In this document: piece by piece, positions 1 through 64,000 of the stretch
Layout: every line of letters starts with the position of its first letter
How positions within the stretch are numbered: the first letter of the stretch is position 1
Source: Candidatus Altiarchaeota archaeon
GTDB taxonomy: Archaea > Altiarchaeota > Altiarchaeia > IMC4 > SCGC-AAA252-I15
DNA: 64,000 nt
NCBI GenBank assembly: GCA_041306075.1
Contig: JBFYKH010000007.1
Span: 8,821 to 72,820 of the forward strand
Direction of reading: 5' to 3'
Program-made: the position numbers and the translations under genes
Notes under the pieces: model-generated
What the model was told of the DNA's origin: nothing
Seen by the model: only the letters and a program-made list of their open reading frames with translations
Databases searched by the model: none

Positions 1-403
1 GAAGCCGGTCAGGACGGTCTCCAGGCACAAGATTCCCACATGGGACCTGAAGAAGGGCGAGCCCATCGGATGCAAGGTCACACTCCGCGGGAAAGCGGCG
101 GAGGAGATAATCAAGCGGACGCTCTACGCCAAGAACAACGCGCTCAAGCCCGGGAACTTCGACAGGAACGGCAACGTCTCCTTCGGCATACCGGAGTACA
201 TCGACATACAGGGGCTGAAATACGACCCCGAGATAGGCGTCTTCGGAATGAACGTGAACATAAACCTGGGAAAGCCCGGATACAGCATCCAGCGCCGCGC
301 CCGGAAGCCGTCTAAGGTCCCCTCCTACGCGAGAGTGCAGAGGGAGGAGGCCGTAGAGTTCATGAAAACAAAGTTTGGTGTTAAAATTGAAGAAGAAGAC
401 TGA
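1..403 (+). CDS. rpl5: 50S ribosomal protein L5 (uL5), C-terminal part, 5' end cut by window edge
   Basis: Frame 2 translation ...[18 protein letters not shown]...[28 protein letters not shown]...; stop TGA at 401-403. Confidence 0.8.
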
Positions 404-554
404 ATCCGGCAAGAACAAGAAGGCCTGGGCGAAGAACATCAGCTGTAGCGTGTGCGGCACGAACAAGGGCATGATACACAAATACGGCCTTGAGATATGC
501 AGACGGTGCTTCAGGGAGGTCGCCCAGAGCATAGGATTCAAGAAACTGAGCTAA
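378..554 (+). CDS. rps14: 30S ribosomal protein S14 (uS14, zinc-binding type)
   Basis: Short ORF below the track cutoff: ...[47 protein letters not shown] with two CxxC pairs; start uncertain (GTG at 378 or TTG at 387); overlaps the L5 stop. Confidence 0.7.
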
Positions 555-555
555 A

Positions 556-1161
556 ATGGCAGAGATAAAGCTTTTCGGGAGATGGGACTATAACGTGACG
601 CTCAAAGACCAGGGGATGGCAAGGTACATCTGCCTGAACCCGGTGTACATGCCGCACACGTCCGGCAGGTACATAGGCAAACAGTTCTCGAAGAGCAAGA
701 TGAACGTCGTGGAGCGGCTAGTCAACAAGCTGATGCGCTCCGGCCAGGGCACGAGGAAGGTGGCCGGCCGTTACATCCGGGGCGGCGGCAACACCGGCAA
801 GAAGATGAACGCCCTCAAGATAGTCGAGAATGCGTTCGAGCTGGTGGAGGCGAGGACCAAGAAGAACCCCCTCCAGGTCTTCATAGACGCGATACAGAAC
901 GCGGGACCGCGCGAGGAGACGACCACGATCATATACGGCGGCATAAGGTACCACCAGTCCGTTGACGTTTCGACGCAGAGGCGGGTCGACTTCGCCCTGA
1001 AGTACCTGTCGCTCGGCGCTTTCGCGACGGCGTTCAACAAGAACAAGGCGATAGCGGAGTGCCTCGCCGACGAGATAGTGTGGGCGTCTAATTCTGAGAA
1101 CAAATCGTACGCGATCCAGAGGAAAGAGGAGACAGAGCGGATTGCGCAATCAGCCAGATGA
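556..1161 (+). CDS. rps7: 30S ribosomal protein S7 (uS7)
   Basis: 201 aa; ...NAGPREETTTIIYGGIRYHQSVDVSTQRRVDFALKYLSLGA... is an S7 signature; directly upstream of EF-2 as in the str operon. Confidence 0.9.
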   Translation: MAEIKLFGRWDYNVTLKDQGMARYICLNPVYMPHTSGRYIGKQFSKSKMNVVERLVNKLMRSGQGTRKVAGRYIRGGGNTGKKMNALKIVENAFELVEARTKKNPLQVFIDAIQNAGPREETTTIIYGGIRYHQSVDVSTQRRVDFALKYLSLGAFATAFNKNKAIAECLADEIVWASNSENKSYAIQRKEETERIAQSAR

Positions 1162-1169
1162 GGTAGAAA

Positions 1170-3359
1170 ATGGGCCGTCAAGAGCAGGTAGCGGAAAAGG
1201 TAATGCACGTCGTCAGCGACTTGGACAGGGTTAGGAACATGGGCATAGTCGCCCACATCGACCACGGGAAGACTACGCTCTCCGACAGCCTCCTCGCCAA
1301 CGCGGGGCTCATATCGATGGACAACGCCGGCAAGCAGCTGGCCATGGACTTCCACGAGGACGAGCAGCAGAGGGGAATCACCATCAACGCGGCGAACGTC
1401 TCGATGACCCACGAATACGACGGCAAACAGTTCCTCATCAACATGATAGACACCCCCGGGCACGTCGACTTCGGCGGGGACGTGACGCGAGCCATGCGGG
1501 CCGTCGACGGCGTCGTGGTCGTCGTGTGCGCGGTCGAAGGCGTCATGCCGCAGACCAAGACGGTCCTCAGCCAGGCCCTCAAGGAGCGGTGCAGGCCGGT
1601 CGTCCTCGTCAACAAGGTGGACCGCCTCATAAACGAGCTGAAACTCACACCCGAGGAGCTGCAGAAGAGGCTCCTGAAGATCATAGCGGAAATCAACAAG
1701 ATAGTGCAGATGAAGCAGCCTGAAGGCATAGACTGGCGCGTGGACGTCAACGGCGGCTCGGTCGCGTTCGGAAGCGGCTTCCACAAGTGGGCGATAAACG
1801 TCCCCTACATGAAGAAGACGGGGATAGGATTCGCCGACATCATAAAATACTGCAACGACGGCAACCAGAAGGAGCTCTCGAAGAGGGCGCCCGTCCACAC
1901 AATCATCCTGGACATGGCCGTACGGCATCTGCCGAGCCCCGTCCAGGCGCAGAAGATAAGGATACCGCAGATATGGAAGGGCGACCTCGAAAGCGAAATC
2001 GGAAAGAGCATGATGGCATGCGACTCCAAGGGGAAGGTCGCCATCATGATAACGAACATACAGACGTTCGACAAGCGGGAGGGCGAAGTCGCCACCGGCC
2101 GGATATTCTCCGGCACCGTCAGGGAAGGCCAGGACCTATACCTCGTCAACGGCAAGATGCGCGAGAGGGTCACCCACGTCGGCCTCTACATGGGCGCGTC
2201 AAGGCAGAACGTGGAGGCCATACCCGCAGGCAACATAGTCGCGCTCACCGGCCTCAAGCACGCGTACACCGGCGAGACAGTGTCCGAGGAGGACATAGCA
2301 CCCTTCGAGGCGATACAGCACCACAGCGAGCCGGTCGTCACAGTCGCGGTCGAGGCCAAGCACATGAAGGACCTCCCCCGTGTAATCGAAGTCCTCCGCC
2401 AGGCCGCGAAGGAGGACCCGACGCTGAGGGCAGCCCTCAACGAGGAGACCGGCGAACACCTCCTCTCCGGGATGGGCGAACTCCACCTCGAAGTCATAAC
2501 CAACAGGATAAAGGCGAGCGGCCTCGAGATGGTCGTCTCCCAGCCCATAGTCGTGTACCGGGAGACCATAGACGGGCAGTTCGGCCCGGTCGAAGGGAAA
2601 TCGCCGAACAAGCACAACAAGTTCCTCATGCGCGTCGAACCCCTCGAAGACGAGACGTTCGAGGCCATAAGGGCCGGCAACATCGAGGAGGGACGCCGCA
2701 AGGACCGGAGCAAGGACATATGGCAGACCCTCTACGGCTACGGCATGGAAAAGGAGGAGGCCAAGCGCGTCATAGACGTCTACCACGGCAACATGATGAT
2801 AGACATGACGAAGGGCGTCCAGCACCTCGACGAGGTCATGGAGCTCCTCCTAGACGGATTCGAGAACGTCATGGACAACGGCGCCCTCGCGAAGGAGCCG
2901 ATGACGAAAGTCAAGGTCCTCCTCGAGGACTTGTCGCTACACGAGGACGCCATACACAGGGGGCCCGCGCAGATACTGCCCGCAGTCAAAAACCCCATGT
3001 ACATATGCATACTAAGGAGCAGGCCCGGCCTCCTGGAGCCCATGCAGAACGTGTGGGTCGACGTCCCCCAGCAGTACATGGGCTCCGTCACCCGCGAGAT
3101 GCAGCGCAGGCGCGGCGTCGTGACCAACATGACAGCGAAGGACGAGCTCATGACAATCGAGGCGAAAGTCCCGGTCGGAGAGTCATTCGGCTTCGCAGGC
3201 GACATCAGAAGCGCCACGGAAGGCCACGCGCTCTGGAGCACAGAGAACGCCGGATACGCCAGGCTGCCGACCGAGCTGCAGACCAAGATAGTCTCACAGA
3301 TACGCGACCGCAAGGGCCTCAAGAAGGAGCTCCCGAAGGCGGAGGACTACGCCAACTGA
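1170..3359 (+). CDS. fusA: Elongation factor 2 (aEF-2)
   Basis: 729 aa; N-terminal G domain GIVAHIDHGKTTLSDSLL, DTPGHVDF, NKVDR; full-length archaeal EF-2 architecture. Confidence 0.95.
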   Translation: MGRQEQVAEKVMHVVSDLDRVRNMGIVAHIDHGKTTLSDSLLANAGLISMDNAGKQLAMDFHEDEQQRGITINAANVSMTHEYDGKQFLINMIDTPGHVDFGGDVTRAMRAVDGVVVVVCAVEGVMPQTKTVLSQALKERCRPVVLVNKVDRLINELKLTPEELQKRLLKIIAEINKIVQMKQPEGIDWRVDVNGGSVAFGSGFHKWAINVPYMKKTGIGFADIIKYCNDGNQKELSKRAPVHTIILDMAVRHLPSPVQAQKIRIPQIWKGDLESEIGKSMMACDSKGKVAIMITNIQTFDKREGEVATGRIFSGTVREGQDLYLVNGKMRERVTHVGLYMGASRQNVEAIPAGNIVALTGLKHAYTGETVSEEDIAPFEAIQHHSEPVVTVAVEAKHMKDLPRVIEVLRQAAKEDPTLRAALNEETGEHLLSGMGELHLEVITNRIKASGLEMVVSQPIVVYRETIDGQFGPVEGKSPNKHNKFLMRVEPLEDETFEAIRAGNIEEGRRKDRSKDIWQTLYGYGMEKEEAKRVIDVYHGNMMIDMTKGVQHLDEVMELLLDGFENVMDNGALAKEPMTKVKVLLEDLSLHEDAIHRGPAQILPAVKNPMYICILRSRPGLLEPMQNVWVDVPQQYMGSVTREMQRRRGVVTNMTAKDELMTIEAKVPVGESFGFAGDIRSATEGHALWSTENAGYARLPTELQTKIVSQIRDRKGLKKELPKAEDYAN

Positions 3360-3421
3360 CGTATATATAAGGAACACAACAATAAGTAAAGCTAAATTTA
3401 ACAAATGGAGGATAGGGAAAA

Positions 3422-4693
3422 ATGGCTGACAAACCGCACATGAACCTTGTGTTCATAGGGCACGTGGACCACGGGAAGTCGACGCTCGTCGGCAGGCTCA
3501 TGTACGAGCTCGGCGAGGTCACAGAGCAGCAGATGAAGAACCTCAAGGAAGAGGCTGCGAAGTCCGGCAAGGCGACGTTCGAGTACGCCTGGGTCATGGA
3601 CTCCTTGAAAGAGGAGCGCGAACGCGGAGTCACAATCGACATCGCGCACAAGAAATTCCAGACTCAGAAGAAGTACTTCACCATCATCGACGCCCCAGGC
3701 CACAGGGACTTCGTGAAGAACATGATAACCGGCGCCTCCCAGGCAGACGCGGCCGTCCTGGTCGTCGACGTGCAGAACGGCGTGCAGCCGCAGACGAAGG
3801 AGCACGCATTCCTGTCCAAGACCCTCGGCCTGAAGCAGATGATAATCGCCGTCAACAAGATGGACGCCGTCAAATACGAGGAGGCAAAATACAACAAATG
3901 CGTTGACGACGTCAAAAGCCTGCTGAAGAGCATCGGATACGACGTCAGCAAGATACCCTTCATACCGACCTCCGCATACCAGGGGGACAACCTGAAGACC
4001 AAGAGCGCGAACACCCCCTACTACAAGGGCAACCCGCTCCTGACGGAACTCGACAACCTAGAGGCCCCGGCCAAGCAGACCGACAAGCCCCTGAGGCTGC
4101 CGGTACAGGACGTCTACACCATCACCGGCGTCGGGACAGTCCCCGTAGGCCGCGTGGAGACGGGCGTCATGAAGCCGAACGACAAGATAATCTTCATGCC
4201 GGCGAACGTCACCGGCGAAGTGAAGACCGTCGAGATGCACCACGAGCAGCTGCCGAAGGCAGAGCCCGGAGACAACATCGGATTCAACGTCCGCGGAATA
4301 GGCAAGAACGACGTCAAACGCGGAGACGTGGTCGGACTAGTCTCGAACCCGCCGACGGTGGCGGAGGAGTTCACGGCGAACATCGTCGTCCTCCAGCACC
4401 CGAGCGCGATAACCGTGGGCTACACGCCGGTCTTCCACATACACACCGCCCAGGTCGCAATGGAGTTCATAGAACTCATTAAGACCCTGGACCCGAAGAC
4501 AGGCCAAGTCAAACAGGAGAAGCCCGAATTCCTGAAGGCAGGCGACGTCGCGGTCGTAAGAATCAGGCCCACAAGGCCGACCGTCGTCGAAGCAGCCAAG
4601 GAATTCCCGCCCCTGGGCCGATTCGCAATCCGCGACATGGGCCAGACAGTGGCTGCAGGAATGGTCATAGAGGTGAAGAAGAAGGCGATGTGA
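3422..4693 (+). CDS. tuf: Elongation factor 1-alpha (aEF-1A / EF-Tu)
   Basis: 423 aa; [21 protein letters not shown] motifs; GGAGG RBS upstream. Confidence 0.95.
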
Positions 4694-4733
4694 ACAACAT
4701 CCCTTCCAAACACCCTTTTTTGAAGGCTATAAG

Positions 4734-5042
4734 ATGGAGAAAGCACGAATCATCCTCATAGGAAAGGAAAACAGGATACTGGACGACGTATGCGGCCAGA
4801 TAGTCGAGGTCGCCCAGAAGACCGGGACCAAATTCAGCGGCCCCATACCGATGCCGACCAAGAAGATGAGGGTGACATGCCGTAAGGCCACAAGCGGCGA
4901 CGGCACGGAGACATGGGACCGGTGGGACATGCGCATACACAAGCGCATCATCGACCTCAACGCAAACGAAAGGAGCCTGAGGCAGATAATGCGCATACAG
5001 GTCCCCGACGGCGTGCACATCGAAATCGAGCTGACAAAATAA
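4734..5042 (+). CDS. rps10: 30S ribosomal protein S10 (uS10)
   Basis: 102 aa; MEKARIILIG...IRIHKRIIDL...; canonical position after tuf. Confidence 0.9.
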   Translation: MEKARIILIGKENRILDDVCGQIVEVAQKTGTKFSGPIPMPTKKMRVTCRKATSGDGTETWDRWDMRIHKRIIDLNANERSLRQIMRIQVPDGVHIEIELTK

Positions 5043-5161
5043 AGGATAAACGACGGGGTACGAGGAACCCTATCCTCCAATACCCCGCCGAACCATTCTT
5101 TTAATACAGTAACCCCTTATTATCAACCCTAGACGCCCAACAAACGCTCTAGGACATAAAA

Positions 5162-5220
5162 AGCTCCCCTGGCGTAGACGCCCCAGATGCTTATGCATCG
5201 GGCGCTCCAGCCGGGGAGCT
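5162..5220. other. Palindromic tRNA-like / cloverleaf-like structured element (not a canonical tRNA)
   Basis: AGCTCCCC...GGGGAGCT 8-bp outer stem enclosing two hairpins (GGCG-TAGA-CGCC and CCCAGATGC-TTAT-GCATCGGG); shares the GCTCCC 5' end with the adjacent tRNA-Glu; too short (59 nt) and no T-arm. Confidence 0.3.
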
Positions 5221-5235
5221 GGTAGCATATAATAC

Positions 5236-5310
5236 GCTCCCGTAGTGTAGACCGGCCTATCATTCCGGACTTTCGATCCGGTGACTCGGGTTCAAATCCC
5301 GACGGGAGCA
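5236..5310 (+). tRNA. tRNA-Glu (anticodon UUC)
   Basis: Acceptor GCTCCCG/CGGGAGC, anticodon arm CCGGA-CTTTCGA-TCCGG (UUC), T-arm TCGGG-TTCAAAT-CCCGA, discriminator A; 75 nt. Confidence 0.85.
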
Positions 5311-6028
5311 AGACCCATTAAGGTTAAGAAAAAGAGCAAAGATTATATAGAGGGTTGTCGCTCTACATACCCGATGGAGCAGGCGATATACCCGAACAAG
5401 ACAGGCTTCACAGACTTTAAGACTAGCTTCTTCCAGGACCCCGCGATAACACCAGGCAACCGCGACACCGTCAAACAATTCCTAAAGCTGCACAGTAGCC
5501 TGGGAGTCAAAGAACGCAGGCAGCGTAACCGACCCAGTAAACTAAAGACCATCCTCCAAGACAATGTATTCTCCGGACAAGAGACTCGCTGGAGGGCGTT
5601 CATCTCGTCCTTATCCCACACTGCAAAAATTATTCCTTTATCTCATCCAGTTCTTTCACGAGCATGTGGAACGAACTCTCATCGAACCATAATCTGATGG
5701 CATTTATGCGTGGGGGGGGGGTGTGTCCGTCCCCATCTCATCGCATGATTCCTCCTCGTCCTTGGTTACTACATGGAAGAAGTCAGTGATTAGCGTGTGG
5801 ACTTTACCTGTGAGGTCGTAAGTTTCAACCTCAACCTCTTCGCCGCTTTGTCGTAACTCTATGCCCCTAATGCTTTTCATCTCTCCCCCCAGCTAGGTAT
5901 GCCCTTGACAGCGTATAAACACATGGATTTTAGGACATGAAGACCAATGTTCAAAATCCTAGTCGACCTAGTCGTTGAATGTGCTCGTTGCGTCTAGGCT
6001 GGTGCGCACCTTTTGAACGCTGGGAGAT

Positions 6029-6355
6029 ATGCATAAGGGCTTATTTACCTTAACCCTAATGGATATTATGGCAAATGCGAGAATCAACTACCTTATAGAC
6101 GCCCTACTTGGGTTGAGTTTCTTCATTACTGCTGCGACAAGCGTAATCATATTCCTTTTCCTGCCTTCAGGGGTCCGCCAGGGAGGCTACCAGGAGTTTA
6201 TGGGCATAACCAAAAGCACATATGGCCTTGTGCACACATACGTCGGCCTATTGATGATAGGCCTCTCGCTCGTACATCTTGTGTTGCACTTTGATTGGAT
6301 AGTGTGCATGACTAAAAACCTTTTCAAGAAAACCGGCGAATGTGCTGTAGAGTAA
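6029..6355 (+). CDS. Small polytopic membrane protein (DUF4405-like?)
   Basis: 108 aa, 2-3 hydrophobic helices; lies in the low-GC patch downstream of tRNA-Glu. Confidence 0.45.
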   Translation: MHKGLFTLTLMDIMANARINYLIDALLGLSFFITAATSVIIFLFLPSGVRQGGYQEFMGITKSTYGLVHTYVGLLMIGLSLVHLVLHFDWIVCMTKNLFKKTGECAVE

Positions 6356-6433
6356 TTCCCTGTCGGATTACGTGTTCAAATGCGGGGTTTTTTTTTTAAG
6401 CATGTGGCCCCATACTATTAATGAGGTGTTTTT

Positions 6434-7360
6434 ATGAAACTTATTGCCACAGTTGCTCTGTTGTTTTGTCTTGCGTCCGTCGCATGTGCCATCGGCCCCA
6501 TTGAGGGTCAGGGAACAGGTCAAGGGATTTTGATTCAAGAGGAGACTCAGAACGAGGGCGAAAGCCAGAACCTGACAGTCCAGCAGCAGACTGCTGCCGG
6601 CGCTGGGCAGGGCTCAGGCCAGGGCAGCATGGTCCAGCAGGAGACTCAGAACGCCGGCGAAGGCCAGAATCTGGCCGCCCAGCAGCAGACTGGTGAAGGA
6701 AAAGGCCAGGGCGCAAGTCAAGGCTCCGGTCAAGGCAATGCTGGCGCGGGTCAGGGGGCAGGCCAGTCCAGCATGGTCCAGCAGGAGACTCAGAACGCCG
6801 GCGAAGGCCAGAATCTGGCCGTCAAGCAACAGAGTGGTCAGGGCCAATCCAAGTCTGAGCAGATGGCGCAGGTGAAGCAGACGGTACGGGAGAAGAAGCA
6901 ACAACTGGACCGGGAAGTAGCTGGGATGAACAACAACCGGGACAAGCAGAAGGTGTTCCAGAACCAGAATCAGGTCAGGCTAGCAGTTCATTCCTTATTG
7001 GCGCTAGAAAACTTGACCGGCGGCATAGGCAAGCAGGTTTCACAGATTGCCCGGGAATTCGACAACTCCATACAATCAACGCTCAGGTCCGAGGAGAAGG
7101 TGCAAACTCGCGCAGGCGTGTCCAGATTCTTCTTTGGAGGGGATGAAGAATCCGCAGACGAGATATTGGGTCAGGTTACCCGCAACCAGGCGAGGATACA
7201 GCAGTTGAACCAATTGATGCTGGAGGGCGGCTTAGACGAGGATGTGAAGGCCATGGTGCAGGAGCAGATACGGATAATGCAGCAGGAGCAAGAGCGCCTC
7301 CGGCTGATGGCCCAACAGGAAAAAAATAGCAAAGGCCTCTTTGGCTGGCTGTGGAAATAG
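6434..7360 (+). CDS. Secreted repeat protein (signal peptide, Q/G-rich tandem repeats, C-terminal coiled coil)
   Basis: 308 aa; N-terminal MKLIATVALLFCLASVACA; three copies of ...SMVQQETQNAGEGQNLAAQQQTG... (about 80-bp tandem DNA repeats at 6600-6860). Confidence 0.55.
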   Translation: MKLIATVALLFCLASVACAIGPIEGQGTGQGILIQEETQNEGESQNLTVQQQTAAGAGQGSGQGSMVQQETQNAGEGQNLAAQQQTGEGKGQGASQGSGQGNAGAGQGAGQSSMVQQETQNAGEGQNLAVKQQSGQGQSKSEQMAQVKQTVREKKQQLDREVAGMNNNRDKQKVFQNQNQVRLAVHSLLALENLTGGIGKQVSQIAREFDNSIQSTLRSEEKVQTRAGVSRFFFGGDEESADEILGQVTRNQARIQQLNQLMLEGGLDEDVKAMVQEQIRIMQQEQERLRLMAQQEKNSKGLFGWLWK

Positions 7361-7543
7361 GCCGGTAAACAAGGCCTTAATGTTGGGGCATTGGGGAAGA
7401 ACCTTGGGATTGGGGGTATCGGAAGGGTTATTCATCCGATGACTGTGGGGAAGTATGTGCTCTGAGGAACTGCACTCCGAAAGGTGTTCCCGAAGGGAGT
7501 TATTCCCCTAGTAGGAGTTGATACAAAATAAACCCGGCTGAAG

Positions 7544-8077
7544 CTAGGAGGATACACTTAAATACTGGTATTTGTCGTAGCCGTTTTTCTCCCCGGACGG
7601 CCTGCATGCGCCGTTAACGCACCCGTAGGGGCAGTTGACCATCGCGTATCTGGCTTGGTTGCGCCAGCAGTACCATTTTTTGAGCAAGGCGGAGTTTACG
7701 CACTTGTCCATGTTGCCGTCCACCGTCCCCCGTGTCTGGGTGTTCCTGTACTGGTCTGTGGCTGTGCATTCGTATCCGCGCGCCCAATTGTTAGCGGTCT
7801 CCAGCGTGCATTCGCCCGCCAGGCATCCAAGCGGGCACTTGCGGACTTTCGATGCGGCGAACCCGTTTTCGCAGGACCACTTCCTCACGTGCGTGGAGTT
7901 CACGCACGAGTCATAATGTCTTCCATACGCATCCGTGGCATAGCCCCAGACGCTGTACTCCAAGGCGCTGCCGGTCGAGCTGCACACCCGGGTAATAATC
8001 GACGTGGAGTAGGACATGGCGGTGCCCGACATCAAGGCAGCCATCAAAACAGCCGCACAGACGCTGAACCGCCCCAT
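7544..8077 (-). CDS. Secreted Cys-rich protein with two repeated Cys-rich modules
   Basis: 177 aa; signal peptide; two modules ending ...CP(L/Y)GC(L/V)(A/N)G(E/A)C; same motif as the C-terminus of the 11580..12635 protein. Confidence 0.55.
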   Translation of the reverse strand: MGRFSVCAAVLMAALMSGTAMSYSTSIITRVCSSTGSALEYSVWGYATDAYGRHYDSCVNSTHVRKWSCENGFAASKVRKCPLGCLAGECTLETANNWARGYECTATDQYRNTQTRGTVDGNMDKCVNSALLKKWYCWRNQARYAMVNCPYGCVNGACRPSGEKNGYDKYQYLSVSS

Positions 8078-8176
8078 CGTTTACTCTTGTACTACCGGGT
8101 TAATAAAAGCGGTAAACCATTGGAAACTCGATGCTGCCTGAGCGCCATTCTCTCTCGTGCTTTAACCGGATGCAGG

Positions 8177-8734
8177 TCACTCCGCTTGGCCTATCAGTTC
8201 CCGGGCTATTGTTTTCGCGGTGTATCTGTCGTGTTCCGCGGCGTATGTTACCAGGTCTTGCGCCCTCGCCTTAACACTCTTCGATTCGCCGCCGTCGCCT
8301 TCCCTTGGAATCTGCCCCCTCCCGATTTCCCAGGCGGCTTTGACCGCCTCCACTCTCACCGATGTCGGGTACTTGGAGGCCTTCTCCGCCTCCGAAGCCC
8401 TCAGCACAACCTCCAGGTGGGAGAGCGCCTCGGGTATCCTGGATACGCCCATCGCCCGCGCGGCCGCCTCCCTGACGGCGGTCGAGCCCTTTGCTCCCGT
8501 GAGCGCATCCCCCATCTCCCGGATGCTCTCGTCCCACAAAGGCCTGAAATACGTGTTTCTGGCGAGGTAGCCGAGCGCGGTCAAGGCCTTCACCTTAAGG
8601 ATGTCGTTATCCCCCCCTAGGGCCTCCTTCAACTGTCTGAACCTTTCCCTGGTCTCCTCCTCCAATGTCAGGATTCCCGGAGCCGCACCCAGGCCTGGCT
8701 GCGACTCCTTATTGGATTTGGTTGCGGTCGACAT
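8177..8734 (-). CDS. HEAT/PBS-lyase-like repeat protein
   Basis: 185 aa; repeated ...VR..A..ALG.i... helical repeat pattern. Confidence 0.5.
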   Translation of the reverse strand: MSTATKSNKESQPGLGAAPGILTLEEETRERFRQLKEALGGDNDILKVKALTALGYLARNTYFRPLWDESIREMGDALTGAKGSTAVREAAARAMGVSRIPEALSHLEVVLRASEAEKASKYPTSVRVEAVKAAWEIGRGQIPREGDGGESKSVKARAQDLVTYAAEHDRYTAKTIARELIGQAE

Positions 8735-8781
8735 AATACCTACCCAGTAGGCTGCGGATAAATACGGCCACCCTGGCCGGC

Positions 8782-9660
8782 TTACGTTCTCGCCAGCCTG
8801 TTCGCCGTGATTGACGTACAGATGATGGCGTAGGGCATCGCCAGGAGCCCGCCTATGTAGGGGATGAGCATGCCGGCGACCTCGACTATCAACACGACCA
8901 TGAAGAGCTTCGCAGTGAAGAGGAAGTTCCGTTTTCCGATGCCGACGCTCCTCTTGAGTGCGCTGATCCCGCCCTGGTTTTCGACCAATGCCAGGGGTAT
9001 GGCGTACTGGGTGACCACTATCAGCCAGAGTCCCGGGATAACCAGGAGGATGAAGCCCACAAACACTGCGGCTGCCTGCGCGAGCAACAGCACCCAGCTT
9101 GCGGCGAAGTAGTCGAAGCCCTTGAAGATGTCTTTCACCCCGACTTTCTCCCCCCGTCCCGCCTTCAAGCCCATGTAGTACAGGCCGAAGAGGAGGGGTG
9201 GCATGGTCACTACGAGTATGGAGCCGAAGCCGAAGACCAGTATGCCGAGGATGAATGCGACGATGTTCCGCTTGTACGCCTCGAACGCCTCGCTGAAGAC
9301 GCTGGCTTTGGATGCGGGCGTCCTAGCCGGGGCGCCTTGACAGTATTTCCTCGCCAAGAGGCCCCGGTAGTCATCGATGCTCATCGACTCCAGCCTCCGC
9401 ACCAATTCTTCCAGCTTTCGGCCGTCTGATCCGGCATCCATGGACGCCAAAGGGTCCTGTTCGGACAGCTTCTTTTTCAGGGGTGCAATGTTCTCCTCCC
9501 GTATCTTCGCAAGCATGCCGTCCAGCCTGCCCTTGAACGCGAGATAATTCTCCTCTGTGACCTCCCCGCTAGACCTGCTCTTCTCAAGGCTGTCCTCCAG
9601 CTTGAAGTACTTCAGGACCGTCGCTCCAAAGCCGGAGTCCGCCATCGGTAACCTATTCAC
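8782..9660 (-). CDS. Polytopic membrane protein (hypothetical)
   Basis: 292 aa; soluble N-terminal region then 4+ TM helices. Confidence 0.45.
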   Translation of the reverse strand: MNRLPMADSGFGATVLKYFKLEDSLEKSRSSGEVTEENYLAFKGRLDGMLAKIREENIAPLKKKLSEQDPLASMDAGSDGRKLEELVRRLESMSIDDYRGLLARKYCQGAPARTPASKASVFSEAFEAYKRNIVAFILGILVFGFGSILVVTMPPLLFGLYYMGLKAGRGEKVGVKDIFKGFDYFAASWVLLLAQAAAVFVGFILLVIPGLWLIVVTQYAIPLALVENQGGISALKRSVGIGKRNFLFTAKLFMVVLIVEVAGMLIPYIGGLLAMPYAIICTSITANRLART

Positions 9661-9885
9661 CCGCTACATTAAAACCCGCGGAAACGGGATGTCCAGCGGC
9701 TTACTGGGCTCTCGGCGTTGTCTCTGCCGGCGTTTTTATCATCTGGGAATAATCCGGCCCGGAGTAGTCCCGGCACGAGCCTATGGGATTTCCGTCCGTG
9801 TCGTAGAATTTCTCGTATTGGTTCCGCCTACTCCGTCGTTTGAGCGGACAAACTCCATTGTGCAGTTTCCGACGGTGATATGCGG

Positions 9886-10584
9886 TCAGCCGGATTTAGC
9901 CATGGCTATGTGGGTCTCTACGAGTCTGCGCAGGCCTTCGAGCCTCGCTGCGTCGTTGGCGGCCTGGTCGCCGTATCTCGCCGTGTCTTTGGCCTCTATG
10001 GCCTGTTTGAACCGGTCGTATGCTGGGCTTCCCTCGGCCAAGTCCATGGGCGCTATCCCTTGCCTTCTTAGGTGCGCGTTGGCTATGGAGGCGGCCGTCC
10101 TCTTGTTGCGGTCCTTGAAGGCGTGGCTTCCCAGTATCATGGAGTGCATGAACCGGGCCACGTCCTCTCCGACTCCCCCGGGGCCGGGGTAGTTGAGGAT
10201 GCCCAGGCTCTCCTCCAGGTGGGCCGCCGCCGCCTCCGGCGTTGTTGCCGGGAATTTCCGTATTATGTCGCCCATCATGTCGTCTGTGGGGTCAGCCCTC
10301 AGGTTTGCGGACTCGGTCCTGTACTGCCCCCAGTCTGTCCTGGGAGCAAATTGTGTGCCGCCGGACCTGTAGTGCAGGGCGTTGAGTATCCTGGCGTCGG
10401 CCTCCGTGAACGGCCTAGTCTCTCGGACGAGGTAGGCTTCGTATCCGGCGGGGGTCGTCTGAGATATCGCCTCCAGGTCCCGGCCGCCGCTCAGCCATTT
10501 CCGATGGGCGTCCTCGTTCACCTCCATGGGCCGCTCCAGCCTGTCAGCCGGCGCCTCGTCCGGGGCTCTGCGCTTCTGGGGCAT
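9886..10584 (-). CDS. Fic/Doc family protein with Doc-like motif
   Basis: 232 aa; HAFKDRNKRTAASIAN matches the Fic/Doc core HxFx(D)(G/A)N(G/K)R in its Doc-like NKR variant. Confidence 0.45.
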   Translation of the reverse strand: MPQKRRAPDEAPADRLERPMEVNEDAHRKWLSGGRDLEAISQTTPAGYEAYLVRETRPFTEADARILNALHYRSGGTQFAPRTDWGQYRTESANLRADPTDDMMGDIIRKFPATTPEAAAAHLEESLGILNYPGPGGVGEDVARFMHSMILGSHAFKDRNKRTAASIANAHLRRQGIAPMDLAEGSPAYDRFKQAIEAKDTARYGDQAANDAARLEGLRRLVETHIAMAKSG

Positions 10585-10704
10585 GGCAAGGTATACTGGA
10601 CCCTATTGGGTTAAAAACGGCCGACGGCCCGGGCATGGGATATTGCTCGACGGTTTAGCCGTATTTTTATCCGCAGCAACCAACAATCTTTAGCGGTCTT
10701 TTTT

Positions 10705-10905
10705 ATGAAGTGCCCCCATTGCGGTTCCGGATTCAGCGGGGAGGAGCTTTTAGCGAACAACGTCTTCCTGGCCGGGCGGAGCGCAAGTCCGGGCCTCCTC
10801 AGCAGTAAGGGGCTTGTGCTGCCACATTACGTATGGGTCTGCCCATCATGCGACAAGGTGCTGGCAATCACGGCCTGCGACATAGCAAATGAGCCTACGT
10901 TCTGA
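10705..10905 (+). CDS. Small zinc-ribbon protein
   Basis: 66 aa; CPHC...CPSC. Confidence 0.4.
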   Translation: MKCPHCGSGFSGEELLANNVFLAGRSASPGLLSSKGLVLPHYVWVCPSCDKVLAITACDIANEPTF

Positions 10906-10906
10906 G

Positions 10907-11470
10907 CTACGTGCCTCCTATACCCCCCACTTTGAAAGTGTCCTTCACCCCCCTCAGGTATTCTCCGACCGGCATGTCGTTCATCGGGACCCTCATGTCT
11001 GTTTGGCTGGTCTTCTCGGGCGACCAGAAGAATATGATCCTTTGCTGGCCGGTGGTCGTCACGTTGATGTCGTAGTGCGAGATTATCGAGTGGAACCTCG
11101 GCGGATTGTCCTTGAGGACGTACCTCACCGGGACGCCTTCGAAAGCCAGCTCCATGTCATACGTTCCGTCCGGGGGGACTGTGCCCCCGTCGCCTCTGCC
11201 CTCGACGACGACACTGGAGCCGTCCTCCAGAATCCCTGTCAAGACGGCCTTGTCGACCCTGAACCTGAGCTCTCCCGCCCCGCTGTTGTTTATCCGGACC
11301 ATGGCGGTGGCGTTCACCTTCATCTCGATGACGCCGGAGCTGATTTCATAGGGGTCTGACACCGAGTAGTCGACGCTGTATGACGGCCCCTTAACGCAGC
11401 CGCCCAGGAGTGCGATTGCCAGGAAGGCCAGTATGCACGCCGCCAGGGTGTAAGCCGGTTTAATCTTCAC
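10907..11470 (-). CDS. Putative lipoprotein (LEA14/NDR1-like beta-sandwich?)
   Basis: 187 aa; signal peptide with lipobox-like LLGGC. Confidence 0.45.
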   Translation of the reverse strand: MKIKPAYTLAACILAFLAIALLGGCVKGPSYSVDYSVSDPYEISSGVIEMKVNATAMVRINNSGAGELRFRVDKAVLTGILEDGSSVVVEGRGDGGTVPPDGTYDMELAFEGVPVRYVLKDNPPRFHSIISHYDINVTTTGQQRIIFFWSPEKTSQTDMRVPMNDMPVGEYLRGVKDTFKVGGIGGT

Positions 11471-11579
11471 GTCCTCCTATTCAGTGGATTGGGATATATA
11501 CGTTCAGCCGGATTCTACATGGCCCCCCTCATCCACAAGATTATAATGTGGCGTTAATCCCCTCAGACCAGCTAATTTC

Positions 11580-12635
11580 GTGGTTATACGATGGTTTTTA
11601 AGTATGGGTCCATATTGGTATGGGGAGATGGACTCTAGGGGCGTTTTCTCAAGGGGCACGGGGGGTTCGGGCGTCAGCCCCGGCTCCGGGGCGGACGGGC
11701 AGGAGCATGTATCGTTTGAGGCGTTCATCATATCCAACTGGCAGATTCTGACAATCCTCGGCGTTTTCGCGGGATTCACGAATTACCTCAACAACACGGA
11801 GAACTCGTGGCTGGTGGCGTTCGGATTCCTCCTGACTCTGATAGTGGTATTGGAGATACTGCAGCTTCTGTTGAAGACGAAGAACAAGAGCTTCCTGTTG
11901 AGCGCATTCACCCTCCTGATTGCCGCGTTCATCCTGATTTTCGCAGGATTCATCTACTCGAAGACCCTCGCAGACACGTCCTCCGGATTGTTCGGGGAAT
12001 TGTACGAGTTGGCTGCGCAGAACAGCGGTCTTCTGACCGGCGTGCTGTTCCTCCTCACGGCCGCGGTCGTCTTCCTCGGCGTCTACCGGCGCCTTCGTTC
12101 CTCGTTGGCTCGGGCGCCGCGGATGCGTCTTGGGGTGGACACCAAGGTACTTGCCGGAATCCTCATACTATCCCTGTTCCTGGCGGTGGCATTGGCCTAC
12201 GTCTGGTTCAATCACGTCCCGGCGGAGGCTCCGCCCCACATGACATTGGCCCCTATGACCTCGACGTCTGGGTGCCCGGAACATCTGGTCCGGGTGGGGT
12301 CCGTCTGCTGCCGGGATTCGGACGGGGACGGCTTATGCGACCCTGATGACACCGTAACCACGACGTCCGTCACTACTACGACCGCCACCACCCTGCCGGC
12401 CCCGGTTTGTTCGGCGAACAGCGACTGCGGGAATGAGACACAGAAGAGGATATGCCAGAACAAGGACGTTTACATCCAGCGCTCGATCCCCACCTGCGAT
12501 AAGTCCGGCACCAGCGAGGCAAGGTGCACTTATACGCTGAGGCCCCTCGGAGCTAATCCGCTGACGCAGGAGCCCGTTCCATACGAGAAGTGCCAGTTCG
12601 GCTGCGTCAACGGGACGTGCATCGAGCGCCCCTAG
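11580..12635 (+). CDS. Membrane-anchored secreted protein with CC-D-DG-CD module, Thr-rich linker and C-terminal Cys-rich domain
   Basis: 351 aa; several TM helices then ...VGSVCCRDSDGDGLCD..., TTTSVTTTTATT, ...CQFGCVNGTC; start codon uncertain. Confidence 0.5.
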   Translation: MVIRWFLSMGPYWYGEMDSRGVFSRGTGGSGVSPGSGADGQEHVSFEAFIISNWQILTILGVFAGFTNYLNNTENSWLVAFGFLLTLIVVLEILQLLLKTKNKSFLLSAFTLLIAAFILIFAGFIYSKTLADTSSGLFGELYELAAQNSGLLTGVLFLLTAAVVFLGVYRRLRSSLARAPRMRLGVDTKVLAGILILSLFLAVALAYVWFNHVPAEAPPHMTLAPMTSTSGCPEHLVRVGSVCCRDSDGDGLCDPDDTVTTTSVTTTTATTLPAPVCSANSDCGNETQKRICQNKDVYIQRSIPTCDKSGTSEARCTYTLRPLGANPLTQEPVPYEKCQFGCVNGTCIERP

Positions 12636-12647
12636 CTTCCGCCACAC

Positions 12648-14123
12648 TTATCTTGCTCGCATCCTCGCGGCGTAAGCCAGCTCCTCTACGTTGCTCCTGT
12701 CGTCCGTGAACACGGTCCCGCCGGAGGCCGTGTACTCCCTGAGCGTCGTCTCATACGCTAGCGTCACGTTCCCAAGGAGCGGGTTCCTGTTCGACCTTAT
12801 GCGCTCCAGTATCTCGGCCTCCGACGTCCTCCTCTTGAAGCCCAACACTATCATGTTCCCGCCGCTCATGACGGTGAACACCGACGGGTATGCGCCCTTG
12901 AGGGTGTTCGCCACGGCGTATCCGAGCCCTGTGTCGTCGCCGTACGTTACGACGTTGATCATGAATATGCCGTTTTCGCTGAGGTGCTCCCGGGCTTCGG
13001 CGAAGAACTCTAGCGACGACAGGTGAGCCGGCAGGTAGCCGCCGCCGGAGTACGTGTCCTGGCATATCAGGTCATACGTCCCCGCCCCCCTCAGGAACTG
13101 CCTCCCGTCGTCGACGAAGACGTTCAGGCCCGGGCGCTCCGCCAGGCCGAAGTAGTCCCCGGCGACCTCCACGACCTTCGGGTCTATCTCGACTGCGTCG
13201 ACTTCGACTTCGTGGAATTCGAGGAGCTGTTTGACTGCGGTGCCGCCGGCCAGGCCGATGAACAGGACCCTCCCGCCGCCGTTGATAAGGGGCCCCGCCG
13301 TGTACAGGTCGTAGTACCTGCCGGTGAGCGTCGAGCCCTTCAGCATCACCGTCTGCGTCAGTCCTTCGTCGTTGAGGACGAGCCTCCGCATGGTCGGTGT
13401 GTCATAGACCCTGATGATGTTGTACTCGGACTCGGATGCGTGGATGACGTTGCCGTATGCCCGGTCCAACTGCGCGTCGCCCGTGTAGGCGAGCACCACT
13501 CCCCCCGCAAGGAGTACCGCGAGCAGCGCGTTATCCCTGTCCGGGGAGTTCAGGTACCCGGTTAAGAAGAGCGCGACGGCGTTGCACAATACGGTGGCCT
13601 TCGTGCCTATCGCCGGCAGGAGGATGAACGCCGTCGCCAGGGTGCCGGCTATGCTGCCCACGGTTGATACGGCATATACCCTTCCGGATACGCTGCCGAC
13701 CTCGGGCGTTGACTTCACAATGAACCTTATGGCTGCCGGCGCGACCATCGACAAGGCCATGATGGGCGGGGCGAAGAGAACCAAGGACGCGAGTATCGGC
13801 CCCCAGAAGAAGCCTGCAAAGGTCATGGACATGATGGCGGGCCTGCCTATGCCCGCCAGGATAGCCGTCATGGCTCCCGCAACCGCCATCAGGCGGCATG
13901 CCGGCTTAGCGTCGCTGCTTTTGTCCGCAAGCCTCCCGCCGAGGTAGTAGCCCCCCGACAACGCCGCCATGACGACTCCGATGAGGGCGCCCCACACGTA
14001 CGTTCCCCCGCCGAAGCTCGGTGCGAGCATCCTCAGGGCGCAAAGCTCCAGACTCATCATCGAGGCGCCGGCGACGCATGCCATGGCGAGAAGCCTGGCG
14101 CCACATGGTTTATCCTCGGTCAT
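12648..14123 (-). CDS. Membrane-bound spermidine synthase-like aminopropyltransferase (fused TM domain + SpeE domain)
   Basis: 491 aa; N-terminal polytopic region; C-terminal VLFIGLAGGTAVKQLL...EIDPKVVEVAGDYFGL...DLICQDTYSGGGYLPAHL methyltransferase-fold/SpeE signature. Confidence 0.75.
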   Translation of the reverse strand: MTEDKPCGARLLAMACVAGASMMSLELCALRMLAPSFGGGTYVWGALIGVVMAALSGGYYLGGRLADKSSDAKPACRLMAVAGAMTAILAGIGRPAIMSMTFAGFFWGPILASLVLFAPPIMALSMVAPAAIRFIVKSTPEVGSVSGRVYAVSTVGSIAGTLATAFILLPAIGTKATVLCNAVALFLTGYLNSPDRDNALLAVLLAGGVVLAYTGDAQLDRAYGNVIHASESEYNIIRVYDTPTMRRLVLNDEGLTQTVMLKGSTLTGRYYDLYTAGPLINGGGRVLFIGLAGGTAVKQLLEFHEVEVDAVEIDPKVVEVAGDYFGLAERPGLNVFVDDGRQFLRGAGTYDLICQDTYSGGGYLPAHLSSLEFFAEAREHLSENGIFMINVVTYGDDTGLGYAVANTLKGAYPSVFTVMSGGNMIVLGFKRRTSEAEILERIRSNRNPLLGNVTLAYETTLREYTASGGTVFTDDRSNVEELAYAARMRAR

Positions 14124-14126
14124 AAT

Positions 14127-15995
14127 TTAACCTCCGGCCGGAGTGTCTATCACATGCACCCTCAAACGGCCGGCGTCCCTGACAGTCCCCGCGTATTCCG
14201 GGCGTGCGGTCTCGTTGAACCTCGCATAAGCCGTATTGTTGGCCTCGATAACGTACAGCTTCACCCCCCTCTCCCGGTAAGCGTCGAACAGCCGCAGAGC
14301 GTCGGCCTGTGCGTCCTTCGTCGTGTCGACCAGCCTCAGCGTCCTGGACGTCTTCAACGGCGCGACCAGCATGATATCCAGCCTTTTGAACGCCATGACT
14401 GCAGAATCGTCCTCCACGAAATCGAGCTCCCCTGTCAGGCCAGCGTTCATCTCGCGGAGGTTGTACGTCGACACGCAGTCGAAGACGTTCGCCGTGAAAC
14501 CGAACGCCAAGGCTGCCACTACCGCTATGAAGAGGGCGGGCGACGTCCCGCCGGTGCGCAGGCTAAAGGCGGCGCCGACCGCCAAGAGGCAGACTATGGC
14601 GGCCGGTACCAACCTGAGGTAAAACGCCGGGTAAGGCCCTTCCAAGGCCTGTACAGGACTCACTGCGAGGAATATCATGGAACACAGGAGGGCGTACGTG
14701 ACAAGCGAGAACATATCCTTAACAAGCCTGCGGACCGAGAGGGCGCAGAGCAACGCAAGAAACGGCATGGCCTCCAGGACATACCGCATAAACCACGTGT
14801 CTCCGCCGTGCATCCTCAAAAAAACGGTGTGGAAGACTATCAGGGCCGCTGCGGGGGCGCCAAGGAGGGCGAGCTCCCCCCCTCCCACGACCCCCCTCAA
14901 GAGGACCGGCGCAAAAAACGCGAGGGCAAGTATCGGGGAAGCCTGCAGGATGCCTTTCTTCATAGGCAGAATGTCCCCTGCAGGATGCGATTGCATGTCA
15001 AAAACCTCGGCGTACGCAATCCTTGCGGACTTCCACAGGCTGCCGGCGAAGGACCCGTCTCCAAGATAAGCCAAGAGCGAGACGGCAGCCACCGAAGCCA
15101 AAGCCAGTTTCACGGCTCTTCGGCCCCCGAATACCCCCTCGGCAGGCAGGTACGTTGCCGTCCCGGCCGCGAGGATAAGGAACAGGTACGGGGTCAGGTT
15201 AGATGGATCGAAGCCGGCCCCCACCGGCCCGGTGTTATAGCCCGTCTTGGCTATGCCGCCGTAGATGCCGGCGTTTATCACGAGCACGGCCAAGAGCGGC
15301 AAAATCCCGCCCCCCATGTACTGGCCTAGCTTCCGAAGGCCCAGCCTGCGCAGTATGTAGACTGCCAGTATGCCAAGTAGCAGGGCGTTAGAGTATCTGA
15401 TTCCGACCGAGGCGCCGGCAAGAAAACCGGCTAAAGGCATGGACCTGCCTGATAAACCCAGGTAATATGCAGCCAGTACTAGAAAGACGGAAAGCATGTG
15501 CGGCCACAGTTCCAACCCATAGACTGCCATATACGTGAAAGCTGAATAGAAAAAGGCGGCGTAAGCCGCCCCCAACGGGGTCGACTTCAGCTCACTCGCC
15601 GCCAGATACACGAGGACTATGCTCCCTCCGAAGCAAAGGGCATTCAAGTAGAACAGCCCCTTTATGCCGAATGCAAGATACCCCGGCAAGGTGAAGAACG
15701 GATACAGGGGGGCCGGCACGCCGTAAAGGCGGTCTCCGACGAGGACGGTGGCGTGCAATTCAAGTTCAGGCGAAAATCGCTCGTCGATGCCGTTCCAGAT
15801 GCTTAGTGAGCCTTTCGAGAGGCTGTCCGTCATCAGGAGATACCCTACCTCGTCGTTTATCGCCAGGCCCGGGTTCACGCTAAGGAGAAACAATGCGCTA
15901 ATCACTGCCGCGTATGCCAGTGTGAGGTAAAGCCACGCCTGAGAATCCTCGCTTATCCGGAGGTTAGACGCCATCTTGACAGAGGGACTATTCAA
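14127..15995 (-). CDS. GT-C family glycosyltransferase-like polytopic membrane protein (ArnT/PMT-like)
   Basis: 622 aa; more than 10 TM helices; N-terminal loop INDEVGY (DE motif); C-terminal soluble domain. Confidence 0.55.
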   Translation of the reverse strand: MNSPSVKMASNLRISEDSQAWLYLTLAYAAVISALFLLSVNPGLAINDEVGYLLMTDSLSKGSLSIWNGIDERFSPELELHATVLVGDRLYGVPAPLYPFFTLPGYLAFGIKGLFYLNALCFGGSIVLVYLAASELKSTPLGAAYAAFFYSAFTYMAVYGLELWPHMLSVFLVLAAYYLGLSGRSMPLAGFLAGASVGIRYSNALLLGILAVYILRRLGLRKLGQYMGGGILPLLAVLVINAGIYGGIAKTGYNTGPVGAGFDPSNLTPYLFLILAAGTATYLPAEGVFGGRRAVKLALASVAAVSLLAYLGDGSFAGSLWKSARIAYAEVFDMQSHPAGDILPMKKGILQASPILALAFFAPVLLRGVVGGGELALLGAPAAALIVFHTVFLRMHGGDTWFMRYVLEAMPFLALLCALSVRRLVKDMFSLVTYALLCSMIFLAVSPVQALEGPYPAFYLRLVPAAIVCLLAVGAAFSLRTGGTSPALFIAVVAALAFGFTANVFDCVSTYNLREMNAGLTGELDFVEDDSAVMAFKRLDIMLVAPLKTSRTLRLVDTTKDAQADALRLFDAYRERGVKLYVIEANNTAYARFNETARPEYAGTVRDAGRLRVHVIDTPAGG

Positions 15996-16164
15996 AGCGC
16001 GTGCTTATAACCGTTTGCAGGCGCTACTTCAGTATGAACCCGCTCCAGAAGATGAACCACGTCCAAACGGCAAGGAACAGCAATAACATGAAGAACGTAA
16101 GCAAGTCCTTGCGGCTTATGTCGTCGCGCAACTCCAGTTTCATGTTAAACTAAGTGTCCTAGCC

Positions 16165-16230
16165 GGTATTTAAATGCGCCCCCCATCCTGTTGGCTTATA
16201 AACCCATTTTTCCCAATATATTGGTGGGAT
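16165..16230 (+). promoter_or_regulatory. AT-rich putative promoter region (TATA-like boxes) upstream of the first pilin-like gene
   Basis: TTTAAAT (16169), TTATAAA (16196) and AATATATT (16218) in an otherwise GC-rich context; GGTGA RBS 8 nt before the ATG at 16266. Confidence 0.25.
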
Positions 16231-16265
16231 GGGGCTTTAGCCCTGTCTAATGAGGTGAGAATAAG

Positions 16266-16604
16266 ATGGAAAAGAAGTTGTTTTTTAGTGGATTTGTCCT
16301 GCTATTCTTGGCGGGACTGGTTGCAGCGCAGGCATCAGTTGCTCAGAGCGCTGTAGACGCGATTTGCGCGGTGCTGGAGAACATAACGTTTATGCTGTAT
16401 ATGATTACAGCAGCGGTCGGCATCGTGGTGATTGTGCTGCAGGGTATCAAGTGGGCTGGTTCAGCCGAGGACCCTGGAGCAAGGAAGTCTGCGAAGCAGG
16501 GCATCATCCATGCAGTCATTGGCATGATTATCGTGCTCTTGGCAGTATGGATTGTCGCGCTAGTATTCGGACAGGATGAGTGCGACGTCGCCGCCGTCCT
16601 ATAA
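16266..16604 (+). CDS. VirB2/TrbC-like pilin-sized membrane protein, paralogue 1
   Basis: 112 aa; signal peptide ending ...AAQASVA, then two hydrophobic helices separated by the short loop QGIKWAGSAEDPGARKSAKQGIIHAVIG; same architecture and motif as the 29011 and 29365 products. Confidence 0.6.
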   Translation: MEKKLFFSGFVLLFLAGLVAAQASVAQSAVDAICAVLENITFMLYMITAAVGIVVIVLQGIKWAGSAEDPGARKSAKQGIIHAVIGMIIVLLAVWIVALVFGQDECDVAAVL

Positions 16605-16610
16605 GCGGAT

Positions 16611-16666
16611 AATCTTTTTTGTGCCGGACCCGGTCCGGCACAACCTACTTTTTTCTTATTTTCTCA
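16611..16666 (+). terminator. Hairpin plus oligo-T terminator/attenuator after pilin-like gene 1
   Basis: T6, perfect hairpin GTGCCGGAC-CCG-GTCCGGCAC (16621-16641), then CTTTTTTCTTATTTTCTC. Confidence 0.5.
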
Positions 16667-16706
16667 ACAAAACGGCTTTTTTTCCTCATTTTACCATTAA
16701 CTTTTG

Positions 16707-19700
16707 ATGCTTGGGAGCCGTCTGTGCCATAGGCTGGCGACCGTCGTAGTAGTGTCCATACTACTCTCATACGCTGCCTCCTATGTTCTCGCAGGCAAGC
16801 CGGGGGAGCGCGGGCAGGAGGGCGCCGGCTGGTGGGACCAAGTCGGCTCCTGCGTCAAGCGCGAATCCACCTGGACGTATTTTATCCCCATTTACGGGCA
16901 GATTAAGGCATTTGGCACCCTGTTCTGTATCGGGAAGGTCACCGTAATATCGGTCGTCGTGAAGGGTTTATGGGCGATACTGAAGGACCTCATAATCGAA
17001 GGCTTCACCAAGCTATTGATACTGTTCCTGGGGTTCCTCGAGTCGGGGCTCACAGCGACCCCTGACTGGGACAGCGATGCCTACAACAATCTCTACGGCA
17101 TCGTGCTTACGATTATCACGCCGCTCCTCTTCGTGCAGATAATCGTTGTCGCAGGGTACCTGATGTTCTCGTCCATAGACCCCGGCCAGCGTTCCCGGGC
17201 GAAGACGATGCTCACCCGGCTCCTGATGTCGCTCGTCCTGGTCGGGATAGCCAAACCGGCCTACATACTGCTGTTTGACCTCATCAGCGGCCCAAACAGC
17301 ATAACCTCGGCAATATTCGACGCGACATATAACATAATCACGGGCGGGCCGCCCGGGGCTGGGGCGATAACCGCGATGGTCGCGATTTTCGCAGGCATAA
17401 TCGTGTTCGCCGTTTTCAGCGGCGTGGGCCTCACCCTCCTCGGGTGGGTGGTGGCGTATCTCCTCATAGTGGTGTTCATAGTGTACATCCGCTACTCCAT
17501 GATAGTCATGCTCTACATCATATTCCCCTTCACCATATTCCTCTACTACTTCGAGTACACCCGGAGCGTGGGCGGGGACTTCCTCATGAAGACGCTCATG
17601 TGGCTCATAATGGGCCCGGTGATGGCGCTTGTGGTCTCCGTGACTGTCATCTCGCTCGTCGTCTTCCTCGGGGGCGGCGACATGGGGGTGGCCCAAAACA
17701 TAGCGACGAGCCTCGAGGACGTGAAGGAAGACGGCGTGGTGGACGAGGGGGCGATAACCGCCATCGAAGGCCAGGTCAATCTCCCGGCCGGCAGTCTCCC
17801 TGCCGGCCAGGCCGAGCCGCCGTTCACCGAAGCCCTCCTGGCCAAGGTCATAGCATTGTTCATATTCCTCGGCGGCGTAGTGGCGTTGGTCGCCGTGCCG
17901 CTCGTCATGTCCTCGCTCATGCACTGGGTGGGCGGCGCAATGGCCGCGTCCGGGATGATGGGCATCTCGGCAGGCGGCCCCCTGGCGGAGCGTTGGAAGC
18001 AGCTCAGCCTCGTCACGGCCGGCGAGCTGATGATGGGGCGCGGGTCCCAGAGCCTCGTGTCCGCAGCCACGAACATATCCTACATGAACCGTGACGCGGT
18101 CATCGACGGGCAGGGGATGCTGCCCGGCCTCTTCGGCAGCGCGAAGACCGAGGCTTCCATGGCGTCGAAGGGTTCAGCCAGCAGGGGATTCATGGGCAAT
18201 CTTGCGGCCGCATTCAGCGACCACTCGTCGCCGGCCACTAAGGACTTCTATGACCGCTCAAGAGGCGCGGTTTACGGGACTCCCATGTCCGGCGGCCATC
18301 AGGGCGTGGAGTCCGGGATGTCGCAGCGGCCCCCCTTATCCGCCGGGAACAGGCCTCAGGACGGGTCATACGCCGCCGCAGGCGACGGCCGGGGTATGAG
18401 GGTGAATCCGGAGTACCTGAAGGACGACGGCCCCCCAGGTTCGCGTTCCCAGGGCGCTGGCATGCTGAATGCGCCGGCGTCTGAGCTGATTGGCGCGGAC
18501 GGGAAGCCGATGCCTACGTCGACCACCCATTACGACCAGCGTGCCGGGCAGGCCATGGTCACCTCAAGTGAGTCGCAATGGGGAGTGCTGCCGGCATTCA
18601 GGGTGATGGAGCGGATTGACAGCGTTTTCAAGGGCATGGGCGAGGTCAGGAAGGGCGTCTCCGCGGTGTTCAGGCAGAAGGGCAGGCGCCTTGAAGGCGT
18701 GAAGCTCGCCGGCCGCGGCGCCGGGAAGATTCTGGTTTCCGCCGTCCCCATCAGCCCGTTCATGCCTGTGAGGATGATGGGGCGGGTCATCTACACGCTC
18801 ACGCCCGTCCAGCTTCCTCCCGCATTGCAGCCCTACGGCTTCGCCATCGGCGGCGCGATGAAGGGCATCGGCTTAAGGCAGGTCTTCATGCGCACCAAGT
18901 GGGCTGAGCAGATGGGCGTCTACAGGAAAGCATACAAGAACCGGGTGGAGGACCTTGACAAGCTGGATGAAACCCATAAAACCGAGGTCGGGAAGCGGAA
19001 GGCGGGCGTAGACTACTCAAAGGAGGATGAGACGTACCGGCAGAAGCGCGGCAAGGTTCTCTCCGAGATGGGCCGGCTGGAGGACGGGGTGGTCAAGACC
19101 ATGGACCGGATGGGTTTCGGGAAGACTCCGTTCGCCGACGTGCTGCCCGAGAACCCCGACTACGTCTCCTACCTCAAGCATCTTGAGTTTCTGAAGAAGC
19201 AGCGCGACCAGACAGCGGAATCGAACCCGGCGGTTGCCGAACACAGCCTATACGACGCATACCTCCGGAAGTCCAGGGTCACCGAGAAGGACCACCTGAT
19301 GCAGCCGGCCTCGACGCTCTGGGAGAAGCACGAGAAGGGCGAGCTCAAGGGGAAGGATAAGGAGGAGTACGATAAGCTCGCGAAGTCTGCGCAGGCGTTA
19401 TCTGCGGTCCAGTTCGCCGACAACTCCAAGGACAAGTCGGGAGCGGCCGGAAGGCAGGAGAAGGCGCGTTTCATGGCCGCGGGCCTCATGAAGGCGATGG
19501 GCGTGGAGGATTCCATGGAGCAGCGGAGGTTCCTTGAAGCCCACACAGGCCTTCTGGAATTCGACAGGAATGGCGCGCTCACTAGGCAGAGGTATGTGCG
19601 CCTCGACGGCGCCATGGCGCAGGGCGCTCACAACAGGGAGTTCATATACCAGGAGACTTACGACAACAAGGGCGAGCCGCTCGTGAAGGCCGAGTCGGTG

Positions 19701-22019
19701 AACCTCCCCCTCCACAGGGACTCCGACGGCAACGTCTACGCGAGCCCGTATGACATGAAGTACCTGACCTCGTCGATGCGGCATGACGACTGGGCGAGGA
19801 ACAAGGCGCTGGCCAGCGGTTTTGCACTGAAGAACCCGATGCGGTTCACATTCAACTACTCCGACCAGACCGGCCGGTACGTCTCCGGCCAAGGCCAGGC
19901 GGATGCCGTGGCTGAGGTGGCATACGACCCGAAGGAGGGGGTTCTCCTCGGCCCTGACGGCGAACATGCCACCTTGGTCGGGCAGGGGGTGCAGACCCAC
20001 ATGGGCGACCGCGTACTCTTCGTCAGGACCAGCGAGTGGGCCGGGAAAATATATGCTCCCGAGGGGCGGGAGGCGACAGCCGAAGAGTCTAAGGCGGTGG
20101 CTGAAAAAATAAAGGCCGGGGAGAGAGTCGAAGGGTTCGTCGTCCAGGACTGGCTTGACAAGACGAAGTTCGTAGCCCCTACCGAGATGCGTCAGGGAGC
20201 TGACGGCGGAGTTCAATTCGGGTATAAGATATGGAGGCACTACGGCTACAACACCATCCCCACGGCCGACAAGAAGGGGCGCCCGGACATGTCGGCCCCG
20301 ACCCTCATAGGCCGCGACGGCATGGTGTCCGCCCTGAAGGGGATGCCGACCCACGAGGAGCTTAACGGGCCCATGACCCGGGAGATGAGGGGGAAGATGG
20401 AGGAAATCCTGCTCATCAACGGACGGAAACTGGACTACGGCACCCTCACCGACGATGCACTGCGGGAGGAGATGCGGAAGCTCAAGGACTCCAAGAACAA
20501 GGAGTTCGAGAAAGACTTAGACAAGGGGGCTGAGGGCCACAGGATGAAGGCCGGGGCTGAGGCGGCAAGTCGCCTCTCTGGCGCCGGCGTAGCCGGAATC
20601 AGCGCAGAGCAGGCGGCCGGCGTCGACGGCATGTTCGAAATTCACAAGGAGTACATAGCGGCTGCCAAGAACATAACCCTGGCTGGAACCAGATGGGGGT
20701 CATCGACGGGCCTGACCGATAGTGGGATACAGGCAATCAAGGCGTCAGTCCAGAAGACCGCGGCCGAGCACGGGGTCAGGGTTGCGAGCGTAAGCTTCTA
20801 CGACAGCGGCGACACGGCAAGCGACCCGAACCCTATGCTGGTCAGGTTCGAAGACGGGGCCCACCTTCAGGTGAATCTGGCATACATCGCGAATAAGGCC
20901 CGGGCGAGGATAGGCGTCCACGTCGCAGGGAGGGACAGGTCGATAGAGGCCATCAAAGCCGACAGGGCAAAGGCTATAGCGGCCATCGAAGGCGACAAAT
21001 CCAAGCCAAAAGCGGACCGGAAGAAAGCGATAGAGGCGGTTAACGACAAGAAAAAAGAGGAACTAGCGGCCGTAGATCGCGCATTCCACCAGGCAGTCTT
21101 CAAGGACATCGGCGACGGCCTTATACAAAAAGACCTGGATGAAGGGCTGGCTGATTTCCTGAAGCGGGCTGACGGCCACCTCAACCTCCACGAGCTGGCC
21201 GGCCACAACGCGGCGGAGAAGCATGTCGACGCGGTCATGAAGGCGACGAAGGAGAATTATGGCGCGGGGGGCAGGGGCTGGGCCCACAGATTGCTCATGT
21301 TCCGGATGACGAAGCGCAACATGACATTGGCCTCGAAGGAGGTCATAGCGGACGGCATAGTCCCCGACAAGATGACGATGCCGGACGGCACAGAAAAGGA
21401 TAATCCCTCGTTGATAAGGCTCTACGTCGGGGAAAAACAGGACGGCAGCGACGGCCTCATCGGCGAAATACGGAAGTACAAGCGCCTCGGCAGGCCGCAC
21501 CTGATAAACTTCGCGAGGGCTTCAGCCATCGCCAAATTCAGGGGCCTGAAGACGGATAATGGAGCCGATGTCTCCGCCATGTTCGACGAGGCATTGAAGG
21601 GGCAGAACTCGGAAGGAAAGGACCGGCTCACGAGCGGCCAGGCGAAAACATACGAGAAACTGAAGGCGTACTTCGCGGAGCAGGCCGGCCACGTTAAACG
21701 GGAACGCGACGCAATCTACAAAAAGACCGCCGAGGCGGGGAAGGCCAGGCAGGCGAAAATGAGCGGGGCCCAAAGCGGGCCGCAACAACAGAAGGCCCAG
21801 GACGGCCCGGTTGCGGGTGACCTCTCCCCGGAGAAGCGGCCTCAGGCGGAGGCGGGCAAGCGCGGCCAGATACCCCATCACGAGCCTCCTCACGACCACG
21901 ACGCCCCGGGAGCTGGCGGCGGGCACCATGGCGAGGGCCCTGCATCCGGCCCTGACGGGCAAGGGCCTGGAGACGGCGGAGACGGCGGCGGAGACGGCGG
22001 AGGAGACGGTGGAGACTGA
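16707..22019 (+). CDS. Giant membrane protein: N-terminal VirB6/TrbL-like polytopic domain (about 430 aa) plus about 1300-aa charged hydrophilic tail ending in a [DGG]n repeat
   Basis: 1771 aa (ATG at 16707; the track starts at TTG 16704); 8+ TM helices in the first 430 aa; long K/E/D/R-rich region; C-terminus ...HHEPPHDHDAPGAGGGHHGEGPASGPDGQGPGDGGDGGGDGGGDGGD. Confidence 0.55.
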   Translation: MLGSRLCHRLATVVVVSILLSYAASYVLAGKPGERGQEGAGWWDQVGSCVKRESTWTYFIPIYGQIKAFGTLFCIGKVTVISVVVKGLWAILKDLIIEGFTKLLILFLGFLESGLTATPDWDSDAYNNLYGIVLTIITPLLFVQIIVVAGYLMFSSIDPGQRSRAKTMLTRLLMSLVLVGIAKPAYILLFDLISGPNSITSAIFDATYNIITGGPPGAGAITAMVAIFAGIIVFAVFSGVGLTLLGWVVAYLLIVVFIVYIRYSMIVMLYIIFPFTIFLYYFEYTRSVGGDFLMKTLMWLIMGPVMALVVSVTVISLVVFLGGGDMGVAQNIATSLEDVKEDGVVDEGAITAIEGQVNLPAGSLPAGQAEPPFTEALLAKVIALFIFLGGVVALVAVPLVMSSLMHWVGGAMAASGMMGISAGGPLAERWKQLSLVTAGELMMGRGSQSLVSAATNISYMNRDAVIDGQGMLPGLFGSAKTEASMASKGSASRGFMGNLAAAFSDHSSPATKDFYDRSRGAVYGTPMSGGHQGVESGMSQRPPLSAGNRPQDGSYAAAGDGRGMRVNPEYLKDDGPPGSRSQGAGMLNAPASELIGADGKPMPTSTTHYDQRAGQAMVTSSESQWGVLPAFRVMERIDSVFKGMGEVRKGVSAVFRQKGRRLEGVKLAGRGAGKILVSAVPISPFMPVRMMGRVIYTLTPVQLPPALQPYGFAIGGAMKGIGLRQVFMRTKWAEQMGVYRKAYKNRVEDLDKLDETHKTEVGKRKAGVDYSKEDETYRQKRGKVLSEMGRLEDGVVKTMDRMGFGKTPFADVLPENPDYVSYLKHLEFLKKQRDQTAESNPAVAEHSLYDAYLRKSRVTEKDHLMQPASTLWEKHEKGELKGKDKEEYDKLAKSAQALSAVQFADNSKDKSGAAGRQEKARFMAAGLMKAMGVEDSMEQRRFLEAHTGLLEFDRNGALTRQRYVRLDGAMAQGAHNREFIYQETYDNKGEPLVKAESVNLPLHRDSDGNVYASPYDMKYLTSSMRHDDWARNKALASGFALKNPMRFTFNYSDQTGRYVSGQGQADAVAEVAYDPKEGVLLGPDGEHATLVGQGVQTHMGDRVLFVRTSEWAGKIYAPEGREATAEESKAVAEKIKAGERVEGFVVQDWLDKTKFVAPTEMRQGADGGVQFGYKIWRHYGYNTIPTADKKGRPDMSAPTLIGRDGMVSALKGMPTHEELNGPMTREMRGKMEEILLINGRKLDYGTLTDDALREEMRKLKDSKNKEFEKDLDKGAEGHRMKAGAEAASRLSGAGVAGISAEQAAGVDGMFEIHKEYIAAAKNITLAGTRWGSSTGLTDSGIQAIKASVQKTAAEHGVRVASVSFYDSGDTASDPNPMLVRFEDGAHLQVNLAYIANKARARIGVHVAGRDRSIEAIKADRAKAIAAIEGDKSKPKADRKKAIEAVNDKKKEELAAVDRAFHQAVFKDIGDGLIQKDLDEGLADFLKRADGHLNLHELAGHNAAEKHVDAVMKATKENYGAGGRGWAHRLLMFRMTKRNMTLASKEVIADGIVPDKMTMPDGTEKDNPSLIRLYVGEKQDGSDGLIGEIRKYKRLGRPHLINFARASAIAKFRGLKTDNGADVSAMFDEALKGQNSEGKDRLTSGQAKTYEKLKAYFAEQAGHVKRERDAIYKKTAEAGKARQAKMSGAQSGPQQQKAQDGPVAGDLSPEKRPQAEAGKRGQIPHHEPPHDHDAPGAGGGHHGEGPASGPDGQGPGDGGDGGGDGGGDGGD

Positions 22020-22058
22020 GATGAACTGCATGCATTCGGAATCGCGGAGGAAGCCCTG

Positions 22059-22562
22059 ATGGCTGAATACACCGACCTGGACCTGGAAGTGATAAAGAAC
22101 ATGAAGGAGGAGTGCATCCAAGAGGTGAAGGCAAACGCAGTGGACGACCTGTACTACTTCATCGTAGAACACAAGCACGGGAAGGGCGCGAGGGACCCGA
22201 TGATTCCGGTCGACTGGGACCTGGTGTTCAAGGAGAACCAGTGCCCCGAATGCAAGGATATAATCAGCCTCAGGGAGTTGACCTACGTCTGCGACAAGTG
22301 CGGCCTCAAGATACCCGTCAGGATGTACGATCTGGCATCGGAGGAATACTCCTCCTGGGTGAAGATACACGACGATGGCGTATCCCTGGCGGAGCGGATG
22401 CGGAAGGCCGGTTACTCCGATGAGCGCACGACCGCACTGTACGAGGATGCTGAGAGGCAGGCTTTCAGGGAGATAGAGTCCTTGAAAACGGAGGATGCGG
22501 GCAAATCCCGGAGGGGCGCCAGGATAGGGCCTTCATCCCGGGGGAGGGGCGGTGAAAGCTAA
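22059..22562 (+). CDS. Cytoplasmic zinc-ribbon protein (operon member)
   Basis: 167 aa; CPECK...CDKCG; GGAGGA RBS; overlaps the next gene by 11 nt. Confidence 0.5.
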   Translation: MAEYTDLDLEVIKNMKEECIQEVKANAVDDLYYFIVEHKHGKGARDPMIPVDWDLVFKENQCPECKDIISLRELTYVCDKCGLKIPVRMYDLASEEYSSWVKIHDDGVSLAERMRKAGYSDERTTALYEDAERQAFREIESLKTEDAGKSRRGARIGPSSRGRGGES

Positions 22563-24582
22563 GGCATTTGTCGCGCTCGTCCTGGTTTCGGCGCTAGCAT
22601 TCGCACTGGTCTCGGCGCAGAGCGACCGGGCAAGGCAGGGCACGTCCTGGATGAAAGAGCTCCTCCGCTCGCCCATGGAGATAATGGCGAAAACGTACAT
22701 CGAGCACACGCTGGGCTCCGTGGTCCAGGCATTGACCAACAACCCCACATTCTACTGCATTCCGGGGGACCCCACCTGCGCCGTCACCCCTGCGGGCATA
22801 GACCTGCTCATGAACAAGTGGATACACCTCCTCGTGCCTTTCTACATCGTCGCGATGCTGTTCACGGCCCTCTTCTTCCTCCTGAAGGCCGGCACGCCCC
22901 GCGGGCGGGCCAGGGCCAGGAGCATGGCGGTGAAACTCATATTCGGCATGGCCCTCGTCGCCCTCTCCCCCGTCATATACCAGACCCTCCTTGAGACCTC
23001 CGTGGTGCTGGTGAATTTCTTCCTCACGGGATACGCCACCGAACTGAACCTTGGGCTCATGACGGTACCCATCGACGCGCAGATATTCCCCCCGCTCGGG
23101 CAGGATGAGATAAACAACATGACGTGGGCGCTCGACAACACGGGCCTCACGATGTCGTGGATATTCATGTACGTCGCCTGCGGCACCCTCATACTCGGCA
23201 ACATCGTGCTCTGGTTCAGGAACATGATGGTCTATTTCTACGGCGTCTTCTTCCCGGTGATAATGTTCCTGTACACGTTCGAGGTGACCAAGCCCCAGGG
23301 CGAGAAATGGATAAACGGCTCCCTCAAGTGGATATTCGCCCCGGTTCTGCAGGCCATGCTCCTGGCGTTCACGGTGCAGGTAGCCAACAACATAAGCATG
23401 TGGAACTTCTCGGGGACTGTCGGCTCGATCGTGCTGACGTTCCTGAGCAACTCCCTGACCGGGATGATAATACTCGCAGGCATATCGGGGTTCATCATGG
23501 GGCCTATGATAGTCGGGCAGGCCATGAGCTGGTTCGGGGACGCAGTATCGTCCGTGGGCCTCGGCACAGGCAACCAGTGGATGGTGAGCATCGGCAACCT
23601 CCTTGCGGGCGGAGGCTCCGGATCGGTGCTCCAGGCCGAGGCGGAGTACGCCAGGGCGTCGTCTTACGAGCGCTACCGGACCATGATGACCGACCGCAGC
23701 ACGCCCGGGACCGCGACTCTCCGCCAGCCACAGGGCGCGTCGGGCCAGGCCCCGTCAATCGGCTCCCCGGGCCAACACTACGCCGCAAGCGGCGACAGCG
23801 CGCCGTCCGGCGGCCAATCCGCAGCCGGCCGCGGCGGCATGTTCGAGTCCTCAACACCTACGGCACAGCTCAGAAGCGCTTTGTCGTACGCCCCGGCCAG
23901 TGATGCTGGCGCCGGACAGTCGACGGGGGCGCCCGGCAACGAGTCTGCTGGCAGCCAACAGGACACATACTCCGGGACCCTGAGCGGCACCCAGACCGGC
24001 TCCCAGCCGCGCCAGCATCAGTCCTACTCGGGCAGCCCGTCCTCAGAGGATAGAGCAGCTAGTGGCTTCAGCCCGGAGGAGCTGAAGGGGGAGCTTGACC
24101 AGAGTTCAGCCAATGACGGCGGCACCCGCTCGGGAGCCGACGCAGCCGGGGATTCATATGCGGCATCCTCGTTCGGGGCGCTGATAAACGACGAGCTTAA
24201 GAAGGAAAAAACGTCCGAGACGATGAGGGCCCTGGCCACAGGAAAGCCCGGTATCAGCGTGCCCCGGGGGGAGGAAGTGGAGGTGCGCACGGGCTCGGCA
24301 GGGGGCATACCGTCAATCAGGACGCCGAGGACGCCGACAGCAGGCTCAAGGGGCATGGGCGCGCAGCCTACGGAGGATGAGGAGATGGCCAGGCTCGCAG
24401 GCATAGCGGCCGACAAGGAGCGGGAGCTGACCGGCCGGCAAATCGAACAGAAGCAGAAGATGGAGGGGATGCAGGCCGACCAGGTGCAGAGGGACGCCGG
24501 CAGAAGGCAGGCGGAAACGGACGGCAAAGCCGCTGAGAAGAAGGAGGCTGCGAAGCGCAGGAACGTGGACCGCGAGCGATGA
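22552..24582 (+). CDS. VirB6/TrbL-like polytopic membrane protein with long disordered S/G/T/Q-rich and K/E-rich C-terminal tail
   Basis: 676 aa; GTG start after GGAGG; signal peptide MKAKAFVALVLVSALAFALVSAQS, extracytoplasmic segment, 6-7 TM helices, low-complexity tail. Confidence 0.55.
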   Translation: MKAKAFVALVLVSALAFALVSAQSDRARQGTSWMKELLRSPMEIMAKTYIEHTLGSVVQALTNNPTFYCIPGDPTCAVTPAGIDLLMNKWIHLLVPFYIVAMLFTALFFLLKAGTPRGRARARSMAVKLIFGMALVALSPVIYQTLLETSVVLVNFFLTGYATELNLGLMTVPIDAQIFPPLGQDEINNMTWALDNTGLTMSWIFMYVACGTLILGNIVLWFRNMMVYFYGVFFPVIMFLYTFEVTKPQGEKWINGSLKWIFAPVLQAMLLAFTVQVANNISMWNFSGTVGSIVLTFLSNSLTGMIILAGISGFIMGPMIVGQAMSWFGDAVSSVGLGTGNQWMVSIGNLLAGGGSGSVLQAEAEYARASSYERYRTMMTDRSTPGTATLRQPQGASGQAPSIGSPGQHYAASGDSAPSGGQSAAGRGGMFESSTPTAQLRSALSYAPASDAGAGQSTGAPGNESAGSQQDTYSGTLSGTQTGSQPRQHQSYSGSPSSEDRAASGFSPEELKGELDQSSANDGGTRSGADAAGDSYAASSFGALINDELKKEKTSETMRALATGKPGISVPRGEEVEVRTGSAGGIPSIRTPRTPTAGSRGMGAQPTEDEEMARLAGIAADKERELTGRQIEQKQKMEGMQADQVQRDAGRRQAETDGKAAEKKEAAKRRNVDRER

Positions 24583-25583
24583 AAGACGACAAGGGCGGGC
24601 GCAGGCTCCAAGAGGAGATAGAGAAGACCGACCAGGAGCTGAGGAAGCTCGACGATAAGGCGGAGGAGCGGGAGGGGAGGAAGCTCGCCGTCGAGGAGGA
24701 CCTGCAGACCAAGTCCAGGATACTCAAGCGGAAGCTGATGGAACCCGCCCAGGCATCGGGCGCGGCTCCCGGGAAGAAGTCCGAGGAAAAGCCCCTCAGG
24801 GCCGAATCCCCGGAGACCCTGCTCAAGGAAGCCGTCCTGCGCCACCAGAACTCCCGGCTGGAAGAAAGGCGCGGAAGACGCGCCCAAATGACGACCGACG
24901 CCAGGGCTAGGATGCGCATAACGTTGGGGGTGGAGTCCGCCATCAACGAATCCATGGAACGCGACCTCCGCGGCCTGGAGGAAACGTCCGACGGCCGTCT
25001 GAAGCGTATACGGGAGCTGAGCGCCAGACGCGCGGGCGGTGGCGGTTCAGCCCAGGAATCGGCCGAGCTGAGGCGCCTGGAGGACAATGAGGCCGACAGA
25101 TACTACCTCAGGGAGCGTCTCCTCAGCCGCATCCGCCTAGAAGAGCTCGGGGAATACGGCTGGGTGAGGCCGATAGGGGACGGGATGCTCGGCATCAAGC
25201 CGTACACCGTCCTGACGCAGTACGACCGGCTGAGCCCGTCGAACAAGCGGGGCGTGAGGTGGCAGTCGGACTCCCTGATGATGCGATTCCAGAACGCAAT
25301 CGTCGGCCACTATGCGCCGAAGAAGGCTTCGTTCTCCTGGCTTCACGAGAAGACCCTCAAGGGCTTCGAGACCCAGTTCGACGACATAAACGAGGAGATA
25401 TACTCCGACAAGAAGTGGGCGGAGACGGTGCGCAAGGGACAGGCGCGGCTGGAGGACATGGAGGAGGAGCTTAGGGGATACGACAATTTCACCGTCGAGG
25501 AGGAGCGGAAGATAAAGAAGCTCTTCAGCGACTACATGAAGAAGCAGGTGGAATTGGGCAAGGAGATAGAATACAATCCCTGA
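24579..25583 (+). CDS. Charged coiled-coil protein (operon member; VirB8/VirB10-like role unknown)
   Basis: 334 aa; start overlaps the upstream stop (ATGA); highly charged E/R/K-rich helical sequence. Confidence 0.45.
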   Translation: MKDDKGGRRLQEEIEKTDQELRKLDDKAEEREGRKLAVEEDLQTKSRILKRKLMEPAQASGAAPGKKSEEKPLRAESPETLLKEAVLRHQNSRLEERRGRRAQMTTDARARMRITLGVESAINESMERDLRGLEETSDGRLKRIRELSARRAGGGGSAQESAELRRLEDNEADRYYLRERLLSRIRLEELGEYGWVRPIGDGMLGIKPYTVLTQYDRLSPSNKRGVRWQSDSLMMRFQNAIVGHYAPKKASFSWLHEKTLKGFETQFDDINEEIYSDKKWAETVRKGQARLEDMEEELRGYDNFTVEEERKIKKLFSDYMKKQVELGKEIEYNP

Positions 25584-25627
25584 GTTATATATTCACCCAA
25601 GACTAATTTATCCCATGAGGTCGACCG

Positions 25628-26536
25628 ATGCCATACGCCATACCCGCTAACATCAGGTACGAGGAGCGGCTCGTAGGCCCGCTGACTATAAAGCAGTCGC
25701 TCTACCTCGGCGCATGCCTTATGGTCGCATGGTTCATATACCAGTCGCCGGAGCTTCCGCCGCCAACCAACGTGGTGGTCGCGCTCCTAGTGGCGGTGAT
25801 AGGGATAGGTTTCGCATTCTTCAACCTGGACGTCTGGCTGACGAACTACATCACCTTCCTCGGACTCACGAAGAAGAGCTCCTGGATTTCGCCCGCGGCG
25901 AGGAAGCTGATGGGCATCAAGTCCATCCGCACGGCATCCATCTACTTCCAGGACAACAAGGTCGTGGGCGTCGTGAAGGTGAAGCCCATCAACTTCGGCG
26001 TCCTGGCGGAGCAGGACAAGGACACGGTCATCTACGGATTCCTGGAGTTCCTGAACTCCCTGAACTTCCCGGTGCAGATAGTCATGCGCAGCGTGAACCT
26101 GGACCTGGAGGACTATCTCCGCCACCTGAAACGGCGGATAGTGCAGCGCGACGACAAGGTGGCGCTCGCCTACTACGAGCACTTCTCGGAGTACATGAGG
26201 AGCTACATAAAGGTGAACAAGATAAACGACAGGCACTTCTACGTCGTCGTCCCCGGCCAGAAGAAGAGGTCGGAGAAGGAGACGATAGACTACCTCGACA
26301 CCCAGTGCAACGAGATAATGGGCCGGCTGTCGCTGTCCGGGATAGTCTCGGAGCGGATGAACGACCGGCAGCTCCTGAACCTGTACAAGTCATATTTCAC
26401 GGACAGCTTCGAGCTCTACGACAGCTACATAAGCCCCATAACCATGTACCGGAAGATGTGGAAGGAGGCGCCGAAGCCTGTCAAGGAGATGAGGGGGGGC
26501 CGGGGGGATGAGCCCCAGGGGGCGGGTGAAGTCTAA
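25628..26536 (+). CDS. Membrane-anchored protein: VirB3-like 2-TM N-terminus plus a domain resembling the N-terminal domain of VirB4/TrbE ATPases
   Basis: 302 aa; two TM helices at residues about 25-75; ...SIYFQDNKVVGVVKVKPINFGVLAEQDKDTVIYGFLEFLNSLNFPVQIVMRS... as in the VirB4 N-domain; 3' end overlaps the next ORF in a G7 tract. Confidence 0.5.
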   Translation: MPYAIPANIRYEERLVGPLTIKQSLYLGACLMVAWFIYQSPELPPPTNVVVALLVAVIGIGFAFFNLDVWLTNYITFLGLTKKSSWISPAARKLMGIKSIRTASIYFQDNKVVGVVKVKPINFGVLAEQDKDTVIYGFLEFLNSLNFPVQIVMRSVNLDLEDYLRHLKRRIVQRDDKVALAYYEHFSEYMRSYIKVNKINDRHFYVVVPGQKKRSEKETIDYLDTQCNEIMGRLSLSGIVSERMNDRQLLNLYKSYFTDSFELYDSYISPITMYRKMWKEAPKPVKEMRGGRGDEPQGAGEV

Positions 26537-28811
26537 GATGGCATTCGGGTTCGGAGGGTCGAAGGCGAAGGAGAAGACCGAGGCAGAGTCGTATACGGAG
26601 TATGAGGACCGTCTCATAGAATACCTGACCTCGCCGTCCACCATCAACATCAAGCCGTCGGTGATAGAGATAAACAAGCTCCATCAGGTGATATGCGCCA
26701 TCAACTATCCGCGTCTCGTGGACCCGGGCTGGCTGACCCGGCTCATAGAGATGAACCTGGACTTCGACCTTGCCATACACATCAGCCCCTACAAGATAGA
26801 CACCACCATCAAGCTCCTCGAGGCGGAGATAAAAAAGCAGAAGACGGACCTGTATGCCCTCGAGACGGAGGGCAAGATAGTCCCGCAGGCCCTGATACAG
26901 CAGCACCAGGACACGATGGCGCTCCTGCAGCTCGTCCAGGAAGGCACGGAGAAGATGTTCGACATGTCGCTCTACCTAGATGCCAAGGCATTCAACAAGG
27001 AGGACATGGAGCGGATAAGCAAGCAGATAAGGGACACCATGAACAGCATCATGATAATCCCGAAGATACCCTCGTACCAGATGTACAAGGCCCTTCGGAG
27101 CGTCCTGCCGCTCGGCGTCGACGAGCTGCAGGTGACGAGGAACATCACAAGCTCAGCCGCGGCCGCCTGCTTCCCGTTCGCCATCACTTCGCTTGAGCAG
27201 CACGCGACCGGCATCCTAATAGGGTTCAACGAATACAACAGCATCCCCATCATAATCGACCCGTTCCAGCTGTCCAACCCCAACATACTGGTGCTCGGCA
27301 CCTCGGGCGGCGGGAAGAGCTACTCGATAAAGCTGATACTCATGAGGGAGTTCATGGAGGGCGTCTCCATCAACATCATCGACCCGCAGGCGGAGTACAC
27401 GGACCTTGTGAGGACCTTCAACGGCGAGATAATCAGGATAGCCCCGGACTCGGACAGCGTCATCAACCCGTTCGACCTGATGGACCAGACGTTCGACGAG
27501 AAGAAGCTATCCCTCCTCGCATTCTTCAGGTGCCTCCTCGGGGAGCTCACGGAGCCGCAGAGGGCGATACTAGACGAGACCATAGACCGCACATACGAGG
27601 AGAAGGGCATAAACAAGGACTCCAAGACCTGGAGCCGCCAGCCGCCCCTCCTCGAGGACCTGTACAACGAGGTGCTCCCGCTCACGAAGTCCCAGAAGGA
27701 GATAATCTACGGCCCCGCGATGGCCATCGTGAACCGCCTCAAGAGCTACGTCTTCGGGCCGATGAGGTTCCTGAACCAGCACACGAGGATAAACATCTCC
27801 AACCGGATGATAAGCTTCGACATCAAGGACTCGCCCGACATCGGCAAGGGCACCATCATGTTCCTGCTCCTCGAGTACGTGTACACCCAGATGAAGAAGT
27901 CGAAGACCAGGAAGATACTCGTCATCGACGAGGCCTGGACGGTCCTTTCGGCAGGCGAGCAGGCCGAGTACGTGCTCCGTCTCGTCAAGACGTGCAGGAA
28001 GTTCAACCTGGCGCTCATCATGATAACCCAGGACGTGGAGGACGTCCTCGTCTCCCGGGCCGGCAGGGCGGTTCTGACGAACACGGCCACGAAGATACTC
28101 CTCAAGCAGGACACCTCCATACTTGACCAGATAGTAGAGCGCTTCAACCTCAACCAGGCGGAGCGGCGATTCCTCCAGATTTCCACGATGGGCCGCGCCC
28201 TCCTGATAGCCGAGACCACGAGAGTCCCCATATACGTGCAGGCGTCCCCGGAGGAGCATAGGATAATAACGACCCGTCCCGACGAGCTCATAAACCGCCG
28301 GGAGGTGAAGCGTCCGGAGGGGGAGGACCTGGTTAAGGAGTTCGACATAAACAAGGTCGTCCAGCGGAAGGAGGACCTGGACGACGACCAGATACAGGCG
28401 CTCGGGCAGAGGGACTTCGGAGAGGTGCGCGTCAAGAACCTGAGCGGCGAGTCGGAGCTGTACCTGATAAAGAACGAGACCGAGGACACGGACGAGCACT
28501 TCGTCATGCAGCAGCTGATATTCAACGAGGTCAGGAGGTACACAGACAAGGTCCTGATACACCACACCCGGCTGCCCGACATCACGTTCGAGACCCGCAC
28601 CGGCAAGATGGTCGCAATCGAGATCGAGGCGGACGTGGGCCTCAAGAAGGGCATAGACAACATGCAGGACAAGCTCCCGCTGATGCAGAAGTACGACGAC
28701 TACTTCTACGTGGTCTCCAACCCGGCGCTTAAGAGGGACTACGGCAGCAAGTTCGGGGACATGCTGGCGCGGGAGGAGGTCCAGCAGAGGATTGCGACCT
28801 ATTTCGTGTGA
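26508..28811 (+). CDS. VirB4/TrbE/TraC-family (CedB-like) secretion ATPase with extra C-terminal domain of about 190 aa
   Basis: 767 aa; Walker A ILVLGTSGGGKSYSI, Walker B KILVIDEAWTV, ...LALIMITQ...; C-terminal extension ...PDITFETRTGKMVAIEIEADVGLKKG... Confidence 0.8.
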   Translation: MSPRGRVKSKMAFGFGGSKAKEKTEAESYTEYEDRLIEYLTSPSTINIKPSVIEINKLHQVICAINYPRLVDPGWLTRLIEMNLDFDLAIHISPYKIDTTIKLLEAEIKKQKTDLYALETEGKIVPQALIQQHQDTMALLQLVQEGTEKMFDMSLYLDAKAFNKEDMERISKQIRDTMNSIMIIPKIPSYQMYKALRSVLPLGVDELQVTRNITSSAAAACFPFAITSLEQHATGILIGFNEYNSIPIIIDPFQLSNPNILVLGTSGGGKSYSIKLILMREFMEGVSINIIDPQAEYTDLVRTFNGEIIRIAPDSDSVINPFDLMDQTFDEKKLSLLAFFRCLLGELTEPQRAILDETIDRTYEEKGINKDSKTWSRQPPLLEDLYNEVLPLTKSQKEIIYGPAMAIVNRLKSYVFGPMRFLNQHTRINISNRMISFDIKDSPDIGKGTIMFLLLEYVYTQMKKSKTRKILVIDEAWTVLSAGEQAEYVLRLVKTCRKFNLALIMITQDVEDVLVSRAGRAVLTNTATKILLKQDTSILDQIVERFNLNQAERRFLQISTMGRALLIAETTRVPIYVQASPEEHRIITTRPDELINRREVKRPEGEDLVKEFDINKVVQRKEDLDDDQIQALGQRDFGEVRVKNLSGESELYLIKNETEDTDEHFVMQQLIFNEVRRYTDKVLIHHTRLPDITFETRTGKMVAIEIEADVGLKKGIDNMQDKLPLMQKYDDYFYVVSNPALKRDYGSKFGDMLAREEVQQRIATYFV

Positions 28812-28851
28812 TGACCGTAGGCTTTTTAACGCCTGCTGCAATAACTAACTG

Positions 28852-29007
28852 ATGGTGCCAATCACCAGGGACAACCGCTTGTGCACGCACCGTGTCGGCA
28901 ACAAATGCGGAAACCAGAAGGTCGGAAACGCCCCTGTCGTGAACGACAGCCTCCAGTCCAGGTGGTACTGCAGCAACTGTCCCTACTACTTCAAGGCGTC
29001 AGGCTGA
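28852..29007 (+). CDS. Small Cys-rich (zinc-finger-like) protein, 51 aa
   Basis: Below the track cutoff: MVPITRDNRLCTHRVGNKCGNQKVGNAPVVNDSLQSRWYCSNCPYYFKASG*; fills the gap between the ATPase and the pilin genes. Confidence 0.35.
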   Translation: MVPITRDNRLCTHRVGNKCGNQKVGNAPVVNDSLQSRWYCSNCPYYFKASG

Positions 29008-29010
29008 AAC

Positions 29011-29328
29011 ATGGCCCCCATAAGCGTCATGCTTGCGCGCCATGCAGCAGCCTTCATGCTGGCGTTCGCCCTGGCGGGGTTCGCCCAGGCCCAGTGCTAC
29101 GAGCCCTTGGGCTCCGACCTGATGAAACCCGTAAAGAATATCATAGACTTCCTGGTGGTGATAGCCTACCCCATCGGATTCTTCATGATAGTCTACATGG
29201 GGGTAAAATGGATAATCTCCGAGGGCCCCGAAGACCGGGAGAACGCCAGGCGCGGGGTCATCTACGTGATAATAGGCCTGATACTCCTCAGGTCCGCGTT
29301 CTATCTGGTCACATACCTCCTGTGCTAG
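29011..29328 (+). CDS. VirB2/TrbC-like pilin-sized membrane protein, paralogue 2
   Basis: 105 aa; signal peptide ...AGFAQAQ; motif MGVKWIISEGPEDRENARRGVIYVIIGLILL between two hydrophobic helices. Confidence 0.6.
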   Translation: MAPISVMLARHAAAFMLAFALAGFAQAQCYEPLGSDLMKPVKNIIDFLVVIAYPIGFFMIVYMGVKWIISEGPEDRENARRGVIYVIIGLILLRSAFYLVTYLLC

Positions 29329-29364
29329 GCTCGGATTAATAAGCATAAAGGCGTATTTGCTACC

Positions 29365-29688
29365 ATGGCATCGCCAAGGTTAATCCTAGCGGCCGTCCTG
29401 ATAGTCTCTCTCCTGTCGATGGCGGCTTCCGCTCAGACCCCTCTCAGCTGGGTCGTCGGCCTGAAGAGGGTGGCGTTCGCGCTCGGGTGGATAATGATGG
29501 TCTTCATGGGCGTTAAATGGATTGTCGCGGACAGCGCCAATGAGAGGGCGGAGGCGAAGAAGGGGATGATATACATCGTCATCGGCCTCCTGATCGTGGC
29601 GAGCGTTTCAAGCCTGCTCCAGATGTACTGCGACGTGGTCGCCTCGTCCGGGGTGGCGGGCTTCACCTGCACGGCGGGGTCCTACTAG
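29365..29688 (+). CDS. VirB2/TrbC-like pilin-sized membrane protein, paralogue 3
   Basis: 107 aa; signal peptide ...SMAASAQT; motif MGVKWIVADSANERAEAKKGMIYIVIGLLIV; C-terminal Cys pair. Confidence 0.6.
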   Translation: MASPRLILAAVLIVSLLSMAASAQTPLSWVVGLKRVAFALGWIMMVFMGVKWIVADSANERAEAKKGMIYIVIGLLIVASVSSLLQMYCDVVASSGVAGFTCTAGSY

Positions 29689-29730
29689 GGGCTCGTGCGG
29701 CCCAAGCCGCAGTCAGCCTTCTTTCTCCCA
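29689..29730. terminator. Putative bidirectional hairpin terminator between convergent genes
   Basis: TGCGGC-CCAA-GCCGCA hairpin (29696-29711) followed by a T-rich run, exactly between the stops of the pilin-3 and PLD genes. Confidence 0.3.
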
Positions 29731-30285
29731 CAGGTTCCTGAAATATGCCTCAAAGTACCTGGCAGTCTCCTCATCGCTTATGAGCACGTCGACTTCATTG
29801 TTCCTCTCGAGGCCGAAGTAGCTGAAGTTGGTGCTTCCTAGGAGGACCTTTTTGCCGTCGACTATGATTAGCTTCGCGTGCGTCGTCGTCTCGTTGGAGT
29901 CCATCCTGACTTCTACGCCCCCCGCCCTCAGGACCTCGAAGGCGTTGTTCTCCTTAGAGTACTCGTCAGCCACCACCCTCACGTCCACGCCCCTCTCCTT
30001 GGCGTACACGAGATCCCTCACGAGCCTGTTCTGGCGGCTCCCGGGATTCGTCTCGTAGTACTTCATCTCGAATGCCACGATGTGCACGCTCTTCTTAGCC
30101 TCCGTTATCGCCTTATGCGCCTCCTCATAGTATCCGCGGTCGGATATGGGCACCACGACCGGCTCGCCTTCCCGTGAAGGGGAGCCGCAGGCGTAGCCTA
30201 TGCCGGCGTCGCGGACCAGGGCCCCCAGGACGACTCCGACGAAGACCCCCGCCAACAAGCCCCACAGTAACGGCCGCCCCATCAC
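29713..30285 (-). CDS. Phospholipase D-family (HKD) endonuclease, Nuc-like, membrane-anchored
   Basis: 190 aa; N-terminal TM; HKD motif THAKLIIVDGKKVLLGSTNFS. Confidence 0.7.
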   Translation of the reverse strand: MMGRPLLWGLLAGVFVGVVLGALVRDAGIGYACGSPSREGEPVVVPISDRGYYEEAHKAITEAKKSVHIVAFEMKYYETNPGSRQNRLVRDLVYAKERGVDVRVVADEYSKENNAFEVLRAGGVEVRMDSNETTTHAKLIIVDGKKVLLGSTNFSYFGLERNNEVDVLISDEETARYFEAYFRNLWEKEG

Positions 30286-31091
30286 CTCATCTCACCCGTC
30301 TTCACCCAGTTCACTCCGAGTTCGTTCAATATCCCCCTCAAGACCTCTCTGTCAGCCCCCCTGAGGCCCTTCCAGTCGATGGCAGCGACGTCCGGCCGCG
30401 GGTACGTCTTGAGTATCATCTCCTGGACCATGGTCTTCGTGAGGTTCTCGACCGCCTGCTTGGGCATGATATGCCCTATGGCATAGTGTTCTGCGGCCTG
30501 GTTGAAGTTGGGTGCGTAGTGGGGGCCGCCGAAGCCTATCGCAGGCGGCTTCCTCTCCACCCCCTGGCTGGCCAGGGTGTAGACGACCTCAGCCACTGCG
30601 TTGCACGCGTTCTCATCGCTCCACTCCTGCCTCGTGCCGCCGACCTCCACGTAGAGGAGCGGGAACGGCAGTTCGGTGGGGCCGTGGTGCGTCACCTCCA
30701 TGCTGACGTCGTAGGCGAGGCAGTACTTCTCCTTCGCCTGCCGCAGGTACATGAGCGCCTGCCGCAGGTGGAGCGCGTCCGTGAGCTGCAGCCTCCCGTC
30801 GCGGCCGCCGAGTTCGGCCAGGCCGAAGTTGCCAGTGGGGTGGCATGTGAGCGTCGGCCTCCCGGATTCGGACTTGTGCCTTGAGGCGACGATGCACGCC
30901 TCAGGGACGTAGGGTATGCTCTCGAGGTCCCTCACGGAGCTGTGGGTGCCGAAGAGCATGACGTTCTCCTTCTTGTATATCGGCGACCCGTAGTAGTAGT
31001 CTCCGGTGGACGCGAAATTGTACCTATTGACCAGGATTCTGGCGATGTTCGACCCAGCCAGGTCGTCCAGGGAATACAAGACTAGTTTCAT
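30282..31091 (-). CDS. dtdA: D-aminoacyl-tRNA deacylase, archaeal type (DtdA)
   Basis: 269 aa; MKLVLYSLDDLAGSNIA... and overall similarity to the archaeal DTD2 family. Confidence 0.7.
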   Translation of the reverse strand: MKLVLYSLDDLAGSNIARILVNRYNFASTGDYYYGSPIYKKENVMLFGTHSSVRDLESIPYVPEACIVASRHKSESGRPTLTCHPTGNFGLAELGGRDGRLQLTDALHLRQALMYLRQAKEKYCLAYDVSMEVTHHGPTELPFPLLYVEVGGTRQEWSDENACNAVAEVVYTLASQGVERKPPAIGFGGPHYAPNFNQAAEHYAIGHIMPKQAVENLTKTMVQEMILKTYPRPDVAAIDWKGLRGADREVLRGILNELGVNWVKTGEMR

Positions 31092-31318
31092 GGCCTTATA
31101 GATACGCCGCCAGCTAAAAAATGCTCATAACACCTCGCGAATCACGTAGCCCGCCTCTGAACTGACGTTTAGCCGGGGTCTTCGGCCGGCCGGATTGTCG
31201 CGCAGTGTCAGGCCCATAAAATCTATTAGCGCCCTCGGTATCCTCAGACGACAACCGCCCGCACTAGCGGTTTTTTGTCGTGGCATCCTTTTTATTCGGC
31301 TTTTTCCTCTGTTATACC

Positions 31319-33190
31319 ATGCGCGTTTTGTTGCTCCACAGCGACTTCCTGGAGTACGAGACCAGGCAGAAGGCGTTGAAGACTGCCAAGGACGCCACTG
31401 AGAAGGCGGGCCGCGCGGAGAACGCGCTGGTCGTGTTCATGGCCGGGGAGAAGGCTGACGAGGCAGACCCGGCCTCGGTGGTCGAGCAGCTAGTCCGTGA
31501 TGTCGTGGACATGTACTCCAAGGTCAAGGCGGAGTCCATAGTCCTGTACCCCTACGCCCACCTCTCGAGCGACCTTTCCCGCCCCCAGGTGGCCGAAGAC
31601 ATGTTGGAGCGGGCGTATGAGGCCCTCCGCGGCGACTACAAGGTCGTCAAGGCGCCTTTCGGATGGTATAAGGCGTTCACCGTGAAGTGCAAGGGGCATC
31701 CGCTGTCCGAGCTCTCAAGGACCATATTGCCTGCTGGGGGCCAGGAGAAGAAGCTGCAGGAGTCCGAGGCCATAAAGAAGGAGGAGAAGATACGGAGCGT
31801 CTGGTACATCATGACTCCGGACGGCGCGCTCCAGGACGTCGGCGCATTCGACTACTCGGGGCACGAGAAGCTCAGGAAGTTCGCATACTACGAGCGCGCG
31901 AAGTCCAGGGTCGTTGACCGGCCGCCGCCGCACATCGAGCTCATGCGGCAGCTTGAGCTCGTGGACTACGAGCCGGCGAGCGACCCCGGGAACCTCAGGT
32001 ACTACCCGAAGGGGAGGATGATAAAGGCGCTCCTTGAAGAGTACGTCACGGATAACATACTCAACTACGGCGGCGTCGAGGTGGAGACGCCCATAATGTA
32101 CGATTTCGAGCACCCCACGCTAGCGAAATACATGGCCCGCTTCCCCGCCCGCCAGTACACGATAGAGTCCGACGACAAGAAGTACTTCCTCCGGTTCGCG
32201 GCCTGCTTCGGCCAGTTCCTGATTGCCCACGACGCCACGCTCAGCTACAGGAGCCTGCCGCTCAGGCTCTACGAGATGACGCGGTACAGCTTCAGGCGGG
32301 AGAAGAGCGGCGAACTCACCGGCCTCAGGCGCCTGCGCGCCTTCACGATGCCGGACGTGCACGCCCTGTGCGCGGGCATGGAGCAGGCGGTGAAGGAGTA
32401 CCGCCGCCGCTTCCAGCTGTGCCGTTCCACGATAGAGGGCGTCGGCCTGTCCATGGACGACGTCGAGGTCGCGGTGAGGGTCACGAGGGACTTCTACAAC
32501 GAGAACGAGGACTTCATAAAATACCTCGTCAAGGAGGCCGGCAAGCCGGTGCTCGTCGAGATGTGGGACGAGCGGATATTCTACTTCGTCCTGAAGTACG
32601 AGTTCAACTTCGTCGACGCCCTTGACAAGGCATCATGCCTTTCGACCGACCAGATAGACGTCGAGAACGGGGAACGCTACGGCATAAACTACACGGACTC
32701 GGACGGCGTGAAGAAGCACCCCGTCATACTCCACTGCTCCCCGTCGGGGGCGATAGAGCGGATAATATACGCCCTCCTGGAGAAGGCCCACATGGCGAAG
32801 GAGGCGGGGGTGGCCCCGTCCCTGCCAATGTGGCTTTCGCCCACCCAAATCAGGGTCATACCGATATCCGAGAAGCACCTGGACTACTCGTCGAAGCTCG
32901 CCGACCGCCTCGAGGAGAAGCGGATACGCGTCGACGTCGACGACAGGAACGAGAGCATGGGCAAGAAGATACGCGACGCGGAGCGCGAATGGGTGCCTTA
33001 CATCCTGGTGGTCGGAGACAAGGAGATAGAGTCCGGGATGGTGCAGGTCCGGGTTCGCGGCCAGAAGGACCAGAAGACGCTCGTCCCGGAGGCCGTCGGC
33101 GTGGAAGTCAAGGAGAAGTCTAAGGGCATGCCCTACAGGAAGCTGCCCCTGCCCCGTCTGCTTTCGCAGAGGCCGACGTTCGTCGGCTGA
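31319..33190 (+). CDS. thrS: Threonyl-tRNA synthetase (archaeal type with N-terminal editing domain)
   Basis: About 623 aa from the ATG at 31319 (the track ORF starts at 31280); class II core ...FRREKSGELTGLRRLRAFTMPDVH...; C-terminal anticodon-binding domain. Confidence 0.9.
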   Translation: MRVLLLHSDFLEYETRQKALKTAKDATEKAGRAENALVVFMAGEKADEADPASVVEQLVRDVVDMYSKVKAESIVLYPYAHLSSDLSRPQVAEDMLERAYEALRGDYKVVKAPFGWYKAFTVKCKGHPLSELSRTILPAGGQEKKLQESEAIKKEEKIRSVWYIMTPDGALQDVGAFDYSGHEKLRKFAYYERAKSRVVDRPPPHIELMRQLELVDYEPASDPGNLRYYPKGRMIKALLEEYVTDNILNYGGVEVETPIMYDFEHPTLAKYMARFPARQYTIESDDKKYFLRFAACFGQFLIAHDATLSYRSLPLRLYEMTRYSFRREKSGELTGLRRLRAFTMPDVHALCAGMEQAVKEYRRRFQLCRSTIEGVGLSMDDVEVAVRVTRDFYNENEDFIKYLVKEAGKPVLVEMWDERIFYFVLKYEFNFVDALDKASCLSTDQIDVENGERYGINYTDSDGVKKHPVILHCSPSGAIERIIYALLEKAHMAKEAGVAPSLPMWLSPTQIRVIPISEKHLDYSSKLADRLEEKRIRVDVDDRNESMGKKIRDAEREWVPYILVVGDKEIESGMVQVRVRGQKDQKTLVPEAVGVEVKEKSKGMPYRKLPLPRLLSQRPTFVG

Positions 33191-33264
33191 ACCTGGGCCG
33201 TTCCGTCCGCCAACCCAAGGATACTGCGCCAGCCTTATATACCCGTATCCTTTATTCATAACCT

Positions 33265-33957
33265 ATGGCCCAGTCTAGGCAGCAGGACGACGACAAGCGG
33301 GCTGCGGCGTACGCGGCCCTGCGCGAGGTCAAGGGCGGCATGAAGGTGGGTTTGGGCAGCGGCAGCACCGCGAACATGTTCATAGAGGAGCTCGGGAAGA
33401 GGAAGTTCCCGGGGCTCTGCGTGGCCTCCTCGAAGGCGAGCGAGGAGATAGCGAGGAAGGCGGGGCTGAAGCTCACGACCCTGGACAGCCTCATAGCATC
33501 CCTGAAGGGCGAGGAAGAGGAGACCATCCTCGACCTGTACGTGGACGGCGCCGACGAGGTGGACAAGTCCATGAACCTCATCAAGGGCGGGGGCGGCGCG
33601 CACACCAGGGAGAAGGTCGTGGCCTCGGCCGCCGCGGAGTTCATATGCATAGTCGACGAGTCCAAGCTAGTCAGCCGGCTCGGGACGTTCCCCCTGCCGG
33701 TGGAGGTCGTCCCCTACGCCCGTTCGTACGTGTCCTGGGAGCTCGGAGAGCTCGGGGCGAAGGCCGCCGAGAGGCCGAAGTTCGTCACGGACAACGGCAA
33801 CGTCATACTGGACGCGGAGGGGCTGGATTTCAAGGACCCCCTCCAGCTCGAGACCGAGCTCAACAACATACCCGGGGTCGTGGAGAACGGGATATTCGCG
33901 GTCAGGCAGCCCGAGCGCGTCATAGTCGGCCGCAAGGGCAAGGCCGAGTACCTTTAA
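33265..33957 (+). CDS. rpiA: Ribose-5-phosphate isomerase A
   Basis: 230 aa; GLGSGSTA, ...DGADEVD..., KGGGGAHTREK motifs. Confidence 0.85.
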   Translation: MAQSRQQDDDKRAAAYAALREVKGGMKVGLGSGSTANMFIEELGKRKFPGLCVASSKASEEIARKAGLKLTTLDSLIASLKGEEEETILDLYVDGADEVDKSMNLIKGGGGAHTREKVVASAAAEFICIVDESKLVSRLGTFPLPVEVVPYARSYVSWELGELGAKAAERPKFVTDNGNVILDAEGLDFKDPLQLETELNNIPGVVENGIFAVRQPERVIVGRKGKAEYL

Positions 33958-33961
33958 GCTC

Positions 33962-34378
33962 ATGGACGAGTCACAGATGCAGCGGCTGCTGATGCAGCTT
34001 GAGATGGGGAAGCGCCAGATGAACGAGCTTAACCGGCAGGCTCAGCTTGCGGAGTCCGCGGTGGCGGAAACCAACTCCGCAATCGAGGCATTGGACGGCC
34101 TGAAGGGAGAGAAGCCGGGCGCGGAAGTCCTCGTTCCCATAGGTGGGGGCGCGTTCGTGCGGGCGTCCCTGAAGGGGGTGGACAGCGTGATCGTCGGTGC
34201 CGGCGCCGAGATGTACGTCGAGAAGGGCGTCGCCGACGCCGTGAAGACGTTCGAGGAAAGGAAGGCCAGGCTCCTGGAGTCCCTCTCCGCGATGCAGAAG
34301 ACGATGGGGGAGCTCGGCATGAAGGTGGCGGAACTCGACGCCCAGGCGCAGAGGCTCATGTCCCAGGCGAAAGAGTAA
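33962..34378 (+). CDS. pfdA: Prefoldin alpha subunit
   Basis: 138 aa; coiled coils flanking two beta hairpins (...VLVPIGGGAFVRA...VIVGAGAEMYVEK...); conserved position upstream of ftsY. Confidence 0.75.
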   Translation: MDESQMQRLLMQLEMGKRQMNELNRQAQLAESAVAETNSAIEALDGLKGEKPGAEVLVPIGGGAFVRASLKGVDSVIVGAGAEMYVEKGVADAVKTFEERKARLLESLSAMQKTMGELGMKVAELDAQAQRLMSQAKE

Positions 34379-34379
34379 A

Positions 34380-35330
34380 ATGTTCGAGGCACTGAGGGAG
34401 AGGCTCGGCTCTTTCATAGGCTCCGTCAAGGACAAGGCCGAGCCCAGGCTGTCAGCCGTGACCCAGGTCAAGGCGGCAGTCACCGGCCGCGCGACGCTGA
34501 CGGAGGCCGACGTCTCAGACACTCTGTGGCAGCTTGAGACAGGCCTTCTAGAGAGTGACGTCTCGATGGAGACCGCGGAACATATAGTCGGCGCCCTCAG
34601 GGAGCGGCTGGTGGGCCTCCAGGTCTCCTCAGGCTCGGCCGGGGAGGCCGTGCGGGCCGCGCTCAGGGCTGGGTTGCTTGAGGCCCTGAAGCCTGTTAAG
34701 GAAGTCGACCTGGTCGCGTCCGCAAAGGCGGGGGGGAAGCCGTTCAAGGTGCTTGTGCTCGGCGTCAACGGCACAGGCAAGACCACGTCCATGGCGAAGC
34801 TGGCGAGGCTCCTCATGGACAACGGCTTGTCTGTCGTGTTCGCCGCCGGCGACACGTTCAGGGCGGGGGCTATAGAGCAGCTTGAGGAGCATGCCCGCCG
34901 GCTCGGCGTCAGGGTCGTGTCCCACCAGAGGGGCGGCGACTCGGCGGCCGTCCTCTACGACTCGGTGGAGCATGCCGCCGCCCGTGGGGTGGACGTGGTG
35001 CTCGCGGACACGGCGGGGAGGATGCAGTCCAAGGCCAATCTCATGGAGGAATTGAAGAAGGTTGTCCGCGTGTATAAGCCCGACATGACGCTATTCGTGG
35101 CGGACGCTCTCGCCGGCAACGACGCCGTAGAGCAGGCGAGGACATTCAACGAGGCCGTGGGCTTCGATGCTGCGGTGCTCTCCAAGATGGACGCGGACGC
35201 GAAGGGGGGGAGCGCCCTCTCGATAGTCCATGCGACAGGGAAGCCTGTCATCTACGTGGGCTTGGGCCAGGGCTACGGAGACCTGAAAAAGTTCGACGGG
35301 AACTGGTTCGTCGACAAGATACTGTCCTAG
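34380..35330 (+). CDS. ftsY: Signal recognition particle receptor FtsY
   Basis: 316 aa; GVNGTGKTTS, ...AAGDTFRAGAIEQL..., DTAGR motifs. Confidence 0.9.
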   Translation: MFEALRERLGSFIGSVKDKAEPRLSAVTQVKAAVTGRATLTEADVSDTLWQLETGLLESDVSMETAEHIVGALRERLVGLQVSSGSAGEAVRAALRAGLLEALKPVKEVDLVASAKAGGKPFKVLVLGVNGTGKTTSMAKLARLLMDNGLSVVFAAGDTFRAGAIEQLEEHARRLGVRVVSHQRGGDSAAVLYDSVEHAAARGVDVVLADTAGRMQSKANLMEELKKVVRVYKPDMTLFVADALAGNDAVEQARTFNEAVGFDAAVLSKMDADAKGGSALSIVHATGKPVIYVGLGQGYGDLKKFDGNWFVDKILS

Positions 35331-35339
35331 AATCGCCCC

Positions 35340-35616
35340 GATCCACCCCCGGCTTTTGGCCGGGGGTGGGGGGTGGTTGGCTGAATTACCACATCCTTGT
35401 GGATGTGATTGTAACCTCCGCAGCCCCATATTGCGGAGGTGATGGCGTTCGTCCCATCATGGAGTGATGCGATTTTTTTTGGCGAGCCTGATCCACCCCC
35501 GGCTTTTGGCCGGGGGTGGGGGGTGGTTGGCTGAATTACCACATCCTTGTGGATGTGATTGTGAGCCAGATCCACCCCCGGCTTTTGGCCGGGGGTGGGG
35601 GGTGGTTGGGGTGATG
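35340..35616. repeat. Tandem G-rich double-hairpin repeat (2 full copies of about 73 bp plus 1 partial)
   Basis: GATCCACCCCCGGCTTTTGGCCGGGGGTGGGGGGTGGTTGGCTGAATTACCACATCCTTGTGGATGTGATTGT at 35340 and 35490 (150-bp period); partial copy at 35569; each unit has hairpins CACCCCCGGC/GCCGGGGGTG and CACATCC/GGATGTG. Confidence 0.7.
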
Positions 35617-35625
35617 TAATAAGCG

Positions 35626-36054
35626 TTACCTTATCCTGTAGTACACTCTCCGGCCGGCGTATTCCTTTTCAAGCCTGCCTTCGTGGAATAACTTCGATAG
35701 TCTGGCGCTTGCCGCGTTCTTTCCCTTGTAGCCGAGCTTTTTCTGTAGTTCGTCGGCGCATATCCTCCCCTTCTCCCTGACATGTTCGAGGACTTCGATG
35801 TCCCGGTCGGTGAGGTCGGCCGTCTCCTGGTTTTTGCGGCCTTGTTGTTGGGCCATGCCCTCTATCTTTGCGCCGAGCGCCTCTATCTGGGAGTTGAGGT
35901 TCTTGATTATGAGGTTCGTGCTTTTGCGCTCTTCGGCGAGCTGGTATAGCATGAGTCCGATGGCGACGGGGTCTTGTATCTGGTTCGTGGCCTGGGCTAC
36001 TTCGCCGAGGAGTTCCTTGTATTCTTTCTCGTATTCAGCCCCGCTACCTTTCAT
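35626..36054 (-). CDS. Winged-helix DNA-binding protein with N-terminal coiled coil
   Basis: 142 aa; C-terminal wHTH ...LEHVREKGRICADELQKKLGYKGKNAASARLSKLFHEGRL... Confidence 0.5.
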   Translation of the reverse strand: MKGSGAEYEKEYKELLGEVAQATNQIQDPVAIGLMLYQLAEERKSTNLIIKNLNSQIEALGAKIEGMAQQQGRKNQETADLTDRDIEVLEHVREKGRICADELQKKLGYKGKNAASARLSKLFHEGRLEKEYAGRRVYYRIR

Positions 36055-36293
36055 GACAGATATGATATTATCATGACTCTTTAAATACTTATCGATTGAC
36101 GCATGATACTATCGAAGATACACCAATGACTGCTATATAGCCAAAAAAGCCACTAATAAGCGTTTATCCCTACCAATGGCTCATAATCACCGCTTGACAG
36201 TCAGGCGGCCCCCAACAGTATGACTGCAAAGTGTCATGACTTCAACCTTATGCGGCAAGACGGCATCGCAACACAACCCCGACAGAATCACAT

Positions 36294-36992
36294 TTACCCG
36301 GACGCCCTGGCTATCCGCAGAAGCTCCTCCCTGTTGGCCGGCATCAACGCCTCCCTCATGAACCCTACGCCGTTCAGCGAGCCCCGGACCATCGCGTCGG
36401 CGGCCATGAATATGCGCTCGTCGCCGAGTCCAGCCGCCTTGTTCTCGTCCGAGACCGAAATCACCAGGGCTATCACATCCGACTCGGTCCTCAACACAGA
36501 CTCCGCATCCCGCTTCTCCACAGCAGCCAAGAGTTCCGCTATGGCGAGCCTCCGCGACTCCTCAGGGCTCAACGGCGGCTTCTGTACTGGCGGCGCAACC
36601 GCGGCTTCGGTCGCCGGCTTGGGCGCCTTCGCCGGCTCCGCTGCCGGCTTAGCGGGCTCCAAGACGGCGTTCAGTCCGCCGCCGTATTTTATCTTGTGGT
36701 AGTCCCCGATTGTCGTCTTCACGTCGGCCTCGACGTACTCCCTCAGTATCGCCCTGACGTTCTCCTCGAACTCCGGCCTCTTGCCCTCCAGTATTTCGCC
36801 CACATACGCGCGGCCATCCTCCCCGGACTCCGCTATCTGGTTGAGGAGGTCGGCTGCCAGCCTCACGTTCGCAAGCTCGATGAGCCTGCCGCTCCTTGCG
36901 TCTATCACGTCCTTTCCGTCGCGGCTCATCAGGTCGTATTCCCCGCGCTTGAGGCCCTGTATACTGAGCGCTCTGTCCGTAGGGTCCATCAT
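36294..36992 (-). CDS. Hypothetical protein (possible tandem Roadblock/LC7-like domains with A/P-rich linker)
   Basis: 232 aa; central AKPAAEPAKAPKPATEAAVAPP linker; fold assignment is tentative. Confidence 0.35.
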   Translation of the reverse strand: MMDPTDRALSIQGLKRGEYDLMSRDGKDVIDARSGRLIELANVRLAADLLNQIAESGEDGRAYVGEILEGKRPEFEENVRAILREYVEADVKTTIGDYHKIKYGGGLNAVLEPAKPAAEPAKAPKPATEAAVAPPVQKPPLSPEESRRLAIAELLAAVEKRDAESVLRTESDVIALVISVSDENKAAGLGDERIFMAADAMVRGSLNGVGFMREALMPANREELLRIARASG

Positions 36993-37264
36993 ACCCCCCC
37001 GGCTATCCTCTTCAGGGCCGCGAACGTGCTGAACAGCCTGCCCACGCTTCCGAAGACGGTCTTCGAGAGCTTGAGGGACGCCTTGAGGGACTCCTGCAGC
37101 TCCGCTCCCACGGCGGCATTGGACTTGAGTATGACGGCCTTGGATACGCTGTCCCTGACGTATTTTATGCCCCGGGCGGTCTCGACAGCGAGGGAAGCCT
37201 CGATGGGCGGCGCCTCGCCGAGGTCCTTCCTCCTTAGCCTCTCAGGCTCGACTGTCTGCGGCAT
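36989..37264 (-). CDS. Hypothetical small protein
   Basis: 91 aa ORF overlapping the upstream gene by 4 nt (coupled). Confidence 0.3.
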   Translation of the reverse strand: MPQTVEPERLRRKDLGEAPPIEASLAVETARGIKYVRDSVSKAVILKSNAAVGAELQESLKASLKLSKTVFGSVGRLFSTFAALKRIAGGV

Positions 37265-37291
37265 CGTATTACCCTTTCGAATCCATCGTAT

Positions 37292-37858
37292 TTAATCGAG
37301 TGTCCCGGTCACCGTGACCCTTTCCCCGACGTCTATCTTCGCGAGCGTCTTGACCTTGAATCCGGTCGCCTTGCGGACCGCCTCGACCCCGCCGCCGCGC
37401 TCTATGACGCACACGGCGTCCTTGATTACGGCGCCCCCCGCCCGCAGGGCCTCGATGGTCGCGATGAGCGTCCCCCCCGTGCTCACCACCGCATCCACTA
37501 TGGCGACCACGTCCCCCCTCCTGACGGAGTTCAGGTACATCTTCGACCCGCCGTATCCGGTGCGCTGGTTGAGCTCTATTTCGCCCGGGAGCCCGTACTG
37601 TCTCTTCCTGATTATGTTGAACGGCAGGCCTGTAATCTGCGACAGGACTGCGGACACGTGTATGCCCATCGCCTCCATGGTCACTATGTAGTCGACGTCG
37701 AGGTCCGCGCGCTCCTTGATGGCCTCGCAGACTTCGGCGAGCAGCCGGGGTTCGATGGGCGGTATGCTGTCCGTGAGCTGGTGGATGAAATACGCATACT
37801 CCCCGCGCCTCATCAGAGGCGCAGCCTCTAGCGAGGCCTTCAAAAGGTCAAGTTTCAT
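37292..37858 (-). CDS. Purine phosphoribosyltransferase (archaeal Hpt/Apt-like type I PRTase)
   Basis: 188 aa; PRPP-binding motif VVAIVDAVVSTGGTL. Confidence 0.7.
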   Translation of the reverse strand: MKLDLLKASLEAAPLMRRGEYAYFIHQLTDSIPPIEPRLLAEVCEAIKERADLDVDYIVTMEAMGIHVSAVLSQITGLPFNIIRKRQYGLPGEIELNQRTGYGGSKMYLNSVRRGDVVAIVDAVVSTGGTLIATIEALRAGGAVIKDAVCVIERGGGVEAVRKATGFKVKTLAKIDVGERVTVTGTLD

Positions 37859-39104
37859 TCTTGTCTGCGAGCCTCATCGCCGCCTTCCCCGCCTTCTTGA
37901 GGACCTCCTCCTCCCCCTCTACGATGCCGGACTCCATGATCACCCTGCCGTCGCATATCACCGTGTCGACGCAGCCTCCGGCTGCGCTGTACACGAGGTT
38001 GGATTCGAGGCTGTGGAGCGGGGTCATATCCGGCCTTTTGAGGTTGACGAGCACGATGTCGGCCAGCGCCCCAGGCCGTATCGCGCCGGCCTCAATTCCG
38101 AGGGCGGCAGCCCCATCCGAGGTTGCCATCCGGAGCGCTTCGGCCGCGGGCAGCGCTGTCGGGTCTGAGGTCGCCATCTTCTGCAAGAGGGCCGCGGACT
38201 TCATGGCGCCGAACATGTCCAGGCTGTTGTTGGAGGATGCGCCGTCAGTTCCAAGGGACACCGTGACTCCGGACTTCCTCATCCGGGCGTAATCCATCGT
38301 CCCGCCGACCGAGAGCTTCATGTTCGATGTGGGGCAGTGGGCGACCTTCACGCCGTGCTCCGCCAGCAGCCTTATCTCCCTCCTTGCGAGCCAGACCGCG
38401 TGCGCGCACAGGAGCCTCGGCCCCAGGAACCCTATGTCGGCGAGGTACTCCACCGGCGCCTTCCCGTGCGCCCTCAGGCAGTCGTCCACCTCCTTCCTCG
38501 TCTCGCCGAGGTGGAAGTGGACGTTCAGGCCGCGTCTGTCCGACAGCTCCTTGACCCACCTGAGCCCCTCCTCCGTCACGGTGTATATCGCATGGGGGCC
38601 GAGGGACAAGGAGACCCTGGAGCCCGCCTTCCACCGTTTCGCCTGCCGTTCCGCCTCAGCCCTCTGGGCGGCGGCCTTTCCCCGGCTGAACATGTCGATG
38701 AAGACGCTCGCCAGATGCGCCCTTAAGCCCGAGTCCTCGACCGCCTTCACGGCGCCCTTGACATGCCAGTACATGTCGTTGAAACAGGTCGTCCCTGACT
38801 TGGCCATCTCCAGGCAGGCGAGCCTCGTGCCCCAATAGACGTCCTTCTCGGTCATCTTCGCCTCCACCGGCCAGATGTGGCCCTGCAGCCACTCCGCAAG
38901 CGCCATGTCGTCGGCGTACCCGCGAAGGAGCGTCATCGCAGCGTGCGTGTGCGTGTTCACGAACCCAGGCAGGGCCGCCTTGCCCCTGCCGTCTATGACA
39001 TGCTCGGCCCTCGGCCTCCCCTCGAGCCTCGCAATCCTGTTGCCCTCCACCAGGATGTTCGCCCTCCGGCCGGCGAGGAGGACGTCCTTGACGAGTATGC
39101 TCAT
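37848..39104 (-). CDS. mtaD: 5'-methylthioadenosine/S-adenosylhomocysteine deaminase-like amidohydrolase (MtaD family)
   Basis: About 418 aa from MSILVKD (internal Met of the 461-aa track ORF); ...PGFVNTHTHAAMTLLRG... metal-binding HxH. Confidence 0.8.
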   Translation of the reverse strand: MSILVKDVLLAGRRANILVEGNRIARLEGRPRAEHVIDGRGKAALPGFVNTHTHAAMTLLRGYADDMALAEWLQGHIWPVEAKMTEKDVYWGTRLACLEMAKSGTTCFNDMYWHVKGAVKAVEDSGLRAHLASVFIDMFSRGKAAAQRAEAERQAKRWKAGSRVSLSLGPHAIYTVTEEGLRWVKELSDRRGLNVHFHLGETRKEVDDCLRAHGKAPVEYLADIGFLGPRLLCAHAVWLARREIRLLAEHGVKVAHCPTSNMKLSVGGTMDYARMRKSGVTVSLGTDGASSNNSLDMFGAMKSAALLQKMATSDPTALPAAEALRMATSDGAAALGIEAGAIRPGALADIVLVNLKRPDMTPLHSLESNLVYSAAGGCVDTVICDGRVIMESGIVEGEEEVLKKAGKAAMRLADKNET

Positions 39105-39793
39105 AAACCCTCCCCCGCGAGCGCCTCCAGAACGGCTTCCACCCGCCTCCTGTTCAGTGCGGCATTGGCCTTGATATCCTCCGCATCGAACCGGCCGCCC
39201 GACAGGCCATGGGCCATGTTGTCGACGGAGCATATGGCCGCGTAACCGAGGCCGAGTTCCTGGGCGAGCGTGGCCTCGGAGGCGACCGTCATGCCGACCA
39301 CGTCCGCATAGTCGGAAAGGAGCCTCACCTCCGCCCTCGTCTCCAGCCTCGGCCCCCTGGTCTGGGCGTAAACGCCCGAGTCCACGACCCTGACTTTGGC
39401 CTTCCTGGCGGCCTCTAGTATCCTTGCCCTCAAGCCCGGGTCGAAGGACGGCACGATGTGCTTTACCCTCCTGTCGTGGTACGTCGGCGGCGCGAAATCC
39501 AGGTAGTCGTCTGGCACGACCAGCGTCCCGGGCCTAATCCCCCTCCTGAGGCTGCCGACCGAGCCTACGCCGACCACTTCCACTGCGTACCTCGACAGCG
39601 CCAGCATGTTCGCCCTGTGGTTGATTCTGTGCGGAGGCGCTCCTCCATGGTGCCTAAAGAGGAGCGCGTACCCTCCCCCCACCGTGAGGGGGGCCCCGCC
39701 GTACCGGGTCCGGGCCCGGACGCTCCTGCCGCCCGAAGCCAGGGCGGTGCCTTCGAGCACGCCGCCCCCCGAGACCCCGAGCAGATTCCGCAT
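39101..39793 (-). CDS. mtnP: S-methyl-5'-thioadenosine phosphorylase (MTAP / PNP family)
   Basis: About 230 aa from MRNLLGVSGGG (P-loop-like GxxGGxG); ...INHRANMLAL... motif; the track ORF extends upstream to 39835. Confidence 0.8.
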   Translation of the reverse strand: MRNLLGVSGGGVLEGTALASGGRSVRARTRYGGAPLTVGGGYALLFRHHGGAPPHRINHRANMLALSRYAVEVVGVGSVGSLRRGIRPGTLVVPDDYLDFAPPTYHDRRVKHIVPSFDPGLRARILEAARKAKVRVVDSGVYAQTRGPRLETRAEVRLLSDYADVVGMTVASEATLAQELGLGYAAICSVDNMAHGLSGGRFDAEDIKANAALNRRRVEAVLEALAGEGL

Positions 39794-39828
39794 CCCTTTA
39801 TTTATCCCAGCGCAGATAATTAAAGGAA

Positions 39829-40299
39829 ATGTCATTCCTGGAGCGGCTCAAATCGGTTGTTTCGCGGATAAGGTGGAAGTCGGTCTTCGCCCTCCTGCTC
39901 CTTGCCGCTACTGCCTACGTCGTCGTAGAGGCCCTTCCCGGGGGCTACGCGGTCGGCGGCGACGTCGGAATCAGGGTGTCGGCCGACCCCCCTGAAGTCT
40001 CCCCGGGCGGGTCCGCCATGCTGGACGTGGAGCTCAAGAACCTGAGGGAGAGCCGCGACATGGCGATTATAGTCTCCGGCCAGACGTACGACCCGAACGT
40101 GTACTTCGACGACACCTACGCCCAGACGTACGGGAGCCGCTCGATAAACATCGGCCCGCAGGAGACAAGGAAGCTGACACTCAAGGTCCGGGTGAAGCCC
40201 GAGGCATTGCAGGGCAGCTACGTGATAGACTTCAAGGCGACGCCGCAGGACTCCGGCGGCGCAGAGACACGGCTGGCCATTGACGTCGAGCGGTCCTGA
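39829..40299 (+). CDS. Secreted/membrane-anchored protein with Ig-like (CARDB/DUF11-like) domain
   Basis: 156 aa; N-terminal hydrophobic anchor. Confidence 0.4.
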   Translation: MSFLERLKSVVSRIRWKSVFALLLLAATAYVVVEALPGGYAVGGDVGIRVSADPPEVSPGGSAMLDVELKNLRESRDMAIIVSGQTYDPNVYFDDTYAQTYGSRSINIGPQETRKLTLKVRVKPEALQGSYVIDFKATPQDSGGAETRLAIDVERS

Positions 40300-40302
40300 A
40301 CG

Positions 40303-43300
40303 TCACATGAAGTCGGCGAGGCTGACCTGCTTCTTGAGGTCGTTGGTCGTCAGCGACGCCACGTCCCTCTCCAGGAGCCTGAGCCTGGACTTGAGGTAGT
40401 CCGAGAGGTTGTACTTCTCAGCGAGCTCCATGGACATCTTCAGGTACTTGGTGATGTTGCCCTGGCTGACTGTCAAGAGCAGCCGTCCCCCGCAGACGCT
40501 GCACTTGCCAGCGAGCGGCGCCCTCCGGTAGTTGGCGTTGCACTTCACGCACCTGAAGTGCTGCCTGCTGAACGCCCTCAGGTTCCCGTACGTGTCCCTT
40601 AGGAAGTGGGAGTTGATGACTATCTCGGCGACGTCGCGCTCGTCGATTGCCCTTATCTTCTCGGCCACGGCGAGCTGGGCCTTTATCTTGTCCGGCATGC
40701 TGTTCAGGGTCACGTACCTGCTCCGGGTGACGGGGCCGGTTATGTCCCCGGTGTCGTGCGTGAAGGGTATGCCGGAGTACGGGTTCGTGTCGAGTATCTT
40801 CGCGACCGTCCTCACGCCCGCATCGGACGGGTTGGCGCCCTCGAGCGTCTTCTCGTAGAACGCGCAGCCGTACGACTCGACTATCTCCATCTTATGGGCC
40901 TCGTCGTCTATCTCCCGGGGGTTCATGACGCTCGTCACGACGAGCGGCGCGTCCATCTTCCCGCCCCTCTTCTCCGGCAGGTAGCTCCGGGAGAAGTTCA
41001 GGAGCATGTCCATCACGAGCATTATGCTGTCCTCGTCGCCGTCCGCGTTCCTGCGCTTCGCCGCATGCCAGAACGGGTGCGCGTATATGACGTTCGCCTT
41101 CGTGTAGCCGATTACCCTGCCTATTATCGCCGCCGAGGTGTGGGGCGCGAGGCCTGCGACCAGGTGGCCCACCATCTGCCTCCTGTCCTCAAGCCTGTAG
41201 TAAGGGTCGAGCCTGTAGAACTTCCTCAACAGGTCGTCGACGAACCGCGTGACCTTGACCATGTAGTCGCCGCAGTACTCGGAGACGACTATGTCCTGCG
41301 TCTTCAGCTCCAGCACCTGCTCGTCGCTCACGAGCGGCTCCCCCCGCCAGTCCCTCTCGTACCCTAATTTGACGAGCTCCGCCGCCGCGACCCCCACCTC
41401 CCTCGGCCTGAAGTGCGTGAGCGGCGCGTCGGTGGCGTCGAAGCGTATCGTCCCGTCCTTGAAGACGTAGACTTCGTTCAACGCCCTCAGGAGGCCCTTC
41501 TCGAGCGGCTCCGGGACCTTGCTGGCCGATATCATGCCGACGACGCCCTTGACGGCGGTGCTCTTGCCCACCGTCTTCACCGCCCTGTCCCAGTGCTCCT
41601 TCACGTCGATGCCGGTCCTGGCGTACTTCTTCGTCGAGGCATTGCACTTCGGGCACGACTCGAGGTTGCCGGTGTAGCCGCACTGGCTGCAGACCCTGAG
41701 ACCGAGCGTCGGCTGGCCGCAGTCAGTGCAGAACGGCGTCACGGCCCTCATCTTGCAGTTGGGGCAGACGTACTGGGAGACCTCGACCTCCACCTTCCGC
41801 ACCTCGGCGGCGGCGTTCACGCTCCTCTCCCTCCCCCCGGCCTCGCCTATCGGGAACAGGGCGTGCACCGCCGGTTGCATCCTCCTCTCCTTCGCCTTCT
41901 CGGGCCTGCCCATCCTGCAGCCTATGTAGACTCCGCACTTGTCCCTCAGCCTAACCCGGCTCGCCGCCGTGGCGAGCTCGAGGCCCGTGGCCTCCGGCTT
42001 AAGCTTCGCGTATTCCTCCTTCAGCCTGGCGAAGCCAAGCCCCTCTGCTCCGAGCTGGGCGAGGAGGGGCGCGGCCTCGTCAATGACTACCCTGCCGTCC
42101 GAGACCCTGTGGGGGACGCCCGTCACCTCGAGCGTCCTCTTGGCGTCCTTGTCGTCGTTTGGCACCTCGAGCGCGCCGGCGAGCCTGCCTTTGGCCAGCC
42201 AGGAGGCGAGGGCCGTCACCTCGGCCGCCGTGACGTCCCTCCACCTGTAGGTGTACCTCGGATGCAGGGGCTTGCCGTCCTTCAGGGCGGCTTCGACGGC
42301 GTCCTCCGGGCCGGCCACGCCCTTGAGCCCGGTCTCGTCGGCCCACCATTCCTCCACGTACCCGGACTGGAGGAGCTTAGTGTTGGTCTGGAGGAAGTCG
42401 CCGTAGGAGACGAGTATGTCGCCGAGGAAGAGTATCTCCTCGACATTCTCGTAGACCTCGTGGGCCTTCTCCCTCGAGTCGACGATGACGACGTCGCCCC
42501 CCTTCAGCCTGACGATGGGGCCCTCGACGGTGTCGCATTCGGTGACCACGCAGCCTTTGCCGGGCTTCTCCACCTTAACCTGGGTCCCCGTGGCTATGAA
42601 GTCGTCGAGCAGTATCATCGTCGCCGGGTGGATGGACTTCGCGGCTATGCCGTTGCTCCTCGAATGGCCGTACCTCAGCCTGAAGCCGCCCTTCGCGGAC
42701 GGCGCGGAGAATATCGGCCTGCCGCCGACGACCTCGTCCATGAAGCGGGCTGTCGGCTTCTCGGAATCCTTCCTCTCAGGCCCCTTCTTGATGGCGCCGA
42801 GCCAGCCCCAGTTGAGGCCAAGCCTCTCCGCGTGCTTGATTATCTTCCTGCTCTTCTGCGCGATGCCCTCGGCTATGACGAGGCACATGCCGCCGCGTAT
42901 CCTGTTGGAGCCTATCCTCTCAAGGTCCCTGTGCACCTGCACCTCCAGGTCCTCCGTCGGGTCGCCGTCGACGCAGACCGCGAGGCTCGCCAGTATCCCC
43001 CTCACCTCGTCCTCGGACGGCGTGTACTGCAGCCTCGCCACCCTCTCGTCGTAGAGCTTGATCTCCTCCACGTACCTCTCGACCTCGTCGCCGGTGGGCC
43101 TGTACTCCGCCAACCCGACCTTTGTCCGTATGTAGTCGCCAACCAGGACCGCGAGCCCCTGCGCCGTCCCCCCGGCGCTCCGTATCGGCCCCGCGAAGTA
43201 CACGCTCAGGTACTCGCTCTCGTCCGGGTTCTTCTTCACCTTCACCCCGGATATCCCCTCTATCGGCGCGGCCACCACGCCCTCTGTGATGACGGCCAAG

Positions 43301-43599
43301 AGCGTCCTCAAGACCTGCTCGATATGCGCCTCCCGCCTCTCCTTAGAAGCGTACTCCCCCGGCTTCAGCATCGCGTCGATAATCTCCGCGGTGTTGTCCC
43401 TCCCTATCTCCCGGATGAGCCTGGCAATCCCCGGCGGCCCCACAAGCCCCTCGACCCGGTCCGCCAGGTCGCCGGCCTCCAGGGCCTCCACCGTCGTCTC
43501 CGGGTCGTATCCCCTCGTCCTGGCCCTCCCCGAGAGGTCGTACATCCGGCTTATGTCCTCGCGCAGCCGCCCGTGGTACTTTTCAGTCTCCGCGTCCAT
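40303..43599 (-). CDS. polC: DNA polymerase II (PolD) large subunit DP2
   Basis: 1098 aa; ...YFAGPIRSAGGTAQG...; Cys clusters CPNCKMRAVTPFCTDCGQPT, CSQCGY, CPKC; no intein. Confidence 0.9.
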   Translation of the reverse strand: MDAETEKYHGRLREDISRMYDLSGRARTRGYDPETTVEALEAGDLADRVEGLVGPPGIARLIREIGRDNTAEIIDAMLKPGEYASKERREAHIEQVLRTLLAVITEGVVAAPIEGISGVKVKKNPDESEYLSVYFAGPIRSAGGTAQGLAVLVGDYIRTKVGLAEYRPTGDEVERYVEEIKLYDERVARLQYTPSEDEVRGILASLAVCVDGDPTEDLEVQVHRDLERIGSNRIRGGMCLVIAEGIAQKSRKIIKHAERLGLNWGWLGAIKKGPERKDSEKPTARFMDEVVGGRPIFSAPSAKGGFRLRYGHSRSNGIAAKSIHPATMILLDDFIATGTQVKVEKPGKGCVVTECDTVEGPIVRLKGGDVVIVDSREKAHEVYENVEEILFLGDILVSYGDFLQTNTKLLQSGYVEEWWADETGLKGVAGPEDAVEAALKDGKPLHPRYTYRWRDVTAAEVTALASWLAKGRLAGALEVPNDDKDAKRTLEVTGVPHRVSDGRVVIDEAAPLLAQLGAEGLGFARLKEEYAKLKPEATGLELATAASRVRLRDKCGVYIGCRMGRPEKAKERRMQPAVHALFPIGEAGGRERSVNAAAEVRKVEVEVSQYVCPNCKMRAVTPFCTDCGQPTLGLRVCSQCGYTGNLESCPKCNASTKKYARTGIDVKEHWDRAVKTVGKSTAVKGVVGMISASKVPEPLEKGLLRALNEVYVFKDGTIRFDATDAPLTHFRPREVGVAAAELVKLGYERDWRGEPLVSDEQVLELKTQDIVVSEYCGDYMVKVTRFVDDLLRKFYRLDPYYRLEDRRQMVGHLVAGLAPHTSAAIIGRVIGYTKANVIYAHPFWHAAKRRNADGDEDSIMLVMDMLLNFSRSYLPEKRGGKMDAPLVVTSVMNPREIDDEAHKMEIVESYGCAFYEKTLEGANPSDAGVRTVAKILDTNPYSGIPFTHDTGDITGPVTRSRYVTLNSMPDKIKAQLAVAEKIRAIDERDVAEIVINSHFLRDTYGNLRAFSRQHFRCVKCNANYRRAPLAGKCSVCGGRLLLTVSQGNITKYLKMSMELAEKYNLSDYLKSRLRLLERDVASLTTNDLKKQVSLADFM

Positions 43600-45073
43600 C
43601 CCCGTTGAAATCCAGCATCGTGACCTCGTGGTTCTGCAGGTTCATCACCGGGACCAAGGCAGGCGTCGGCTGGTGGCCGAGCCTCTCCTGGAACGCAGTC
43701 TTCGCCTGCCACGTCCCAGAGTTTATGACGTTGACTCCCCTGTACTGCGTGTAGCCGTTGGTGTGGACGTGCCCGCAGTGGAAGACGTCGGGCACGTCCC
43801 CTATGAACATGTAGTCCTTGTTCTCCGGCGAGAGGTTGTCGGAGCCGTACGTCGGGGCCAGATGCCTTCTCCTCAGGAGCTCTATCATCGCGGTCTCCGG
43901 CCTCGCGTAGCTGCAGCCGGATATGCCCCCTATTATCGTGTCGAGCGATGTCCCGTGGTACATCAGGAACTCGACCCCGTGGGCGGAGAGCCTCACCGGG
44001 TTCCCCACGACGTGGACGTTGGGCATCTGGTACAGCCTCGGCGCCAGGTCCATGGCGACCTTAGGCTGGGGCTCAGCGTTCCTCGCGGCGTCGTGGTTGC
44101 CCATCGACAGGACCACCTCTATGTGCTGGGGAATCTCAGAAAGCAGCATGCCGAGGAACTCGTACTGCTTCACGATGTCCGGCATGGTGAGCTCCTTCTC
44201 CTGGTCCGGGTATATGCCTATGCCGTCCACGAGGTCGCCGGCCACGAAGACGTACTTCACCCTCCAGGCTATGTCCTGCCTGCCGCCCCTGCCGTTAAGC
44301 CACTCTATGAAGCTCTGAAATTCCCTCTCCAGGAACAGGTAGCTGCCCACATGGACGTCCGAGAGGAAGACCGCGTACACGTCCTCGTCCGCGTACTTCC
44401 TGGCGTGGTTCAGGGGGACATCTGGCTGGTTTATCTCAGAGGCTATGAACAGGTCCCCCCTCAGGATGCCCTCGAAGCCCAAGACCTCGTCGGGCAGAAT
44501 CCTCTCCCAGACGCCGCCCAGGTTCTCGCTCTTGTCCGACAGAAGGACCGTCAGTTCGCCGGTCTGGTCCTCCACCTCGAGGAAGCGGTTGCCCTTGTTC
44601 TTGCCCTCCCTCTTCTCACGCACCATGGCTATCATCCTGGCCTTCTCCTTGGGGGCCGACTTCCGGAGGGCGTCGATGTTCATCGCGCTCCTGTACTCCA
44701 TCCGCTCCAGGAGGACCCTCCTGAGGTTCTCGTAGCGGGCGTTGAAGTACCCTATGAAATCCTCCATCGTGCCGGAGCACGTGCTCTTGCCGCTGACGTC
44801 GCTGTCCTCGTAGATGACGAGCCTCGAGGGCATGTCGCAAGCCGGAGGCCTGCCAGGGATGCCACCGGACTCCCCGGCCCCATCGCACACCGGCGCCTTA
44901 GCCCTAGCCTCAAGGTCGACGAGCTCTGGCTTCACGAACCATTCGCCCGACTCCTTCGCCCTCCTGAATACGGCTTCGCAGTCCAGCCCCTCGTCGGCCA
45001 TCCTCTCCAGCGCTGCCGACGACAGTATGAGGCCCTTCTCTGAGGCCCTGCGGCTAATCTCCCTTCTATCCAC
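43583..45073 (-). CDS. polB: DNA polymerase II (PolD) small subunit DP1
   Basis: 496 aa; calcineurin-like phosphoesterase motifs VFVAGDLVDG, LSMGNHD, HCGHVH; 17-nt overlap with the DP2 start. Confidence 0.85.
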   Translation of the reverse strand: MDRREISRRASEKGLILSSAALERMADEGLDCEAVFRRAKESGEWFVKPELVDLEARAKAPVCDGAGESGGIPGRPPACDMPSRLVIYEDSDVSGKSTCSGTMEDFIGYFNARYENLRRVLLERMEYRSAMNIDALRKSAPKEKARMIAMVREKREGKNKGNRFLEVEDQTGELTVLLSDKSENLGGVWERILPDEVLGFEGILRGDLFIASEINQPDVPLNHARKYADEDVYAVFLSDVHVGSYLFLEREFQSFIEWLNGRGGRQDIAWRVKYVFVAGDLVDGIGIYPDQEKELTMPDIVKQYEFLGMLLSEIPQHIEVVLSMGNHDAARNAEPQPKVAMDLAPRLYQMPNVHVVGNPVRLSAHGVEFLMYHGTSLDTIIGGISGCSYARPETAMIELLRRRHLAPTYGSDNLSPENKDYMFIGDVPDVFHCGHVHTNGYTQYRGVNVINSGTWQAKTAFQERLGHQPTPALVPVMNLQNHEVTMLDFNGDGRGD

Positions 45074-45084
45074 CCTTCTATCTC

Positions 45085-46011
45085 CTATTTCACCAGGATA
45101 TGCTTGACCTTTTCCACTACGACGAGGCCCGCGTTCACCTGGCCCTCGTTCGTGTTCGCCCCCAGGTGCGGGACGACGACTATGTTGTCGAGCGAGAGGA
45201 GCGGGCTGCCCGTAGGCGGCTCGTTCTTGTACACGTCGAGCGCGGCGCCCGCAATCCTCCTCTCCTTCAGCGCCCTGTGCAGCGCGTCCTCGTCGACCGC
45301 GTGCCCCCGGGACGTGTTTATCAGCACCGCCGTAGGCTTCATCAGCGAGAGCGTCCTCTCGTTGATGAGGTCCCGCGTCGCCGGCAGCGCGGGAACGTGC
45401 ACGCTCACCACGTCCGCCCCCCTCAGGAGGTCGTCCAACTCCATCAGCTTCGCGTTGAACTCCCTCGCGTCCTCGCTCGTCAGCATGGGGTCGTAGGCGA
45501 CCACCTTCATGCCGAAGGCCCTCGCCCTCAAAGCCACCTCCCGACCTATCCTCCCGAACCCTATGAGGCCGAGCGTCTTCCCGTACAATTCGCTGCCCAT
45601 AATCTTCCTGTCCCAGAGCCCCTGCCTGAGCCCCCTCTCCGCCTTAGGTATGTGCCGAAGGAGGCAGAGCATGAGGGCGAAGGCATGCTCTGCGACGCTG
45701 ATGGTCGAAGCCTCCGGGGAGTTCACGACCTCCACGCCCCTCTCCTTGGCGGCGTCCCGGTCGACGTTGTCCAGGCCCACGCCTGCCCTTCCTATGACCC
45801 TAAGCCTCCCCGCGGCCTCTATGACTCGCCTTGTGACCTTGGGCTTGCTGCGCACCAGTATCGCGTCGTAGCCGCCTATGACGCCCACCAGCTCGTCCTC
45901 GGTAAGTTCAGGCTTAACGTCCACATCCGCGAATTCCCTGGCCTTGGCAAGCGCCGAATCGTGTATCCTGCTTGCCGAAAGTATCCTCGGCTTCATGGGT
46001 GAATATATCAC
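45085..46011 (-). CDS. serA: D-isomer-specific 2-hydroxyacid dehydrogenase (SerA-like D-3-phosphoglycerate dehydrogenase)
   Basis: 308 aa; NAD-binding GLIGFGRIGREVA, catalytic R/E/H pattern. Confidence 0.8.
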   Translation of the reverse strand: MIYSPMKPRILSASRIHDSALAKAREFADVDVKPELTEDELVGVIGGYDAILVRSKPKVTRRVIEAAGRLRVIGRAGVGLDNVDRDAAKERGVEVVNSPEASTISVAEHAFALMLCLLRHIPKAERGLRQGLWDRKIMGSELYGKTLGLIGFGRIGREVALRARAFGMKVVAYDPMLTSEDAREFNAKLMELDDLLRGADVVSVHVPALPATRDLINERTLSLMKPTAVLINTSRGHAVDEDALHRALKERRIAGAALDVYKNEPPTGSPLLSLDNIVVVPHLGANTNEGQVNAGLVVVEKVKHILVK

Positions 46012-46047
46012 AAGACATTAATATTAACCCTAGGACAATATGTTACA

Positions 46048-46968
46048 ATGCCCGATTATAGCGTCAATCTGGCCGGTTTAAGGCTCAGGAATCCTGTCAT
46101 ACTGGCGTCCGGGATAATGGGCTCGGACCTGGCGTCGCTTCGGAAGGTGGCGTCGGCGGGCGCCGGCGCGGTCACGACCAAGTCCATAACCCTGATGCCC
46201 AGGAAAGGCCACGACAACCCGACGCTCGTCGAGGTGGAGGGCGGCTTCCTCAACTGCATAGGCTACAGCAACATGGGCCTGGAAAACGCCAAATCCGAGT
46301 ACCTCAAGGTGCCGGACCTCCCGGTCCCGGCAATACTGAGCGTGGTCGCCGAGGACTCGGCTGGATTCGCGAAAATGGCAGGGGAGCTGGCGCCCCTCGG
46401 ATTCTCCGCGGTCGAGGCGGTGCTCTCATGTCCCCACACCCCCGGATACGGTCTCCTGGCGGGGCACGGCACCCCAGAGGCTACATACGATATTACTCGG
46501 GCGGTGAAGGAGGCGGTCAAGGTGCCGGTCTTCGTGAAGCTCTCCCCCAACACCCCCTGCCTCGGCGAAATCTCCAAGGCGGCGGCGTCCGCAGGCGCCG
46601 ACGCCATCAACATGGGCAACAGCCTCGGCCCAGGCATGGTCATAGACACAGGCTTCGCGAAACCAGTCCTCTCCTACAGCGTGGGCGGCATGAGCGGGAA
46701 AGCCATCAAGCCCATCGCAGTCAGATGCGTGTGGGACGTGTGGGAGGCGACGGGGGGGAAGACTCCCATAATCGGGACGGGCGGAGTCACGACCGGCCTG
46801 GACGCGGTCGAGATGATGCTAGCCGGAGCGTCGGCTGTGGGCGTCGGGACGGCGGTCCACTACCGGGGCCTCGGAGTGTTCAGGGACATACCCTCTGAAA
46901 TCAAGTCTTACATGGGCGAACGAGGCATAGGCTCGTTAAAGGAGCTCGTGGGGGCGGCGCATGGATAA
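46048..46968 (+). CDS. pyrD: Dihydroorotate dehydrogenase, catalytic subunit (class 1B)
   Basis: 306 aa; ...NPVILASG...GAVTTKSIT... and ...GTGGV..G.DA.E motifs. Confidence 0.85.
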   Translation: MPDYSVNLAGLRLRNPVILASGIMGSDLASLRKVASAGAGAVTTKSITLMPRKGHDNPTLVEVEGGFLNCIGYSNMGLENAKSEYLKVPDLPVPAILSVVAEDSAGFAKMAGELAPLGFSAVEAVLSCPHTPGYGLLAGHGTPEATYDITRAVKEAVKVPVFVKLSPNTPCLGEISKAAASAGADAINMGNSLGPGMVIDTGFAKPVLSYSVGGMSGKAIKPIAVRCVWDVWEATGGKTPIIGTGGVTTGLDAVEMMLAGASAVGVGTAVHYRGLGVFRDIPSEIKSYMGERGIGSLKELVGAAHG

Positions 46969-47722
46969 GCCGGCGATGGTGAAGGTCACGGACGCGAAAA
47001 AGCTGACGCCGTTGCACACGCAGCTCACGCTCAACGTCGCCGCCCTGGCGGAGCCGGGCCAGTTCTGCATGGTATGGCTGCCGGGCGTGAACGAGAAGCC
47101 CATGAGCTACAGCAACACCGACGGCAAGGCCCAGATAACAGTGAAACGGCTCGGCGACTTCACAAGGAAACTGTGCGAGCTGAAGAAAGGCTCGGAGCTC
47201 GGATACCGCGGCCCATACGGCCGCGGCTTCGAGCCGGTGAAAGGCAGGGTGTGCATCGTCGGAGGCGGCTGCGGCATAGCCCCCCTCAGGCCCCTCAAGG
47301 ACGTCCTGAAAGGCGACGTCGTCATATCCGCGAAGACGGCGTCGGAACTCCTCTTCGACAACGAGTTCCGGAAGGCGGGCTGGCGGGTCCACATCGCCAC
47401 CGACGACGGAAGCCGCGGCGACAAGGCGTACGCAACCCAGGTCCTGGAGAAGCTCCTCGCCAAGAACCGGTACAAGTGCGTGTACGTCTGCGGCCCCGAG
47501 GTCATGCTAAGGAAGGCCCAGGAGGCGTGCATCCGGAGCAAGACACCCTGCCAGCTGTCCCTTGAGCGCCACATGAAATGCGGCGTCGGGATATGCGGCT
47601 CCTGCACGGTGGGCGGCATGAGGGTGTGCAAGGAGGGCCCGGTGTTCTGGGCCGGGCAGCTGAGGGGGACCGAGTTCGGCTCGTACACGCGGGATGCATC
47701 AGGCTCAAGGAGGGATTTTTGA
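46961..47722 (+). CDS. pyrK: Dihydroorotate dehydrogenase electron-transfer subunit
   Basis: 253 aa; FAD/NAD-binding fold plus C-terminal [2Fe-2S] CGVGICGSC. Confidence 0.8.
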   Translation: MDKPAMVKVTDAKKLTPLHTQLTLNVAALAEPGQFCMVWLPGVNEKPMSYSNTDGKAQITVKRLGDFTRKLCELKKGSELGYRGPYGRGFEPVKGRVCIVGGGCGIAPLRPLKDVLKGDVVISAKTASELLFDNEFRKAGWRVHIATDDGSRGDKAYATQVLEKLLAKNRYKCVYVCGPEVMLRKAQEACIRSKTPCQLSLERHMKCGVGICGSCTVGGMRVCKEGPVFWAGQLRGTEFGSYTRDASGSRRDF

Positions 47723-48342
47723 TGGACGCTAAGGCTGTGGCGGAGCTTCTCCTCGATGCGAAGGTACTGACGTTCAACGTCAAGGAACCGTACACATTCG
47801 CGTCGGGGATAAAGAGCCCCGTCTACATGGACTGCAGACTCTTGATATCGGACGTGAAACGGCGGGGCCAGATAGTAGACGCGCTGGTCAGGAAGTTCGA
47901 CGGGCTCGAATGCGACATAGTCGCCGCGACCGCGTCGGCCGGGATACCCTGGGGCGCATGGGTCGCCGACCGGCTGGAGAAGCCGCTGGTCTACGTCCGG
48001 AAGGAGGCCAAGGCCCACGGCAAGGGGAAGAAGGTCGAGGGCGCGTTCATAAAGGGCCTGAACGCGGTGGTCGTCGAAGACCTCGTCAGCACCGGCGGCA
48101 GCTCAATCTCTACGGTGGAGTCTCTGCGGGAGGAGGACTCGGTGGTCGAATACTGCGTCTCCATATTCACATACGGCATGCAGAAGGCCGCGGAATCCTT
48201 CGACAAGGCAAACGTCGAACTGCACCCGCTGTCGAACTTCAACACGGCCGTCGAGGCGGCGATAGAGAAAAAGTACCTTACCCCGGCTGAGGCGGCCGAG
48301 GCGAGGAAATGGGCCAAGGACCCCCAGAGGTGGCGCAAATGA
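47722..48342 (+). CDS. pyrE: Orotate phosphoribosyltransferase
   Basis: About 206 aa from the ATG overlapping the pyrK stop (ATGA); PRPP motif VVVEDLVSTGGS. Confidence 0.85.
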   Translation: MDAKAVAELLLDAKVLTFNVKEPYTFASGIKSPVYMDCRLLISDVKRRGQIVDALVRKFDGLECDIVAATASAGIPWGAWVADRLEKPLVYVRKEAKAHGKGKKVEGAFIKGLNAVVVEDLVSTGGSSISTVESLREEDSVVEYCVSIFTYGMQKAAESFDKANVELHPLSNFNTAVEAAIEKKYLTPAEAAEARKWAKDPQRWRK

Positions 48343-49139
48343 CGTTCCTGCAGGATTACCTGGACGCCCGGAAGGAGAAGCAGAGCATACTGTGCGTCGG
48401 CCTGGACCCGGCGCTGCCTGAGCAGAGGCGCTCGGACACGATACCCGGGAAGTACCCCGGCGACGAGTCGGACGTGATACTCCAGTACTCGATGGACGTC
48501 GTCGAAGCCGTCGCGGACCACTGCATGGCTGTGAAGTGCAACAGCCAGTATATCATGTTCGCCCTCAACTGGGGGCGGCTGTCGACCCTCAACCAGCTGA
48601 TACACAGCCACGGGCTCCTGTCCATACTCGACCACAAGCTCGGGGACATAGGCTCCACCAACGACAGCGCGTTCTACTGGGCTCAGAAGTCCGGCTTCGA
48701 CGCCATAACGTTCAGCCCCTACGCCGGCAACATACGGGAGGCCACGGAGTCCGCCCACCAGCGCGAGCTCGGCATATTCGTCCTGGACCTCATGAGCAAT
48801 CCGGAGGCGGAGGGCTTCCAGAAGAAGACGCGCTTCAACGAGACGCCCCTCTTCGTCCGCGTCGCCGACGACAGCCGCCACGCCGGCTCCGACGGCCTCG
48901 TCGTCGGAGCCACGGACCACGTCCGCGAAGTCGACATCATGAAGATACGCAAGACCGCGGGCGAGAACTCCATCATACTGTTCCCCGGCATCGGAAGCCA
49001 GGGCGGAGACGCCAAGAAGGTCATGTCGAACGGCGGCAAGAACATACTCATCAACGTCGGCCGCCACATAATATACTCCGGCGACCCGGGGAGGTCCGCG
49101 GAGGAATACAACAAGCGGCTTAAGCCCAAGACCCTTTAG
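48339..49139 (+). CDS. pyrF: Orotidine 5'-phosphate decarboxylase (type 2)
   Basis: About 266 aa from MTFLQDYLD (the ATG overlaps the pyrE stop); ...ILCVGLDP..., DHKLGDIG.T. Confidence 0.8.
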   Translation: MTFLQDYLDARKEKQSILCVGLDPALPEQRRSDTIPGKYPGDESDVILQYSMDVVEAVADHCMAVKCNSQYIMFALNWGRLSTLNQLIHSHGLLSILDHKLGDIGSTNDSAFYWAQKSGFDAITFSPYAGNIREATESAHQRELGIFVLDLMSNPEAEGFQKKTRFNETPLFVRVADDSRHAGSDGLVVGATDHVREVDIMKIRKTAGENSIILFPGIGSQGGDAKKVMSNGGKNILINVGRHIIYSGDPGRSAEEYNKRLKPKTL

Positions 49140-49140
49140 G

Positions 49141-50055
49141 ATGACCGCAGTCAGCTCCGTCACCGGCGCGTTCAGGTTCTACCTGGCGCACCCGCAGATA
49201 GCGGTGTACGGCGTCTCAAGGTGGGCCGCAGCCACGCTGTTCGCGGCTGCAGTCTCCACATTCCTCCTCCCCCCGGGCATCATGGAGGAGGTTCTGGAGG
49301 CCGGCCCTGGCCCGCTCGTCCGCAACCTCCCGTCCGTGCTCGCCGCCGCGGCGCTCCTTCTCTCGTCGGCCCTCCTCACGGAAGCGTATTTCGCGGCGGC
49401 GACCTACCGCTTCATAAAGACGCGGAGCGTCGCCGGAGCATACGTCGAAGCCTTCTCGTTCGCGCCGAAGATGCTCGGCGCCACTGTGTTGAAGGCGCTC
49501 ATCATAGCCCTCCTGGCGGCCTTGGCCGCCGGCCTGGCGTACGCCGCACTGACGGCCTATGTCGTCGCCTTCAACACGCCCCTCGGGCAGGAGTCCTTCG
49601 GGGAGGATATGGCGAGGCGGGCGATGTACGGCGTGACCGGGGGCTATGTGACCTTGATAGTGATAGCCGCAGCCGCTCTGGCGTTCACACTGGCGGCAGT
49701 GTGGGTCCTGGTGAAGCTCATTTTCATGGGATACCTCGTCTCATCGGGCGGCATGGGCGTCATGGAGTCGTTCCGGGCGAGCAGGCTGCACCTTGACGGC
49801 TACTTCCGGAAGGCGCTTTTGAGCGTCATCCTCTTCGGCCTCGCAGTCTCCCTGGTAGTCCTGCCGACGTACCTGTTCACCCTCACCCTCGGGGGGCCAG
49901 GAAGCTACGTACAAGGCTTCCTGGCAAGCATGTTCTCGCCCCTGAGCGAGATATTCGCGGTGTCGCTGTACCTCGACATAAAGAAGCGCAGGGAAGCCGA
50001 CGACTCGAAGTTCACGGTCGCCTACAAGAGCAGCATCCCGGTCAGCAAGCTCTGA
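49141..50055 (+). CDS. Polytopic membrane protein (hypothetical)
   Basis: 304 aa; 6+ TM helices. Confidence 0.4.
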   Translation: MTAVSSVTGAFRFYLAHPQIAVYGVSRWAAATLFAAAVSTFLLPPGIMEEVLEAGPGPLVRNLPSVLAAAALLLSSALLTEAYFAAATYRFIKTRSVAGAYVEAFSFAPKMLGATVLKALIIALLAALAAGLAYAALTAYVVAFNTPLGQESFGEDMARRAMYGVTGGYVTLIVIAAAALAFTLAAVWVLVKLIFMGYLVSSGGMGVMESFRASRLHLDGYFRKALLSVILFGLAVSLVVLPTYLFTLTLGGPGSYVQGFLASMFSPLSEIFAVSLYLDIKKRREADDSKFTVAYKSSIPVSKL

Positions 50056-50964
50056 CTATATCCCGAGTATCTTCCGGGGGTTGTCGACGAGCATCCTCCT
50101 GAACTCGCCCTCGCCTATCCCCTCGCCCGAGAGGAGCCTCACATACTCGGCGAGGGACTCCGAGGAGCCGGGGTTGTGCCGCTGCCCGGCGTCGCTCGTC
50201 AGCACCACCCGGTCCGCCCCAATCTCCCTTATGCATCCGGCCTGCTCGGAGAGCGGATAGTCCCCGGGGCTGTCGCGGTCCAAGTACATGACGTAGCAGT
50301 ACTCGACGTACGCCCCCCTGTCCGCCAGCCTCCTCTGCACGTCAAGGGGCATGGCGATGTCCCTCTGCATCGGATGCGTGAGTATGACCTTTATCCCACG
50401 GTCCAGACACTCCTCGGCCAGCTTCTCCGCCTCCTGCCAGGAGACATGGCCCGTCGCCACGATGCACCCGTTCTCCTCTATGACCCTCATGCAGGAGCCC
50501 ATCTTCCTGATCAACTTCCCGGTCCAGTCCGTCACCCTGATGGCCTTCAGGTCGTGCTTCTGCCTCGGCTTGAAGCCGGTGTCCTTCACCCACTCCGGCG
50601 GAATCTCGTACTGGCTCCTGTTCTTGAGGAGGTGGTTCTCGGCGTGCACGGTCGGCAGCCACACTATGATGGGGCGGTCGTGGCTCATCATCGAGCTCGC
50701 GTAAATCGCGCTCTCGTTGAAGCCCCCCATGAAGTAGTTGAGGGTCACCGACCCTATCAGCGTCAGGCGGTCCTGCCTCCCGGCGGCCTCTATGAGCGCT
50801 ATCGTCGGGAAGCTGTGGCTCTTCAAGGCGACGCCGCTGATATTCCCCGACTCCGCTGCCACGAGCTCGTCGACCGTGTACCTCCTCGGCAGTATGTCCG
50901 GGCCGATGTGGAAGTGGAGGTCGTACGACTCCCTGACCAGCGCCTTAATCCCGCCGCCGTCCAT
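50056..50964 (-). CDS. TIM-barrel metal-dependent hydrolase (amidohydrolase superfamily)
   Basis: 302 aa; N-terminal DLHFHIGPD metal-binding HxH. Confidence 0.5.
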   Translation of the reverse strand: MDGGGIKALVRESYDLHFHIGPDILPRRYTVDELVAAESGNISGVALKSHSFPTIALIEAAGRQDRLTLIGSVTLNYFMGGFNESAIYASSMMSHDRPIIVWLPTVHAENHLLKNRSQYEIPPEWVKDTGFKPRQKHDLKAIRVTDWTGKLIRKMGSCMRVIEENGCIVATGHVSWQEAEKLAEECLDRGIKVILTHPMQRDIAMPLDVQRRLADRGAYVEYCYVMYLDRDSPGDYPLSEQAGCIREIGADRVVLTSDAGQRHNPGSSESLAEYVRLLSGEGIGEGEFRRMLVDNPRKILGI

Positions 50965-52201
50965 GCTTCACCTCCACCCTGGATTCGCACAATATCCTGC
51001 CGCCGCCTATCACGTACGGGATGCGGTCGGCGCCGTTCAGGGCGTCCCCGGGGCTTCCCGCGTTCAACACCACTAGGTCGGCGAGCGCGCCCTCCCTGAC
51101 GCCGTAGTCCAGTCCCATCACCCTGGCCCCGTTGGCGGAGGCCATGTTGAACAGTCTGGCCGGGTCCTCCGCCCCCGTCATCCTCGCCGCGGCGGCGAGG
51201 ACGTGCATCTCCCTGAGCATGCTGCAGTTGCCGAGGGGATAGAACACGTCCCTCACGTTGTCGGTTCCGAGCGCGACGTTGACCTGCGCCTCCAAAAGCT
51301 CCTTCACCCGGGTTATGCTGTTGCTCGGCCTTGAGTGCACCCCGTCCGGCACCCTGAACTGCGTTATCAGGTTCGCGCTCGGCGTGACTATCACGTTCAA
51401 GCCGGCCTCGACGACGAGCCTGATGGTCTCCCTCGCCACCAGGTCGTCCTGCGCCGACAGGGAGATGCAGTGGGTCGCGCTGACGCGCCCGCACCACCCG
51501 TACTCTATGGTCTTCTCCGCCAGAAGCGGCAGCATGAAGTCCTGCGGGTTGTTGCTCTCGTCCACCTGGACCTCAAGGTCCACGTCGTATTTTCGCGCGA
51601 GCTCGAACAGGATTTCTATGTGCTGGGCCTGCTTCTCCCTCGTCTTCTCCACCAGGGGGAGGCCCCCGAGGAGGTCGGCGCCGGACTCCAAGGCCGCCTC
51701 CACAATCCGCCTCTTCGCCTCGTCGACGACGCCCTCCTGCGGGAAGGCGCACACCTGCAGCCTCGCCCGCCCCTCGTCCCTGAGCCCCAAGAGGGCCTCC
51801 AGCGGCTTCAATCCGCAGGTGGGGTCGACGTCCACCTGCGTCCTCACTGCGGTGACGCCGTTCTCGACGAACCCGTCGATGACGCGCCCCGCCCGCTCCC
51901 GGATTTCCCGGACGGTGTAGCCGCGCTTGAAGGACTTTAGGAGCTCCCTGTTCCCCTCAAGGCTCCTCCCGAAGTCTTCGGGCTTCATCCTCGACAGGAG
52001 GTCCGCCTTGTCCAGGTGGGTGTGCGCGTTCACGAAGCCGGGGGACACGAGGCGTCCGCCGACGTCGAGGCCTCGGCCCTTCAAGTCCCCGACCTCGGCC
52101 ACCACCCCCTCCTCCAACAGTATGTCCGTCGGCTTGGAATGGCCGACGATGAGCGCGTTCTTCAGAAGCAGCGTCTCCCCCAATGCGGCCTTCCCCATCA
52201 A
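50945..52201 (-). CDS. Cytosine deaminase-like amidohydrolase
   Basis: 418 aa; ...SPGFVNAHTHLDKA... and overall similarity to CodA/AtzC-like enzymes. Confidence 0.6.
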   Translation of the reverse strand: MMGKAALGETLLLKNALIVGHSKPTDILLEEGVVAEVGDLKGRGLDVGGRLVSPGFVNAHTHLDKADLLSRMKPEDFGRSLEGNRELLKSFKRGYTVREIRERAGRVIDGFVENGVTAVRTQVDVDPTCGLKPLEALLGLRDEGRARLQVCAFPQEGVVDEAKRRIVEAALESGADLLGGLPLVEKTREKQAQHIEILFELARKYDVDLEVQVDESNNPQDFMLPLLAEKTIEYGWCGRVSATHCISLSAQDDLVARETIRLVVEAGLNVIVTPSANLITQFRVPDGVHSRPSNSITRVKELLEAQVNVALGTDNVRDVFYPLGNCSMLREMHVLAAAARMTGAEDPARLFNMASANGARVMGLDYGVREGALADLVVLNAGSPGDALNGADRIPYVIGGGRILCESRVEVKHGRRRD

Positions 52202-52284
52202 AGACCAATATTTGCGGGCCGTAAATATAAATCAGCCTGGCAGGGTGCCGTTATAACCTCCATCTGCAATAAATAAACGGTCCC

Positions 52285-53253
52285 ATGAAAACGCCGCTCA
52301 CCCTCATACTCGCCTGCCTCTTCTCGGGCTGCCTATGCTGCGGGACCGGCCTGGACGGGGTAGTCTCCCCAGAAACCACGGAATCCGAGGCCTGCGAGGC
52401 CCCCTACATCCAGGTAGGCTCGGAATGCTGCCTCGACGCCGACGGAAACAACATATGCGACGGCGACGAAGCGACTGATGAGACCCAACCGCCGGAAGAG
52501 ACGACCTCGCCCCAGGAGACGCCACAGCCGGAGGAGACGGCCTTAACCGGGGTGGAGGCGACCGTCACCACCCTCGAGCCTGTGCAGACGACAATGGCCC
52601 CCGCCGCGACAGCGACCATAGCCCCGGCCGCGGCCCCCTCATGCTCGGACGGAATCCAAAACCAGGGCGAGGAATACCCGGACTGCGGCGGCCCATGCGC
52701 CCTCTGCCAGATGCTCGCCCTCAACTCCGGATGGAAGAAATACGGGGCGACCGGATACCAGTTCCGCTTCGACGGCAGGGAAGGCGCGGACGCCGCCCTC
52801 AAATACAACATAGAGATAAAGACGCCAGACGGCCTCCTCGACCGGCGGCCGATATCCACGGGCGAGAGCTTCGTCGACTACCTGCGCTTCAAGGCCGTGA
52901 ACTACGGGGAGGATGAGCCGAGGATATATGTCCGGGTGAACACCGAGGACCTGGCCAGGATACCCGCCAACGCAAGCCTCATCACCATCGGCGGGCAGTC
53001 GTGCGCGCAGTCGACCGACGGACTGTGCGAGCGGCGAATCGGCCAGTACAAGCTGCACCTGATAAGCCGCGGCGGCTCGGGCGAGCCTGCGAGGCTCTGG
53101 CTGACCGGCCCCGACGGCGTCCCGGTGAAGATAGATGTCGACGAATCCAAGTACACGTACTCCGGGGACACCCTCCTCGTGATAGGCGGATTCTTCGACA
53201 AAAACCATTTCATACAGGGCGGGTACAACCTGTTCTACGCCTACCTGAGGTAA
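52285..53253 (+). CDS. Secreted lipoprotein with CC-D-DG-CD module and T/P/E-rich linker
   Basis: 322 aa; lipobox-like LFSGCLCCG; ...VGSECCLDADGNNICDGDEATDETQPPEETTSPQETPQPEE... Confidence 0.5.
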   Translation: MKTPLTLILACLFSGCLCCGTGLDGVVSPETTESEACEAPYIQVGSECCLDADGNNICDGDEATDETQPPEETTSPQETPQPEETALTGVEATVTTLEPVQTTMAPAATATIAPAAAPSCSDGIQNQGEEYPDCGGPCALCQMLALNSGWKKYGATGYQFRFDGREGADAALKYNIEIKTPDGLLDRRPISTGESFVDYLRFKAVNYGEDEPRIYVRVNTEDLARIPANASLITIGGQSCAQSTDGLCERRIGQYKLHLISRGGSGEPARLWLTGPDGVPVKIDVDESKYTYSGDTLLVIGGFFDKNHFIQGGYNLFYAYLR

Positions 53254-53254
53254 A

Positions 53255-53587
53255 ATGCCGAAGACTCTCAAGCCGACTCTAAGGGAAAGGAATCGCTACC
53301 TCGTGCTCGAAGCCGTATCCGACAAGGCCCCGGACAGGAAACAGGTCTCGGACGCGGTATGGGGCTCGCTACTGAGGCTCTACGGTGAAGTCGGCGCCGC
53401 CAAGGCGTCCATATGGATGATGGACTGGAGCGACGGCTCACTCCGGGGCATCCTTAAATGCACCCACAAATCGGTCGAACAGATAAGGGCCGCGGTGGCG
53501 GCAGTGAAGGAGATAGCCGGCCGCAAGGCCATAGTGTCCGTGAAGTACGTCTCGGGGACGCTGAAGGGCGCAAGGGAACGCCTATGA
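53255..53587 (+). CDS. rnp2: RNase P protein component 2 (Pop5/Rpp14)
   Basis: 110 aa; ...LRERNRYLVLEA... is the conserved Pop5 start. Confidence 0.7.
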   Translation: MPKTLKPTLRERNRYLVLEAVSDKAPDRKQVSDAVWGSLLRLYGEVGAAKASIWMMDWSDGSLRGILKCTHKSVEQIRAAVAAVKEIAGRKAIVSVKYVSGTLKGARERL

Positions 53588-54070
53588 GGCGTTCCTGAGG
53601 GCCGACAGCTTCTTCATCTCCTGCCTGAGCTTCCTCGAACCCTTCGGCGACTGAGCCTCGGTCATCGTCTTCCCGCAGCCCGTGCAGGTGAAGCTCCGCT
53701 CTATCGCGGTCCCGTAGTCGAACCTGCCGCAGTCGCACTCGAACATTATGTCCTCGTCTTCGGCGAGCATGCCGTCGAGCTCGTCCATCCTGCTGGCGAC
53801 GTACTTGTTGACGAACTCCTTTATCTTGTCGTCCCTCCTCACCCACCTGTAGTAGCAGTATCCGGTGTCCTGCCTGTCCCTGTCCAGGTGCACGAGGTTC
53901 TTTGCCAACAGCTCGTTCAGTATCACCCGCACCCTCGACGTCTCGCACTTCAGCTCCTTGGATATCTCCTTGTCTTCCATCGGAGTGGTGATAATCTTTA
54001 TTACGTCGAGCGTGTCGCTCCCGAGCGTCTCGCTCAAAACATCCCCCACTTCTCCCTTAAGATAAGCCAT
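53582..54070 (-). CDS. tfe: Transcription factor E (TFE alpha, TFIIE-alpha homologue)
   Basis: 162 aa; N-terminal winged helix plus zinc ribbon FECDCG...CTGCG. Confidence 0.8.
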   Translation of the reverse strand: MAYLKGEVGDVLSETLGSDTLDVIKIITTPMEDKEISKELKCETSRVRVILNELLAKNLVHLDRDRQDTGYCYYRWVRRDDKIKEFVNKYVASRMDELDGMLAEDEDIMFECDCGRFDYGTAIERSFTCTGCGKTMTEAQSPKGSRKLRQEMKKLSALRNAS

Positions 54071-54207
54071 GCCCTAATATAAAGCAATACAGGTATAAAT
54101 ACCCACCGTTTACCATCCGCCGGCCCCCCGGCCCTAAAAACGCACTCGAACGCCTGAAACCGCCCTCGCATATATAAAAACCCAAAACAAATTCATGTCA
54201 CCATAAA

Positions 54208-55227
54208 ATGGCACAAAGGACAGTCACCCGCGAGTCGGTGATAATCTACGCGGGAGGAAAGCGCAAGGAGACACGAGCCGCCGAAGCCGAGAGCCCGGAG
54301 ATAGGCTCGGACGACCTGCCGGCATGCTGCCACATCCTCGACTCGGAGGGCAGGATAATCAACGTCAATGCCGCATGGCGGAACGTGTTCGGGTTCGCAC
54401 AGGAGGAAGTCGAAGGTAAACCATTCGCCGACCTCCTCTCGCCGGAGTACACGGACTGCAGCCGCGAGAACATTGACCGCCTGAAGGCGGAAGGCGAAAC
54501 CCACGGCGTCGAATACGAGATGGCCAAGAAGGACGGCTCCCTCGCATCCGTAGTCTGCGACTGCAAGGCGAAGACCGGCGGCGACGGCAGCTTCAAGGGC
54601 GCAATATGCATACTCTACGACGTCACCCTCCACAAGCAGATTGAGTCCGGCCTCAGAGACCGGGCCTGCGAGCTGGAGAAGGCAGCGGCCTCCATAGGCG
54701 ACGAACTTGCGGTGGAGAAGTCCCTGGCCGCCGAGCTGAGGAGGACGGCCGAGGAATCAGCCCGGAAACTGGCATCCGAGGAGGCGAGGGCCGGGAAATA
54801 CCACCAGGAGGCGGCCCACCTGGCGAACGAGCTTGCGAGCGAGCGCGCCAGGGCAACGCAGCTTGCGACGGAAGCCGGGGAGCTGAAATCGCAGGTGGAG
54901 GGCCTCAGGCAGGCCGCAGGCAGCCCCAGCCAGGAACTGGACTCGGAGCGCAAACGGGCGGCTCAGCTTGAGGAGGCGCTAGCATCAGAGCGCGCCCGGA
55001 CCCAGAAGCTCGACCACGCCATCGGGGAACGCAATCGCGAACTCGAATCCGAGCGCGGCCGCGCCCGGCAGCTGGACGAGGCTTTGAAGGCGGAGGCGGC
55101 GAAGGCGCTGAAGCTTGAGGAGACGCTGGCGCAGAGGGCGGCGGAGCTCGAGTCCGAGCGACAGAAGCCACGCCGCGACGCGGGAGAGGAAGCGAACGGG
55201 GCGCAGACGCACCTGCAGGCGCCGTGA
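54208..55227 (+). CDS. PAS-domain sensor with long coiled coil built from degenerate SER(A/K/G)RAxQL repeats
   Basis: 339 aa; PAS ...CCHILDSEGRIINVNAAWRNVFGF...; then repeats LASERARATQL / LDSERKRAAQL / LASERARTQKL / LESERGRARQL / LESERQKP. Confidence 0.6.
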   Translation: MAQRTVTRESVIIYAGGKRKETRAAEAESPEIGSDDLPACCHILDSEGRIINVNAAWRNVFGFAQEEVEGKPFADLLSPEYTDCSRENIDRLKAEGETHGVEYEMAKKDGSLASVVCDCKAKTGGDGSFKGAICILYDVTLHKQIESGLRDRACELEKAAASIGDELAVEKSLAAELRRTAEESARKLASEEARAGKYHQEAAHLANELASERARATQLATEAGELKSQVEGLRQAAGSPSQELDSERKRAAQLEEALASERARTQKLDHAIGERNRELESERGRARQLDEALKAEAAKALKLEETLAQRAAELESERQKPRRDAGEEANGAQTHLQAP

Positions 55228-55234
55228 CTGGAAG

Positions 55235-55414
55235 ATGATAAGCAAGCTCGTCACCGTAGCGGCCGGGGCGGCGCTCATATACCACCTCATCACCGAATAC
55301 CTGATACCGGAATTCTACGAATACCGCGAAATCATGTGGGCGGCCTTCGCCGGATACCTCCTCATGGGCGCATACTACCTTACCCGCCCCGAAAGGAAAT
55401 CCACGTTCTGGTAG
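55235..55414 (+). CDS. Small two-helix membrane protein
   Basis: 59 aa from the ATG at 55235: MISKLVTVAAGAALIYHLITEYLIPEFYEYREIMWAAFAGYLLMGAYYLTRP... Confidence 0.35.
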   Translation: MISKLVTVAAGAALIYHLITEYLIPEFYEYREIMWAAFAGYLLMGAYYLTRPERKSTFW

Positions 55415-55438
55415 GGCAGTCCTCTACCTATCGCCGAT

Positions 55439-56530
55439 TCACCCGCCCAACACCTCCCTCTGTAGGGGCTTCCGTATCCGGTCCGCCAGGGTCCCGAGGA
55501 ATCTCCGCACCCTCTCCGCCTTCGGGACGTACTCATAGTCCCCGTCAACGAAGTCGCCGGCTGCGGCCGACCTGACCAACGCATCCTTCGCCTGCCCCGA
55601 TGGGGTCTTGGCCTGGACCAGCTCATCGCTCACCGCAGCCTCCCTGAGCCCGTCGATGAGATGATACCTCCTCAAATCGGAGATGTACCTGACCGTGTCC
55701 GGCGCCCAGAGGCTCAGCCTCTTCAGCATCTCGAACTCGTAGTCCGAACCGTAGAAATGAGGCACGTGGCCGCTCAACTCCCGCTCCGTGTCCGGGTGAA
55801 ACCTATGCCCCCACTTGTACTGGGGGAACAGCCCCCTTATGACCGTGTTGTACGTCAGCATGCTCCCCTTGAAGAGCGACCTGTTCTCGGGGCCGACCGA
55901 GGGATTGTCCTCGACGAACCTGCCGTCCGTGTAATCCAGCCTTATGACCCCCCTGAGCATGTCCCCGGCGCCTCCGTAGGGGTCTATAACCTCCCCGGTG
56001 TTGAGGAGCCCGAAGTAGTCCTGCGTGTACTGGGACGCGTTAGACTCCTTGCGGAAGACCCATCTGCCGTCACCCATCCTACACAGCCAGTGGGGGGAGC
56101 TGAAATGTATCATGTCCGCGAAAGGCCGCCCATTGTAGGCTCCGTCAAAGTGCCTGCGCATGTCCCTGACGCTCCCCTTGTAGACGTCAATGTGCATCCC
56201 GCCCCGGGGCTCGCCGGTGGAGTTCCCGACCGCGATGTCGATGTCCCCCAACAGGTCCTCCCTGCCGAGCAAAAGGTCCCTCACGCTGCTGCCGGCGACC
56301 GCGACGGACCAGCCCTTAATCCTCCTGGACTGGAGCAGGAAATCCCGCACAAGCGACTTAGGCAGCTCCCCCTCGACGTCGACCCTCAGGTCGCACGGCC
56401 TCGCACCCCCGTTCAAGGCCGCCACGACCCTGTCAGCGAAGGGATTCACGGGGAAGGACTTCACCTCGAACCTGGCGTTCCCATCCTCCAAGGTCAGGCC
56501 CTGCGGGGCGTGATACGCAAGCTTCGCCAT
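55439..56530 (-). CDS. Class-II-like nucleotidyltransferase (poly(A) polymerase/CCA-enzyme head domain) protein
   Basis: 363 aa; AGSSVRDLLLGREDLLGDIDIAVGNS matches the GGxVRDxLLGx(n)DxDI polA_pol_head motif. Confidence 0.5.
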   Translation of the reverse strand: MAKLAYHAPQGLTLEDGNARFEVKSFPVNPFADRVVAALNGGARPCDLRVDVEGELPKSLVRDFLLQSRRIKGWSVAVAGSSVRDLLLGREDLLGDIDIAVGNSTGEPRGGMHIDVYKGSVRDMRRHFDGAYNGRPFADMIHFSSPHWLCRMGDGRWVFRKESNASQYTQDYFGLLNTGEVIDPYGGAGDMLRGVIRLDYTDGRFVEDNPSVGPENRSLFKGSMLTYNTVIRGLFPQYKWGHRFHPDTERELSGHVPHFYGSDYEFEMLKRLSLWAPDTVRYISDLRRYHLIDGLREAAVSDELVQAKTPSGQAKDALVRSAAAGDFVDGDYEYVPKAERVRRFLGTLADRIRKPLQREVLGG

Positions 56531-56669
56531 TCAAACGCCCCCCGAAACTGCGCATGAGAAAACAGGACGGCGCCGGAGGCAGAATGCCATAATCATCTTT
56601 ATCCGCAAGGATAAAAGAACAAAGCCTCACGGAAAAGCACAACCCCCTCCAACCCCAACGGATTATCGT

Positions 56670-57032
56670 CTAACCCGCCACGTACCTGTACGTGAAATCC
56701 GCCGGGAAACCGTACGCGGCCTCGAAGCTGCCGTGCGTCTGGCTGAAATACACCGCGAACAGCAAGAGGGCCACGAGGAGGGCGAAAGCCACAATCATCG
56801 CAGCCTTAAGCATCGGGCTCGTCAGCTTCACCAGCTTGTCCTTCAGGAACCGGTGCCAGGCAAGGTAGGCGAACAGGCTGAGGAAAACCCAATTCACTGC
56901 CAACAAAGCGACCGCCACGCCCAACTCCACTCCGTCAACCCTGAGCTCCAACATAAAAAACCAGACCCCGTCAACATATGCGCAACACCAAATATAAACC
57001 GAGCGGTTACGAAACCGTTTCCCGCAGGTCAA
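56670..57032 (-). CDS. Small membrane protein (hypothetical)
   Basis: 120 aa; 3 TM helices. Confidence 0.35.
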   Translation of the reverse strand: MTCGKRFRNRSVYIWCCAYVDGVWFFMLELRVDGVELGVAVALLAVNWVFLSLFAYLAWHRFLKDKLVKLTSPMLKAAMIVAFALLVALLLFAVYFSQTHGSFEAAYGFPADFTYRYVAG

Positions 57033-57068
57033 CGGCGGCCGCCTGGCAGGCCCCCGTAAATTATAATA

Positions 57069-57365
57069 ATGCTTACGCCTATTGGGTTACGTCTTATGGC
57101 GGGCTTGGAGGACCTTGAGCGGCGCGTCGGACTCATCGAGGACAGGAACAGGCGGGTCGAGCTCGACAAGGCATGGGAGACCAGCCTCTCGCGCAAAGTC
57201 ATCGTCGCGGCATTGACTTACGCCTGCATCGTCCTGTTCTTTGTCTTCGCCGGCCTGCCGAACCCCCTTTACAACTCGATCGTGCCGACCGCGGCATTCC
57301 TCCTGTCGACGCTGACCCTCCCCCACCTCAAATCCGCCTGGATAAAAAACCAAAAATACAGTTGA
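57069..57365 (+). CDS. Small membrane protein (hypothetical)
   Basis: 98 aa; coiled N-terminus plus 2 TM helices. Confidence 0.35.
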   Translation: MLTPIGLRLMAGLEDLERRVGLIEDRNRRVELDKAWETSLSRKVIVAALTYACIVLFFVFAGLPNPLYNSIVPTAAFLLSTLTLPHLKSAWIKNQKYS

Positions 57366-57394
57366 CCCCCCTACGGGGGCCTCGGCACTATGGC

Positions 57395-57934
57395 TCAGCG
57401 CATCTTCGCATCCAGCTCGTCGTCGCGCTTCTCGGCCAACGCGAGCGCATCCCTCAACAGAGCCTCCTTCGAGTAGGCGCCGCTCTTCTTCAGCGACTCG
57501 GCGATGCCGGAAATATCCGCGGCCTCGAGTATGACGCTGTCGTAGTCCTGGTTGCGCGCCCAAGCCTCCACCTGCAATCTCACGACGTCGGCCTCGAGGG
57601 CGCTCAGCCCCGGCTGGACGTCCTCAAGGAATGGCTCGAACGCTATCCTCCCGTGTGCAATACCCGGCGTCCAGAATACCCCGGACTTCAGGAGCTTCCC
57701 TACGCCAGCCTCGACCTTGGCCTCCTCCCCCAGCCCCGCAGCCTCAGACGGCAAGAGGACGCCGTGCCCCAGCCTCTCCCGACCACGCGGCGCAGATAAG
57801 CCTACGTGCCCGGCCTCCAAAGCCTCCAAAGCCGAAACCAACGACGGCCCACCGCCACCGCTAACCACTTCAACCGACATGATTAACAATCGACGTCCGA
57901 ATATTAATGGCCAACAAAACACATAGAAACACAC
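57395..57934 (-). CDS. Hypothetical protein
   Basis: 179-aa ORF; the start may be the internal MSVEVVSGGG. Confidence 0.35.
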   Translation of the reverse strand: MCFYVFCWPLIFGRRLLIMSVEVVSGGGGPSLVSALEALEAGHVGLSAPRGRERLGHGVLLPSEAAGLGEEAKVEAGVGKLLKSGVFWTPGIAHGRIAFEPFLEDVQPGLSALEADVVRLQVEAWARNQDYDSVILEAADISGIAESLKKSGAYSKEALLRDALALAEKRDDELDAKMR

Positions 57935-57968
57935 GCGGGTTTATTTTTCCCTAATCTAATAGACGACT

Positions 57969-58319
57969 GTGGCTTTGTGGGATTGGTTCTTTTCTGATGA
58001 GGCTGGTGGCCGGGAGGTCTGGGTGAAGGTATGCCCTGAATGCCACAGCACGGACGTGACCAGCCGGGGGGGAATATCCAGGACTGCGCTCAGCCCCAAC
58101 TGGATATGCCTAAACTGCGGCTTCCAGAGCGGCTCATTCCCAGAGTTCCTATCAGAAGACGTGAAAAAAGTCGCCCTGCCGGAAAGCGAATCACGGCGGC
58201 GATTCATACCATCAAGAATGCCGTTGACTGCCGACGGCCCTAAGAAGACAACTGTGGCAAAACGCCCTCTACTGTTCATAATCCTCCTAATCATCCTACT
58301 ATCGCTGCTTCTACGATAA
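57969..58319 (+). CDS. Zinc-ribbon protein with C-terminal TM anchor
   Basis: 116 aa; CPECHS...CLNCG; C-terminal LLFIILLIILLSLLL. Confidence 0.45.
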   Translation: MALWDWFFSDEAGGREVWVKVCPECHSTDVTSRGGISRTALSPNWICLNCGFQSGSFPEFLSEDVKKVALPESESRRRFIPSRMPLTADGPKKTTVAKRPLLFIILLIILLSLLLR

Positions 58320-58371
58320 GACGAGATTCTCCATCTCCCAAAAGCCCTGCTTCAAGAAGATAGGATGCGGC

Positions 58372-58520
58372 GGCCCCATCGAGATTTTTCAAAAAAGCGC
58401 TTCGCGCTTTTTACATCTCGAGGGATTATCCAGACGACTTTGCTTCGGATAGATACGTTATGGTTCCATCGAGATTTTTCAAAAAAGTCCCGCGGGACTT
58501 TTTACACCTCGATGGGTTCG
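58372..58520. repeat. Two tandem nested-hairpin units carrying copies of the tRNA-Ile 3' end (att-scar-like)
   Basis: GGCCCCATCGAGATTTTTCAAAAAAGCGCTTCGCGCTTTTTACATCTCGAGGG (58372) and GGTTCCATCGAGATTTTTCAAAAAAGTCCCGCGGGACTTTTTACACCTCGATGGG (58462); both share CCATCGAGATTT with the tRNA-Ile 3' end (58553); inner stems differ but stay paired. Confidence 0.6.
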
Positions 58521-58552
58521 TGATACTCCCTCTCTGTCGGATTCAGACGATA

Positions 58553-58627
58553 TGGTCCCATCGAGATTTGAACTCGAGACCTTCCGATTATCAGTCGGAC
58601 GCTCTAACCAGTCTGAGCCATGGGACC
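58553..58627 (-). tRNA. tRNA-Ile (anticodon GAU)
   Basis: Minus strand: GGTCCCA-TG-GCTC-AGACTGGTTA-GAGC-G-TCCGA-CTGATAA-TCGGA-AGGTC-TCGAG-TTCAAAT-CTCGA-TGGGACC-A; perfect cloverleaf. Confidence 0.85.
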
Positions 58628-58832
58628 GTATGTTGTTTCCCTTCTTTACTCTTCCCACCATTTGGGTGGTGCATCATTCCCCTGGTCTTTCTTTTTCGCC
58701 AGCGCTTCACAGCCGAGCCTTTGAGGCTCGGGTGTGTGGCTGAAACCCAGGTTTCAGCCCCATTCTTTCGCAAAGAAAAGGGCTGCGGCCCAACCAATCT
58801 AAGCAAAGGGACCGTTAAAACGCTTTTTTAGG

Positions 58833-60473
58833 GTGGACTATATTAGGGTTTTGTTTGAATATAAGTGTGGTTTCCAGGGGCTCTTATTCTCGTCGTTCCC
58901 TTACCTTATTATGGAGCGGAGTAGGCGGCGGCAGGACGGAGGCGGGGAGTTGCCCGCGCCCATAGGCGCCGAATGCCTCGTCAATGGCGGCCACCTGCGG
59001 TCTGTGTTCAGGGATGATGAGCGCAGCCGGCTCTTGTCTGTGGCGGTGTTCTCCCCCGGCGTGGAGGTGGCGTTGGCGACGACGGACCTTGCGACGCAGA
59101 AGGCTAATCTCCTCTCAAGCGTGGAGCCTATCGACGCCGGGAAGGTGGTGGAGCAGCACGGGAACGTGGTCGGATTCTACCGGGGCCGCGGCGTTTCCGT
59201 CGTGGACATGCGGGATGAATTGGCTGCGGCTTTGTCCCCGGGCAGGGTGGAGGACGGGCTCCTCGGCGGCCGGGTGCGGGAGACTTTGAGGAGCCGGGCT
59301 CATGGTGTGCGGGATGTATTCGAGTCCGCGGGCAGGCGGGGTGCGGTCGATGCGTTGGGCGGCTACCTAAGGGGTGCGGGATTGGCCGATACGGAGGCAA
59401 GGTCTGTTGCCGAGGCATTCTCTGGCATGGTCTACAGGAAGGTTGACGGCCTCGTTGACGCTTACCCTAACGTCGGAGGAGACGATTCGAGGATGCGTTT
59501 GATAGCGGGCCTCGTGGCGTTGGATTATGCCCGGTATGGGCGGAAGGCGGACGCCTTGATTGATTCATTGTGCCTTAACCGGCGGGGCGGCCGGTATTAC
59601 GCGGCTGCGAACCAGGTTTTCATGCGCGACAGCCAGGTGGTGATGGCCGGCCGGGACGGGGGGGATGGCGTGATAATCATCGGGAAGCCGAAGTCGGAGG
59701 CGAGGGCGATGGAGTCCAGGCACCTCATCCACATACTCAACCACCACGGCATCGGCATCGGCCTCCGCGGGAGGCGCGTGGGAGGCGCCGGCTTGAGCGT
59801 CGCCGGCTCCGATGAAATGGTGCTCGCATCGCAGGCGGAGGCCGGCGCGGGCAGGCCGCACGTCATAGACCTTGCCAGGCGTTTGAGGCGGAAGTTCGTC
59901 ATGGAGATGGGCGACTTCTATCCGCTCGGGAAGAGGCTTCTGATAGGCGGCGGCGCGCGCACGACGGTGGACGGGGTTAAGCCGCTATTCGACGAGGGCC
60001 TTTTGGACGGCAAGGAGGTGTATTTCGTGGAGTCCCCGGCCGCGGGGATGGGTTACGAGACCCAGCAGCTTTGGATGCACCTGGACATGTATTTCATGGC
60101 GTTACCCCTAAAGGATGCGGGGAAGACTCATGTGGCTGTGTGCGAGGACATAGCTAGGCTCAGCAGGATATCCCGGCTCCGGCACGTTAAGGGGGCTGCC
60201 AGGGCCGAGGAGCTGGGGTCGTTCTGGGATTTCCTGTCTGACGGGAGGCAGGGTTTTGAGGTCGAGCCTTTCACCCTGTCGGAGCAGGCGGAGATGGTGG
60301 GGAACTCGGAGATACTCGGGCCTGGGGAGCTTCTGTCGTCGGCTCCCTCGGAGCATCCGTTCAACAGGAGGCTGTCCTCCCGGGGGGTGAGGGTGCATCA
60401 CGTCGACATAAGCGAGATAAGGAAGATGCACGGCGGCCAGCACTGCATAACGTTCGACCTCATACGGCGGTAG
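58833..60473 (+). CDS. Amidinotransferase/guanidino-group-modifying-enzyme superfamily protein (arginine deiminase-like fold)
   Basis: 546-aa ORF; C-terminal ...HGGQHCITFDLIR matches the GGxHCxT catalytic-Cys signature of the superfamily; N-terminal start uncertain. Confidence 0.45.
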   Translation: MDYIRVLFEYKCGFQGLLFSSFPYLIMERSRRRQDGGGELPAPIGAECLVNGGHLRSVFRDDERSRLLSVAVFSPGVEVALATTDLATQKANLLSSVEPIDAGKVVEQHGNVVGFYRGRGVSVVDMRDELAAALSPGRVEDGLLGGRVRETLRSRAHGVRDVFESAGRRGAVDALGGYLRGAGLADTEARSVAEAFSGMVYRKVDGLVDAYPNVGGDDSRMRLIAGLVALDYARYGRKADALIDSLCLNRRGGRYYAAANQVFMRDSQVVMAGRDGGDGVIIIGKPKSEARAMESRHLIHILNHHGIGIGLRGRRVGGAGLSVAGSDEMVLASQAEAGAGRPHVIDLARRLRRKFVMEMGDFYPLGKRLLIGGGARTTVDGVKPLFDEGLLDGKEVYFVESPAAGMGYETQQLWMHLDMYFMALPLKDAGKTHVAVCEDIARLSRISRLRHVKGAARAEELGSFWDFLSDGRQGFEVEPFTLSEQAEMVGNSEILGPGELLSSAPSEHPFNRRLSSRGVRVHHVDISEIRKMHGGQHCITFDLIRR

Positions 60474-60508
60474 GCGGTTTTTTATCTGCCTCTGCCTTAG
60501 TCTATTCA

Positions 60509-61444
60509 ATGTCGTTTCGCGGCAACGTGTCCGCCGTCTTCGGCGGACTGGGGTCGGAGCTCGGGAAGAAGGGGACCGTGAGCGACGTCACCATATACAA
60601 CTCGAAGGCGGGTGAGGCGGTGCTTTCCTTCGTTGAGGCCACCGGGTATCCGGACAAGGTGCAGTCCCTCGTGTCGGCGGTCAACATGTCCGACCAGGCG
60701 GTAGTCCGCGTGGAGTCCTTGAACGCGTCGTTGGCCGAGACGGTGGTCGCCTTGGATGCGATGGGAATGGGGCGGGGATATATCGTCTTCGCAGGGGACG
60801 TTTCCCCTGAGTCTCTGAAGCCGCTCCTCGCCGGCACCGTCGTCGACTCTTATGCGCCCATCGAGAACCAGCCGATGGCCATCAAGGAGAAGCTTGCCGA
60901 GCTGAATCCTCCGTCGGAGGGGGCGGCGATAGTCCAGGTCGACCACTCCTTCCAGGTGAAGGGCGTCGGCACAGTCGCCCTCGGGGTCGTGAAGGCGGGC
61001 GCGGTGAGGCGGCATGACCAGATGGCTGCGGAGCCGGTCGGCGGCAAGGTCCTCGTCAAGTCCATACAGGTCCACGACACCGACGTCGAGGAGGCCTGCT
61101 GCGGCGTGAGGGTGGGGCTCGCCCTGAAGGACGTCTCCCCGGAGGACGTCCCCCGCGGAACTGTCCTGTCAACGGCCGGGAACGTCAGGTCCGTGGCGGC
61201 CTTGGAGGCCGAGGCCGTGCTGTCCAAATACTCGCCTAAGGGGTTGTATCCTGGCGACCAGATTCTCGTCAACTCCTGCCTGAACTACTCGCCGGCCAGG
61301 GTGGAGGAGGGTTCCGTGCGACAGGGCGCCTCAGGCAGGGTCAAACTGGCGTTTGAGCGGCCGCTGCCGGCCCTCGGCGGCAGGATGCATCTCATGGACC
61401 CAGGCCTCAAGATGCCGAGGGTGTTCGGGCACGTCAAGGTGTGA
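60509..61444 (+). CDS. EF-Tu/EF-1A-like paralogue with degenerate G domain (pseudo-GTPase) and intact domain II beta-barrel
   Basis: 311 aa; N-terminus GNVSAVFGGLGSELGKKGTVSDV replaces GHVDHGKST; no DxxG; domain II ...VDHSFQVKGVGTVALGVVKAGAVRRHDQM...VKSIQVHDTDVEEACCGVRVGLALKDVSPEDVPRGTVL. Confidence 0.55.
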   Translation: MSFRGNVSAVFGGLGSELGKKGTVSDVTIYNSKAGEAVLSFVEATGYPDKVQSLVSAVNMSDQAVVRVESLNASLAETVVALDAMGMGRGYIVFAGDVSPESLKPLLAGTVVDSYAPIENQPMAIKEKLAELNPPSEGAAIVQVDHSFQVKGVGTVALGVVKAGAVRRHDQMAAEPVGGKVLVKSIQVHDTDVEEACCGVRVGLALKDVSPEDVPRGTVLSTAGNVRSVAALEAEAVLSKYSPKGLYPGDQILVNSCLNYSPARVEEGSVRQGASGRVKLAFERPLPALGGRMHLMDPGLKMPRVFGHVKV

Positions 61445-61476
61445 CGTTTTTATACGGGTTTGGGTAATCTGTACCC

Positions 61477-61980
61477 ATGGACTGGCGGATTGTCCTTGCA
61501 TTGTTCCTGGTCGCGGCGCTGTCTACGGCCGCTTCGGCTGCGCCGTTCACTGTGGCGGCTTCCGTCAACGGGGCGGACCCGGCGTCCACCACCGCCGTCG
61601 TCGAGGCGGGGGAGGCGGCGGACGTGCAGCTGACGGTGACGGTGTCGCCTGGCAGCTACGAGGTGACGGGCGTGGAGGTCGACTCCGAGCCGGCGGCCTT
61701 CGGGGCGATAGTCGAGGCTTACATAGAGAGCCGCTCATCGTTCCCGTCGAAGATCAAGCCGATGAACGATAGGGCAAGCTACGACCTGCCGGGCTTCATG
61801 CCGGCGGGCGTCTACACGATAACGGCGAAGATACACTACGGGGGCGACAAGGCCGGGACTAGCGAGTACGATGCGCGGGTGCGGGTGGAGAACGAAGGCA
61901 TCCTGTCCATGATACTCGGCCTGGTGATGAAGTTCATGCCCAAGTTCATCGTGAAGCCGATAGCAGGGGCCATACTATAG
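61477..61980 (+). CDS. Secreted protein (hypothetical)
   Basis: 167 aa; signal peptide MDWRIVLALFLVAALSTAASA. Confidence 0.4.
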   Translation: MDWRIVLALFLVAALSTAASAAPFTVAASVNGADPASTTAVVEAGEAADVQLTVTVSPGSYEVTGVEVDSEPAAFGAIVEAYIESRSSFPSKIKPMNDRASYDLPGFMPAGVYTITAKIHYGGDKAGTSEYDARVRVENEGILSMILGLVMKFMPKFIVKPIAGAIL

Positions 61981-62568
61981 CCAGTCGCTGATGCGCCCGG
62001 AGCCGGAGGCTTTGCGGGACTCGTAGGCGTCCGGGTCCATGTGCCTGGCGGGCATCATCCTCCTCATCAGGGCGTGGTTCACGCGGCTTTTGATTTCCTG
62101 GCTGTCGTAGTACTCCTCCCACAGGCGCCGCACGCCCGCAGAATCCTCGGCGCCAGGCTGCGCTGAGCCGTCGAGGAGTCTTACCGCGTCCATCACGCCC
62201 AGACGGTGCTCCCTAAACCCTCCCCCCGGGCTTGCGGTCAGCGTCCGCCCCCCGGACTCTATCGCTATATGGCGTCCCGGGAATCTCCGGTGGAAGTGGT
62301 CGACCAGGAGGTCGAGGACATCGTGTTCGAGCCTGGTCTTCGCCCAGAGCACGCCCCCTGGGGATACGTTCAGCCTGAGGAAGCCCTTCTTCGCGTGCAG
62401 GCTGCGCGAAACCTCGCCTCCCATCTCGTACAGCCTCCGTGCCTCGGGGGTCGCCAGGTTCCTGGCGAGCGCCTGGTCCTGGCGCGACACGGCGTTCCGG
62501 AGCCTCCCGTCGTAGCGCCGGTGCCTCGACGCCATATCCCCCTCGAATCCGGCCATTTCATCCCCCAT
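61975..62568 (-). CDS. Putative DNA-metabolism protein partner of the radical SAM enzyme (TIGR03915/DUF4130-like)
   Basis: 197 aa; translationally coupled (11-nt overlap) to the upstream radical SAM gene, as in the conserved two-gene cassette. Confidence 0.4.
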   Translation of the reverse strand: MGDEMAGFEGDMASRHRRYDGRLRNAVSRQDQALARNLATPEARRLYEMGGEVSRSLHAKKGFLRLNVSPGGVLWAKTRLEHDVLDLLVDHFHRRFPGRHIAIESGGRTLTASPGGGFREHRLGVMDAVRLLDGSAQPGAEDSAGVRRLWEEYYDSQEIKSRVNHALMRRMMPARHMDPDAYESRKASGSGRISDWL

Positions 62569-63685
62569 AGGCGGCGAGCGACGCCTGCGAGTGGCCGTCG
62601 ACTTTGATGAACGGGTCCGCCCTCATCACCGCGACACCAATGCTCGCCAACTGGCTGCGGCTTCTGACAGATTGGCCCCGAGCCCTCAAATCCATTATCC
62701 TCCTAGCGCTCAAGGGCCCGACGCCCGGGACCCGGATGAGCTCCTCGTAGGATGCGCAGTTAACGTCCGTCGGCCGCCGCCCACTCGCCCTTGCCAGGTT
62801 GACTTTCGGGTCGCCTGCGGGGAGGTTCCCCCCCTCCATGACTGGTTTGAACTCATCGAGGCCTATGCCGTACTTCCTCATCATGAAGTCGACGCAGTAT
62901 AGCCTGTGTTCCCGCTCCAAGGGCACCCTCCTCCTTCCTGCGAGGGGTGTGTCGTCGATGGGAGTGAAGACGCTGTAGTACACCCTCCTCAGGCCCATGG
63001 AGCCGTACTCCCATTCGGCGGCGTCCAGGACCTCCTCGTCAGATTCTCCGGCGGCCCCGACGACCATCTGCGTCGTCTGCCCCGCGGGCAGGGGCAGCCG
63101 CCTTATCCACTCCTGCCGTCTGAGTATGTCGGAGCCGTAGTCCTTGGTGGATGTCAGCTCGTCGAGGCGGCCCTTGCTCGGGGCCTCTATGTTTATGGAC
63201 AGCCGGTCGGCGTACGTCCCCGCCTCCTTGACGAGGCTCCTGTCCGCTCCCGGGAGGACTTTCAGGTGGACGTATCCTTGGAAGCGCATCTCCTGCCTGA
63301 GTATCCTCACTGCCTCGAGCATCCGCTCCGTGGACGAGTCCGCGTCGCCGGCCACCGCGGAGGAGAGGAAGAGGCCTTCCACGTAGTTGCCGAGGTAAAG
63401 GTGCATGAAGACGTCCGCCAGCTCCCGGGGCTCGTAGGCCGCGGTCTTCCTGCGGCAGTGGACCGAGTTCTGGCAGTACGCGCAGTCCAGGCTGCACGCG
63501 TTCGCCATGAGCGTCTTGAAGAGGCTGACGCATCTGCCGCCTTCGGTGAAAGAGTGGCATATGCCTCCCCGGGCGGCGTCGCCTATCCTGTCGGCTCCGT
63601 AGGCCCTGCGCGGGGATGCGGAGCTTGCGCACACGTCCCATCTGCCGGCTCCGCCGAGGAGTCTCACCTTCTCCAGGAGGCTCAT
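62558..63685 (-). CDS. Radical SAM protein, putative DNA modification/repair family, with C-terminal helix-hairpin-helix
   Basis: 375 aa; CSLDCAYCQN radical SAM cluster motif; C-terminal ...YEELIRVPGVGPLSARRIMDLRARGQ HhH. Confidence 0.75.
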   Translation of the reverse strand: MSLLEKVRLLGGAGRWDVCASSASPRRAYGADRIGDAARGGICHSFTEGGRCVSLFKTLMANACSLDCAYCQNSVHCRRKTAAYEPRELADVFMHLYLGNYVEGLFLSSAVAGDADSSTERMLEAVRILRQEMRFQGYVHLKVLPGADRSLVKEAGTYADRLSINIEAPSKGRLDELTSTKDYGSDILRRQEWIRRLPLPAGQTTQMVVGAAGESDEEVLDAAEWEYGSMGLRRVYYSVFTPIDDTPLAGRRRVPLEREHRLYCVDFMMRKYGIGLDEFKPVMEGGNLPAGDPKVNLARASGRRPTDVNCASYEELIRVPGVGPLSARRIMDLRARGQSVRSRSQLASIGVAVMRADPFIKVDGHSQASLAAYGG

Positions 63686-63784
63686 CAGTTGATTGTGGTA
63701 CTGCGTCGACTTAAAGGATGGCTGAGAGCGCGGGAAAAATACGGGGCCGCTATTAACCGCCCGCTCCCATCATATCACTGCAAC

Positions 63785-64000
63785 ATGCCTGGTGGGAGGA
63801 TAACCGTACTGGACGCGTTGAGGGGCGCGGCGATAACGCTCATGCTCCTCCAACACTCGATGTACTACCTGTACTACGACCTCGACGGCATGGTCTACGG
63901 GGGAGTATACCTCATAAGCCGGCTGTCCGCCCCCCTGTTCCTGACGATACTCGGCTACTGCATTGCATTGTCGGCGGAGCGCAGGATGCCCTCGGCCGGC
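63785..64000 (+). CDS. Polytopic membrane protein, acyltransferase-3/DUF1624-like (3' end beyond the window)
   Basis: Partial ORF MPGGRITVLDALRGAAITLMLLQHSMYY...; hydrophobic helices. Confidence 0.35.
   Translation, partial: MPGGRITVLDALRGAAITLMLLQHSMYYLYYDLDGMVYGGVYLISRLSAPLFLTILGYCIALSAERRMPSAG

Follow-up and report, generated by a model that had tools for sequence, protein, structure and literature searches.

Probable remains of an integrative element beside tRNA-Glu in an Altiarchaeota genome

Bacterial genomic islands linked to tRNA genes include examples with decayed integrases, such as the P4-like int pseudogenes of pathogenicity islands. Rules for the sublocations within tRNA genes were reportedly set out by Williams in 2002 (cited in PMC8371274). 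Among archaeal tyrosine integrases, an SSV-type pattern, in which the gene is self-splitting, is distinguished from a classical (type II) pattern, the latter represented by the pNOB8-, SNJ2- and PYG1-type enzymes (PMC8371274). In the Altiarchaeota, a 2026 survey of 92 genomes saw no proviruses (PMC13573593).

We analysed 64 kb of a contig from an Altiarchaeota archaeon (the window, to which all positions refer). An original prediction had placed a degraded integrated element immediately 3' of a tRNA-Glu gene, and this is upheld by an integrase fragment, by the composition of the DNA and by a break at 5310 in the alignment with the closest relative, L046. We consider it very likely that an integrative element was once inserted at the 3' end of tRNA-Glu by a classical tyrosine integrase, and that the patch is what is left of it, now immobile. 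It is an ordinary kind of genomic scar, in a little-studied lineage.

The target tRNA gene and the integrase fragment

The features of the locus are as follows.

5236-5310, plus strand: tRNA-Glu(UUC) (ARAGORN; Rfam, 59.7 bits)
5294-5310, plus strand: att core AAATCCCGACGGGAGCA (attL), the final 17 nt of tRNA-Glu
5320-5373, plus strand: conserved region upstream of int (DNA alignment with L047; tblastx match back to 5320)
5343-5349, plus strand: TATA-like box TTATATA, 25 nt before the ATG at 5374
5374-5556, plus strand: integrase remnant, codons 1-61 of a classical tyrosine integrase (tblastn, blastp, family HMM)
5557-5697, plus strand: tail of the same ORF without integrase homology, TGA at 5695-5697
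5704-5880, minus strand: acidic ORFan of 58 aa (14 D/E, 5 K/R; GC3 0.58)
5712-5721, plus strand: G10 homopolymer, coding for PPP near the C-terminus of the minus-strand 58-aa ORF
6029-6355, plus strand: DUF4405 small membrane protein (PF14358, 48 bits; GC3 0.55)
6388-6397: T10 run, terminator-like, after the DUF4405 gene
6434-7360, plus strand: secreted protein of 308 aa with a signal peptide (GC3 0.67)
7488-7499, plus strand: TCCCGAAGGGAG, a 12-nt copy of the att core and candidate decayed attR (pattern search)
7544-8077, minus strand: Cys-rich secreted protein with 13 Cys (GC3 0.78, native)

The tRNA-Glu(UUC) gene, predicted at 5236..5310, was called at the same coordinates by ARAGORN and Rfam and is complete and intron-free; the Rfam scan returned two tRNAs only. 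This gene is the attB target, and in regenerated form it makes up the left junction. Conserved synteny of the patch in relatives would speak against an insertion. L046 is 91.6% identical in nucleotide sequence over positions 1-5310 of the window, the alignment ends exactly at 5310 and the genes downstream of this point are shared by no relative compared. In both L046, where an integrase-like start lies 79 nt after the tRNA, and a second related locus, L047, the site is occupied by a different integrase allele.

The integrase homology came only through translated comparison with loci anchored on the S10 gene; a word-indexed protein search with the int fragment gave no matches. Residues 1-61 of the intact, 423-residue L047 integrase match 5374-5556 in tblastn (39% identity, E 8e-13), and the ORF from the ATG at 5374 has the L047 integrase as its best blastp match, with 42% identity over 79 aa (E 1e-19). 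A tblastx comparison gave E 1e-16, and the integrase of L004 also matches the fragment (E 5e-5). The top match in the window to an HMM built from 121 members of the family is the 5374 fragment, over positions 2-63. In these alignments the ATG at 5374 falls on residue 1 of the L047 protein and on HMM position 2. Comparison of the product of ORF 5281..5697 with integrases, a check that had been proposed at the outset, thus recovers an N-terminal fragment, codons 1-61.

The resemblance to L047 extends upstream of the coding sequence. In the DNA alignment ATTATATAGA and CATACCC-ATGGAG are retained upstream of int, and the spacing of att core, TATA box and ATG matches in the two loci; the att copy nearest int in L047 sits 70 nt upstream of the int ATG, the spacing in the window being 63 nt. 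From its sequence and position, TTATATA at 5343-5349 may be the promoter of a leaderless transcript. The left junction therefore has the architecture of the family, in which the tRNA 3' end is followed by 63 nt with a TATA-like box and then by the integrase ATG.

Beyond 5556 there is no integrase similarity in any frame, which points to a deletion or rearrangement junction near 5557. With all frames covered, the window has no match past position 63 of the HMM or past residue 61 of the L047 integrase. Lacking a catalytic domain anywhere in the window, the element is a fossil rather than an active member of the family, and recombinase activity is impossible with only 61 codons left.

Our model is that the attP of an element recombined with the last 17 or so nucleotides of tRNA-Glu(UUC), the core being AAATCCCGA(C/A)GGGAGCA. 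The enzyme responsible would have been a classical, non-self-splitting archaeal tyrosine integrase whose gene sat immediately within the element's left end. About 360 codons of this gene, and probably the bulk of the element, would then have been lost through an internal deletion near 5557, which left the 58-aa ORFan, the DUF4405 protein and the secreted repeat protein as stranded cargo. Without its recombinase, such a remnant could be excised only if a related element supplied an integrase in trans.

Extent of the probable remnant and its gene content

The DNA from 5311 to about 7500 has a foreign composition. The GC content of 5311-6433 is 0.4675, against a window mean of 0.608 with a standard deviation of 0.037 for that stretch length, and this is the lowest-GC stretch of its length in the 64 kb; the composition is not the uniform one that would have told against an insertion. 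The tetranucleotide distance reaches the window maximum across 5001-7500 (z = 4.1-4.65), remaining at z = 4.1 through 6001-7500 and falling to about 0 from 7501. The four ORFs from 5374 to 7360 have, in order, GC3 values of 0.55, 0.58, 0.55 and 0.67, compared with 0.71-0.92 for clearly native genes of at least 140 aa and a window median of 0.835. Native GC3 resumes at 7544. The composition analysis that the original prediction called for thus marks an outlier in GC, GC3 and tetranucleotides up to about 7500. The AT-rich patch had been drawn from 5311 to 8100: the low GC is confirmed, but the atypical composition ends near 7500, not 8100, and the description of the patch as gene-poor holds for 5311-6028 only.

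A search for a direct repeat of the tRNA-Glu 3' portion had also been proposed. No full-length att duplicate occurs in the window, nor does any repeat of at least 14 nt. Searches with a 21-mer, with a 16-mer (up to three mismatches), with k-mers of at least 11 nt from 5200-5420 and by local alignment of 5270-5325 gave nothing beyond chance, the best local match to the 3' half of the tRNA lying within the range of shuffled sequences. What was found is only the 12-nt copy of the core at 7488-7499. It is in direct orientation, carries the A variant seen in the tRNA-Glu of the closest relatives and lies between convergent genes, at the point where GC3 switches from 0.67 to 0.78. Apart from the tRNA, this is the one place in the window with the pattern TCCCGAMGGGAG, for which 0.07 occurrences are expected per window; the copy was noticed post hoc. 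The copy can form a small hairpin, TCCC-GAA-GGGA; the whole intergenic region folds no better than shuffled sequences. On sequence grounds we regard 7488-7499 as a candidate for the decayed right junction, in which case the remnant would be about 2.2 kb long. Separately, a 19/22 match of the anticodon arm (5263-5284) at 7839-7860 was judged to be due to chance; it lies inside the intact Cys-rich gene of native composition.

The secreted repeat protein at 6434 and the Cys-rich protein at 7544 are both present as predicted. The former, with three Q/G-rich repeats of about 105 nt and a C-terminal half resembling a coiled coil, is probable cargo; its gene has a 45-nt indel in a second sample (L045). 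The Cys-rich gene and all DNA beyond it look native. The DUF4405 gene is probably cargo, possibly a resident gene. L060/L061 carry a homologue with 54% identity, 3.9 kb downstream of S10, and another, P0122 (61% identity), is chromosomal, amongst metal-transport genes; since its homologues sit in chromosomal contexts, the gene may be resident and not cargo. Searches of the patch proteins with Pfam, PHROGs, NCBIfam and PADLOC identified DUF4405 alone and no defence system, and no viral or plasmid hallmark gene is left in the patch. Comparison of 5311-7543 with phage, plasmid and IMG/VR collections gave no match. Exact-sequence look-ups of the S10, repeat, Cys-rich and HEAT proteins returned nothing on record, and no empty-site allele was recovered. 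TRF found no tandem array; scans for sigma-70 promoters and intrinsic terminators were uninformative, the host being archaeal.

These observations bear on how much of the patch came from the element. It could be argued that only about 5311-5700, perhaps to about 6000, did so, with the DUF4405 and repeat proteins resident and the match at 7488 due to chance. The ordinary chromosomal settings of the DUF4405 homologues (L060/L061 and P0122) fit such a view, as do the shortness of the att copy, just 12 nt and spotted post hoc, and the presence of secreted surface proteins after tRNA-Glu in integrase-free relatives too (L003). This is not what the composition suggests. The GC3 of the DUF4405 (0.55) and repeat protein (0.67) genes is below that of all clearly native genes of at least 140 aa, the tetranucleotide deviation persists up to 7500 and is lost at 7501, and the 12-mer lies in direct orientation exactly at this switch. 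We therefore judge the smaller remnant to be unlikely, although it is the alternative that deserves the most weight.

The G10 tract, the tRNA-internal ORF and the assembly

The acidic minus-strand ORF is present as had been described, but comprises 58 aa at 5704-5880 rather than 57 aa at 5715-5885, and the G10/C10 run occupies exactly 5712-5721 rather than 5711-5724. The ORF is called as a gene in NCBI and Logan records and has GGGGGGAGAG directly before its ATG and TTTATA some 35 nt upstream. An exhaustive phmmer search over 1.84 billion representatives found only the ORF itself. It is likely to be either cargo of the element or a junk ORF.

The homopolymer had been singled out as a frameshift-prone tract, and a phase-variable, slipped-strand switch of the 58-aa gene could be imagined to be the functional point of the patch. 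With 11 C the ORF would run to 83 aa and end in a tail that could plausibly be helical, RINAIRLWFDESSFHMLVKELDEIKE, and L047 also has a G10 tract, 178 nt 3' of its intact integrase. The flanks of the two tracts are dissimilar, however, and one G10 per window is within chance, with 0.54 expected and at least one in 36 of 100 shuffled sequences. In L045, the one independent Logan assembly and from the second sample, the tract reads G8TG, a substitution that leaves length and frame unchanged, and the ORF that would be switched has no homologue amongst the 1.84 billion representatives. We find nothing special in the tract, and a phase switch is very improbable.

The ORF at 5281..5697 had been taken to read out of the tRNA in the geometry of a suicidal (type I), SSV-type integrase split by integration, which would make it int(N). 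The ORF exists, with a GTG start inside the tRNA; it does extend from the tRNA interior into integrase-homologous sequence, and the fragment present is N-terminal only. The tRNA-internal start is not the start of the integrase, since homology begins at the integrase's own Met at 5374, behind the TATA box. Because the fragment keeps its own start codon 63 nt past the tRNA, the att core lies outside and upstream of the int ORF. In L047, which has the same layout, the integrase is uninterrupted (423 aa) while integrated. The reading frame across tRNA-Glu is stop-free in L054 and L003 as well, the family belongs to PF00589 and is XerA/XerC-like, and no int(C) fragment occurs in the 64-kb window. 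We regard a split integrase as scarcely credible. The GTG at 5281 is a mechanical artefact, and the annotation of 5281-5697 should be changed to a truncated integrase pseudogene starting at 5374.

An assembly chimera, with the contig misjoined at the conserved tRNA to low-GC DNA from another organism, is likewise very improbable. Related contigs often end at or just after the tRNA or integrase (L046, L015, L087, L009, L018), so assemblers struggle at this locus. Native composition is back at 7544, however, and continues for 56 kb, which would take two false joins; the distances between the tRNA end, the TATA box and int match those of the independent L047 contig, and the independent contig L045 confirms 5687-6997.

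Integrases of related loci and comparison with known systems

At no fewer than 11 related Altiarchaeota loci (L004, L005, L009, L015, L018, L047, L054, L063, L080, L087 and L088), the position directly 3' of tRNA-Glu is taken by an integrase of this family, intact or fragmentary; both orientations occur, and the copies of L063 and L080 are fragments. Direct repeats of the tRNA-Glu end, 14-18 nt long and often in arrays, are carried downstream by 14 related loci. The GC content of L004 falls likewise after tRNA-Glu and the integrase. Full-length relatives are roughly 400 aa long and are assigned to PF00589, XerA/XerC-like; at E values up to 1, the Pfam search detected only PF00589 and SAM-like N-terminal domains, and the nearest structures are XerA and XerD. 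In L047 the catalytic residues R, K, HxxR, W and Y can be made out. Two distant members, P0009 and P0010, are not adjacent to tRNA-Glu, so the site specificity is not family-wide; they occur in small-ORF elements with an MmeI-like restriction-modification enzyme. Deposited archaeal virus integrases share only about 23-33% identity with the family, the best matches being those of Geoglobus acetivorans pleomorphic virus 1, ThalV2 and a Methanomicrobiales caudovirus. Scans of IMG/VR with the L047 integrase, the DUF4405 protein and the 58-aa ORF revealed no relatives.

Two consequences follow for the annotation and use of this locus. Firstly, the segment from 5311 to about 7500 should be annotated as a horizontally acquired remnant. 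Secondly, the tRNA-Glu that follows S10 has repeatedly served as an attachment site among Altiarchaeota-like archaea: integrases in both orientations, arrays of 14-18-nt att scars and low-GC cargo for secreted proteins are found there. Given that the recent survey saw no proviruses (PMC13573593), the locus gives a practical starting point for finding mobile elements in this lineage, and it also suits the tracking of surface-protein turnover between strains. A bolder proposal would be that the tRNA-Glu ending the str operon is, in Altiarchaeota, a heavily used landing pad for an undescribed family of non-viral integrative elements, which would move genes for secreted or surface proteins about and mark their passage with att scars in arrays. 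The promoter-bearing 61-codon stub would then be more than junk, retained as an N-terminal domain that binds att or arm sites and prevents or tunes renewed integration of related elements. We offer this as a speculation with little chance of being right.

With respect to described systems, the remnant resembles bacterial tRNA-linked islands in its position at a tRNA 3' end, its int pseudogene, low-GC cargo, degenerate or missing distal repeat and strain-variable locus; it differs in the archaeal host and integrase family and in its very small size (about 2.2 kb). With SSV1-type elements it shares an N-terminal integrase fragment beside a tRNA gene in an archaeon, but att lies outside the ORF, the fragment has its own Met downstream of the tRNA, int(C) is missing and the protein belongs to another family. 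For the intact relatives, the nearest match among solved structures and among NCBIfam models is XerA, the dif recombinase of archaeal chromosomes (PDB entries 4a8e and 5hxy). The relatives score 93 bits, however, far under the XerA cutoff of 220, and have an extra N-terminal region and a C-terminal zinc ribbon. The family is patchy at tRNA-Glu, variable in orientation and accompanied by att repeats, which identifies it as a mobile-element integrase and not a Xer protein.

The correspondence with classical type II elements is in the arrangement itself. The int gene lies beside attP, not across it, and the target is a regenerated tRNA 3' end. At 17 nt, spanning the T-arm and the 3' strand of the acceptor, the att core is short and comparable to the 13 bp att of SNJ2 (PMC8371274). 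The differences are that 61 integrase codons are left in the window and that the host lineage is Altiarchaeota; the PF00589 catalytic domain of the classical enzymes is present in the intact relatives.

The tRNA-Glu locus and its occupants

The window opens with a ribosomal operon of the archaeal str type, and tRNA-Glu(UUC) lies after S10. Both secreted proteins that had been predicted further downstream are present.

Features on either side of the tRNA
556-1161, S7
1170-3359, aEF-2
3422-4693, aEF-1alpha
4734-5042, S10
5236-5310, tRNA-Glu(UUC)
6434-7360, secreted repeat protein, 308 aa
7544-8077, minus strand, Cys-rich secreted protein

By S10-anchored searches the organism falls among Altiarchaeota-like archaea, with S10 identity of 83% to the best species-representative genome and 98% to the best metagenomic contig, Ga0315287_10000955 (L046). 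Positions 1-5310 are 91.6% identical to this contig in nucleotide sequence. At 5311 L046, the closest relative, departs from the window; 79 nt past its tRNA and just ahead of the contig end it carries another integrase-like start (…DDIYHTRRTFER), so that two near-identical chromosomal backgrounds hold different occupants. Many relatives (L001, L002, L004, L005, L008, L012, L025 and others) carry a tRNA-Glu interrupted at the canonical 37/38 site, the equivalent of window 5275/5276, by an intron of about 40-140 nt, which makes ARAGORN miss the gene. The intron is absent in the window, L003, L046 and L047, the last being a relative with an intact integrase adjoining tRNA-Glu.

The integrase remnant and its junction

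ORF 5281-5697 had been noted as initiating inside the tRNA. A GTG is indeed located there and the product contains an integrase fragment, but the start is artefactual: this frame of tRNA-Glu merely lacks a stop, a read-through also seen in L054 and L003, and homology begins at ATG 5374. In a translated comparison with S10-anchored loci, the residues from this ATG resemble the extreme N-terminus of the ~400-aa tyrosine integrases that adjoin tRNA-Glu in relatives (E 5e-5 for L004 and 7e-4 for L005). The suggested comparison with integrases was most informative for the N-terminus of the L047 enzyme, with 42% identity over 79 aa in blastp (E 1e-19) and a tblastx match at E 1e-16; in tblastn, residues 1-61 of the L047 integrase correspond to 5374-5556 (E 8e-13). 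The full-length proteins belong to the PF00589 recombinases and combine a SAM-like N-domain with a zinc ribbon at the C-terminus; in that of L047 the catalytic residues R, K, HxxR, W and Y are readable. When a family HMM built from 121 members was searched against the six-frame translation of the window, this ORF was the top match, with model positions 2-63 aligned from the Met at 5374. No integrase similarity was found past 5556 in any frame, locally or elsewhere in the 64 kb. From the N-terminal homology and its abrupt end, we assign ORF 5281-5697 as an integrase pseudogene in which 61 of about 420 codons survive, the frame then continuing to a fortuitous stop at 5695-5697.

DNA alignment reveals a layout common to the window and L047, in which the att core AAATCCCGA(C/A)GGGAGCA is followed by a spacer (63 nt in the window, 70 nt in L047) and then the ATG. 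The spacer holds a conserved ATTATATAGA box (TTATATA at 5343-5349 in the window); the att core thus lies outside the gene, 5' of its promoter. The original prediction had likened the geometry to that of an SSV-type integrase split by integration. A type I, suicidal integrase carries att within the ORF, leaving int(N) and int(C) halves (PMC8371274), whereas the L047 gene is uninterrupted though integrated and the window element lacks all three of the defining features tested. With the att core outside the gene, the split is rejected and the arrangement is classified, on its layout, as classical (type II).

The proposal of a degraded integrated element on the 3' side of the tRNA is borne out by the integrase stub, where it lies and how it is spaced, by the lack of a catalytic domain, by DNA of foreign composition and by synteny that breaks at the tRNA end. 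Such an element would have had its attP just 5' of the int promoter and entered by recombination at the tRNA-Glu 3' end, which restored the tRNA gene. A deletion, one of its ends near 5557, would later have stripped int of its core-binding and catalytic regions and probably removed the bulk of the element. The remnant is unable to excise alone; in principle attL, and attR if any of it survives, could be acted on by a related incoming element.

Composition and extent of the foreign DNA

The predicted low-GC patch is confirmed by compositional analysis. GC content is 60.8% for the window and 46.75% for 5311-6433, the lowest among window stretches of equal length, and tetranucleotide deviation is greatest in windows spanning 5001-7500 (z = 4.1-4.65). 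The 61 window ORFs that were kept have a median GC3 of 0.835; clearly native genes of at least 140 aa lie at 0.71-0.92, with a few short or doubtful ORFs of the set lower. Values after the tRNA are 0.55 for the stub, 0.58 for a 58-aa ORF, 0.55 for a DUF4405 gene and 0.67 for the secreted repeat protein; GC3 then rises to 0.78 in the Cys-rich gene, and the next genes have 0.70-0.84. The Cys-rich protein has a domain homologue 3' of tRNA-Glu in L003, a relative without an integrase there. The chief competing reading takes the stub alone as foreign; it is favoured by a DUF4405 homologue (54% identical) 3.9 kb 3' of S10 in L060/L061, and by further homologues located in chromosomal metal-transport neighbourhoods.

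The proposed check for a direct repeat of the tRNA 3' portion yielded one short core match, TCCCGAAGGGAG at 7488-7499, within the convergent intergenic region 7361-7543; searches of the window for longer att duplicates found none. The match is the only one in the window outside the tRNA to the att-core pattern TCCCGAMGGGAG, which was picked post hoc (0.07 expected), and it is in direct orientation with the A variant as in tRNA-Glu of L046, L047 and L001. We consider it roughly an even chance that this candidate is a decayed attR, in which case the remnant would measure about 2.2 kb (5311-7499). A 19/22 direct match to the anticodon arm (5263-5284) at 7839-7860, inside the Cys-rich gene, was judged to be chance.

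The acidic minus-strand ORF of the original prediction exists, with its size and coordinates revised to 58 aa at 5704-5880. Purine-rich GGGGGGAGAG is directly 5' of its ATG, with TTTATA about 35 nt upstream, and it is annotated as a gene in two records; no homologue was found among 1.84 billion representative proteins. The G10 homopolymer is also present, at exactly 5712-5721, but its reading as a frameshift-prone tract is not upheld. Shuffles average 0.54 such runs per window, with at least one in 36 of 100. In L045, an independent assembly from another sample (SRR28346261) that is 99.5% identical over 5687-6694, G8TG replaces G10; since this substitution keeps length and frame, there is no evidence of slippage. 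Among 102 fetched loci the only other G/C runs of at least 9 are L047 12434-12443, 178 nt 3' of the intact integrase and bordering very AT-rich cargo, and L096 10546-10555, 140 nt past tRNA-Ser in a distant archaeon, both just past the S10-tRNA locus. The flanks of the window tract showed no similarity to those of either run, and we regard the G10 shared with L047 as an unexplained coincidence. In the 308-aa secreted protein a Q/G-rich repeat of about 105 nt occurs three times (6496-6843); 45 nt of GQG-rich linker (window 6695-6738) are missing in L045, hence the protein varies in length between populations.

Two other local GC dips occur at 16001-17000, with a small ORF (16266-16601, GC3 0.61) just upstream of a 1771-aa ORF (16704-22016), and at a small ORF (57959-58294, GC3 0.63) near tRNA-Ile (58553-58627). 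A 232-aa protein of native composition at 9886-10584 (minus strand) has weak Fic/Doc similarity (Pfam E 0.042; PHROG Doc-like toxin E 9e-5); no antitoxin partner was identified for it.

tRNA-Glu as an insertion hotspot and likeness to known elements

Across 97 S10-anchored loci the family HMM located integrases or fragments directly 3' of tRNA-Glu, with the C-terminus toward the tRNA in L004, L005, L009, L018 and L088 and the N-terminus toward it, as in the window, in L015, L047, L054, L063, L080 and L087. Fragments, like that of the window, are held by L063 and L080. In 14 loci direct copies (14-18 nt) of the last 17 nt of the tRNA lie 3' of the gene, often several consecutively, and these arrays delimit remnants of 70-900 bp. 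Such repeated copies are the signature of serial integration and decay.

Exact att copies of 14-18 nt in related loci
L001: 11804, 12543, 13391, 13556
L048: 2546, 2638, 2709
L047: 10898
L053: 981
L025/L077/L078: +162
L013/L065/L066: +882

Past the tRNA and integrase of L004, GC falls from a level of about 0.55 and stays at 0.35-0.48 over 9.6 kb or more; the products of this stretch include secreted proteins as well as a subtilase. L005 has, between its tRNA-Glu and integrase (10730-11849), a gene pair, HATPase_c-like and DUF4325 (STAS-like), which looks like defence- or signalling-type cargo. Distant family members (P0009 and P0010, in contexts L103-L105) occur in low-GC elements with several small ORFs and an MmeI-like type IIG restriction-modification enzyme; these integrases do not adjoin tRNA-Glu.

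On the 5' side of tRNA-Glu, the nearest genome representatives, L001 and L002, have tandem units of about 140-150 bp, absent from the window. Each holds a copy of the tRNA 5' half (GCTCCCTTAGTGTAGA…ACCGGCCTATCATACCGGAC) whose D-loop region is interrupted by about 50 nt of GC-rich sequence. Integrases that target this half could have left the units as scars, or the units could be split tRNA genes or pseudo-tRNAs.

Tandem tRNA 5'-half units
L001: 10384-10712
L002: 10637-10735 and 10788-10886 (real tRNA at about 10963-11142)

A 2026 survey of 92 Altiarchaeota genomes reported no proviruses (PMC13573593). Mildly new are the lineage of the host and the clear hotspot at tRNA-Glu; as a kind of element, tRNA-linked islands whose classical integrase has decayed are already well known. 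The closest structures to the integrase family are XerA and XerD, and assignment as XerA is ruled out by a score of 93 bits against a cutoff of 220. The closest deposited integrases, at 29-33% identity, come from pleomorphic proviruses of archaea (Geoglobus, Archaeoglobus) and from a tailed virus of Methanomicrobiales.

Follow-up and report, generated by a model that had tools for sequence, protein, structure and literature searches.

A chromosomal type IV secretion-like gene array in Altiarchaeota with a nuclease-fold domain fused to its VirB4 motor

The gene array and its surroundings

The window, by which we mean the entire stretch of 64 kb analyzed here, contains a single plus-strand gene array at positions 16266–29688, lying in the chromosome of an Altiarchaeota host. 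Its parts are three VirB2/TrbC-type pilins with signal peptides, two paralogous VirB6-like proteins, a zinc-ribbon protein, a coiled-coil protein and a VirB4 that is spread over two genes, the first encoding VirB3/PrgI together with the VirB4 N-terminal domain and the second the ATPase (Table 1). On the upstream side the flank comprises S7, EF-2, EF-1alpha and tRNA-Glu, and on the downstream side DtdA, ThrRS, RpiA, prefoldin, FtsY and PolD DP2/DP1. A preliminary description of this DNA had proposed a T4SS-like system of pilins, channel and ATPase between housekeeping genes of a non-crenarchaeal archaeon. This is borne out. The host belongs to Altiarchaeota and carries PolD, all the reading frames then listed are present where they were placed, and the claimed overlaps are found between C and D (11 nt), D and E (4 nt, 24579–24582) and F and G (29 nt).

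Table 1. Features of the array and of the adjoining PLD gene, in window coordinates
Feature	Position	Strand	Description
Pilin A, 112 aa	16266–16604	+	Signal peptide and two hydrophobic helices, VirB2/TrbC-type; PF18895 34.1 bits, PF04956 29.3 bits
Hairpin	16619–16643	+	11 bp, 7 GC, T-runs on both sides; directly 3′ of pilin A
B, giant VirB6-like, 1771 aa	16704–22019	+	N-terminal polytopic domain, paralogous to D
C, cytoplasmic zinc-ribbon protein, 167 aa	22059–22562	+	CPEC...CDKC; Pfam zinc-ribbon matches weak
D, VirB6-like, 676 aa	22552–24582	+	Signal peptide, polytopic domain, low-complexity tail with terminal coiled coil
E, soluble coiled-coil protein, 334 aa	24579–25583	+	Orthologues in same position
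F, fusion of VirB3/PrgI and VirB4 N-terminal (TrsD/TraC-like) domain	25628–26536	+	PF12666 PrgI 29.8 bits
G residues 1–599, VirB4 ATPase proper	26508–28304	+	NF045971 292 bits; Walker A 264–271, Walker B 470–477
G residues 600–767, C-terminal PD-(D/E)xK (restriction-endonuclease-fold) domain	28305–28811	+	High-confidence model
51-aa gene	28852–29007	+	Four Cys (C-x-H...C...C-x2-C); between VirB4 and pilins; found by translation
Pilin H, 105 aa	29011–29328	+	PF18895 47.0 bits, PF04956 35.8 bits
Pilin I, 107 aa	29365–29688	+	PF18895 34.7 bits
PLD/HKD Nuc-like protein	29713–30285	-	N-terminal membrane anchor; PLDc_2 86 bits

Pilins, membrane proteins and accessory genes

All three pilins exceed the Pfam gathering threshold of PF18895 (T4SS_pilin, 26.6 bits), and in the same scan A and H pass PF04956 (TrbC/VirB2) too, in agreement with the VirB2/TrbC-like character ascribed to these small proteins earlier. 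Pilin A is preceded by TATA-like AT-rich boxes at ~16166–16205 and by the SD-like GAGGTGAG 6 nt to its 5′ side, and has a GC3 of 0.60, compared with 0.79–0.88 in the remaining genes of the array. The hairpin that follows it is the strongest terminator-like site between 15900 and 30400 and the sole one on the plus strand; possibly it serves as an attenuator or terminator that sets an excess of pilin.

The N-terminal polytopic domains of B and D are paralogous (BLASTP E 1e-13), so that the claim of two polytopic VirB6-like proteins, one of 1771 aa, holds. In B, which likely starts at the ATG at 16707, this domain comprises ~450 aa and is followed by ~1300 aa that are non-hydrophobic, poorly conserved and without a match in Pfam or PDB, while in D it spans about residues 80–340. 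Orthologues of B with 1380–1692 aa occur in nine loci, and VirB6-like proteins of ~350 aa in DPANN loci match its TM domain. The VirB6 structure model is of moderate confidence (pLDDT 69.7). Orthologues of C (25–40% identity) occupy the same position in 12 loci, as do those of E (27–45%) in at least nine; Pfam and PDB searches with E gave no match. The 51-aa gene, which the preliminary description had missed, is found in the same position in nine distinct related loci with 49–80% identity (L001 and L006 being one place), and is annotated as a gene in loci L084 and L085. A 152-aa reading frame at 28881–29339 was rejected as spurious.

A convergent PLD/HKD nuclease had been counted among the components. 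A protein with a PLDc_2 domain is encoded next to the array, but its gene shares a strand with dtdA and overlaps the dtdA stop by 4 nt. In loci L001/L084 it again adjoins dtdA, but pheS stands between it and the pilins, and locus L085 lacks it there. Because of this overlap, and of the separation by pheS, the PLD gene is probably co-transcribed with dtdA and a neighbour of the array rather than a part of it.

A split VirB4 motor carrying a nuclease-fold domain

F had been described as a VirB3-like protein with two transmembrane segments. Residues 5–78 do form a VirB3/PrgI part, a membrane hairpin scoring above the PF12666 cut-off of 27 bits, but the VirB4 N-terminal domain is part of the protein as well. 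Its residues 66–259 align with positions 74–277 of the VirB4 profile NF045975, it matches TrsD/TraD with E 7e-6, and its orthologues bear PF26593 (TraC-like). Positions 278–893 of the same profile match G, resuming exactly at the end of F. Since together they cover a single VirB4 profile seamlessly, F and G constitute one split VirB4 motor.

The assignment of G (whole gene 26508–28811) to the VirB4 ATPases is secure, with 91.5 bits for P-loop_TraG and with Walker A (GTSGGGKS) and Walker B (VIDEAW) motifs that are invariant among 19 homologues. The profile that it matches at 292 bits is the NCBIfam CD1110-family VirB4; the VirB4 of a Mycoplasma ICE scores 246 bits, while CedB and CedD reach 56 and 51.5 bits, and in PDB the VirB4 of Thermoanaerobacter matches best (4AG5, E 1.7e-33). 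Judged by these comparisons, the ATPase is of the monoderm-conjugation type and not a CedB.

The C-terminal extension noted earlier on this ATPase exists, but it is a nuclease-fold domain. In addition to the confident structure model, residues H664, D691, E705, E707 and K722 are kept in 96–100% of 136 representatives of a family that forms 536 clusters at 50% identity. Its conserved residues include ones of metal-binding type. The domain lies at the C-terminus of a VirB4 in all full-length matches, and seven of the ten shorter matches are VirB4 fragments. The fusion is present in ~500 protein clusters, of which the named ones come from DPANN-type archaea; among 2769 matching plasmid records there was no place covering at least 80% of the query, and hence no plasmid-borne VirB4 with this domain. 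In place of the canonical (D/E)xK lysine the domain has E, I or V. Catalysis would then rest on the invariant K722 of the next helix; alternatively, DNA binding or regulation could be its task and not cleavage.

Conservation and chromosomal fixation

How firmly is the array established in its host lineage? The components had been called highly divergent. This does not hold, since the family is conserved across Altiarchaeota, with VirB4 60–86% identical over ~45 species genomes, and is also present in other DPANN-type archaea, among them Iainarchaeota, Nanoarchaeota and MAGs labelled ‘archaeon’. Among 44 loci with enough flanking sequence, F is found in 41, a pilin in 39 and a VirB6-like gene in 30. 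The order U1(-), A-B-C-D-E-F-G-51aa-pilins, PLD(-)-DtdA(-) and ThrRS-RpiA-prefoldin is identical in the window and in WJMO01000006.1, so the synteny check suggested earlier places the array at the same chromosomal site with the same housekeeping neighbours. Synteny extends over both flanks in a genome with 81% VirB4 identity. Where VirB4 shows 77–81% identity, the values are 70–72% for ThrRS and 50–63% for DtdA. The GC3 of the array is at the level of housekeeping genes, and its codon usage is native.

The reported lack of mobility functions is upheld: neither the 40 flanking reading frames of the window nor the ten cluster products scanned include an integrase, a relaxase or a VirD4/FtsK-type ATPase, the 64 kb hold no replication gene, and a search for att-like direct repeats flanking the array found none. 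Thus the shared site and synteny, a VirB4 conserved better than ThrRS, housekeeping GC3 and the absence of att repeats and mobility genes indicate a domesticated system. The array has no effector-like genes and, unlike the Ted loci, no ssDNA-binding protein, ParA, HerA or recombination gene. Outer-membrane core components were not recognised. An outer membrane is reported for the best studied kind of Altiarchaeota.

Relationship to known systems

Among the systems described so far, the nearest analogue is the T4SS of Patescibacteria (CPR) (Quinonero-Coronel et al. 2025, PMC12102498), which is chromosomal, has several pilins and lacks a relaxase; it is phylum-wide there and essential in Southlakia epibionticum (PMC12857230). 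Both systems have a VirB4 of the monoderm (MPF-FATA-like) type with PrgI/VirB3 and TrsD, a VirB6 homologue and arrays of divergent VirB2-like pilins (PF18895/PF04956). They differ in that the present host is archaeal, that PrgI and TrsD are fused in F, whereas no VirB3-VirB4 fusions are reported in CPR (PMC12102498), that there are two VirB6 paralogues, one with a 1300-aa extension, and that VirB4 ends in a PD-(D/E)xK domain, of which we found no mention for CPR. No VirD4/T4CP, VirB1-like or VirB8-like gene was recognised in the Altiarchaeota system.

The preliminary description had likened the array to the Ced (Sulfolobales) and Ted (Thermoproteales) DNA-import systems (PMC9905601). In composition the likeness stands: these too are archaeal, chromosomal, domesticated T4SS derivatives in which a VirB2-like pilin, a VirB6-like channel and a VirB4-like ATPase remain, without relaxase or coupling protein, and the pilins of the present array share a cleavable signal peptide with TedC. 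It does not extend to sequence, as the scores for CedB and CedD given above reveal no specific relationship and the membrane proteins have no Ced matches. The present array moreover adds VirB3, a separate VirB4 N-domain and the nuclease fusion, lacks HerA, ParA or Rad50 neighbours, and belongs to Altiarchaeota/DPANN and not to Crenarchaeota. The closest VirB4 sequences, and the closest solved structure, come instead from monoderm MPF-FATA machines (pGO1 TrsC-TrsD-TrsE, Clostridioides CD1110-type ICEs and Thermoanaerobacter 4AG5), with which the gene order VirB3-TrsD-VirB4 is shared. Those are plasmids or ICEs with relaxase, T4CP, cell-wall hydrolase and adhesin and without VirB2 pilins, whereas ours is chromosomal, with pilins and a nuclease domain and without mobility functions. 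The nanohaloarchaeal ‘SPEARE’ (PMC10266531) likewise places a giant membrane-anchored protein beside a VirB4-family ATPase gene in a DPANN archaeon, and a T4SS-like role in cell-cell interaction has been proposed for it; its giant, however, consists of Ig-like repeats and itself contains the ATPase domain, pilins or VirB6 are not described there, and in the Altiarchaeota giant, a paralogue of VirB6, no repeats can be recognised.

Proposed function and alternatives

We favor, with a probability a little over one half, a vertically inherited, chromosomally fixed minimal T4SS of Altiarchaeota and other DPANN-type archaea whose likeliest role is DNA exchange or uptake. It is probably an archaeal counterpart of the Patescibacteria T4SS, functionally akin to Ced/Ted and handling DNA. 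Chromosomal or nucleic acid-moving relatives of T4SSs without a relaxase have precedents in Ced/Ted (PMC9905601) and in Patescibacteria (PMC12102498, PMC12857230). In the mechanism we propose, F would tether a G hexamer to the membrane where B and D form the platform, and ATP hydrolysis by G would pull processed pilins out of the membrane to assemble a pilus or conduit of conjugative type. Its own promoter and hairpin attenuator would supply pilin A in excess. The substrate of the B/D channel would be nucleic acid, most likely DNA, which the cytoplasmic nuclease domain of G may cut or resect at the base of the machine. For export, this domain might take over from the relaxase and coupling protein that the array lacks; for import, the direction known from Ced/Ted and from H. 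pylori ComB, it might process incoming DNA. Against this reading stand the lost canonical lysine of the nuclease-fold domain, the lack of other DNA-handling genes in the array and of recognised outer-membrane core components, the moderate confidence of the VirB6 model, and the biology of the best studied Altiarchaeota, which are autotrophs and not obvious nucleic-acid scavengers.

The same parts list, being that of the Patescibacteria T4SS (PMC12102498), would also suit a lifestyle machine for attachment to partner cells and exchange of metabolites, RNA or effectors, in which the nuclease-fold domain is regulatory or degrades imported nucleic acid for nutrition. We regard this as rather unlikely. 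In its favour, the family is spread over mostly episymbiotic DPANN-type lineages, proteins of 740–760 aa with a pilin domain in related loci could be tip adhesins, nanohaloarchaeal giant surface proteins are linked with VirB4 ATPases (PMC10266531), and a relative of the Patescibacteria is reported to have T4SS-like tubes at a parasite-host interface and to feed on RNA (bioRxiv 10.64898/2026.06.21.733656). Against this, the nuclease fusion of the motor speaks for the handling of a polynucleotide substrate, and if the cargo is nucleic acid the two explanations overlap; effector-like genes and a T4CP, usually needed by protein-secreting T4SSs, are missing from the array, and obligate episymbiosis is not known for Altiarchaeota.

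Altiarchaeota are biofilm formers, and a VirB4/VirB6 core that only builds VirB2-type pili for adhesion, with no transport and a catalytically dead nuclease-fold domain, would fit the several pilin paralogues, the separately expressed pilin A with its attenuator-like hairpin and the lost canonical lysine. This is improbable, as H664, D691, E705 and K722 are near-invariant over hundreds of diverged clusters, which is hard to reconcile with a dead domain, and every studied VirB4/VirB6/VirB2 system translocates a substrate (PMC12857230). Least credible, and already close to refuted, is the view that a conjugative element or a since decayed plasmid of monoderm (MPF-FATA) type has integrated here by chance. 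The best VirB4 matches are indeed to plasmid and ICE families, plasmid VirB4s of Firmicutes and Actinobacteria reach 27–31% identity, some Altiarchaeota genomes have a second, divergent VirB4 copy (L046, L047 and L083), and the GC3 of pilin A deviates; but the missing mobility and replication genes and direct repeats, the syntenic flanks, the conservation exceeding that of ThrRS and the native codon usage all stand against it.

We found no published description of the Altiarchaeota system in the literature searched. The fusion of a motor ATPase to a nuclease-like domain suggests that it is an undescribed apparatus for the movement of DNA between cells.

The gene array and its products

The plus strand bearing genes A to I forms a single unbroken gene array, as seen in the ORF map and the translations (Table). 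Adjacent genes either overlap or have only short gaps between them; the overlaps are 11 nt for C/D, 4 nt for D/E and 29 nt for F/G, in keeping with the preliminary description. A VirB4 ATPase, a VirB3 partner, a VirB6-like protein and a VirB2/TrbC-type pilin, by which the type IV secretion system (T4SS) superfamily is recognized, are all present, and the identity of the machine as a T4SS is well supported.

Table. Features of the array and of other parts of the window
Feature	Coordinates	Strand	Length	Assignment
Gln/Gly-rich protein	6434-7360	+	308 aa	Secreted; three 105-nt tandem repeats, 71-88% identical
TATA-like boxes	16166-16205			AT-rich, 5′ of pilin A
Array, genes A to I	16266-29688	+		
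Pilin A		+	112 aa	PF18895 T4SS pilin and PF04956 TrbC/VirB2, both at or above gathering threshold
Hairpin	16619-16643	+	11 bp	GC-rich, T-runs either side, directly 3′ of pilin A
B		+	1771 aa	Polytopic N-terminal domain without a Pfam match of its own
HExGH-type motif of B	~21190	+		Residues ~1495-1501
D		+	676 aa	Polytopic N-terminal domain without a Pfam match of its own
F	25628-26536	+	302 aa	PrgI/VirB3 module, residues 5-78 (PF12666, 29.8 bits, cut-off 27), then VirB4 N-terminal domain
G	26508-28811	+	767 aa	VirB4 ATPase
Four-Cys ORF	28852-29007	+	51 aa	Between G and pilin H; MVPITRDN..C.HR....C......VNDSLQSRWYCSNCPY
Pilin H		+	105 aa	PF18895 and PF04956, both at or above gathering threshold
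Pilin I		+	107 aa	PF18895 only at or above gathering threshold
J	29713-30285	-		PLDc_2 protein
76-nt elements	35337-35641			Three copies, intergenic after ftsY

Each of the three small proteins A, H and I carries a signal peptide with AxA at its end, followed by two hydrophobic helices with a basic loop between them, and this signal peptide/two-helix pattern is visible across a 53-member alignment of the family. Their Pfam matches bear out the proposal of three VirB2/TrbC-type pilins. A search of PDB sequences with the pilin profile gave nothing significant, the top match (Pf3 phage coat protein, E = 0.027) being taken as noise. An SD-like sequence GAGGTGAG and the TATA-like boxes lie 5′ of pilin A, and the hairpin 3′ of it is the strongest terminator-like site of the region and the sole one on the plus strand; this arrangement would fit a separately dosed major subunit. 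The GC3 of pilin A is 0.60, far below that of all other genes in the window, and taken with the hairpin and boxes this may reflect separate transcription or dosage, or possibly a swapped pilin cassette. A scan for sigma-70 promoters gave counts at the level of chance; the sigma-70 consensus does not apply to archaea.

The four-cysteine ORF, missing from the earlier gene list and below the default length limit for listing ORFs, is kept in position at 49-80% identity in nine distinct related loci, and is annotated as a gene in two database records. A 152-aa ORF overlapping it (28881-29339) was rejected as spurious.

The polytopic N-terminal domains of B and D are paralogous (BLASTP E = 1e-13). 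We aligned 42 such domains from the related loci and scanned each singly; five match PF04610 TrbL/VirB6 (best E = 5e-5), and in 25 it is the first helical hairpin that matches the T4SS_pilin model. The transmembrane domain of D alone as query found one protein, and a profile search was used instead, which brought in DPANN members of ~340 aa bearing a precomputed PF19590 (TrbL_3) match. On these sequence relationships B and D are classed as VirB6-like, and the PF04610 and PF19590 matches support the description of two such polytopic proteins, one of them very large. Against PDB sequences nothing significant was obtained with either the VirB6-like profile or the accessory coiled-coil protein E. 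Conservation is low in the remaining 1300-aa part of B, which has no match in Pfam or PDB sequences. Orthologues of B carry a zincin-like HExGH-type motif within it (HELGH, HEKGH or HEGGH), and the window protein and that of locus L040 read HELAGH, one residue longer. Assignment of B as a metalloprotease was rejected given this reading in the window; the motif is possibly the remnant of a peptidase.

The VirB3/VirB4 motor

Membership of G in the VirB4 family, as originally proposed, is borne out by P-loop_TraG (91.5 bits), by NCBIfam VirB4 models (up to 292 bits) and by Walker A and B motifs that are intact and invariant in homologues. The top-scoring NCBIfam model is the CD1110 VirB4, at 292 bits against an equivalog cut-off of 325 and hence below equivalog level; the Mycoplasma ICE VirB4 model gives 246 bits. 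The solved structure whose sequence matches best is 4AG5, a Thermoanaerobacter VirB4 domain (E = 1.7e-33, compared with 3e-4 for TrwK). Some homologues of G are already annotated as 'VirB4 family' or 'TraC' in databases.

The protein preceding G had been described as VirB3-like. Its PF12666 match upholds this, but F also carries the N-terminal domain of VirB4, and matches the TrsD/TraD model in addition. Positions 74-277 of the Mycoplasma-ICE VirB4 model NF045975 align to F and 278-893 to G. Thus the two proteins tile a single VirB4 profile, with the division lying between a VirB3-VirB4N and a VirB4C protein. Separate F and G genes recur in all the relatives examined, so that the split is a conserved feature and not a frameshift.

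Inteins are typical of highly conserved, essential archaeal proteins. An intein (Intein_splicing) lies inside the ATPase domain of some VirB4-nuclease homologues (P0112, P0117 and P0147), and that of P0147 contains a LAGLIDADG homing endonuclease. A second VirB4 copy, only 37-40% identical, is found in some Altiarchaeota-type genomes (SCGC AAA252-I15, LFW-28 and WJMO01 Bin_400; loci L046, L047 and L083); the match in L083 begins at query residue 264, with no F, pilin or VirB6-like gene detected nearby.

A nuclease-fold domain at the C-terminus of VirB4

The C-terminal extension previously noted in the VirB4 protein exists. A model of G residues 600-767, built from an alignment with 39 homologues, has a pLDDT of 91.5, and Foldseek matches it to YaeQ, NucS/EndoMS (probability 0.99-1.0), Hjc, VRR_NUC and Card1/Can2. 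All of these are PD-(D/E)xK-fold proteins, and thus the domain is predicted to adopt the restriction-endonuclease-like alpha/beta nuclease fold. Searched by sequence against the PDB, it gave nothing significant. When 1.84 billion representatives were searched with a domain profile, 536 clusters (50% identity) were recovered; the one taxonomic name obtained for cluster members is Nanoarchaeota. In full-length matches the domain always lies at the end of a protein of 730-1100 aa, while seven of ten shorter matches are fragments of VirB4 and one has an intein.

Conservation was analyzed in 136 representatives. D691 is invariant (136/136) and H664 nearly so (135/136); E705 is present in 132, with Asp in the other four, E707 in 131 and K722 in 130. 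P690-D691 and E705 are conserved, but the canonical lysine of D ... (D/E)-x-K is replaced by E, I or V. Activity of the putative nuclease would therefore need K722, on the helix following the motif, and it is plausible that K722 could stand in for the canonical lysine. No plasmid VirB4 with the nuclease domain was found by tblastn: among 2769 matching plasmid records there were no places covering at least 80% of the query. The best plasmid matches of G are VirB4s of Actinobacteria and Firmicutes, at 27-31% identity.

Distribution in Altiarchaeota and DPANN

How widespread is the array? Nearly all homologues of G that have a named source belong to Candidatus Altiarchaeota/Altiarchaeales MAGs, at 54-100% identity. 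When each GTDB species was represented by a single genome, 145 relatives were found. Some 45 of these are Altiarchaeota-type genomes that carry G at 60-86% identity, among them the IMC4 contig of 1.39 Mb and a metagenomic contig of 1.56 Mb. A second tier at ~40% identity comprises Iainarchaeota (Diapherotrites), Undinarchaeota and MAGs named only 'archaeon'. The host had been taken as non-crenarchaeal from its PolD, and the presence of both DP2 and DP1 in the window confirms this. The 80 best genome matches are archaeal except for two in MAGs labelled Spirochaetia and Peregrinibacteria (L045 and L065), which are probably binning errors, both loci being clear members of this archaeal family; L065 has a BLAST match profile identical to that of the 'uncultured archaeon' locus L058, in ORF lengths and in identities to the window proteins.

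The module of the DPANN tier consists of a pilin, a VirB6-like protein of ~350 aa, F and G. Where the flanks are sufficient (44 loci), F is present in 41, a pilin-profile protein in 39 and a VirB6-profile protein in 30. Only the window's own Altiarchaeota clade has the zinc-ribbon protein C, protein E and the 51-aa protein, as well as a B with a giant extension and a D with a tail. In two Altiarchaeales MAGs four to five tandem VirB6 paralogues of ~310-420 aa lie beside the VirB4 genes (L021, 6987-12919; L036, 1170-6462). A sister clade (L018-L020, L043 and L087, at ~12.3-14.6 kb of each locus) encodes after VirB4 a pilin-hairpin protein of 739-757 aa, absent from the window, which is a candidate pilus-tip protein or adhesin. 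In the Iainarchaeota locus L086 the next genes after VirB4-nuclease, in the same orientation, are those of a full type I restriction-modification system (HsdR, HsdM and HsdS; 12338-17533).

Chromosomal setting

The upstream flank carries S7, EF-2, EF-1alpha and tRNA-Glu, and the downstream flank DtdA, ThrRS, RpiA, prefoldin, FtsY and PolD, and the flanks therefore consist of translation and replication genes, in line with the housekeeping character ascribed to them. In the related genome WJMO01000006.1 (a 536-kb contig, VirB4 81% identical) the gene order matches upstream and downstream: first comes the orthologue of a 622-aa upstream membrane protein (minus strand; 36% identity, E = 5e-114), then the whole array, the PLD gene and dtdA (both minus strand), and further on ThrRS-RpiA-prefoldin. 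The synteny proposed as a check is therefore found on both flanks. A possible equivalence of the 622-aa protein to the PMT_2 glycosyltransferase adjoining the system in locus L002 was ruled out, there being no homology. Other relatives show local rearrangements, with neighbours that are again only housekeeping genes.

The PLD protein J is a genuine PLDc_2 protein with a membrane anchor, and had been counted as a convergent nuclease of the system. It is better regarded as a neighbour only: its gene and dtdA, in the same orientation, have 4 nt in common, and it again adjoins dtdA in WJMO01000006.1, where pheS intervenes between it and the pilins, and it is missing at the corresponding place in JAZDMS010000022.1. 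Nuc/NucT-type nucleases accompany some T4SSs, and a functional link of J to the array is possible, though not supported by the data here.

Two of the three 76-nt elements after ftsY are 99% identical and the third 66%, and every copy contains the palindrome CCACCCCCGGCTTTTGGCCGGGGGTGG. At the other end of the window the Gln/Gly-rich protein has no Pfam match, nor have four further ORFs up to 12635, one of which (7655-8620) looks non-coding.

Discussion

The array is a real finding and, as a system, apparently a previously undescribed one. The archaeal T4SS relatives known so far are those of Thermococcus plasmids and, in Crenarchaeota, of plasmids and the Ced/Ted importers. The searchable full-text literature on Altiarchae-named organisms with VirB4, or on DPANN with VirB4, contains no description; subscription-only literature lies outside this scope, so that a prior account may exist there. 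A 2025 review of the T4SS superfamily has nothing for Altiarchaeota or DPANN (PMC12857230), and the DPANN literature searched offers nothing comparable beyond a mention of VirB4/TraG-like ATPase domains in the giant 'SPEARE' proteins of nanohaloarchaea and in an adjacent gene (PMC10266531). The distinctive elements of the array are the VirB3-VirB4N/VirB4C-nuclease architecture, the duplicated VirB6 with its giant extension, and a fixed chromosomal site across Altiarchaeota.

Might this be an integrative conjugative element? Unlike a conjugative element of the MPF-FATA type, the array has no relaxase, coupling protein, integrase or att repeats. A Pfam scan of the 10 array products and 40 flanking ORFs of the 64 kb found no integrase, relaxase, replication initiator or VirD4/TcpA/FtsK-type ATPase, confirming the original observation, and the search for flanking repeats suggested with it revealed neither att-like direct repeats bracketing the array nor a repeat of the tRNA-Glu 3′ end. 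Archaeal relaxases are not known (PMC12857230), so the lack of a relaxase is not fully conclusive. In the same loci the conservation of VirB4 (77-81% identity) and F (72%) equals or exceeds that of ThrRS (70-72%) and is above that of DtdA (50-63%). The pilins, B, C, D and E diverge rapidly. The GC3 of the array genes other than pilin A (0.79-0.88) is native when set against 0.80-0.92 for housekeeping genes. Together with the syntenic flanks, these properties make an ICE very unlikely, and the array is best filed as a domesticated minimal T4SS.

The resemblance to Ced/Ted first suggested is one of composition. Ced, the system of Sulfolobales, imports DNA and is induced by DNA damage. Ced and Ted (of Thermoproteales) are domesticated T4SS derivatives comprising VirB2-like, VirB6-like and VirB4-like proteins, and share no recognizable sequence similarity with each other (PMC9905601). 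The ATPase of the array is not CedB-like, scoring 55.9 bits with the CedB model NF041017 (cut-off 700) compared with 292 for CD1110 VirB4. No Ced-named NCBIfam model matched A, B, D, H or I at E ≤ 1, in a library that may lack CedA/CedA1/CedA2 models. Of the systems described so far, the T4SS that Patescibacteria carry in their chromosomes comes closest. It has a monoderm-type VirB4, TrsD, PrgI, VirB6 and 2-11 VirB2-like pilins in arrays, is essential to growth as an epibiont, and is usually found with no relaxase (PMC12102498, PMC12857230). That system and the array are both chromosomal, without relaxase, and combine VirB4, TrsD, PrgI and VirB6 with a pilin array. This shared parts list points to convergent or shared solutions in two 'ultrasmall' radiations.

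We infer that DNA is the substrate, reasoning from the fused nuclease and the Ced/Ted/ComB precedents. We tentatively propose, at a probability of roughly 0.35, that Altiarchaeota and other DPANN-type archaea share an ancient, vertically kept, conjugation-derived DNA-transfer organelle, independent of Ced/Ted, in which the VirB4-fused nuclease replaces relaxase and coupling protein. The nuclease would act at the entrance of the channel, on DNA either from the chromosome or arriving from outside, and by its cutting a three-part machine of pilin, VirB6 and VirB4-nuclease would be enough for intercellular DNA exchange or uptake.

A conjugation-derived machine is fixed in the chromosome across an archaeal phylum and its relatives, under constraint at least equal to that on an aminoacyl-tRNA synthetase. 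The motor-nuclease fusion, absent from the plasmid VirB4 matches, provides a hypothesis for the handling of DNA in relaxase-less systems. The three pilins, the nuclease domain and the four-cysteine putative zinc-ribbon protein are targets for proteomics, cryo-ET and biochemistry, and Altiarchaeota biofilms can be sampled in nature for them. If the proposal is true, the array would mirror, on the archaeal side, the T4SS that is essential in the bacterial candidate phyla radiation, and would suggest a mechanism, open to testing, by which genes flow and nucleotides are acquired among uncultivated ultrasmall archaea.

Follow-up and report, generated by a model that had tools for sequence, protein, structure and literature searches.

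The stretch of DNA analysed here (64,000 nt, hereafter the window) carries three genes, pil1, pil2 and pil3, whose products are best explained as VirB2/TrbC pilins of a chromosomal, vertically inherited T4SS-like apparatus in an Altiarchaeota-type archaeon, a reading to which we give a probability of about 0.72. As had been proposed from the sequence alone, these genes bracket an operon (13 kb; the cluster has 10 genes), in which two paralogous VirB6-like proteins, a split VirB3-VirB4 and a VirB4 ATPase lie between them (details are shown in Table 1). All three open reading frames were present on the forward strand where the sequence-only reading had placed them, and the three peptide strings that it quoted were exact.

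Table 1 Features of the pilin cluster and its immediate surroundings in the window
Feature	Coordinates	Strand	Description
Second TATA-like element	16167-16175	+	TATTTAAAT; upstream of pil1
Putative pil1 promoter and leader	16195-16258	+	Read from the sequence; putative promoter and operator roles
TATA-like element	16195-16203	+	CTTATAAAC; upstream of pil1
Palindrome	16213-16224	+	CCAATATATTGG; perfect, 12 nt; upstream of pil1
Shine-Dalgarno sequence	16252-16258	+	GAGGTGA; 7 nt before the pil1 ATG
pil1	16266-16604	+	112 aa; VirB2/TrbC-family pilin, proposed major subunit; predicted cleavage AQA↓S after residue 23; Cys34, Cys106
Terminator/attenuator-like element	16619-16664	+	11-bp GC-rich stem-loop (16619-16643), T6 (16649-16654), further T runs to about 16664
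Giant membrane protein	16704-22019	+	1771 aa; likely start ATG 16707; from hydropathy
167-aa protein	22059-22562	+	Weak zinc-ribbon signature (Zn-ribbon families E 0.006-0.03, below cut-offs)
676-aa multi-TM protein	22552-24582	+	VirB6/TrbL-like; putative paralogue of the N-terminal domain of the giant protein
334-aa protein	24579-25583	+	Soluble, charged; without family match; start overlaps the preceding stop (ATGA)
VirB3-like (PrgI) plus VirB4 N-terminal domain	25628-26536	+	Separate 302-aa protein
VirB4-family ATPase	26508-28811	+	767 aa; probably of the monoderm/FATA (CD1110-like) type; PF19044 91.5 bits, AAA_10, DUF87
Four-cysteine mini-protein	28852-29007	+	51 aa; conserved; stop 3 nt before the pil2 ATG
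pil2	29011-29328	+	105 aa; VirB2/TrbC-family pilin, proposed minor subunit; predicted cleavage AQA↓QC
pil3	29365-29688	+	107 aa; VirB2-family pilin, proposed minor subunit; predicted cleavage ASA↓Q; two Cys in C-terminal tail
PLD-family protein	29713-30285	-	Membrane-anchored, single-HKD, Nuc/NucT type; PF13091 86 bits; possible accessory

The claim that the three genes are paralogues held well beyond chance, both in a window-wide BLASTP comparison and with a family profile. Against a background of 819 stop-to-stop open reading frames (40 aa or longer) from across the window, E values were 1.4e-9 for pil1 and pil2, 3.8e-13 for pil2 and pil3, and 6.5e-5 for pil1 and pil3. The pilin family profile matched only these three products (E 9e-41 to 2e-30), the next-best match in the window being the neighbouring 1771-aa protein (E 0.15). 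The open reading frame at 6029-6355 was considered as a further pilin (BLAST E 0.003 to pil1) but rejected as an unrelated two-TM protein, the similarity lying only in hydrophobic segments. With regard to family membership, pil1, pil2 and pil3 all exceeded the curated cut-off (26.6) of PF18895 (T4SS_pilin; 34.1, 47.0 and 34.7 bits, respectively); for PF04956 (TrbC/VirB2), pil1 (29.3 bits) and pil2 (35.8 bits) were above the cut-off (27.9) and pil3 (16.8 bits) was below it. In the NCBI database some relatives are already labelled 'TrbC/VirB2 family protein' or 'pilin', and to that extent the assignment is known. These curated thresholds and the VirB3/VirB4/VirB6-like context support the view that all three are VirB2/TrbC-family pilins; of the earlier label 'VirB2/CedA1-like', this part stood, and the CedA1-like part is an analogy only.

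Hydropathy analysis of each pilin revealed an N-terminal hydrophobic leader and two TM-length helices with a charged loop between them. The shared motif described before could be recognised in leader, helices and loop, except that pil1 has GIIH rather than GIIY and a loop one residue longer. The putative ends of the leaders, read by eye as AXA sites 23-27 residues in, are AQA↓S, AQA↓Q and ASA↓Q. The sequence-only reading had seen no class III prepilin motif, and this was borne out: the leaders end in AXA, each pilin has two hydrophobic helices and not a single one, no K/R-G/A prepilin motif was visible in any of the three, and no archaeal type IV (class III) pilin family in Pfam or NCBIfam matched pil1, pil2 or pil3 at E<=0.1.

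AF2 predicted a helical hairpin for pil1, both for the precursor (helices 3-65 and 70-102, pLDDT 86.6) and for the mature protein (helices 2-42 and 47-78, pLDDT 90.3). It should be noted that this is a generic TM hairpin, and a fold search with it was non-discriminating, the best matches including ATP synthase c subunit and PomA. With Agrobacterium tumefaciens VirB2 (PDB 8cue, a single sequence), hhalign gave a weak alignment (E 0.002, probability 13.6%) that kept its register from the signal-peptide site, across the GI(K/S)W motif, as far as helix 2. When PDB sequences were searched with HMM profiles of 3 and 88 pilin sequences, no pilin was found (VirB2, TraA, CedA1 and TedC were not reached) and Pf3 coat protein gave a weak match (E 0.014), and comparison of the pilins with PHROGs yielded nothing useful. 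The cysteines of pil1 were fixed in position in 59 of 61 orthologs; 9 of the 11 pil2 sequences ended in Cys, the cysteine pattern of that group being conserved, and the tail cysteines of pil3 orthologs were even in number in most cases. In pil2, Cys29 adjoins the mature N-terminus and Cys105 is the final residue, and in the model of mature pil1, Cys11 is found at the same level as the C-terminal end of helix 2, past which Cys83 lies by five residues. The conservation of these pairs and their predicted placement suggest that pilin N- and C-termini may be stapled by disulfides.

Judged from its strong Shine-Dalgarno sequence, its near-invariant loop and the element downstream of it, pil1 looks like the major pilin. 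The GAGGTGA was kept upstream of the pil1 ortholog in seven of eight loci. The hairpin and T-tract 3' of pil1, which had been pointed out before, proved to be real (dG -19.2 kcal/mol, z -3.6 versus shuffles, with 0 of 200 folding as well) and formed the top terminator-like site of the scan, in which the region total of 12 sites was not above that of shuffles (10.4). A GC-rich hairpin with a T-tract followed the pil1 ortholog in six of eight loci; the stem sequences differed, and equivalents of other sequence were found in L004, L005, L006, L007 and L008. This recurrence lends comparative support to the suggestion that pil1 may encode a highly expressed major subunit followed by an attenuator. 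Archaeal termination does not require hairpins, and the element may therefore act on RNA stability instead. A division into major and minor pilins, also suggested earlier, is supported by the paralogues falling into three clean, old, separately conserved ortholog groups (pil1, n=61, 54-85% identity; pil2, n=11; pil3, n=22) and by the related genome L011, in which pil2/pil3-type domains are found at the C-terminus of larger Cys-rich ectodomain proteins.

Further investigation of the genes between the pilins revealed components like those of MPF-FATA (monoderm conjugation) machinery, of which the VirB3-like PrgI was identified directly and the VirB6-like part indirectly (PF04610 E 0.0015, hhalign 90%). 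The 302-aa protein matched PF12666 (PrgI) with 29.8 bits (cut-off 27) and NCBIfam VirB4_plasma over positions 74-277, and the split between VirB3-VirB4N and VirB4 was kept in all Altiarchaeota loci. The best NCBIfam model for the ATPase was conju_CD1110 (292 bits, just below the cut-off of 325). In the giant protein, an N-terminal multi-TM VirB6-like domain (~440 aa) precedes a hydrophilic extension of ~1300 aa with GGD repeats at its end. A pilin-like hairpin is embedded in this domain (aa about 127-191, SSIDPGQRSRAK): the pilin profile matched the alignment of giant-protein orthologs with E 1.9e-4 over 64 columns, and T4SS_pilin was matched below threshold by three of seven orthologs. The 676-aa protein aligned with the giant protein (hhalign 99.6%, E 1.9e-23) and with a TrbL_3-annotated protein of a Diapherotrites cluster (90%, E 1.7e-6); two of its four orthologs matched PF04610 (TrbL/VirB6) below threshold, and a homolog search with it gave a single match. 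The presence of two VirB6-like paralogues is thus indicated indirectly, by sub-threshold Pfam matches and hhalign.

The 167-aa protein kept its position in all related clusters, and the place of the 334-aa gene was taken in related loci by a gene that had no Pfam match and was comparable in length (about 350-450 aa). The 51-aa mini-protein shared 74% identity with L003:9522-9674, and a 51-aa gene was located at the equivalent place in three other contigs. The PLD-family protein, which also matched PDB Nuc (1byr, E 7e-10) and NucT, is the cluster's neighbour in the window, in L003 and in a further two contigs, but not everywhere. No coupling protein (VirD4/PcfC), relaxase, VirB1-type hydrolase or VirB8-like PrgL was found among the cluster genes with Pfam, NCBIfam and PHROGs, and Rfam gave nothing within the cluster; divergent forms of these components may be present among the 167-, 334- and 51-aa proteins.

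In every related locus examined, VirB3 and VirB4 lay together with the pilin genes, and the gene order was the same in L001-L004, L007, L008 and JGI contigs. The flanks recurred as well (PMT_2/spermine-synthase-like genes upstream, PLD/DTD/ThrRS/RpiA downstream); on both sides they are housekeeping genes, and they are shared with a genome in which the identity of pil1 falls to 65%. Among related MAGs with the cluster, several of its flanks and the pilin groups, all taxon-labelled ones but one belonged to Altiarchaeota/Altiarchaeales, and all seven GTDB species with pil1 were Altiarchaeota or archaea without a name. For VirB4, about 100 homolog clusters were found (59-98% identity), and the taxon-labelled ones were nearly all Altiarchaeota/Altiarchaeales. 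A related cluster was also present in a DPANN (Diapherotrites) genome. Since cluster, flanks and pilin groups recur in Altiarchaeota-type MAGs, the sequence evidence argues for a chromosomally fixed, vertically inherited T4SS-like system, not a mobile element.

On the basis of these results, we propose the following mechanism. First, the pilins would leave through the Sec pathway and be processed at the AXA site by signal peptidase I, and the mature protein would form a helical hairpin in the membrane, its two termini facing outwards and its charged loop facing the cytoplasm. In pil1 and pil2, the N- and C-terminal cysteines could form a disulfide that mimics the head-to-tail cyclisation of T-pilin and TrbC. 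Second, the VirB4 ATPase, on a VirB3/VirB6-like platform, would extract the pilins and polymerise them into a conjugative-type tube. The major subunit, pil1, would be made in excess thanks to a strong ribosome-binding site of its own, and the hairpin and T-tract would end or stabilise most transcripts, some reading through into the assembly genes; pil2 and pil3 would be low-copy specialised subunits with initiation, tip or adaptor roles. Finally, the most likely use would be cell-to-cell DNA transfer, as in Ced/Ted. This is the weakest step, and the cargo, DNA or other, is only inferred.

A double membrane has been reported for Altiarchaeota, and a wider reading, which we consider possible rather than probable, would join these observations into a phylum-wide domesticated Altiarchaeota T4SS, in which VirB2, pseudo-cyclised by a disulfide between N- and C-terminus where other pilins have a peptide bond, builds a trans-envelope DNA-exchange tube. 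In this tentative scheme, the giant extended VirB6 might span the periplasm, the tube might serve the exchange of chromosomal DNA, and multiplication of the pilin module might also have given rise to single 'poly-pilin' proteins, with as many as 17 units in tandem. The system might then represent a further archaeal domestication of conjugation machinery, separate in sequence from Ced and Ted.

Alternatively, the cluster might encode a device for attachment or for contact-dependent exchange, comparable to the T4SS that Patescibacteria carry in the chromosome and cannot do without in epibiotic growth; its VirB2-like proteins would make up a short stalk or channel across the envelope and not a long pilus for DNA transfer, and proteins, metabolites or signals would pass among biofilm cells or to and from symbionts. 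We regard this as rather unlikely, although several observations agree with it. The VirB4, which is far from CedB, appears to belong to the monoderm FATA/CD1110 type that is also found in Patescibacteria, and Patescibacteria combine this ATPase type with a chromosomal site, frequent absence of a relaxase and pilin arrays (2-11 PF04956/PF18895 pilins) (PMC12102498; PMC12857230). Moreover, the related Diapherotrites cluster belongs to DPANN, and a role in host interaction has been suggested for the giant membrane proteins of nanohaloarchaea that are linked to VirB4-like ATPases (PMC10266531). However, homologues of VirD4, VirB1 and VirB8 are common in patescibacterial loci (PMC12857230) and none was detected here, and the patescibacterial pilin arrays are highly variable (mean identity 25%; PMC12102498), whereas the pilins here form three stable ortholog groups. 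The Nuc/NucT-type nuclease gene that often adjoins the cluster hints at DNA. In addition, cultivation-independent work has described Altiarchaeota as autotrophs rather than obligate epibionts.

A second alternative, that an integrated conjugative element or a plasmid remnant has the cluster as its transfer module, with the pilins serving its own spread, appears very improbable. T4SS genes usually sit on mobile elements, the nearest curated ATPase models represent ICE and plasmid families, and a weak Doc-toxin-like match was seen 6 kb upstream. Nevertheless, no integrase, relaxase or coupling protein was detected among the 10 cluster genes and the scanned flanking open reading frames, no att-like or bracketing direct repeats were found around the cluster, and there was no clear compositional break at it. 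The closest plasmid VirB4 proteins shared only 26-31% identity (the best were Actinobacteria and Firmicutes CD1110-type), and no relatives were found among IMG/VR viral contigs. Together with the conserved housekeeping flanks, these results largely refute this reading. Finally, that the three genes encode unrelated two-helix membrane proteins (holin-like, c-subunit-like or archaeal type IV pilins), with the likeness to T4SS a compositional artefact, would fit the generic fold matches and the low hhalign probability mentioned above, but it is hardly credible and for practical purposes refuted by two independent curated HMMs above threshold, a specific and conserved loop motif, NCBI names that point to pilins with type IV pilin families unmatched, and neighbouring VirB3 and VirB4 in every genome examined.

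In archaea, T4SS derivatives that are chromosomal, lack a relaxase and possess VirB2 pili are described for two crenarchaeal groups only, Ced and Ted (PMC9905601; PMC12102498). The section on archaeal systems in a T4SS review of December 2025 deals only with Sulfolobus plasmids and pT33-3 (PMC12857230), and we found no literature linking Altiarchaeota to VirB4, VirB2 or conjugation. With its three pilins and two VirB6-like proteins, the system would be a concrete candidate for a part in cell-cell contact or gene exchange in a subsurface lineage that is uncultivated and occurs worldwide, and the Altiarchaeota cluster would link archaeal systems to the T4SS of Patescibacteria. It would also offer testable structural ideas, such as disulfide stapling as a substitute for cyclisation, major and minor pilins with separate tasks, and a VirB6 that contains a pilin-like hairpin.

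Among known systems, the Rickettsiales vir homolog (rvh) T4SS resembles the cluster in that its VirB6-like proteins are duplicated and carry very large hydrophilic extensions, and in its multiple VirB2 paralogues. It differs in being bacterial, diderm and effector-secreting, with a full VirB7-11 and VirD4 set, and has no sequence closeness to the cluster. Extended VirB6 proteins are also mentioned in PMC12857230. The chromosomal T4SS of Patescibacteria (CPR), with arrays of VirB2-like pilins, has been described by Quinonero-Coronel et al., 2025 (PMC12102498) and Wang et al., 2023 (as cited in PMC12857230). In addition to the probable ATPase type, chromosomal location and the usual lack of a relaxase, these systems share with the present one a PrgI/VirB3-like protein, a VirB6-like protein and several PF18895/PF04956 pilin genes near virB4. 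Unlike them, the present system belongs to an archaeal host, has its VirB4 split over two genes and VirD4, VirB1 and VirB8 undetected, possesses only three pilins, in old and stable groups instead of variable arrays, and contains two VirB6-like paralogues, one with the ~1300-aa extension.

The likeness to Ced and Ted lies in a minimal set that is archaeal and chromosomal ('domesticated') and consists of a VirB2-like pilin, a VirB6-like protein and a VirB4-like ATPase, found here without relaxase or coupling protein, and it indicates functional resemblance to Ced, not family membership. Ced was reportedly described as a DNA-import system by van Wolferen in 2016. Ced occurs in Sulfolobales and Aeropyrum and Ted in Thermoproteales, and both are DNA-import systems (Beltran et al., 2023, PMC9905601). 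The signal peptidase I-type leader of the pilins resembles that of TedC, whereas CedA1 is unprocessed (PMC9905601), and the pilin-like hairpin within a VirB6-like protein recalls what was reported for CedA versus CedA1. No sequence relation to Ced proteins was detected: the VirB4 ATPase scored 55.9 bits with NCBIfam CedB (cut-off 700), so that orthology to CedB is not indicated, and Ced-named NCBIfam models gave no match to the pilins at E<=0.1, the presence of a CedA1 model in that library being unconfirmed. The cluster further differs from Ced and Ted in its Altiarchaeota lineage, VirB3-like part, three pilin classes and lack of linked HerA, Rad50 and ParA genes.

With the Agrobacterium VirB2 T-pilin and RP4 TrbC (PF04956), the pilins share a long, probably cleavable leader, two hydrophobic helices, a short basic loop, a gene position beside virB3/virB4 and an alignment that, though weak, is in register and includes GI(S/K)W. 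They differ in their archaeal host and in a loop about seven residues longer; in addition, no TraF-type cyclase is evident, and the conserved cysteine pairs could instead tie the termini together by disulfides.

All three pilin genes proposed by the sequence-only reading were found exactly at the positions assigned to them, and their products could be aligned over the full length, with G60, K62, W63, R73, A76, G79 and G86 (pil1 numbering) being invariant. Against a background of every stop-to-stop ORF in the window with a length of 40 aa or more (819 in total), BLASTP connected pil1 with pil2 (E 1.4e-9), pil2 with pil3 (E 3.8e-13) and pil1 with pil3 (E 6.5e-5), and the pilin family profile selected these three proteins only, the next match being the neighboring 1771-aa protein (E 0.15). 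The proposed leader and two hydrophobic helices were recovered by hydropathy analysis, which revealed a hydrophobic leader and two helices of TM length in each pilin; the leaders end in AQA before S (pil1), AQA before Q (pil2) and ASA before Q (pil3). The loop consensus held overall except for pil1, whose loop is longer by one residue and which has GIIH instead of GIIY.

The three pilins fall within a known Pfam family as ordinary members; all of them passed the curated threshold of PF18895 (T4SS_pilin), and pil1 and pil2 also that of PF04956 (TrbC/VirB2). In NCBIfam, sub-threshold matches to a Mycoplasma ICE pilin-like family were the only relevant ones. None of the three matched a family of archaeal type IV pilins. 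AlphaFold2 with 88 homologs predicted a helical hairpin (pLDDT 86.6), and the mature form alone (pLDDT 90.3) was predicted to contain helices 2-42 and 47-78 joined by a four-residue turn. The pilin profile aligned in register with A. tumefaciens VirB2 (reference sequence checked against PDB 8cue, 8fai and 8exh) from the leader-peptidase site via GI(K/S)W to helix 2, with weak statistics (E 0.002, probability 13.6%). Among 1.84 billion representatives, the top profile matches were single proteins of many tandem pilin units (P0216 and P0217-P0235), and one such cluster contains a Ca. Altiarchaeales protein. P0216 (1775 aa; 10001-15328 of locus L014) has 17 units, each composed of a Cys, a helix, SDDPxxRxxAK and a helix; it is a stand-alone chromosomal gene that, over the 18.6 kb seen, belongs to no T4SS cluster.

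Strictly conserved Cys positions in the three pilins suggest disulfides, an N-to-C staple among them. Cys residues were present at W-29 and W+42 to W+44 (W, the invariant Trp) in 59 of 61 pil1 sequences; pil2 has a Cys right after the predicted cleavage site and, in 9 of 11 members, a Cys as the last residue, and most pil3 members have an even number of tail Cys. In the mature-protein model, Cys11 is found at the level of the helix 2 end and Cys83 lies five residues past it, and a predicted disulfide would tie the N- and C-termini of the pilin together. It would be a functional counterpart of the head-to-tail cyclisation of T-pilin and TrbC.

The genes between pil1 and pil2 are densely packed, some of them overlapping.

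Features of the pilin/VirB4 cluster and the adjoining nuclease gene
Feature	Position	Strand	Length	Characteristics
pil1	16266-16604	+	112 aa	
Giant protein	16704-22019	+	1771 aa	multi-TM domain at N-terminus
167-aa protein			167 aa	weak zinc-ribbon signature
676-aa protein		+	676 aa	multi-TM
334-aa protein			334 aa	soluble
302-aa protein	25628-26536	+	302 aa	PrgI/VirB3 domain (above threshold) and VirB4 N-terminal domain
VirB4 ATPase	26508-28811	+	767 aa	
51-aa ORF	28852-29007	+	51 aa	four Cys (C11, C19, C40, C43); between VirB4 and pil2
pil2	29011-29328	+	105 aa	
pil3	29365-29688	+	107 aa	
Nuc/NucT-type PLD nuclease	29713-30285	-		membrane-anchored, single HKD; convergent with pil3

The top curated model for the VirB4 ATPase was of the CD1110/FATA type (292 bits), and CedB scored 55.9 bits. 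VirB4 is split, the gene for VirB3(PrgI) and the VirB4 N-terminal domain overlapping the ATPase gene by 29 nt; this split is kept in all Altiarchaeota loci and one Diapherotrites locus, and farther relatives (42-46% identity) are single proteins of 1071-1110 aa. The 51-aa ORF is 74% identical to 9522-9674 of the related locus L003, and a 51-aa gene occupies the same position in other contigs; the ORF probably encodes a genuine mini-protein of the system with a zinc finger. Its stop lies 3 nt upstream of the pil2 ATG. Family searches detected no coupling protein, relaxase, integrase, VirB1 or VirB8. The C-terminal end of the giant protein (21969-22010) carries a short GGD/GDG tandem repeat, encoded by a GGAGACGGCGG-type DNA repeat.

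The 1771-aa and 676-aa proteins have paralogous TM domains (16704-18083 and 22552-23640, respectively; hhalign 99.6%, E 1.9e-23), and sequence comparison suggests that both proteins are VirB6/TrbL-like. This reading is based on sub-threshold TrbL/VirB6 matches of the 676-aa protein orthologs, on the alignment of the 676-aa family with a TrbL_3-annotated protein of a Diapherotrites cluster (90% probability), and on the presence in both proteins of a hairpin resembling a pilin, with a loop of the form (D/T)P(G/R)xRxxA(K/R); the pilin profile matched the giant-protein alignment over 64 columns (E 1.9e-4). The embedded hairpin recalls the kinship of CedA with CedA1 and of VirB6 with VirB2 pointed out by Beltran et al. 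(PMC9905601). Since a double membrane has been reported for Ca. Altiarchaeum (PMC4975002), one could speculate that the long VirB6 extension is relevant to spanning the envelope.

With regard to expression and a possible division into major and minor pilins, pil1 has a conserved ribosome-binding site (GAGGTGA, 7 nt before the ATG), nothing comparable being present at pil2 and pil3, and its loop LQGIKWAGSAEDPGARKQAKQGIIHAVIGL is nearly invariant among 57 orthologs. The hairpin and T-tract noticed earlier after pil1 are indeed there: an 11-bp stem (16619-16643; dG -19.2 kcal/mol, z -3.6), equalled in stability by 0 of 200 shuffles, precedes a T6 run (16649-16654) and further T runs. A GC-rich hairpin and then a T-tract directly past the pil1 stop occur in the window and in the related loci L004, L005, L006, L007 and L008; L009 has T-tracts only, and L010 lacks a T-tract as well as any equivalent hairpin. 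The stems are unrelated in sequence among loci, and thus the structure is conserved without its sequence. Such an element would be consistent with strong pilin production in which transcription partly reads through, or with stabilisation of the pilin 3' end. A pil1 ortholog is again located upstream of ATPase genes in a more distant genome (L011, a 1.56-Mb Altiarchaeota-like contig), where three proteins of 211-381 aa (12910-16266, minus strand), adjoining a 124-aa pilin, combine Cys-rich N-terminal ectodomains with a C-terminal pil2/pil3-type T4SS_pilin domain above the Pfam threshold, as would be expected for tip/adaptor subunits.

Directly upstream of pil1 in related loci, a conserved gene of 92-98 aa (L001:9579-9857, L002:9596-9892, and equivalents in L006, L008 and L009) appears ribbon-helix-helix-like by eye and has no Pfam match, and the pil1 promoter region of related loci contains a TGTATACA-N-TGTATACA palindrome. 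The window has neither; a 12-nt palindrome, CCAATATATTGG, lies at 16213-16224, downstream of a TATA-like box and upstream of the SD site. Farther upstream (6 kb), a 232-aa ORF (9886-10584, minus strand) weakly matches the Doc toxin family below threshold (E 0.003), and nearby ORFs (6.4-12.6 kb of the window) had no family matches.

The pilin/VirB4 cluster is chromosomal and inherited vertically. The window itself is archaeal (aEF-2, EF-1alpha, both PolD subunits, and ThrRS with the archaea-specific editing domain). The relatives found with the pilin profile (94 clusters) fell into clean ortholog groups of 61 pil1, 11 pil2 and 22 pil3 clusters, which makes the triplication an old one. The order pil1, giant, ~170 aa, ~700 aa, ~400 aa, TraC-like, VirB4, 51 aa, pil2, pil3 was found again in NCBI and JGI contigs, with PMT_2-type glycosyltransferases and a spermine-synthase-like gene recurring upstream, and PLD, D-Tyr-tRNA deacylase, ThrRS and RpiA downstream. 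Relatives with a genome label belong to Candidatus Altiarchaeota or Altiarchaeales, and all seven GTDB species representatives with pil1 are Altiarchaeota or unnamed archaea. VirB4 showed 59-98% identity over ~100 homolog clusters, those with taxon labels being nearly all Altiarchaeota/Altiarchaeales; the next tier (42-46%) comprised fused TraC-like-VirB4 proteins and one Diapherotrites homolog (locus: pilin, 490 aa, TrbL_3-like, PrgI/TraC-like, VirB4), and plasmid VirB4s reached only 26-31%. A search of IMG/VR gave no relative, the cluster is not bracketed by att-like repeats, and no clear compositional break coincides with it.

The most likely role of the system is transfer between cells, with DNA as the putative cargo; the main rival is a contact or exchange conduit. 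The adjacent Nuc/NucT-type gene is a weak hint towards DNA. Its product resembles endonuclease Nuc of plasmid pKM101 (1byr, E 7e-10) and H. pylori NucT, and is possibly a DNA-processing accessory; the gene adjoins the cluster in several related genomes, not all. Some relatives are labelled 'pilin' or 'TrbC/VirB2 family protein' by NCBI, and our literature search found no paper on this system in Altiarchaeota. The archaeal-systems section of a recent T4SS review (PMC12857230) covers Sulfolobus plasmids and pT33-3 only; Ced and Ted are described elsewhere (PMC9905601, PMC12102498). Patescibacteria T4SS (PMC12102498, PMC12857230) have a similar ATPase type and multiple PF18895 pilins, and the system's own parts list (VirB2, VirB3, VirB4, VirB6 and little else) and chromosomal fixation are similar to those of the DNA-import systems Ced and Ted.
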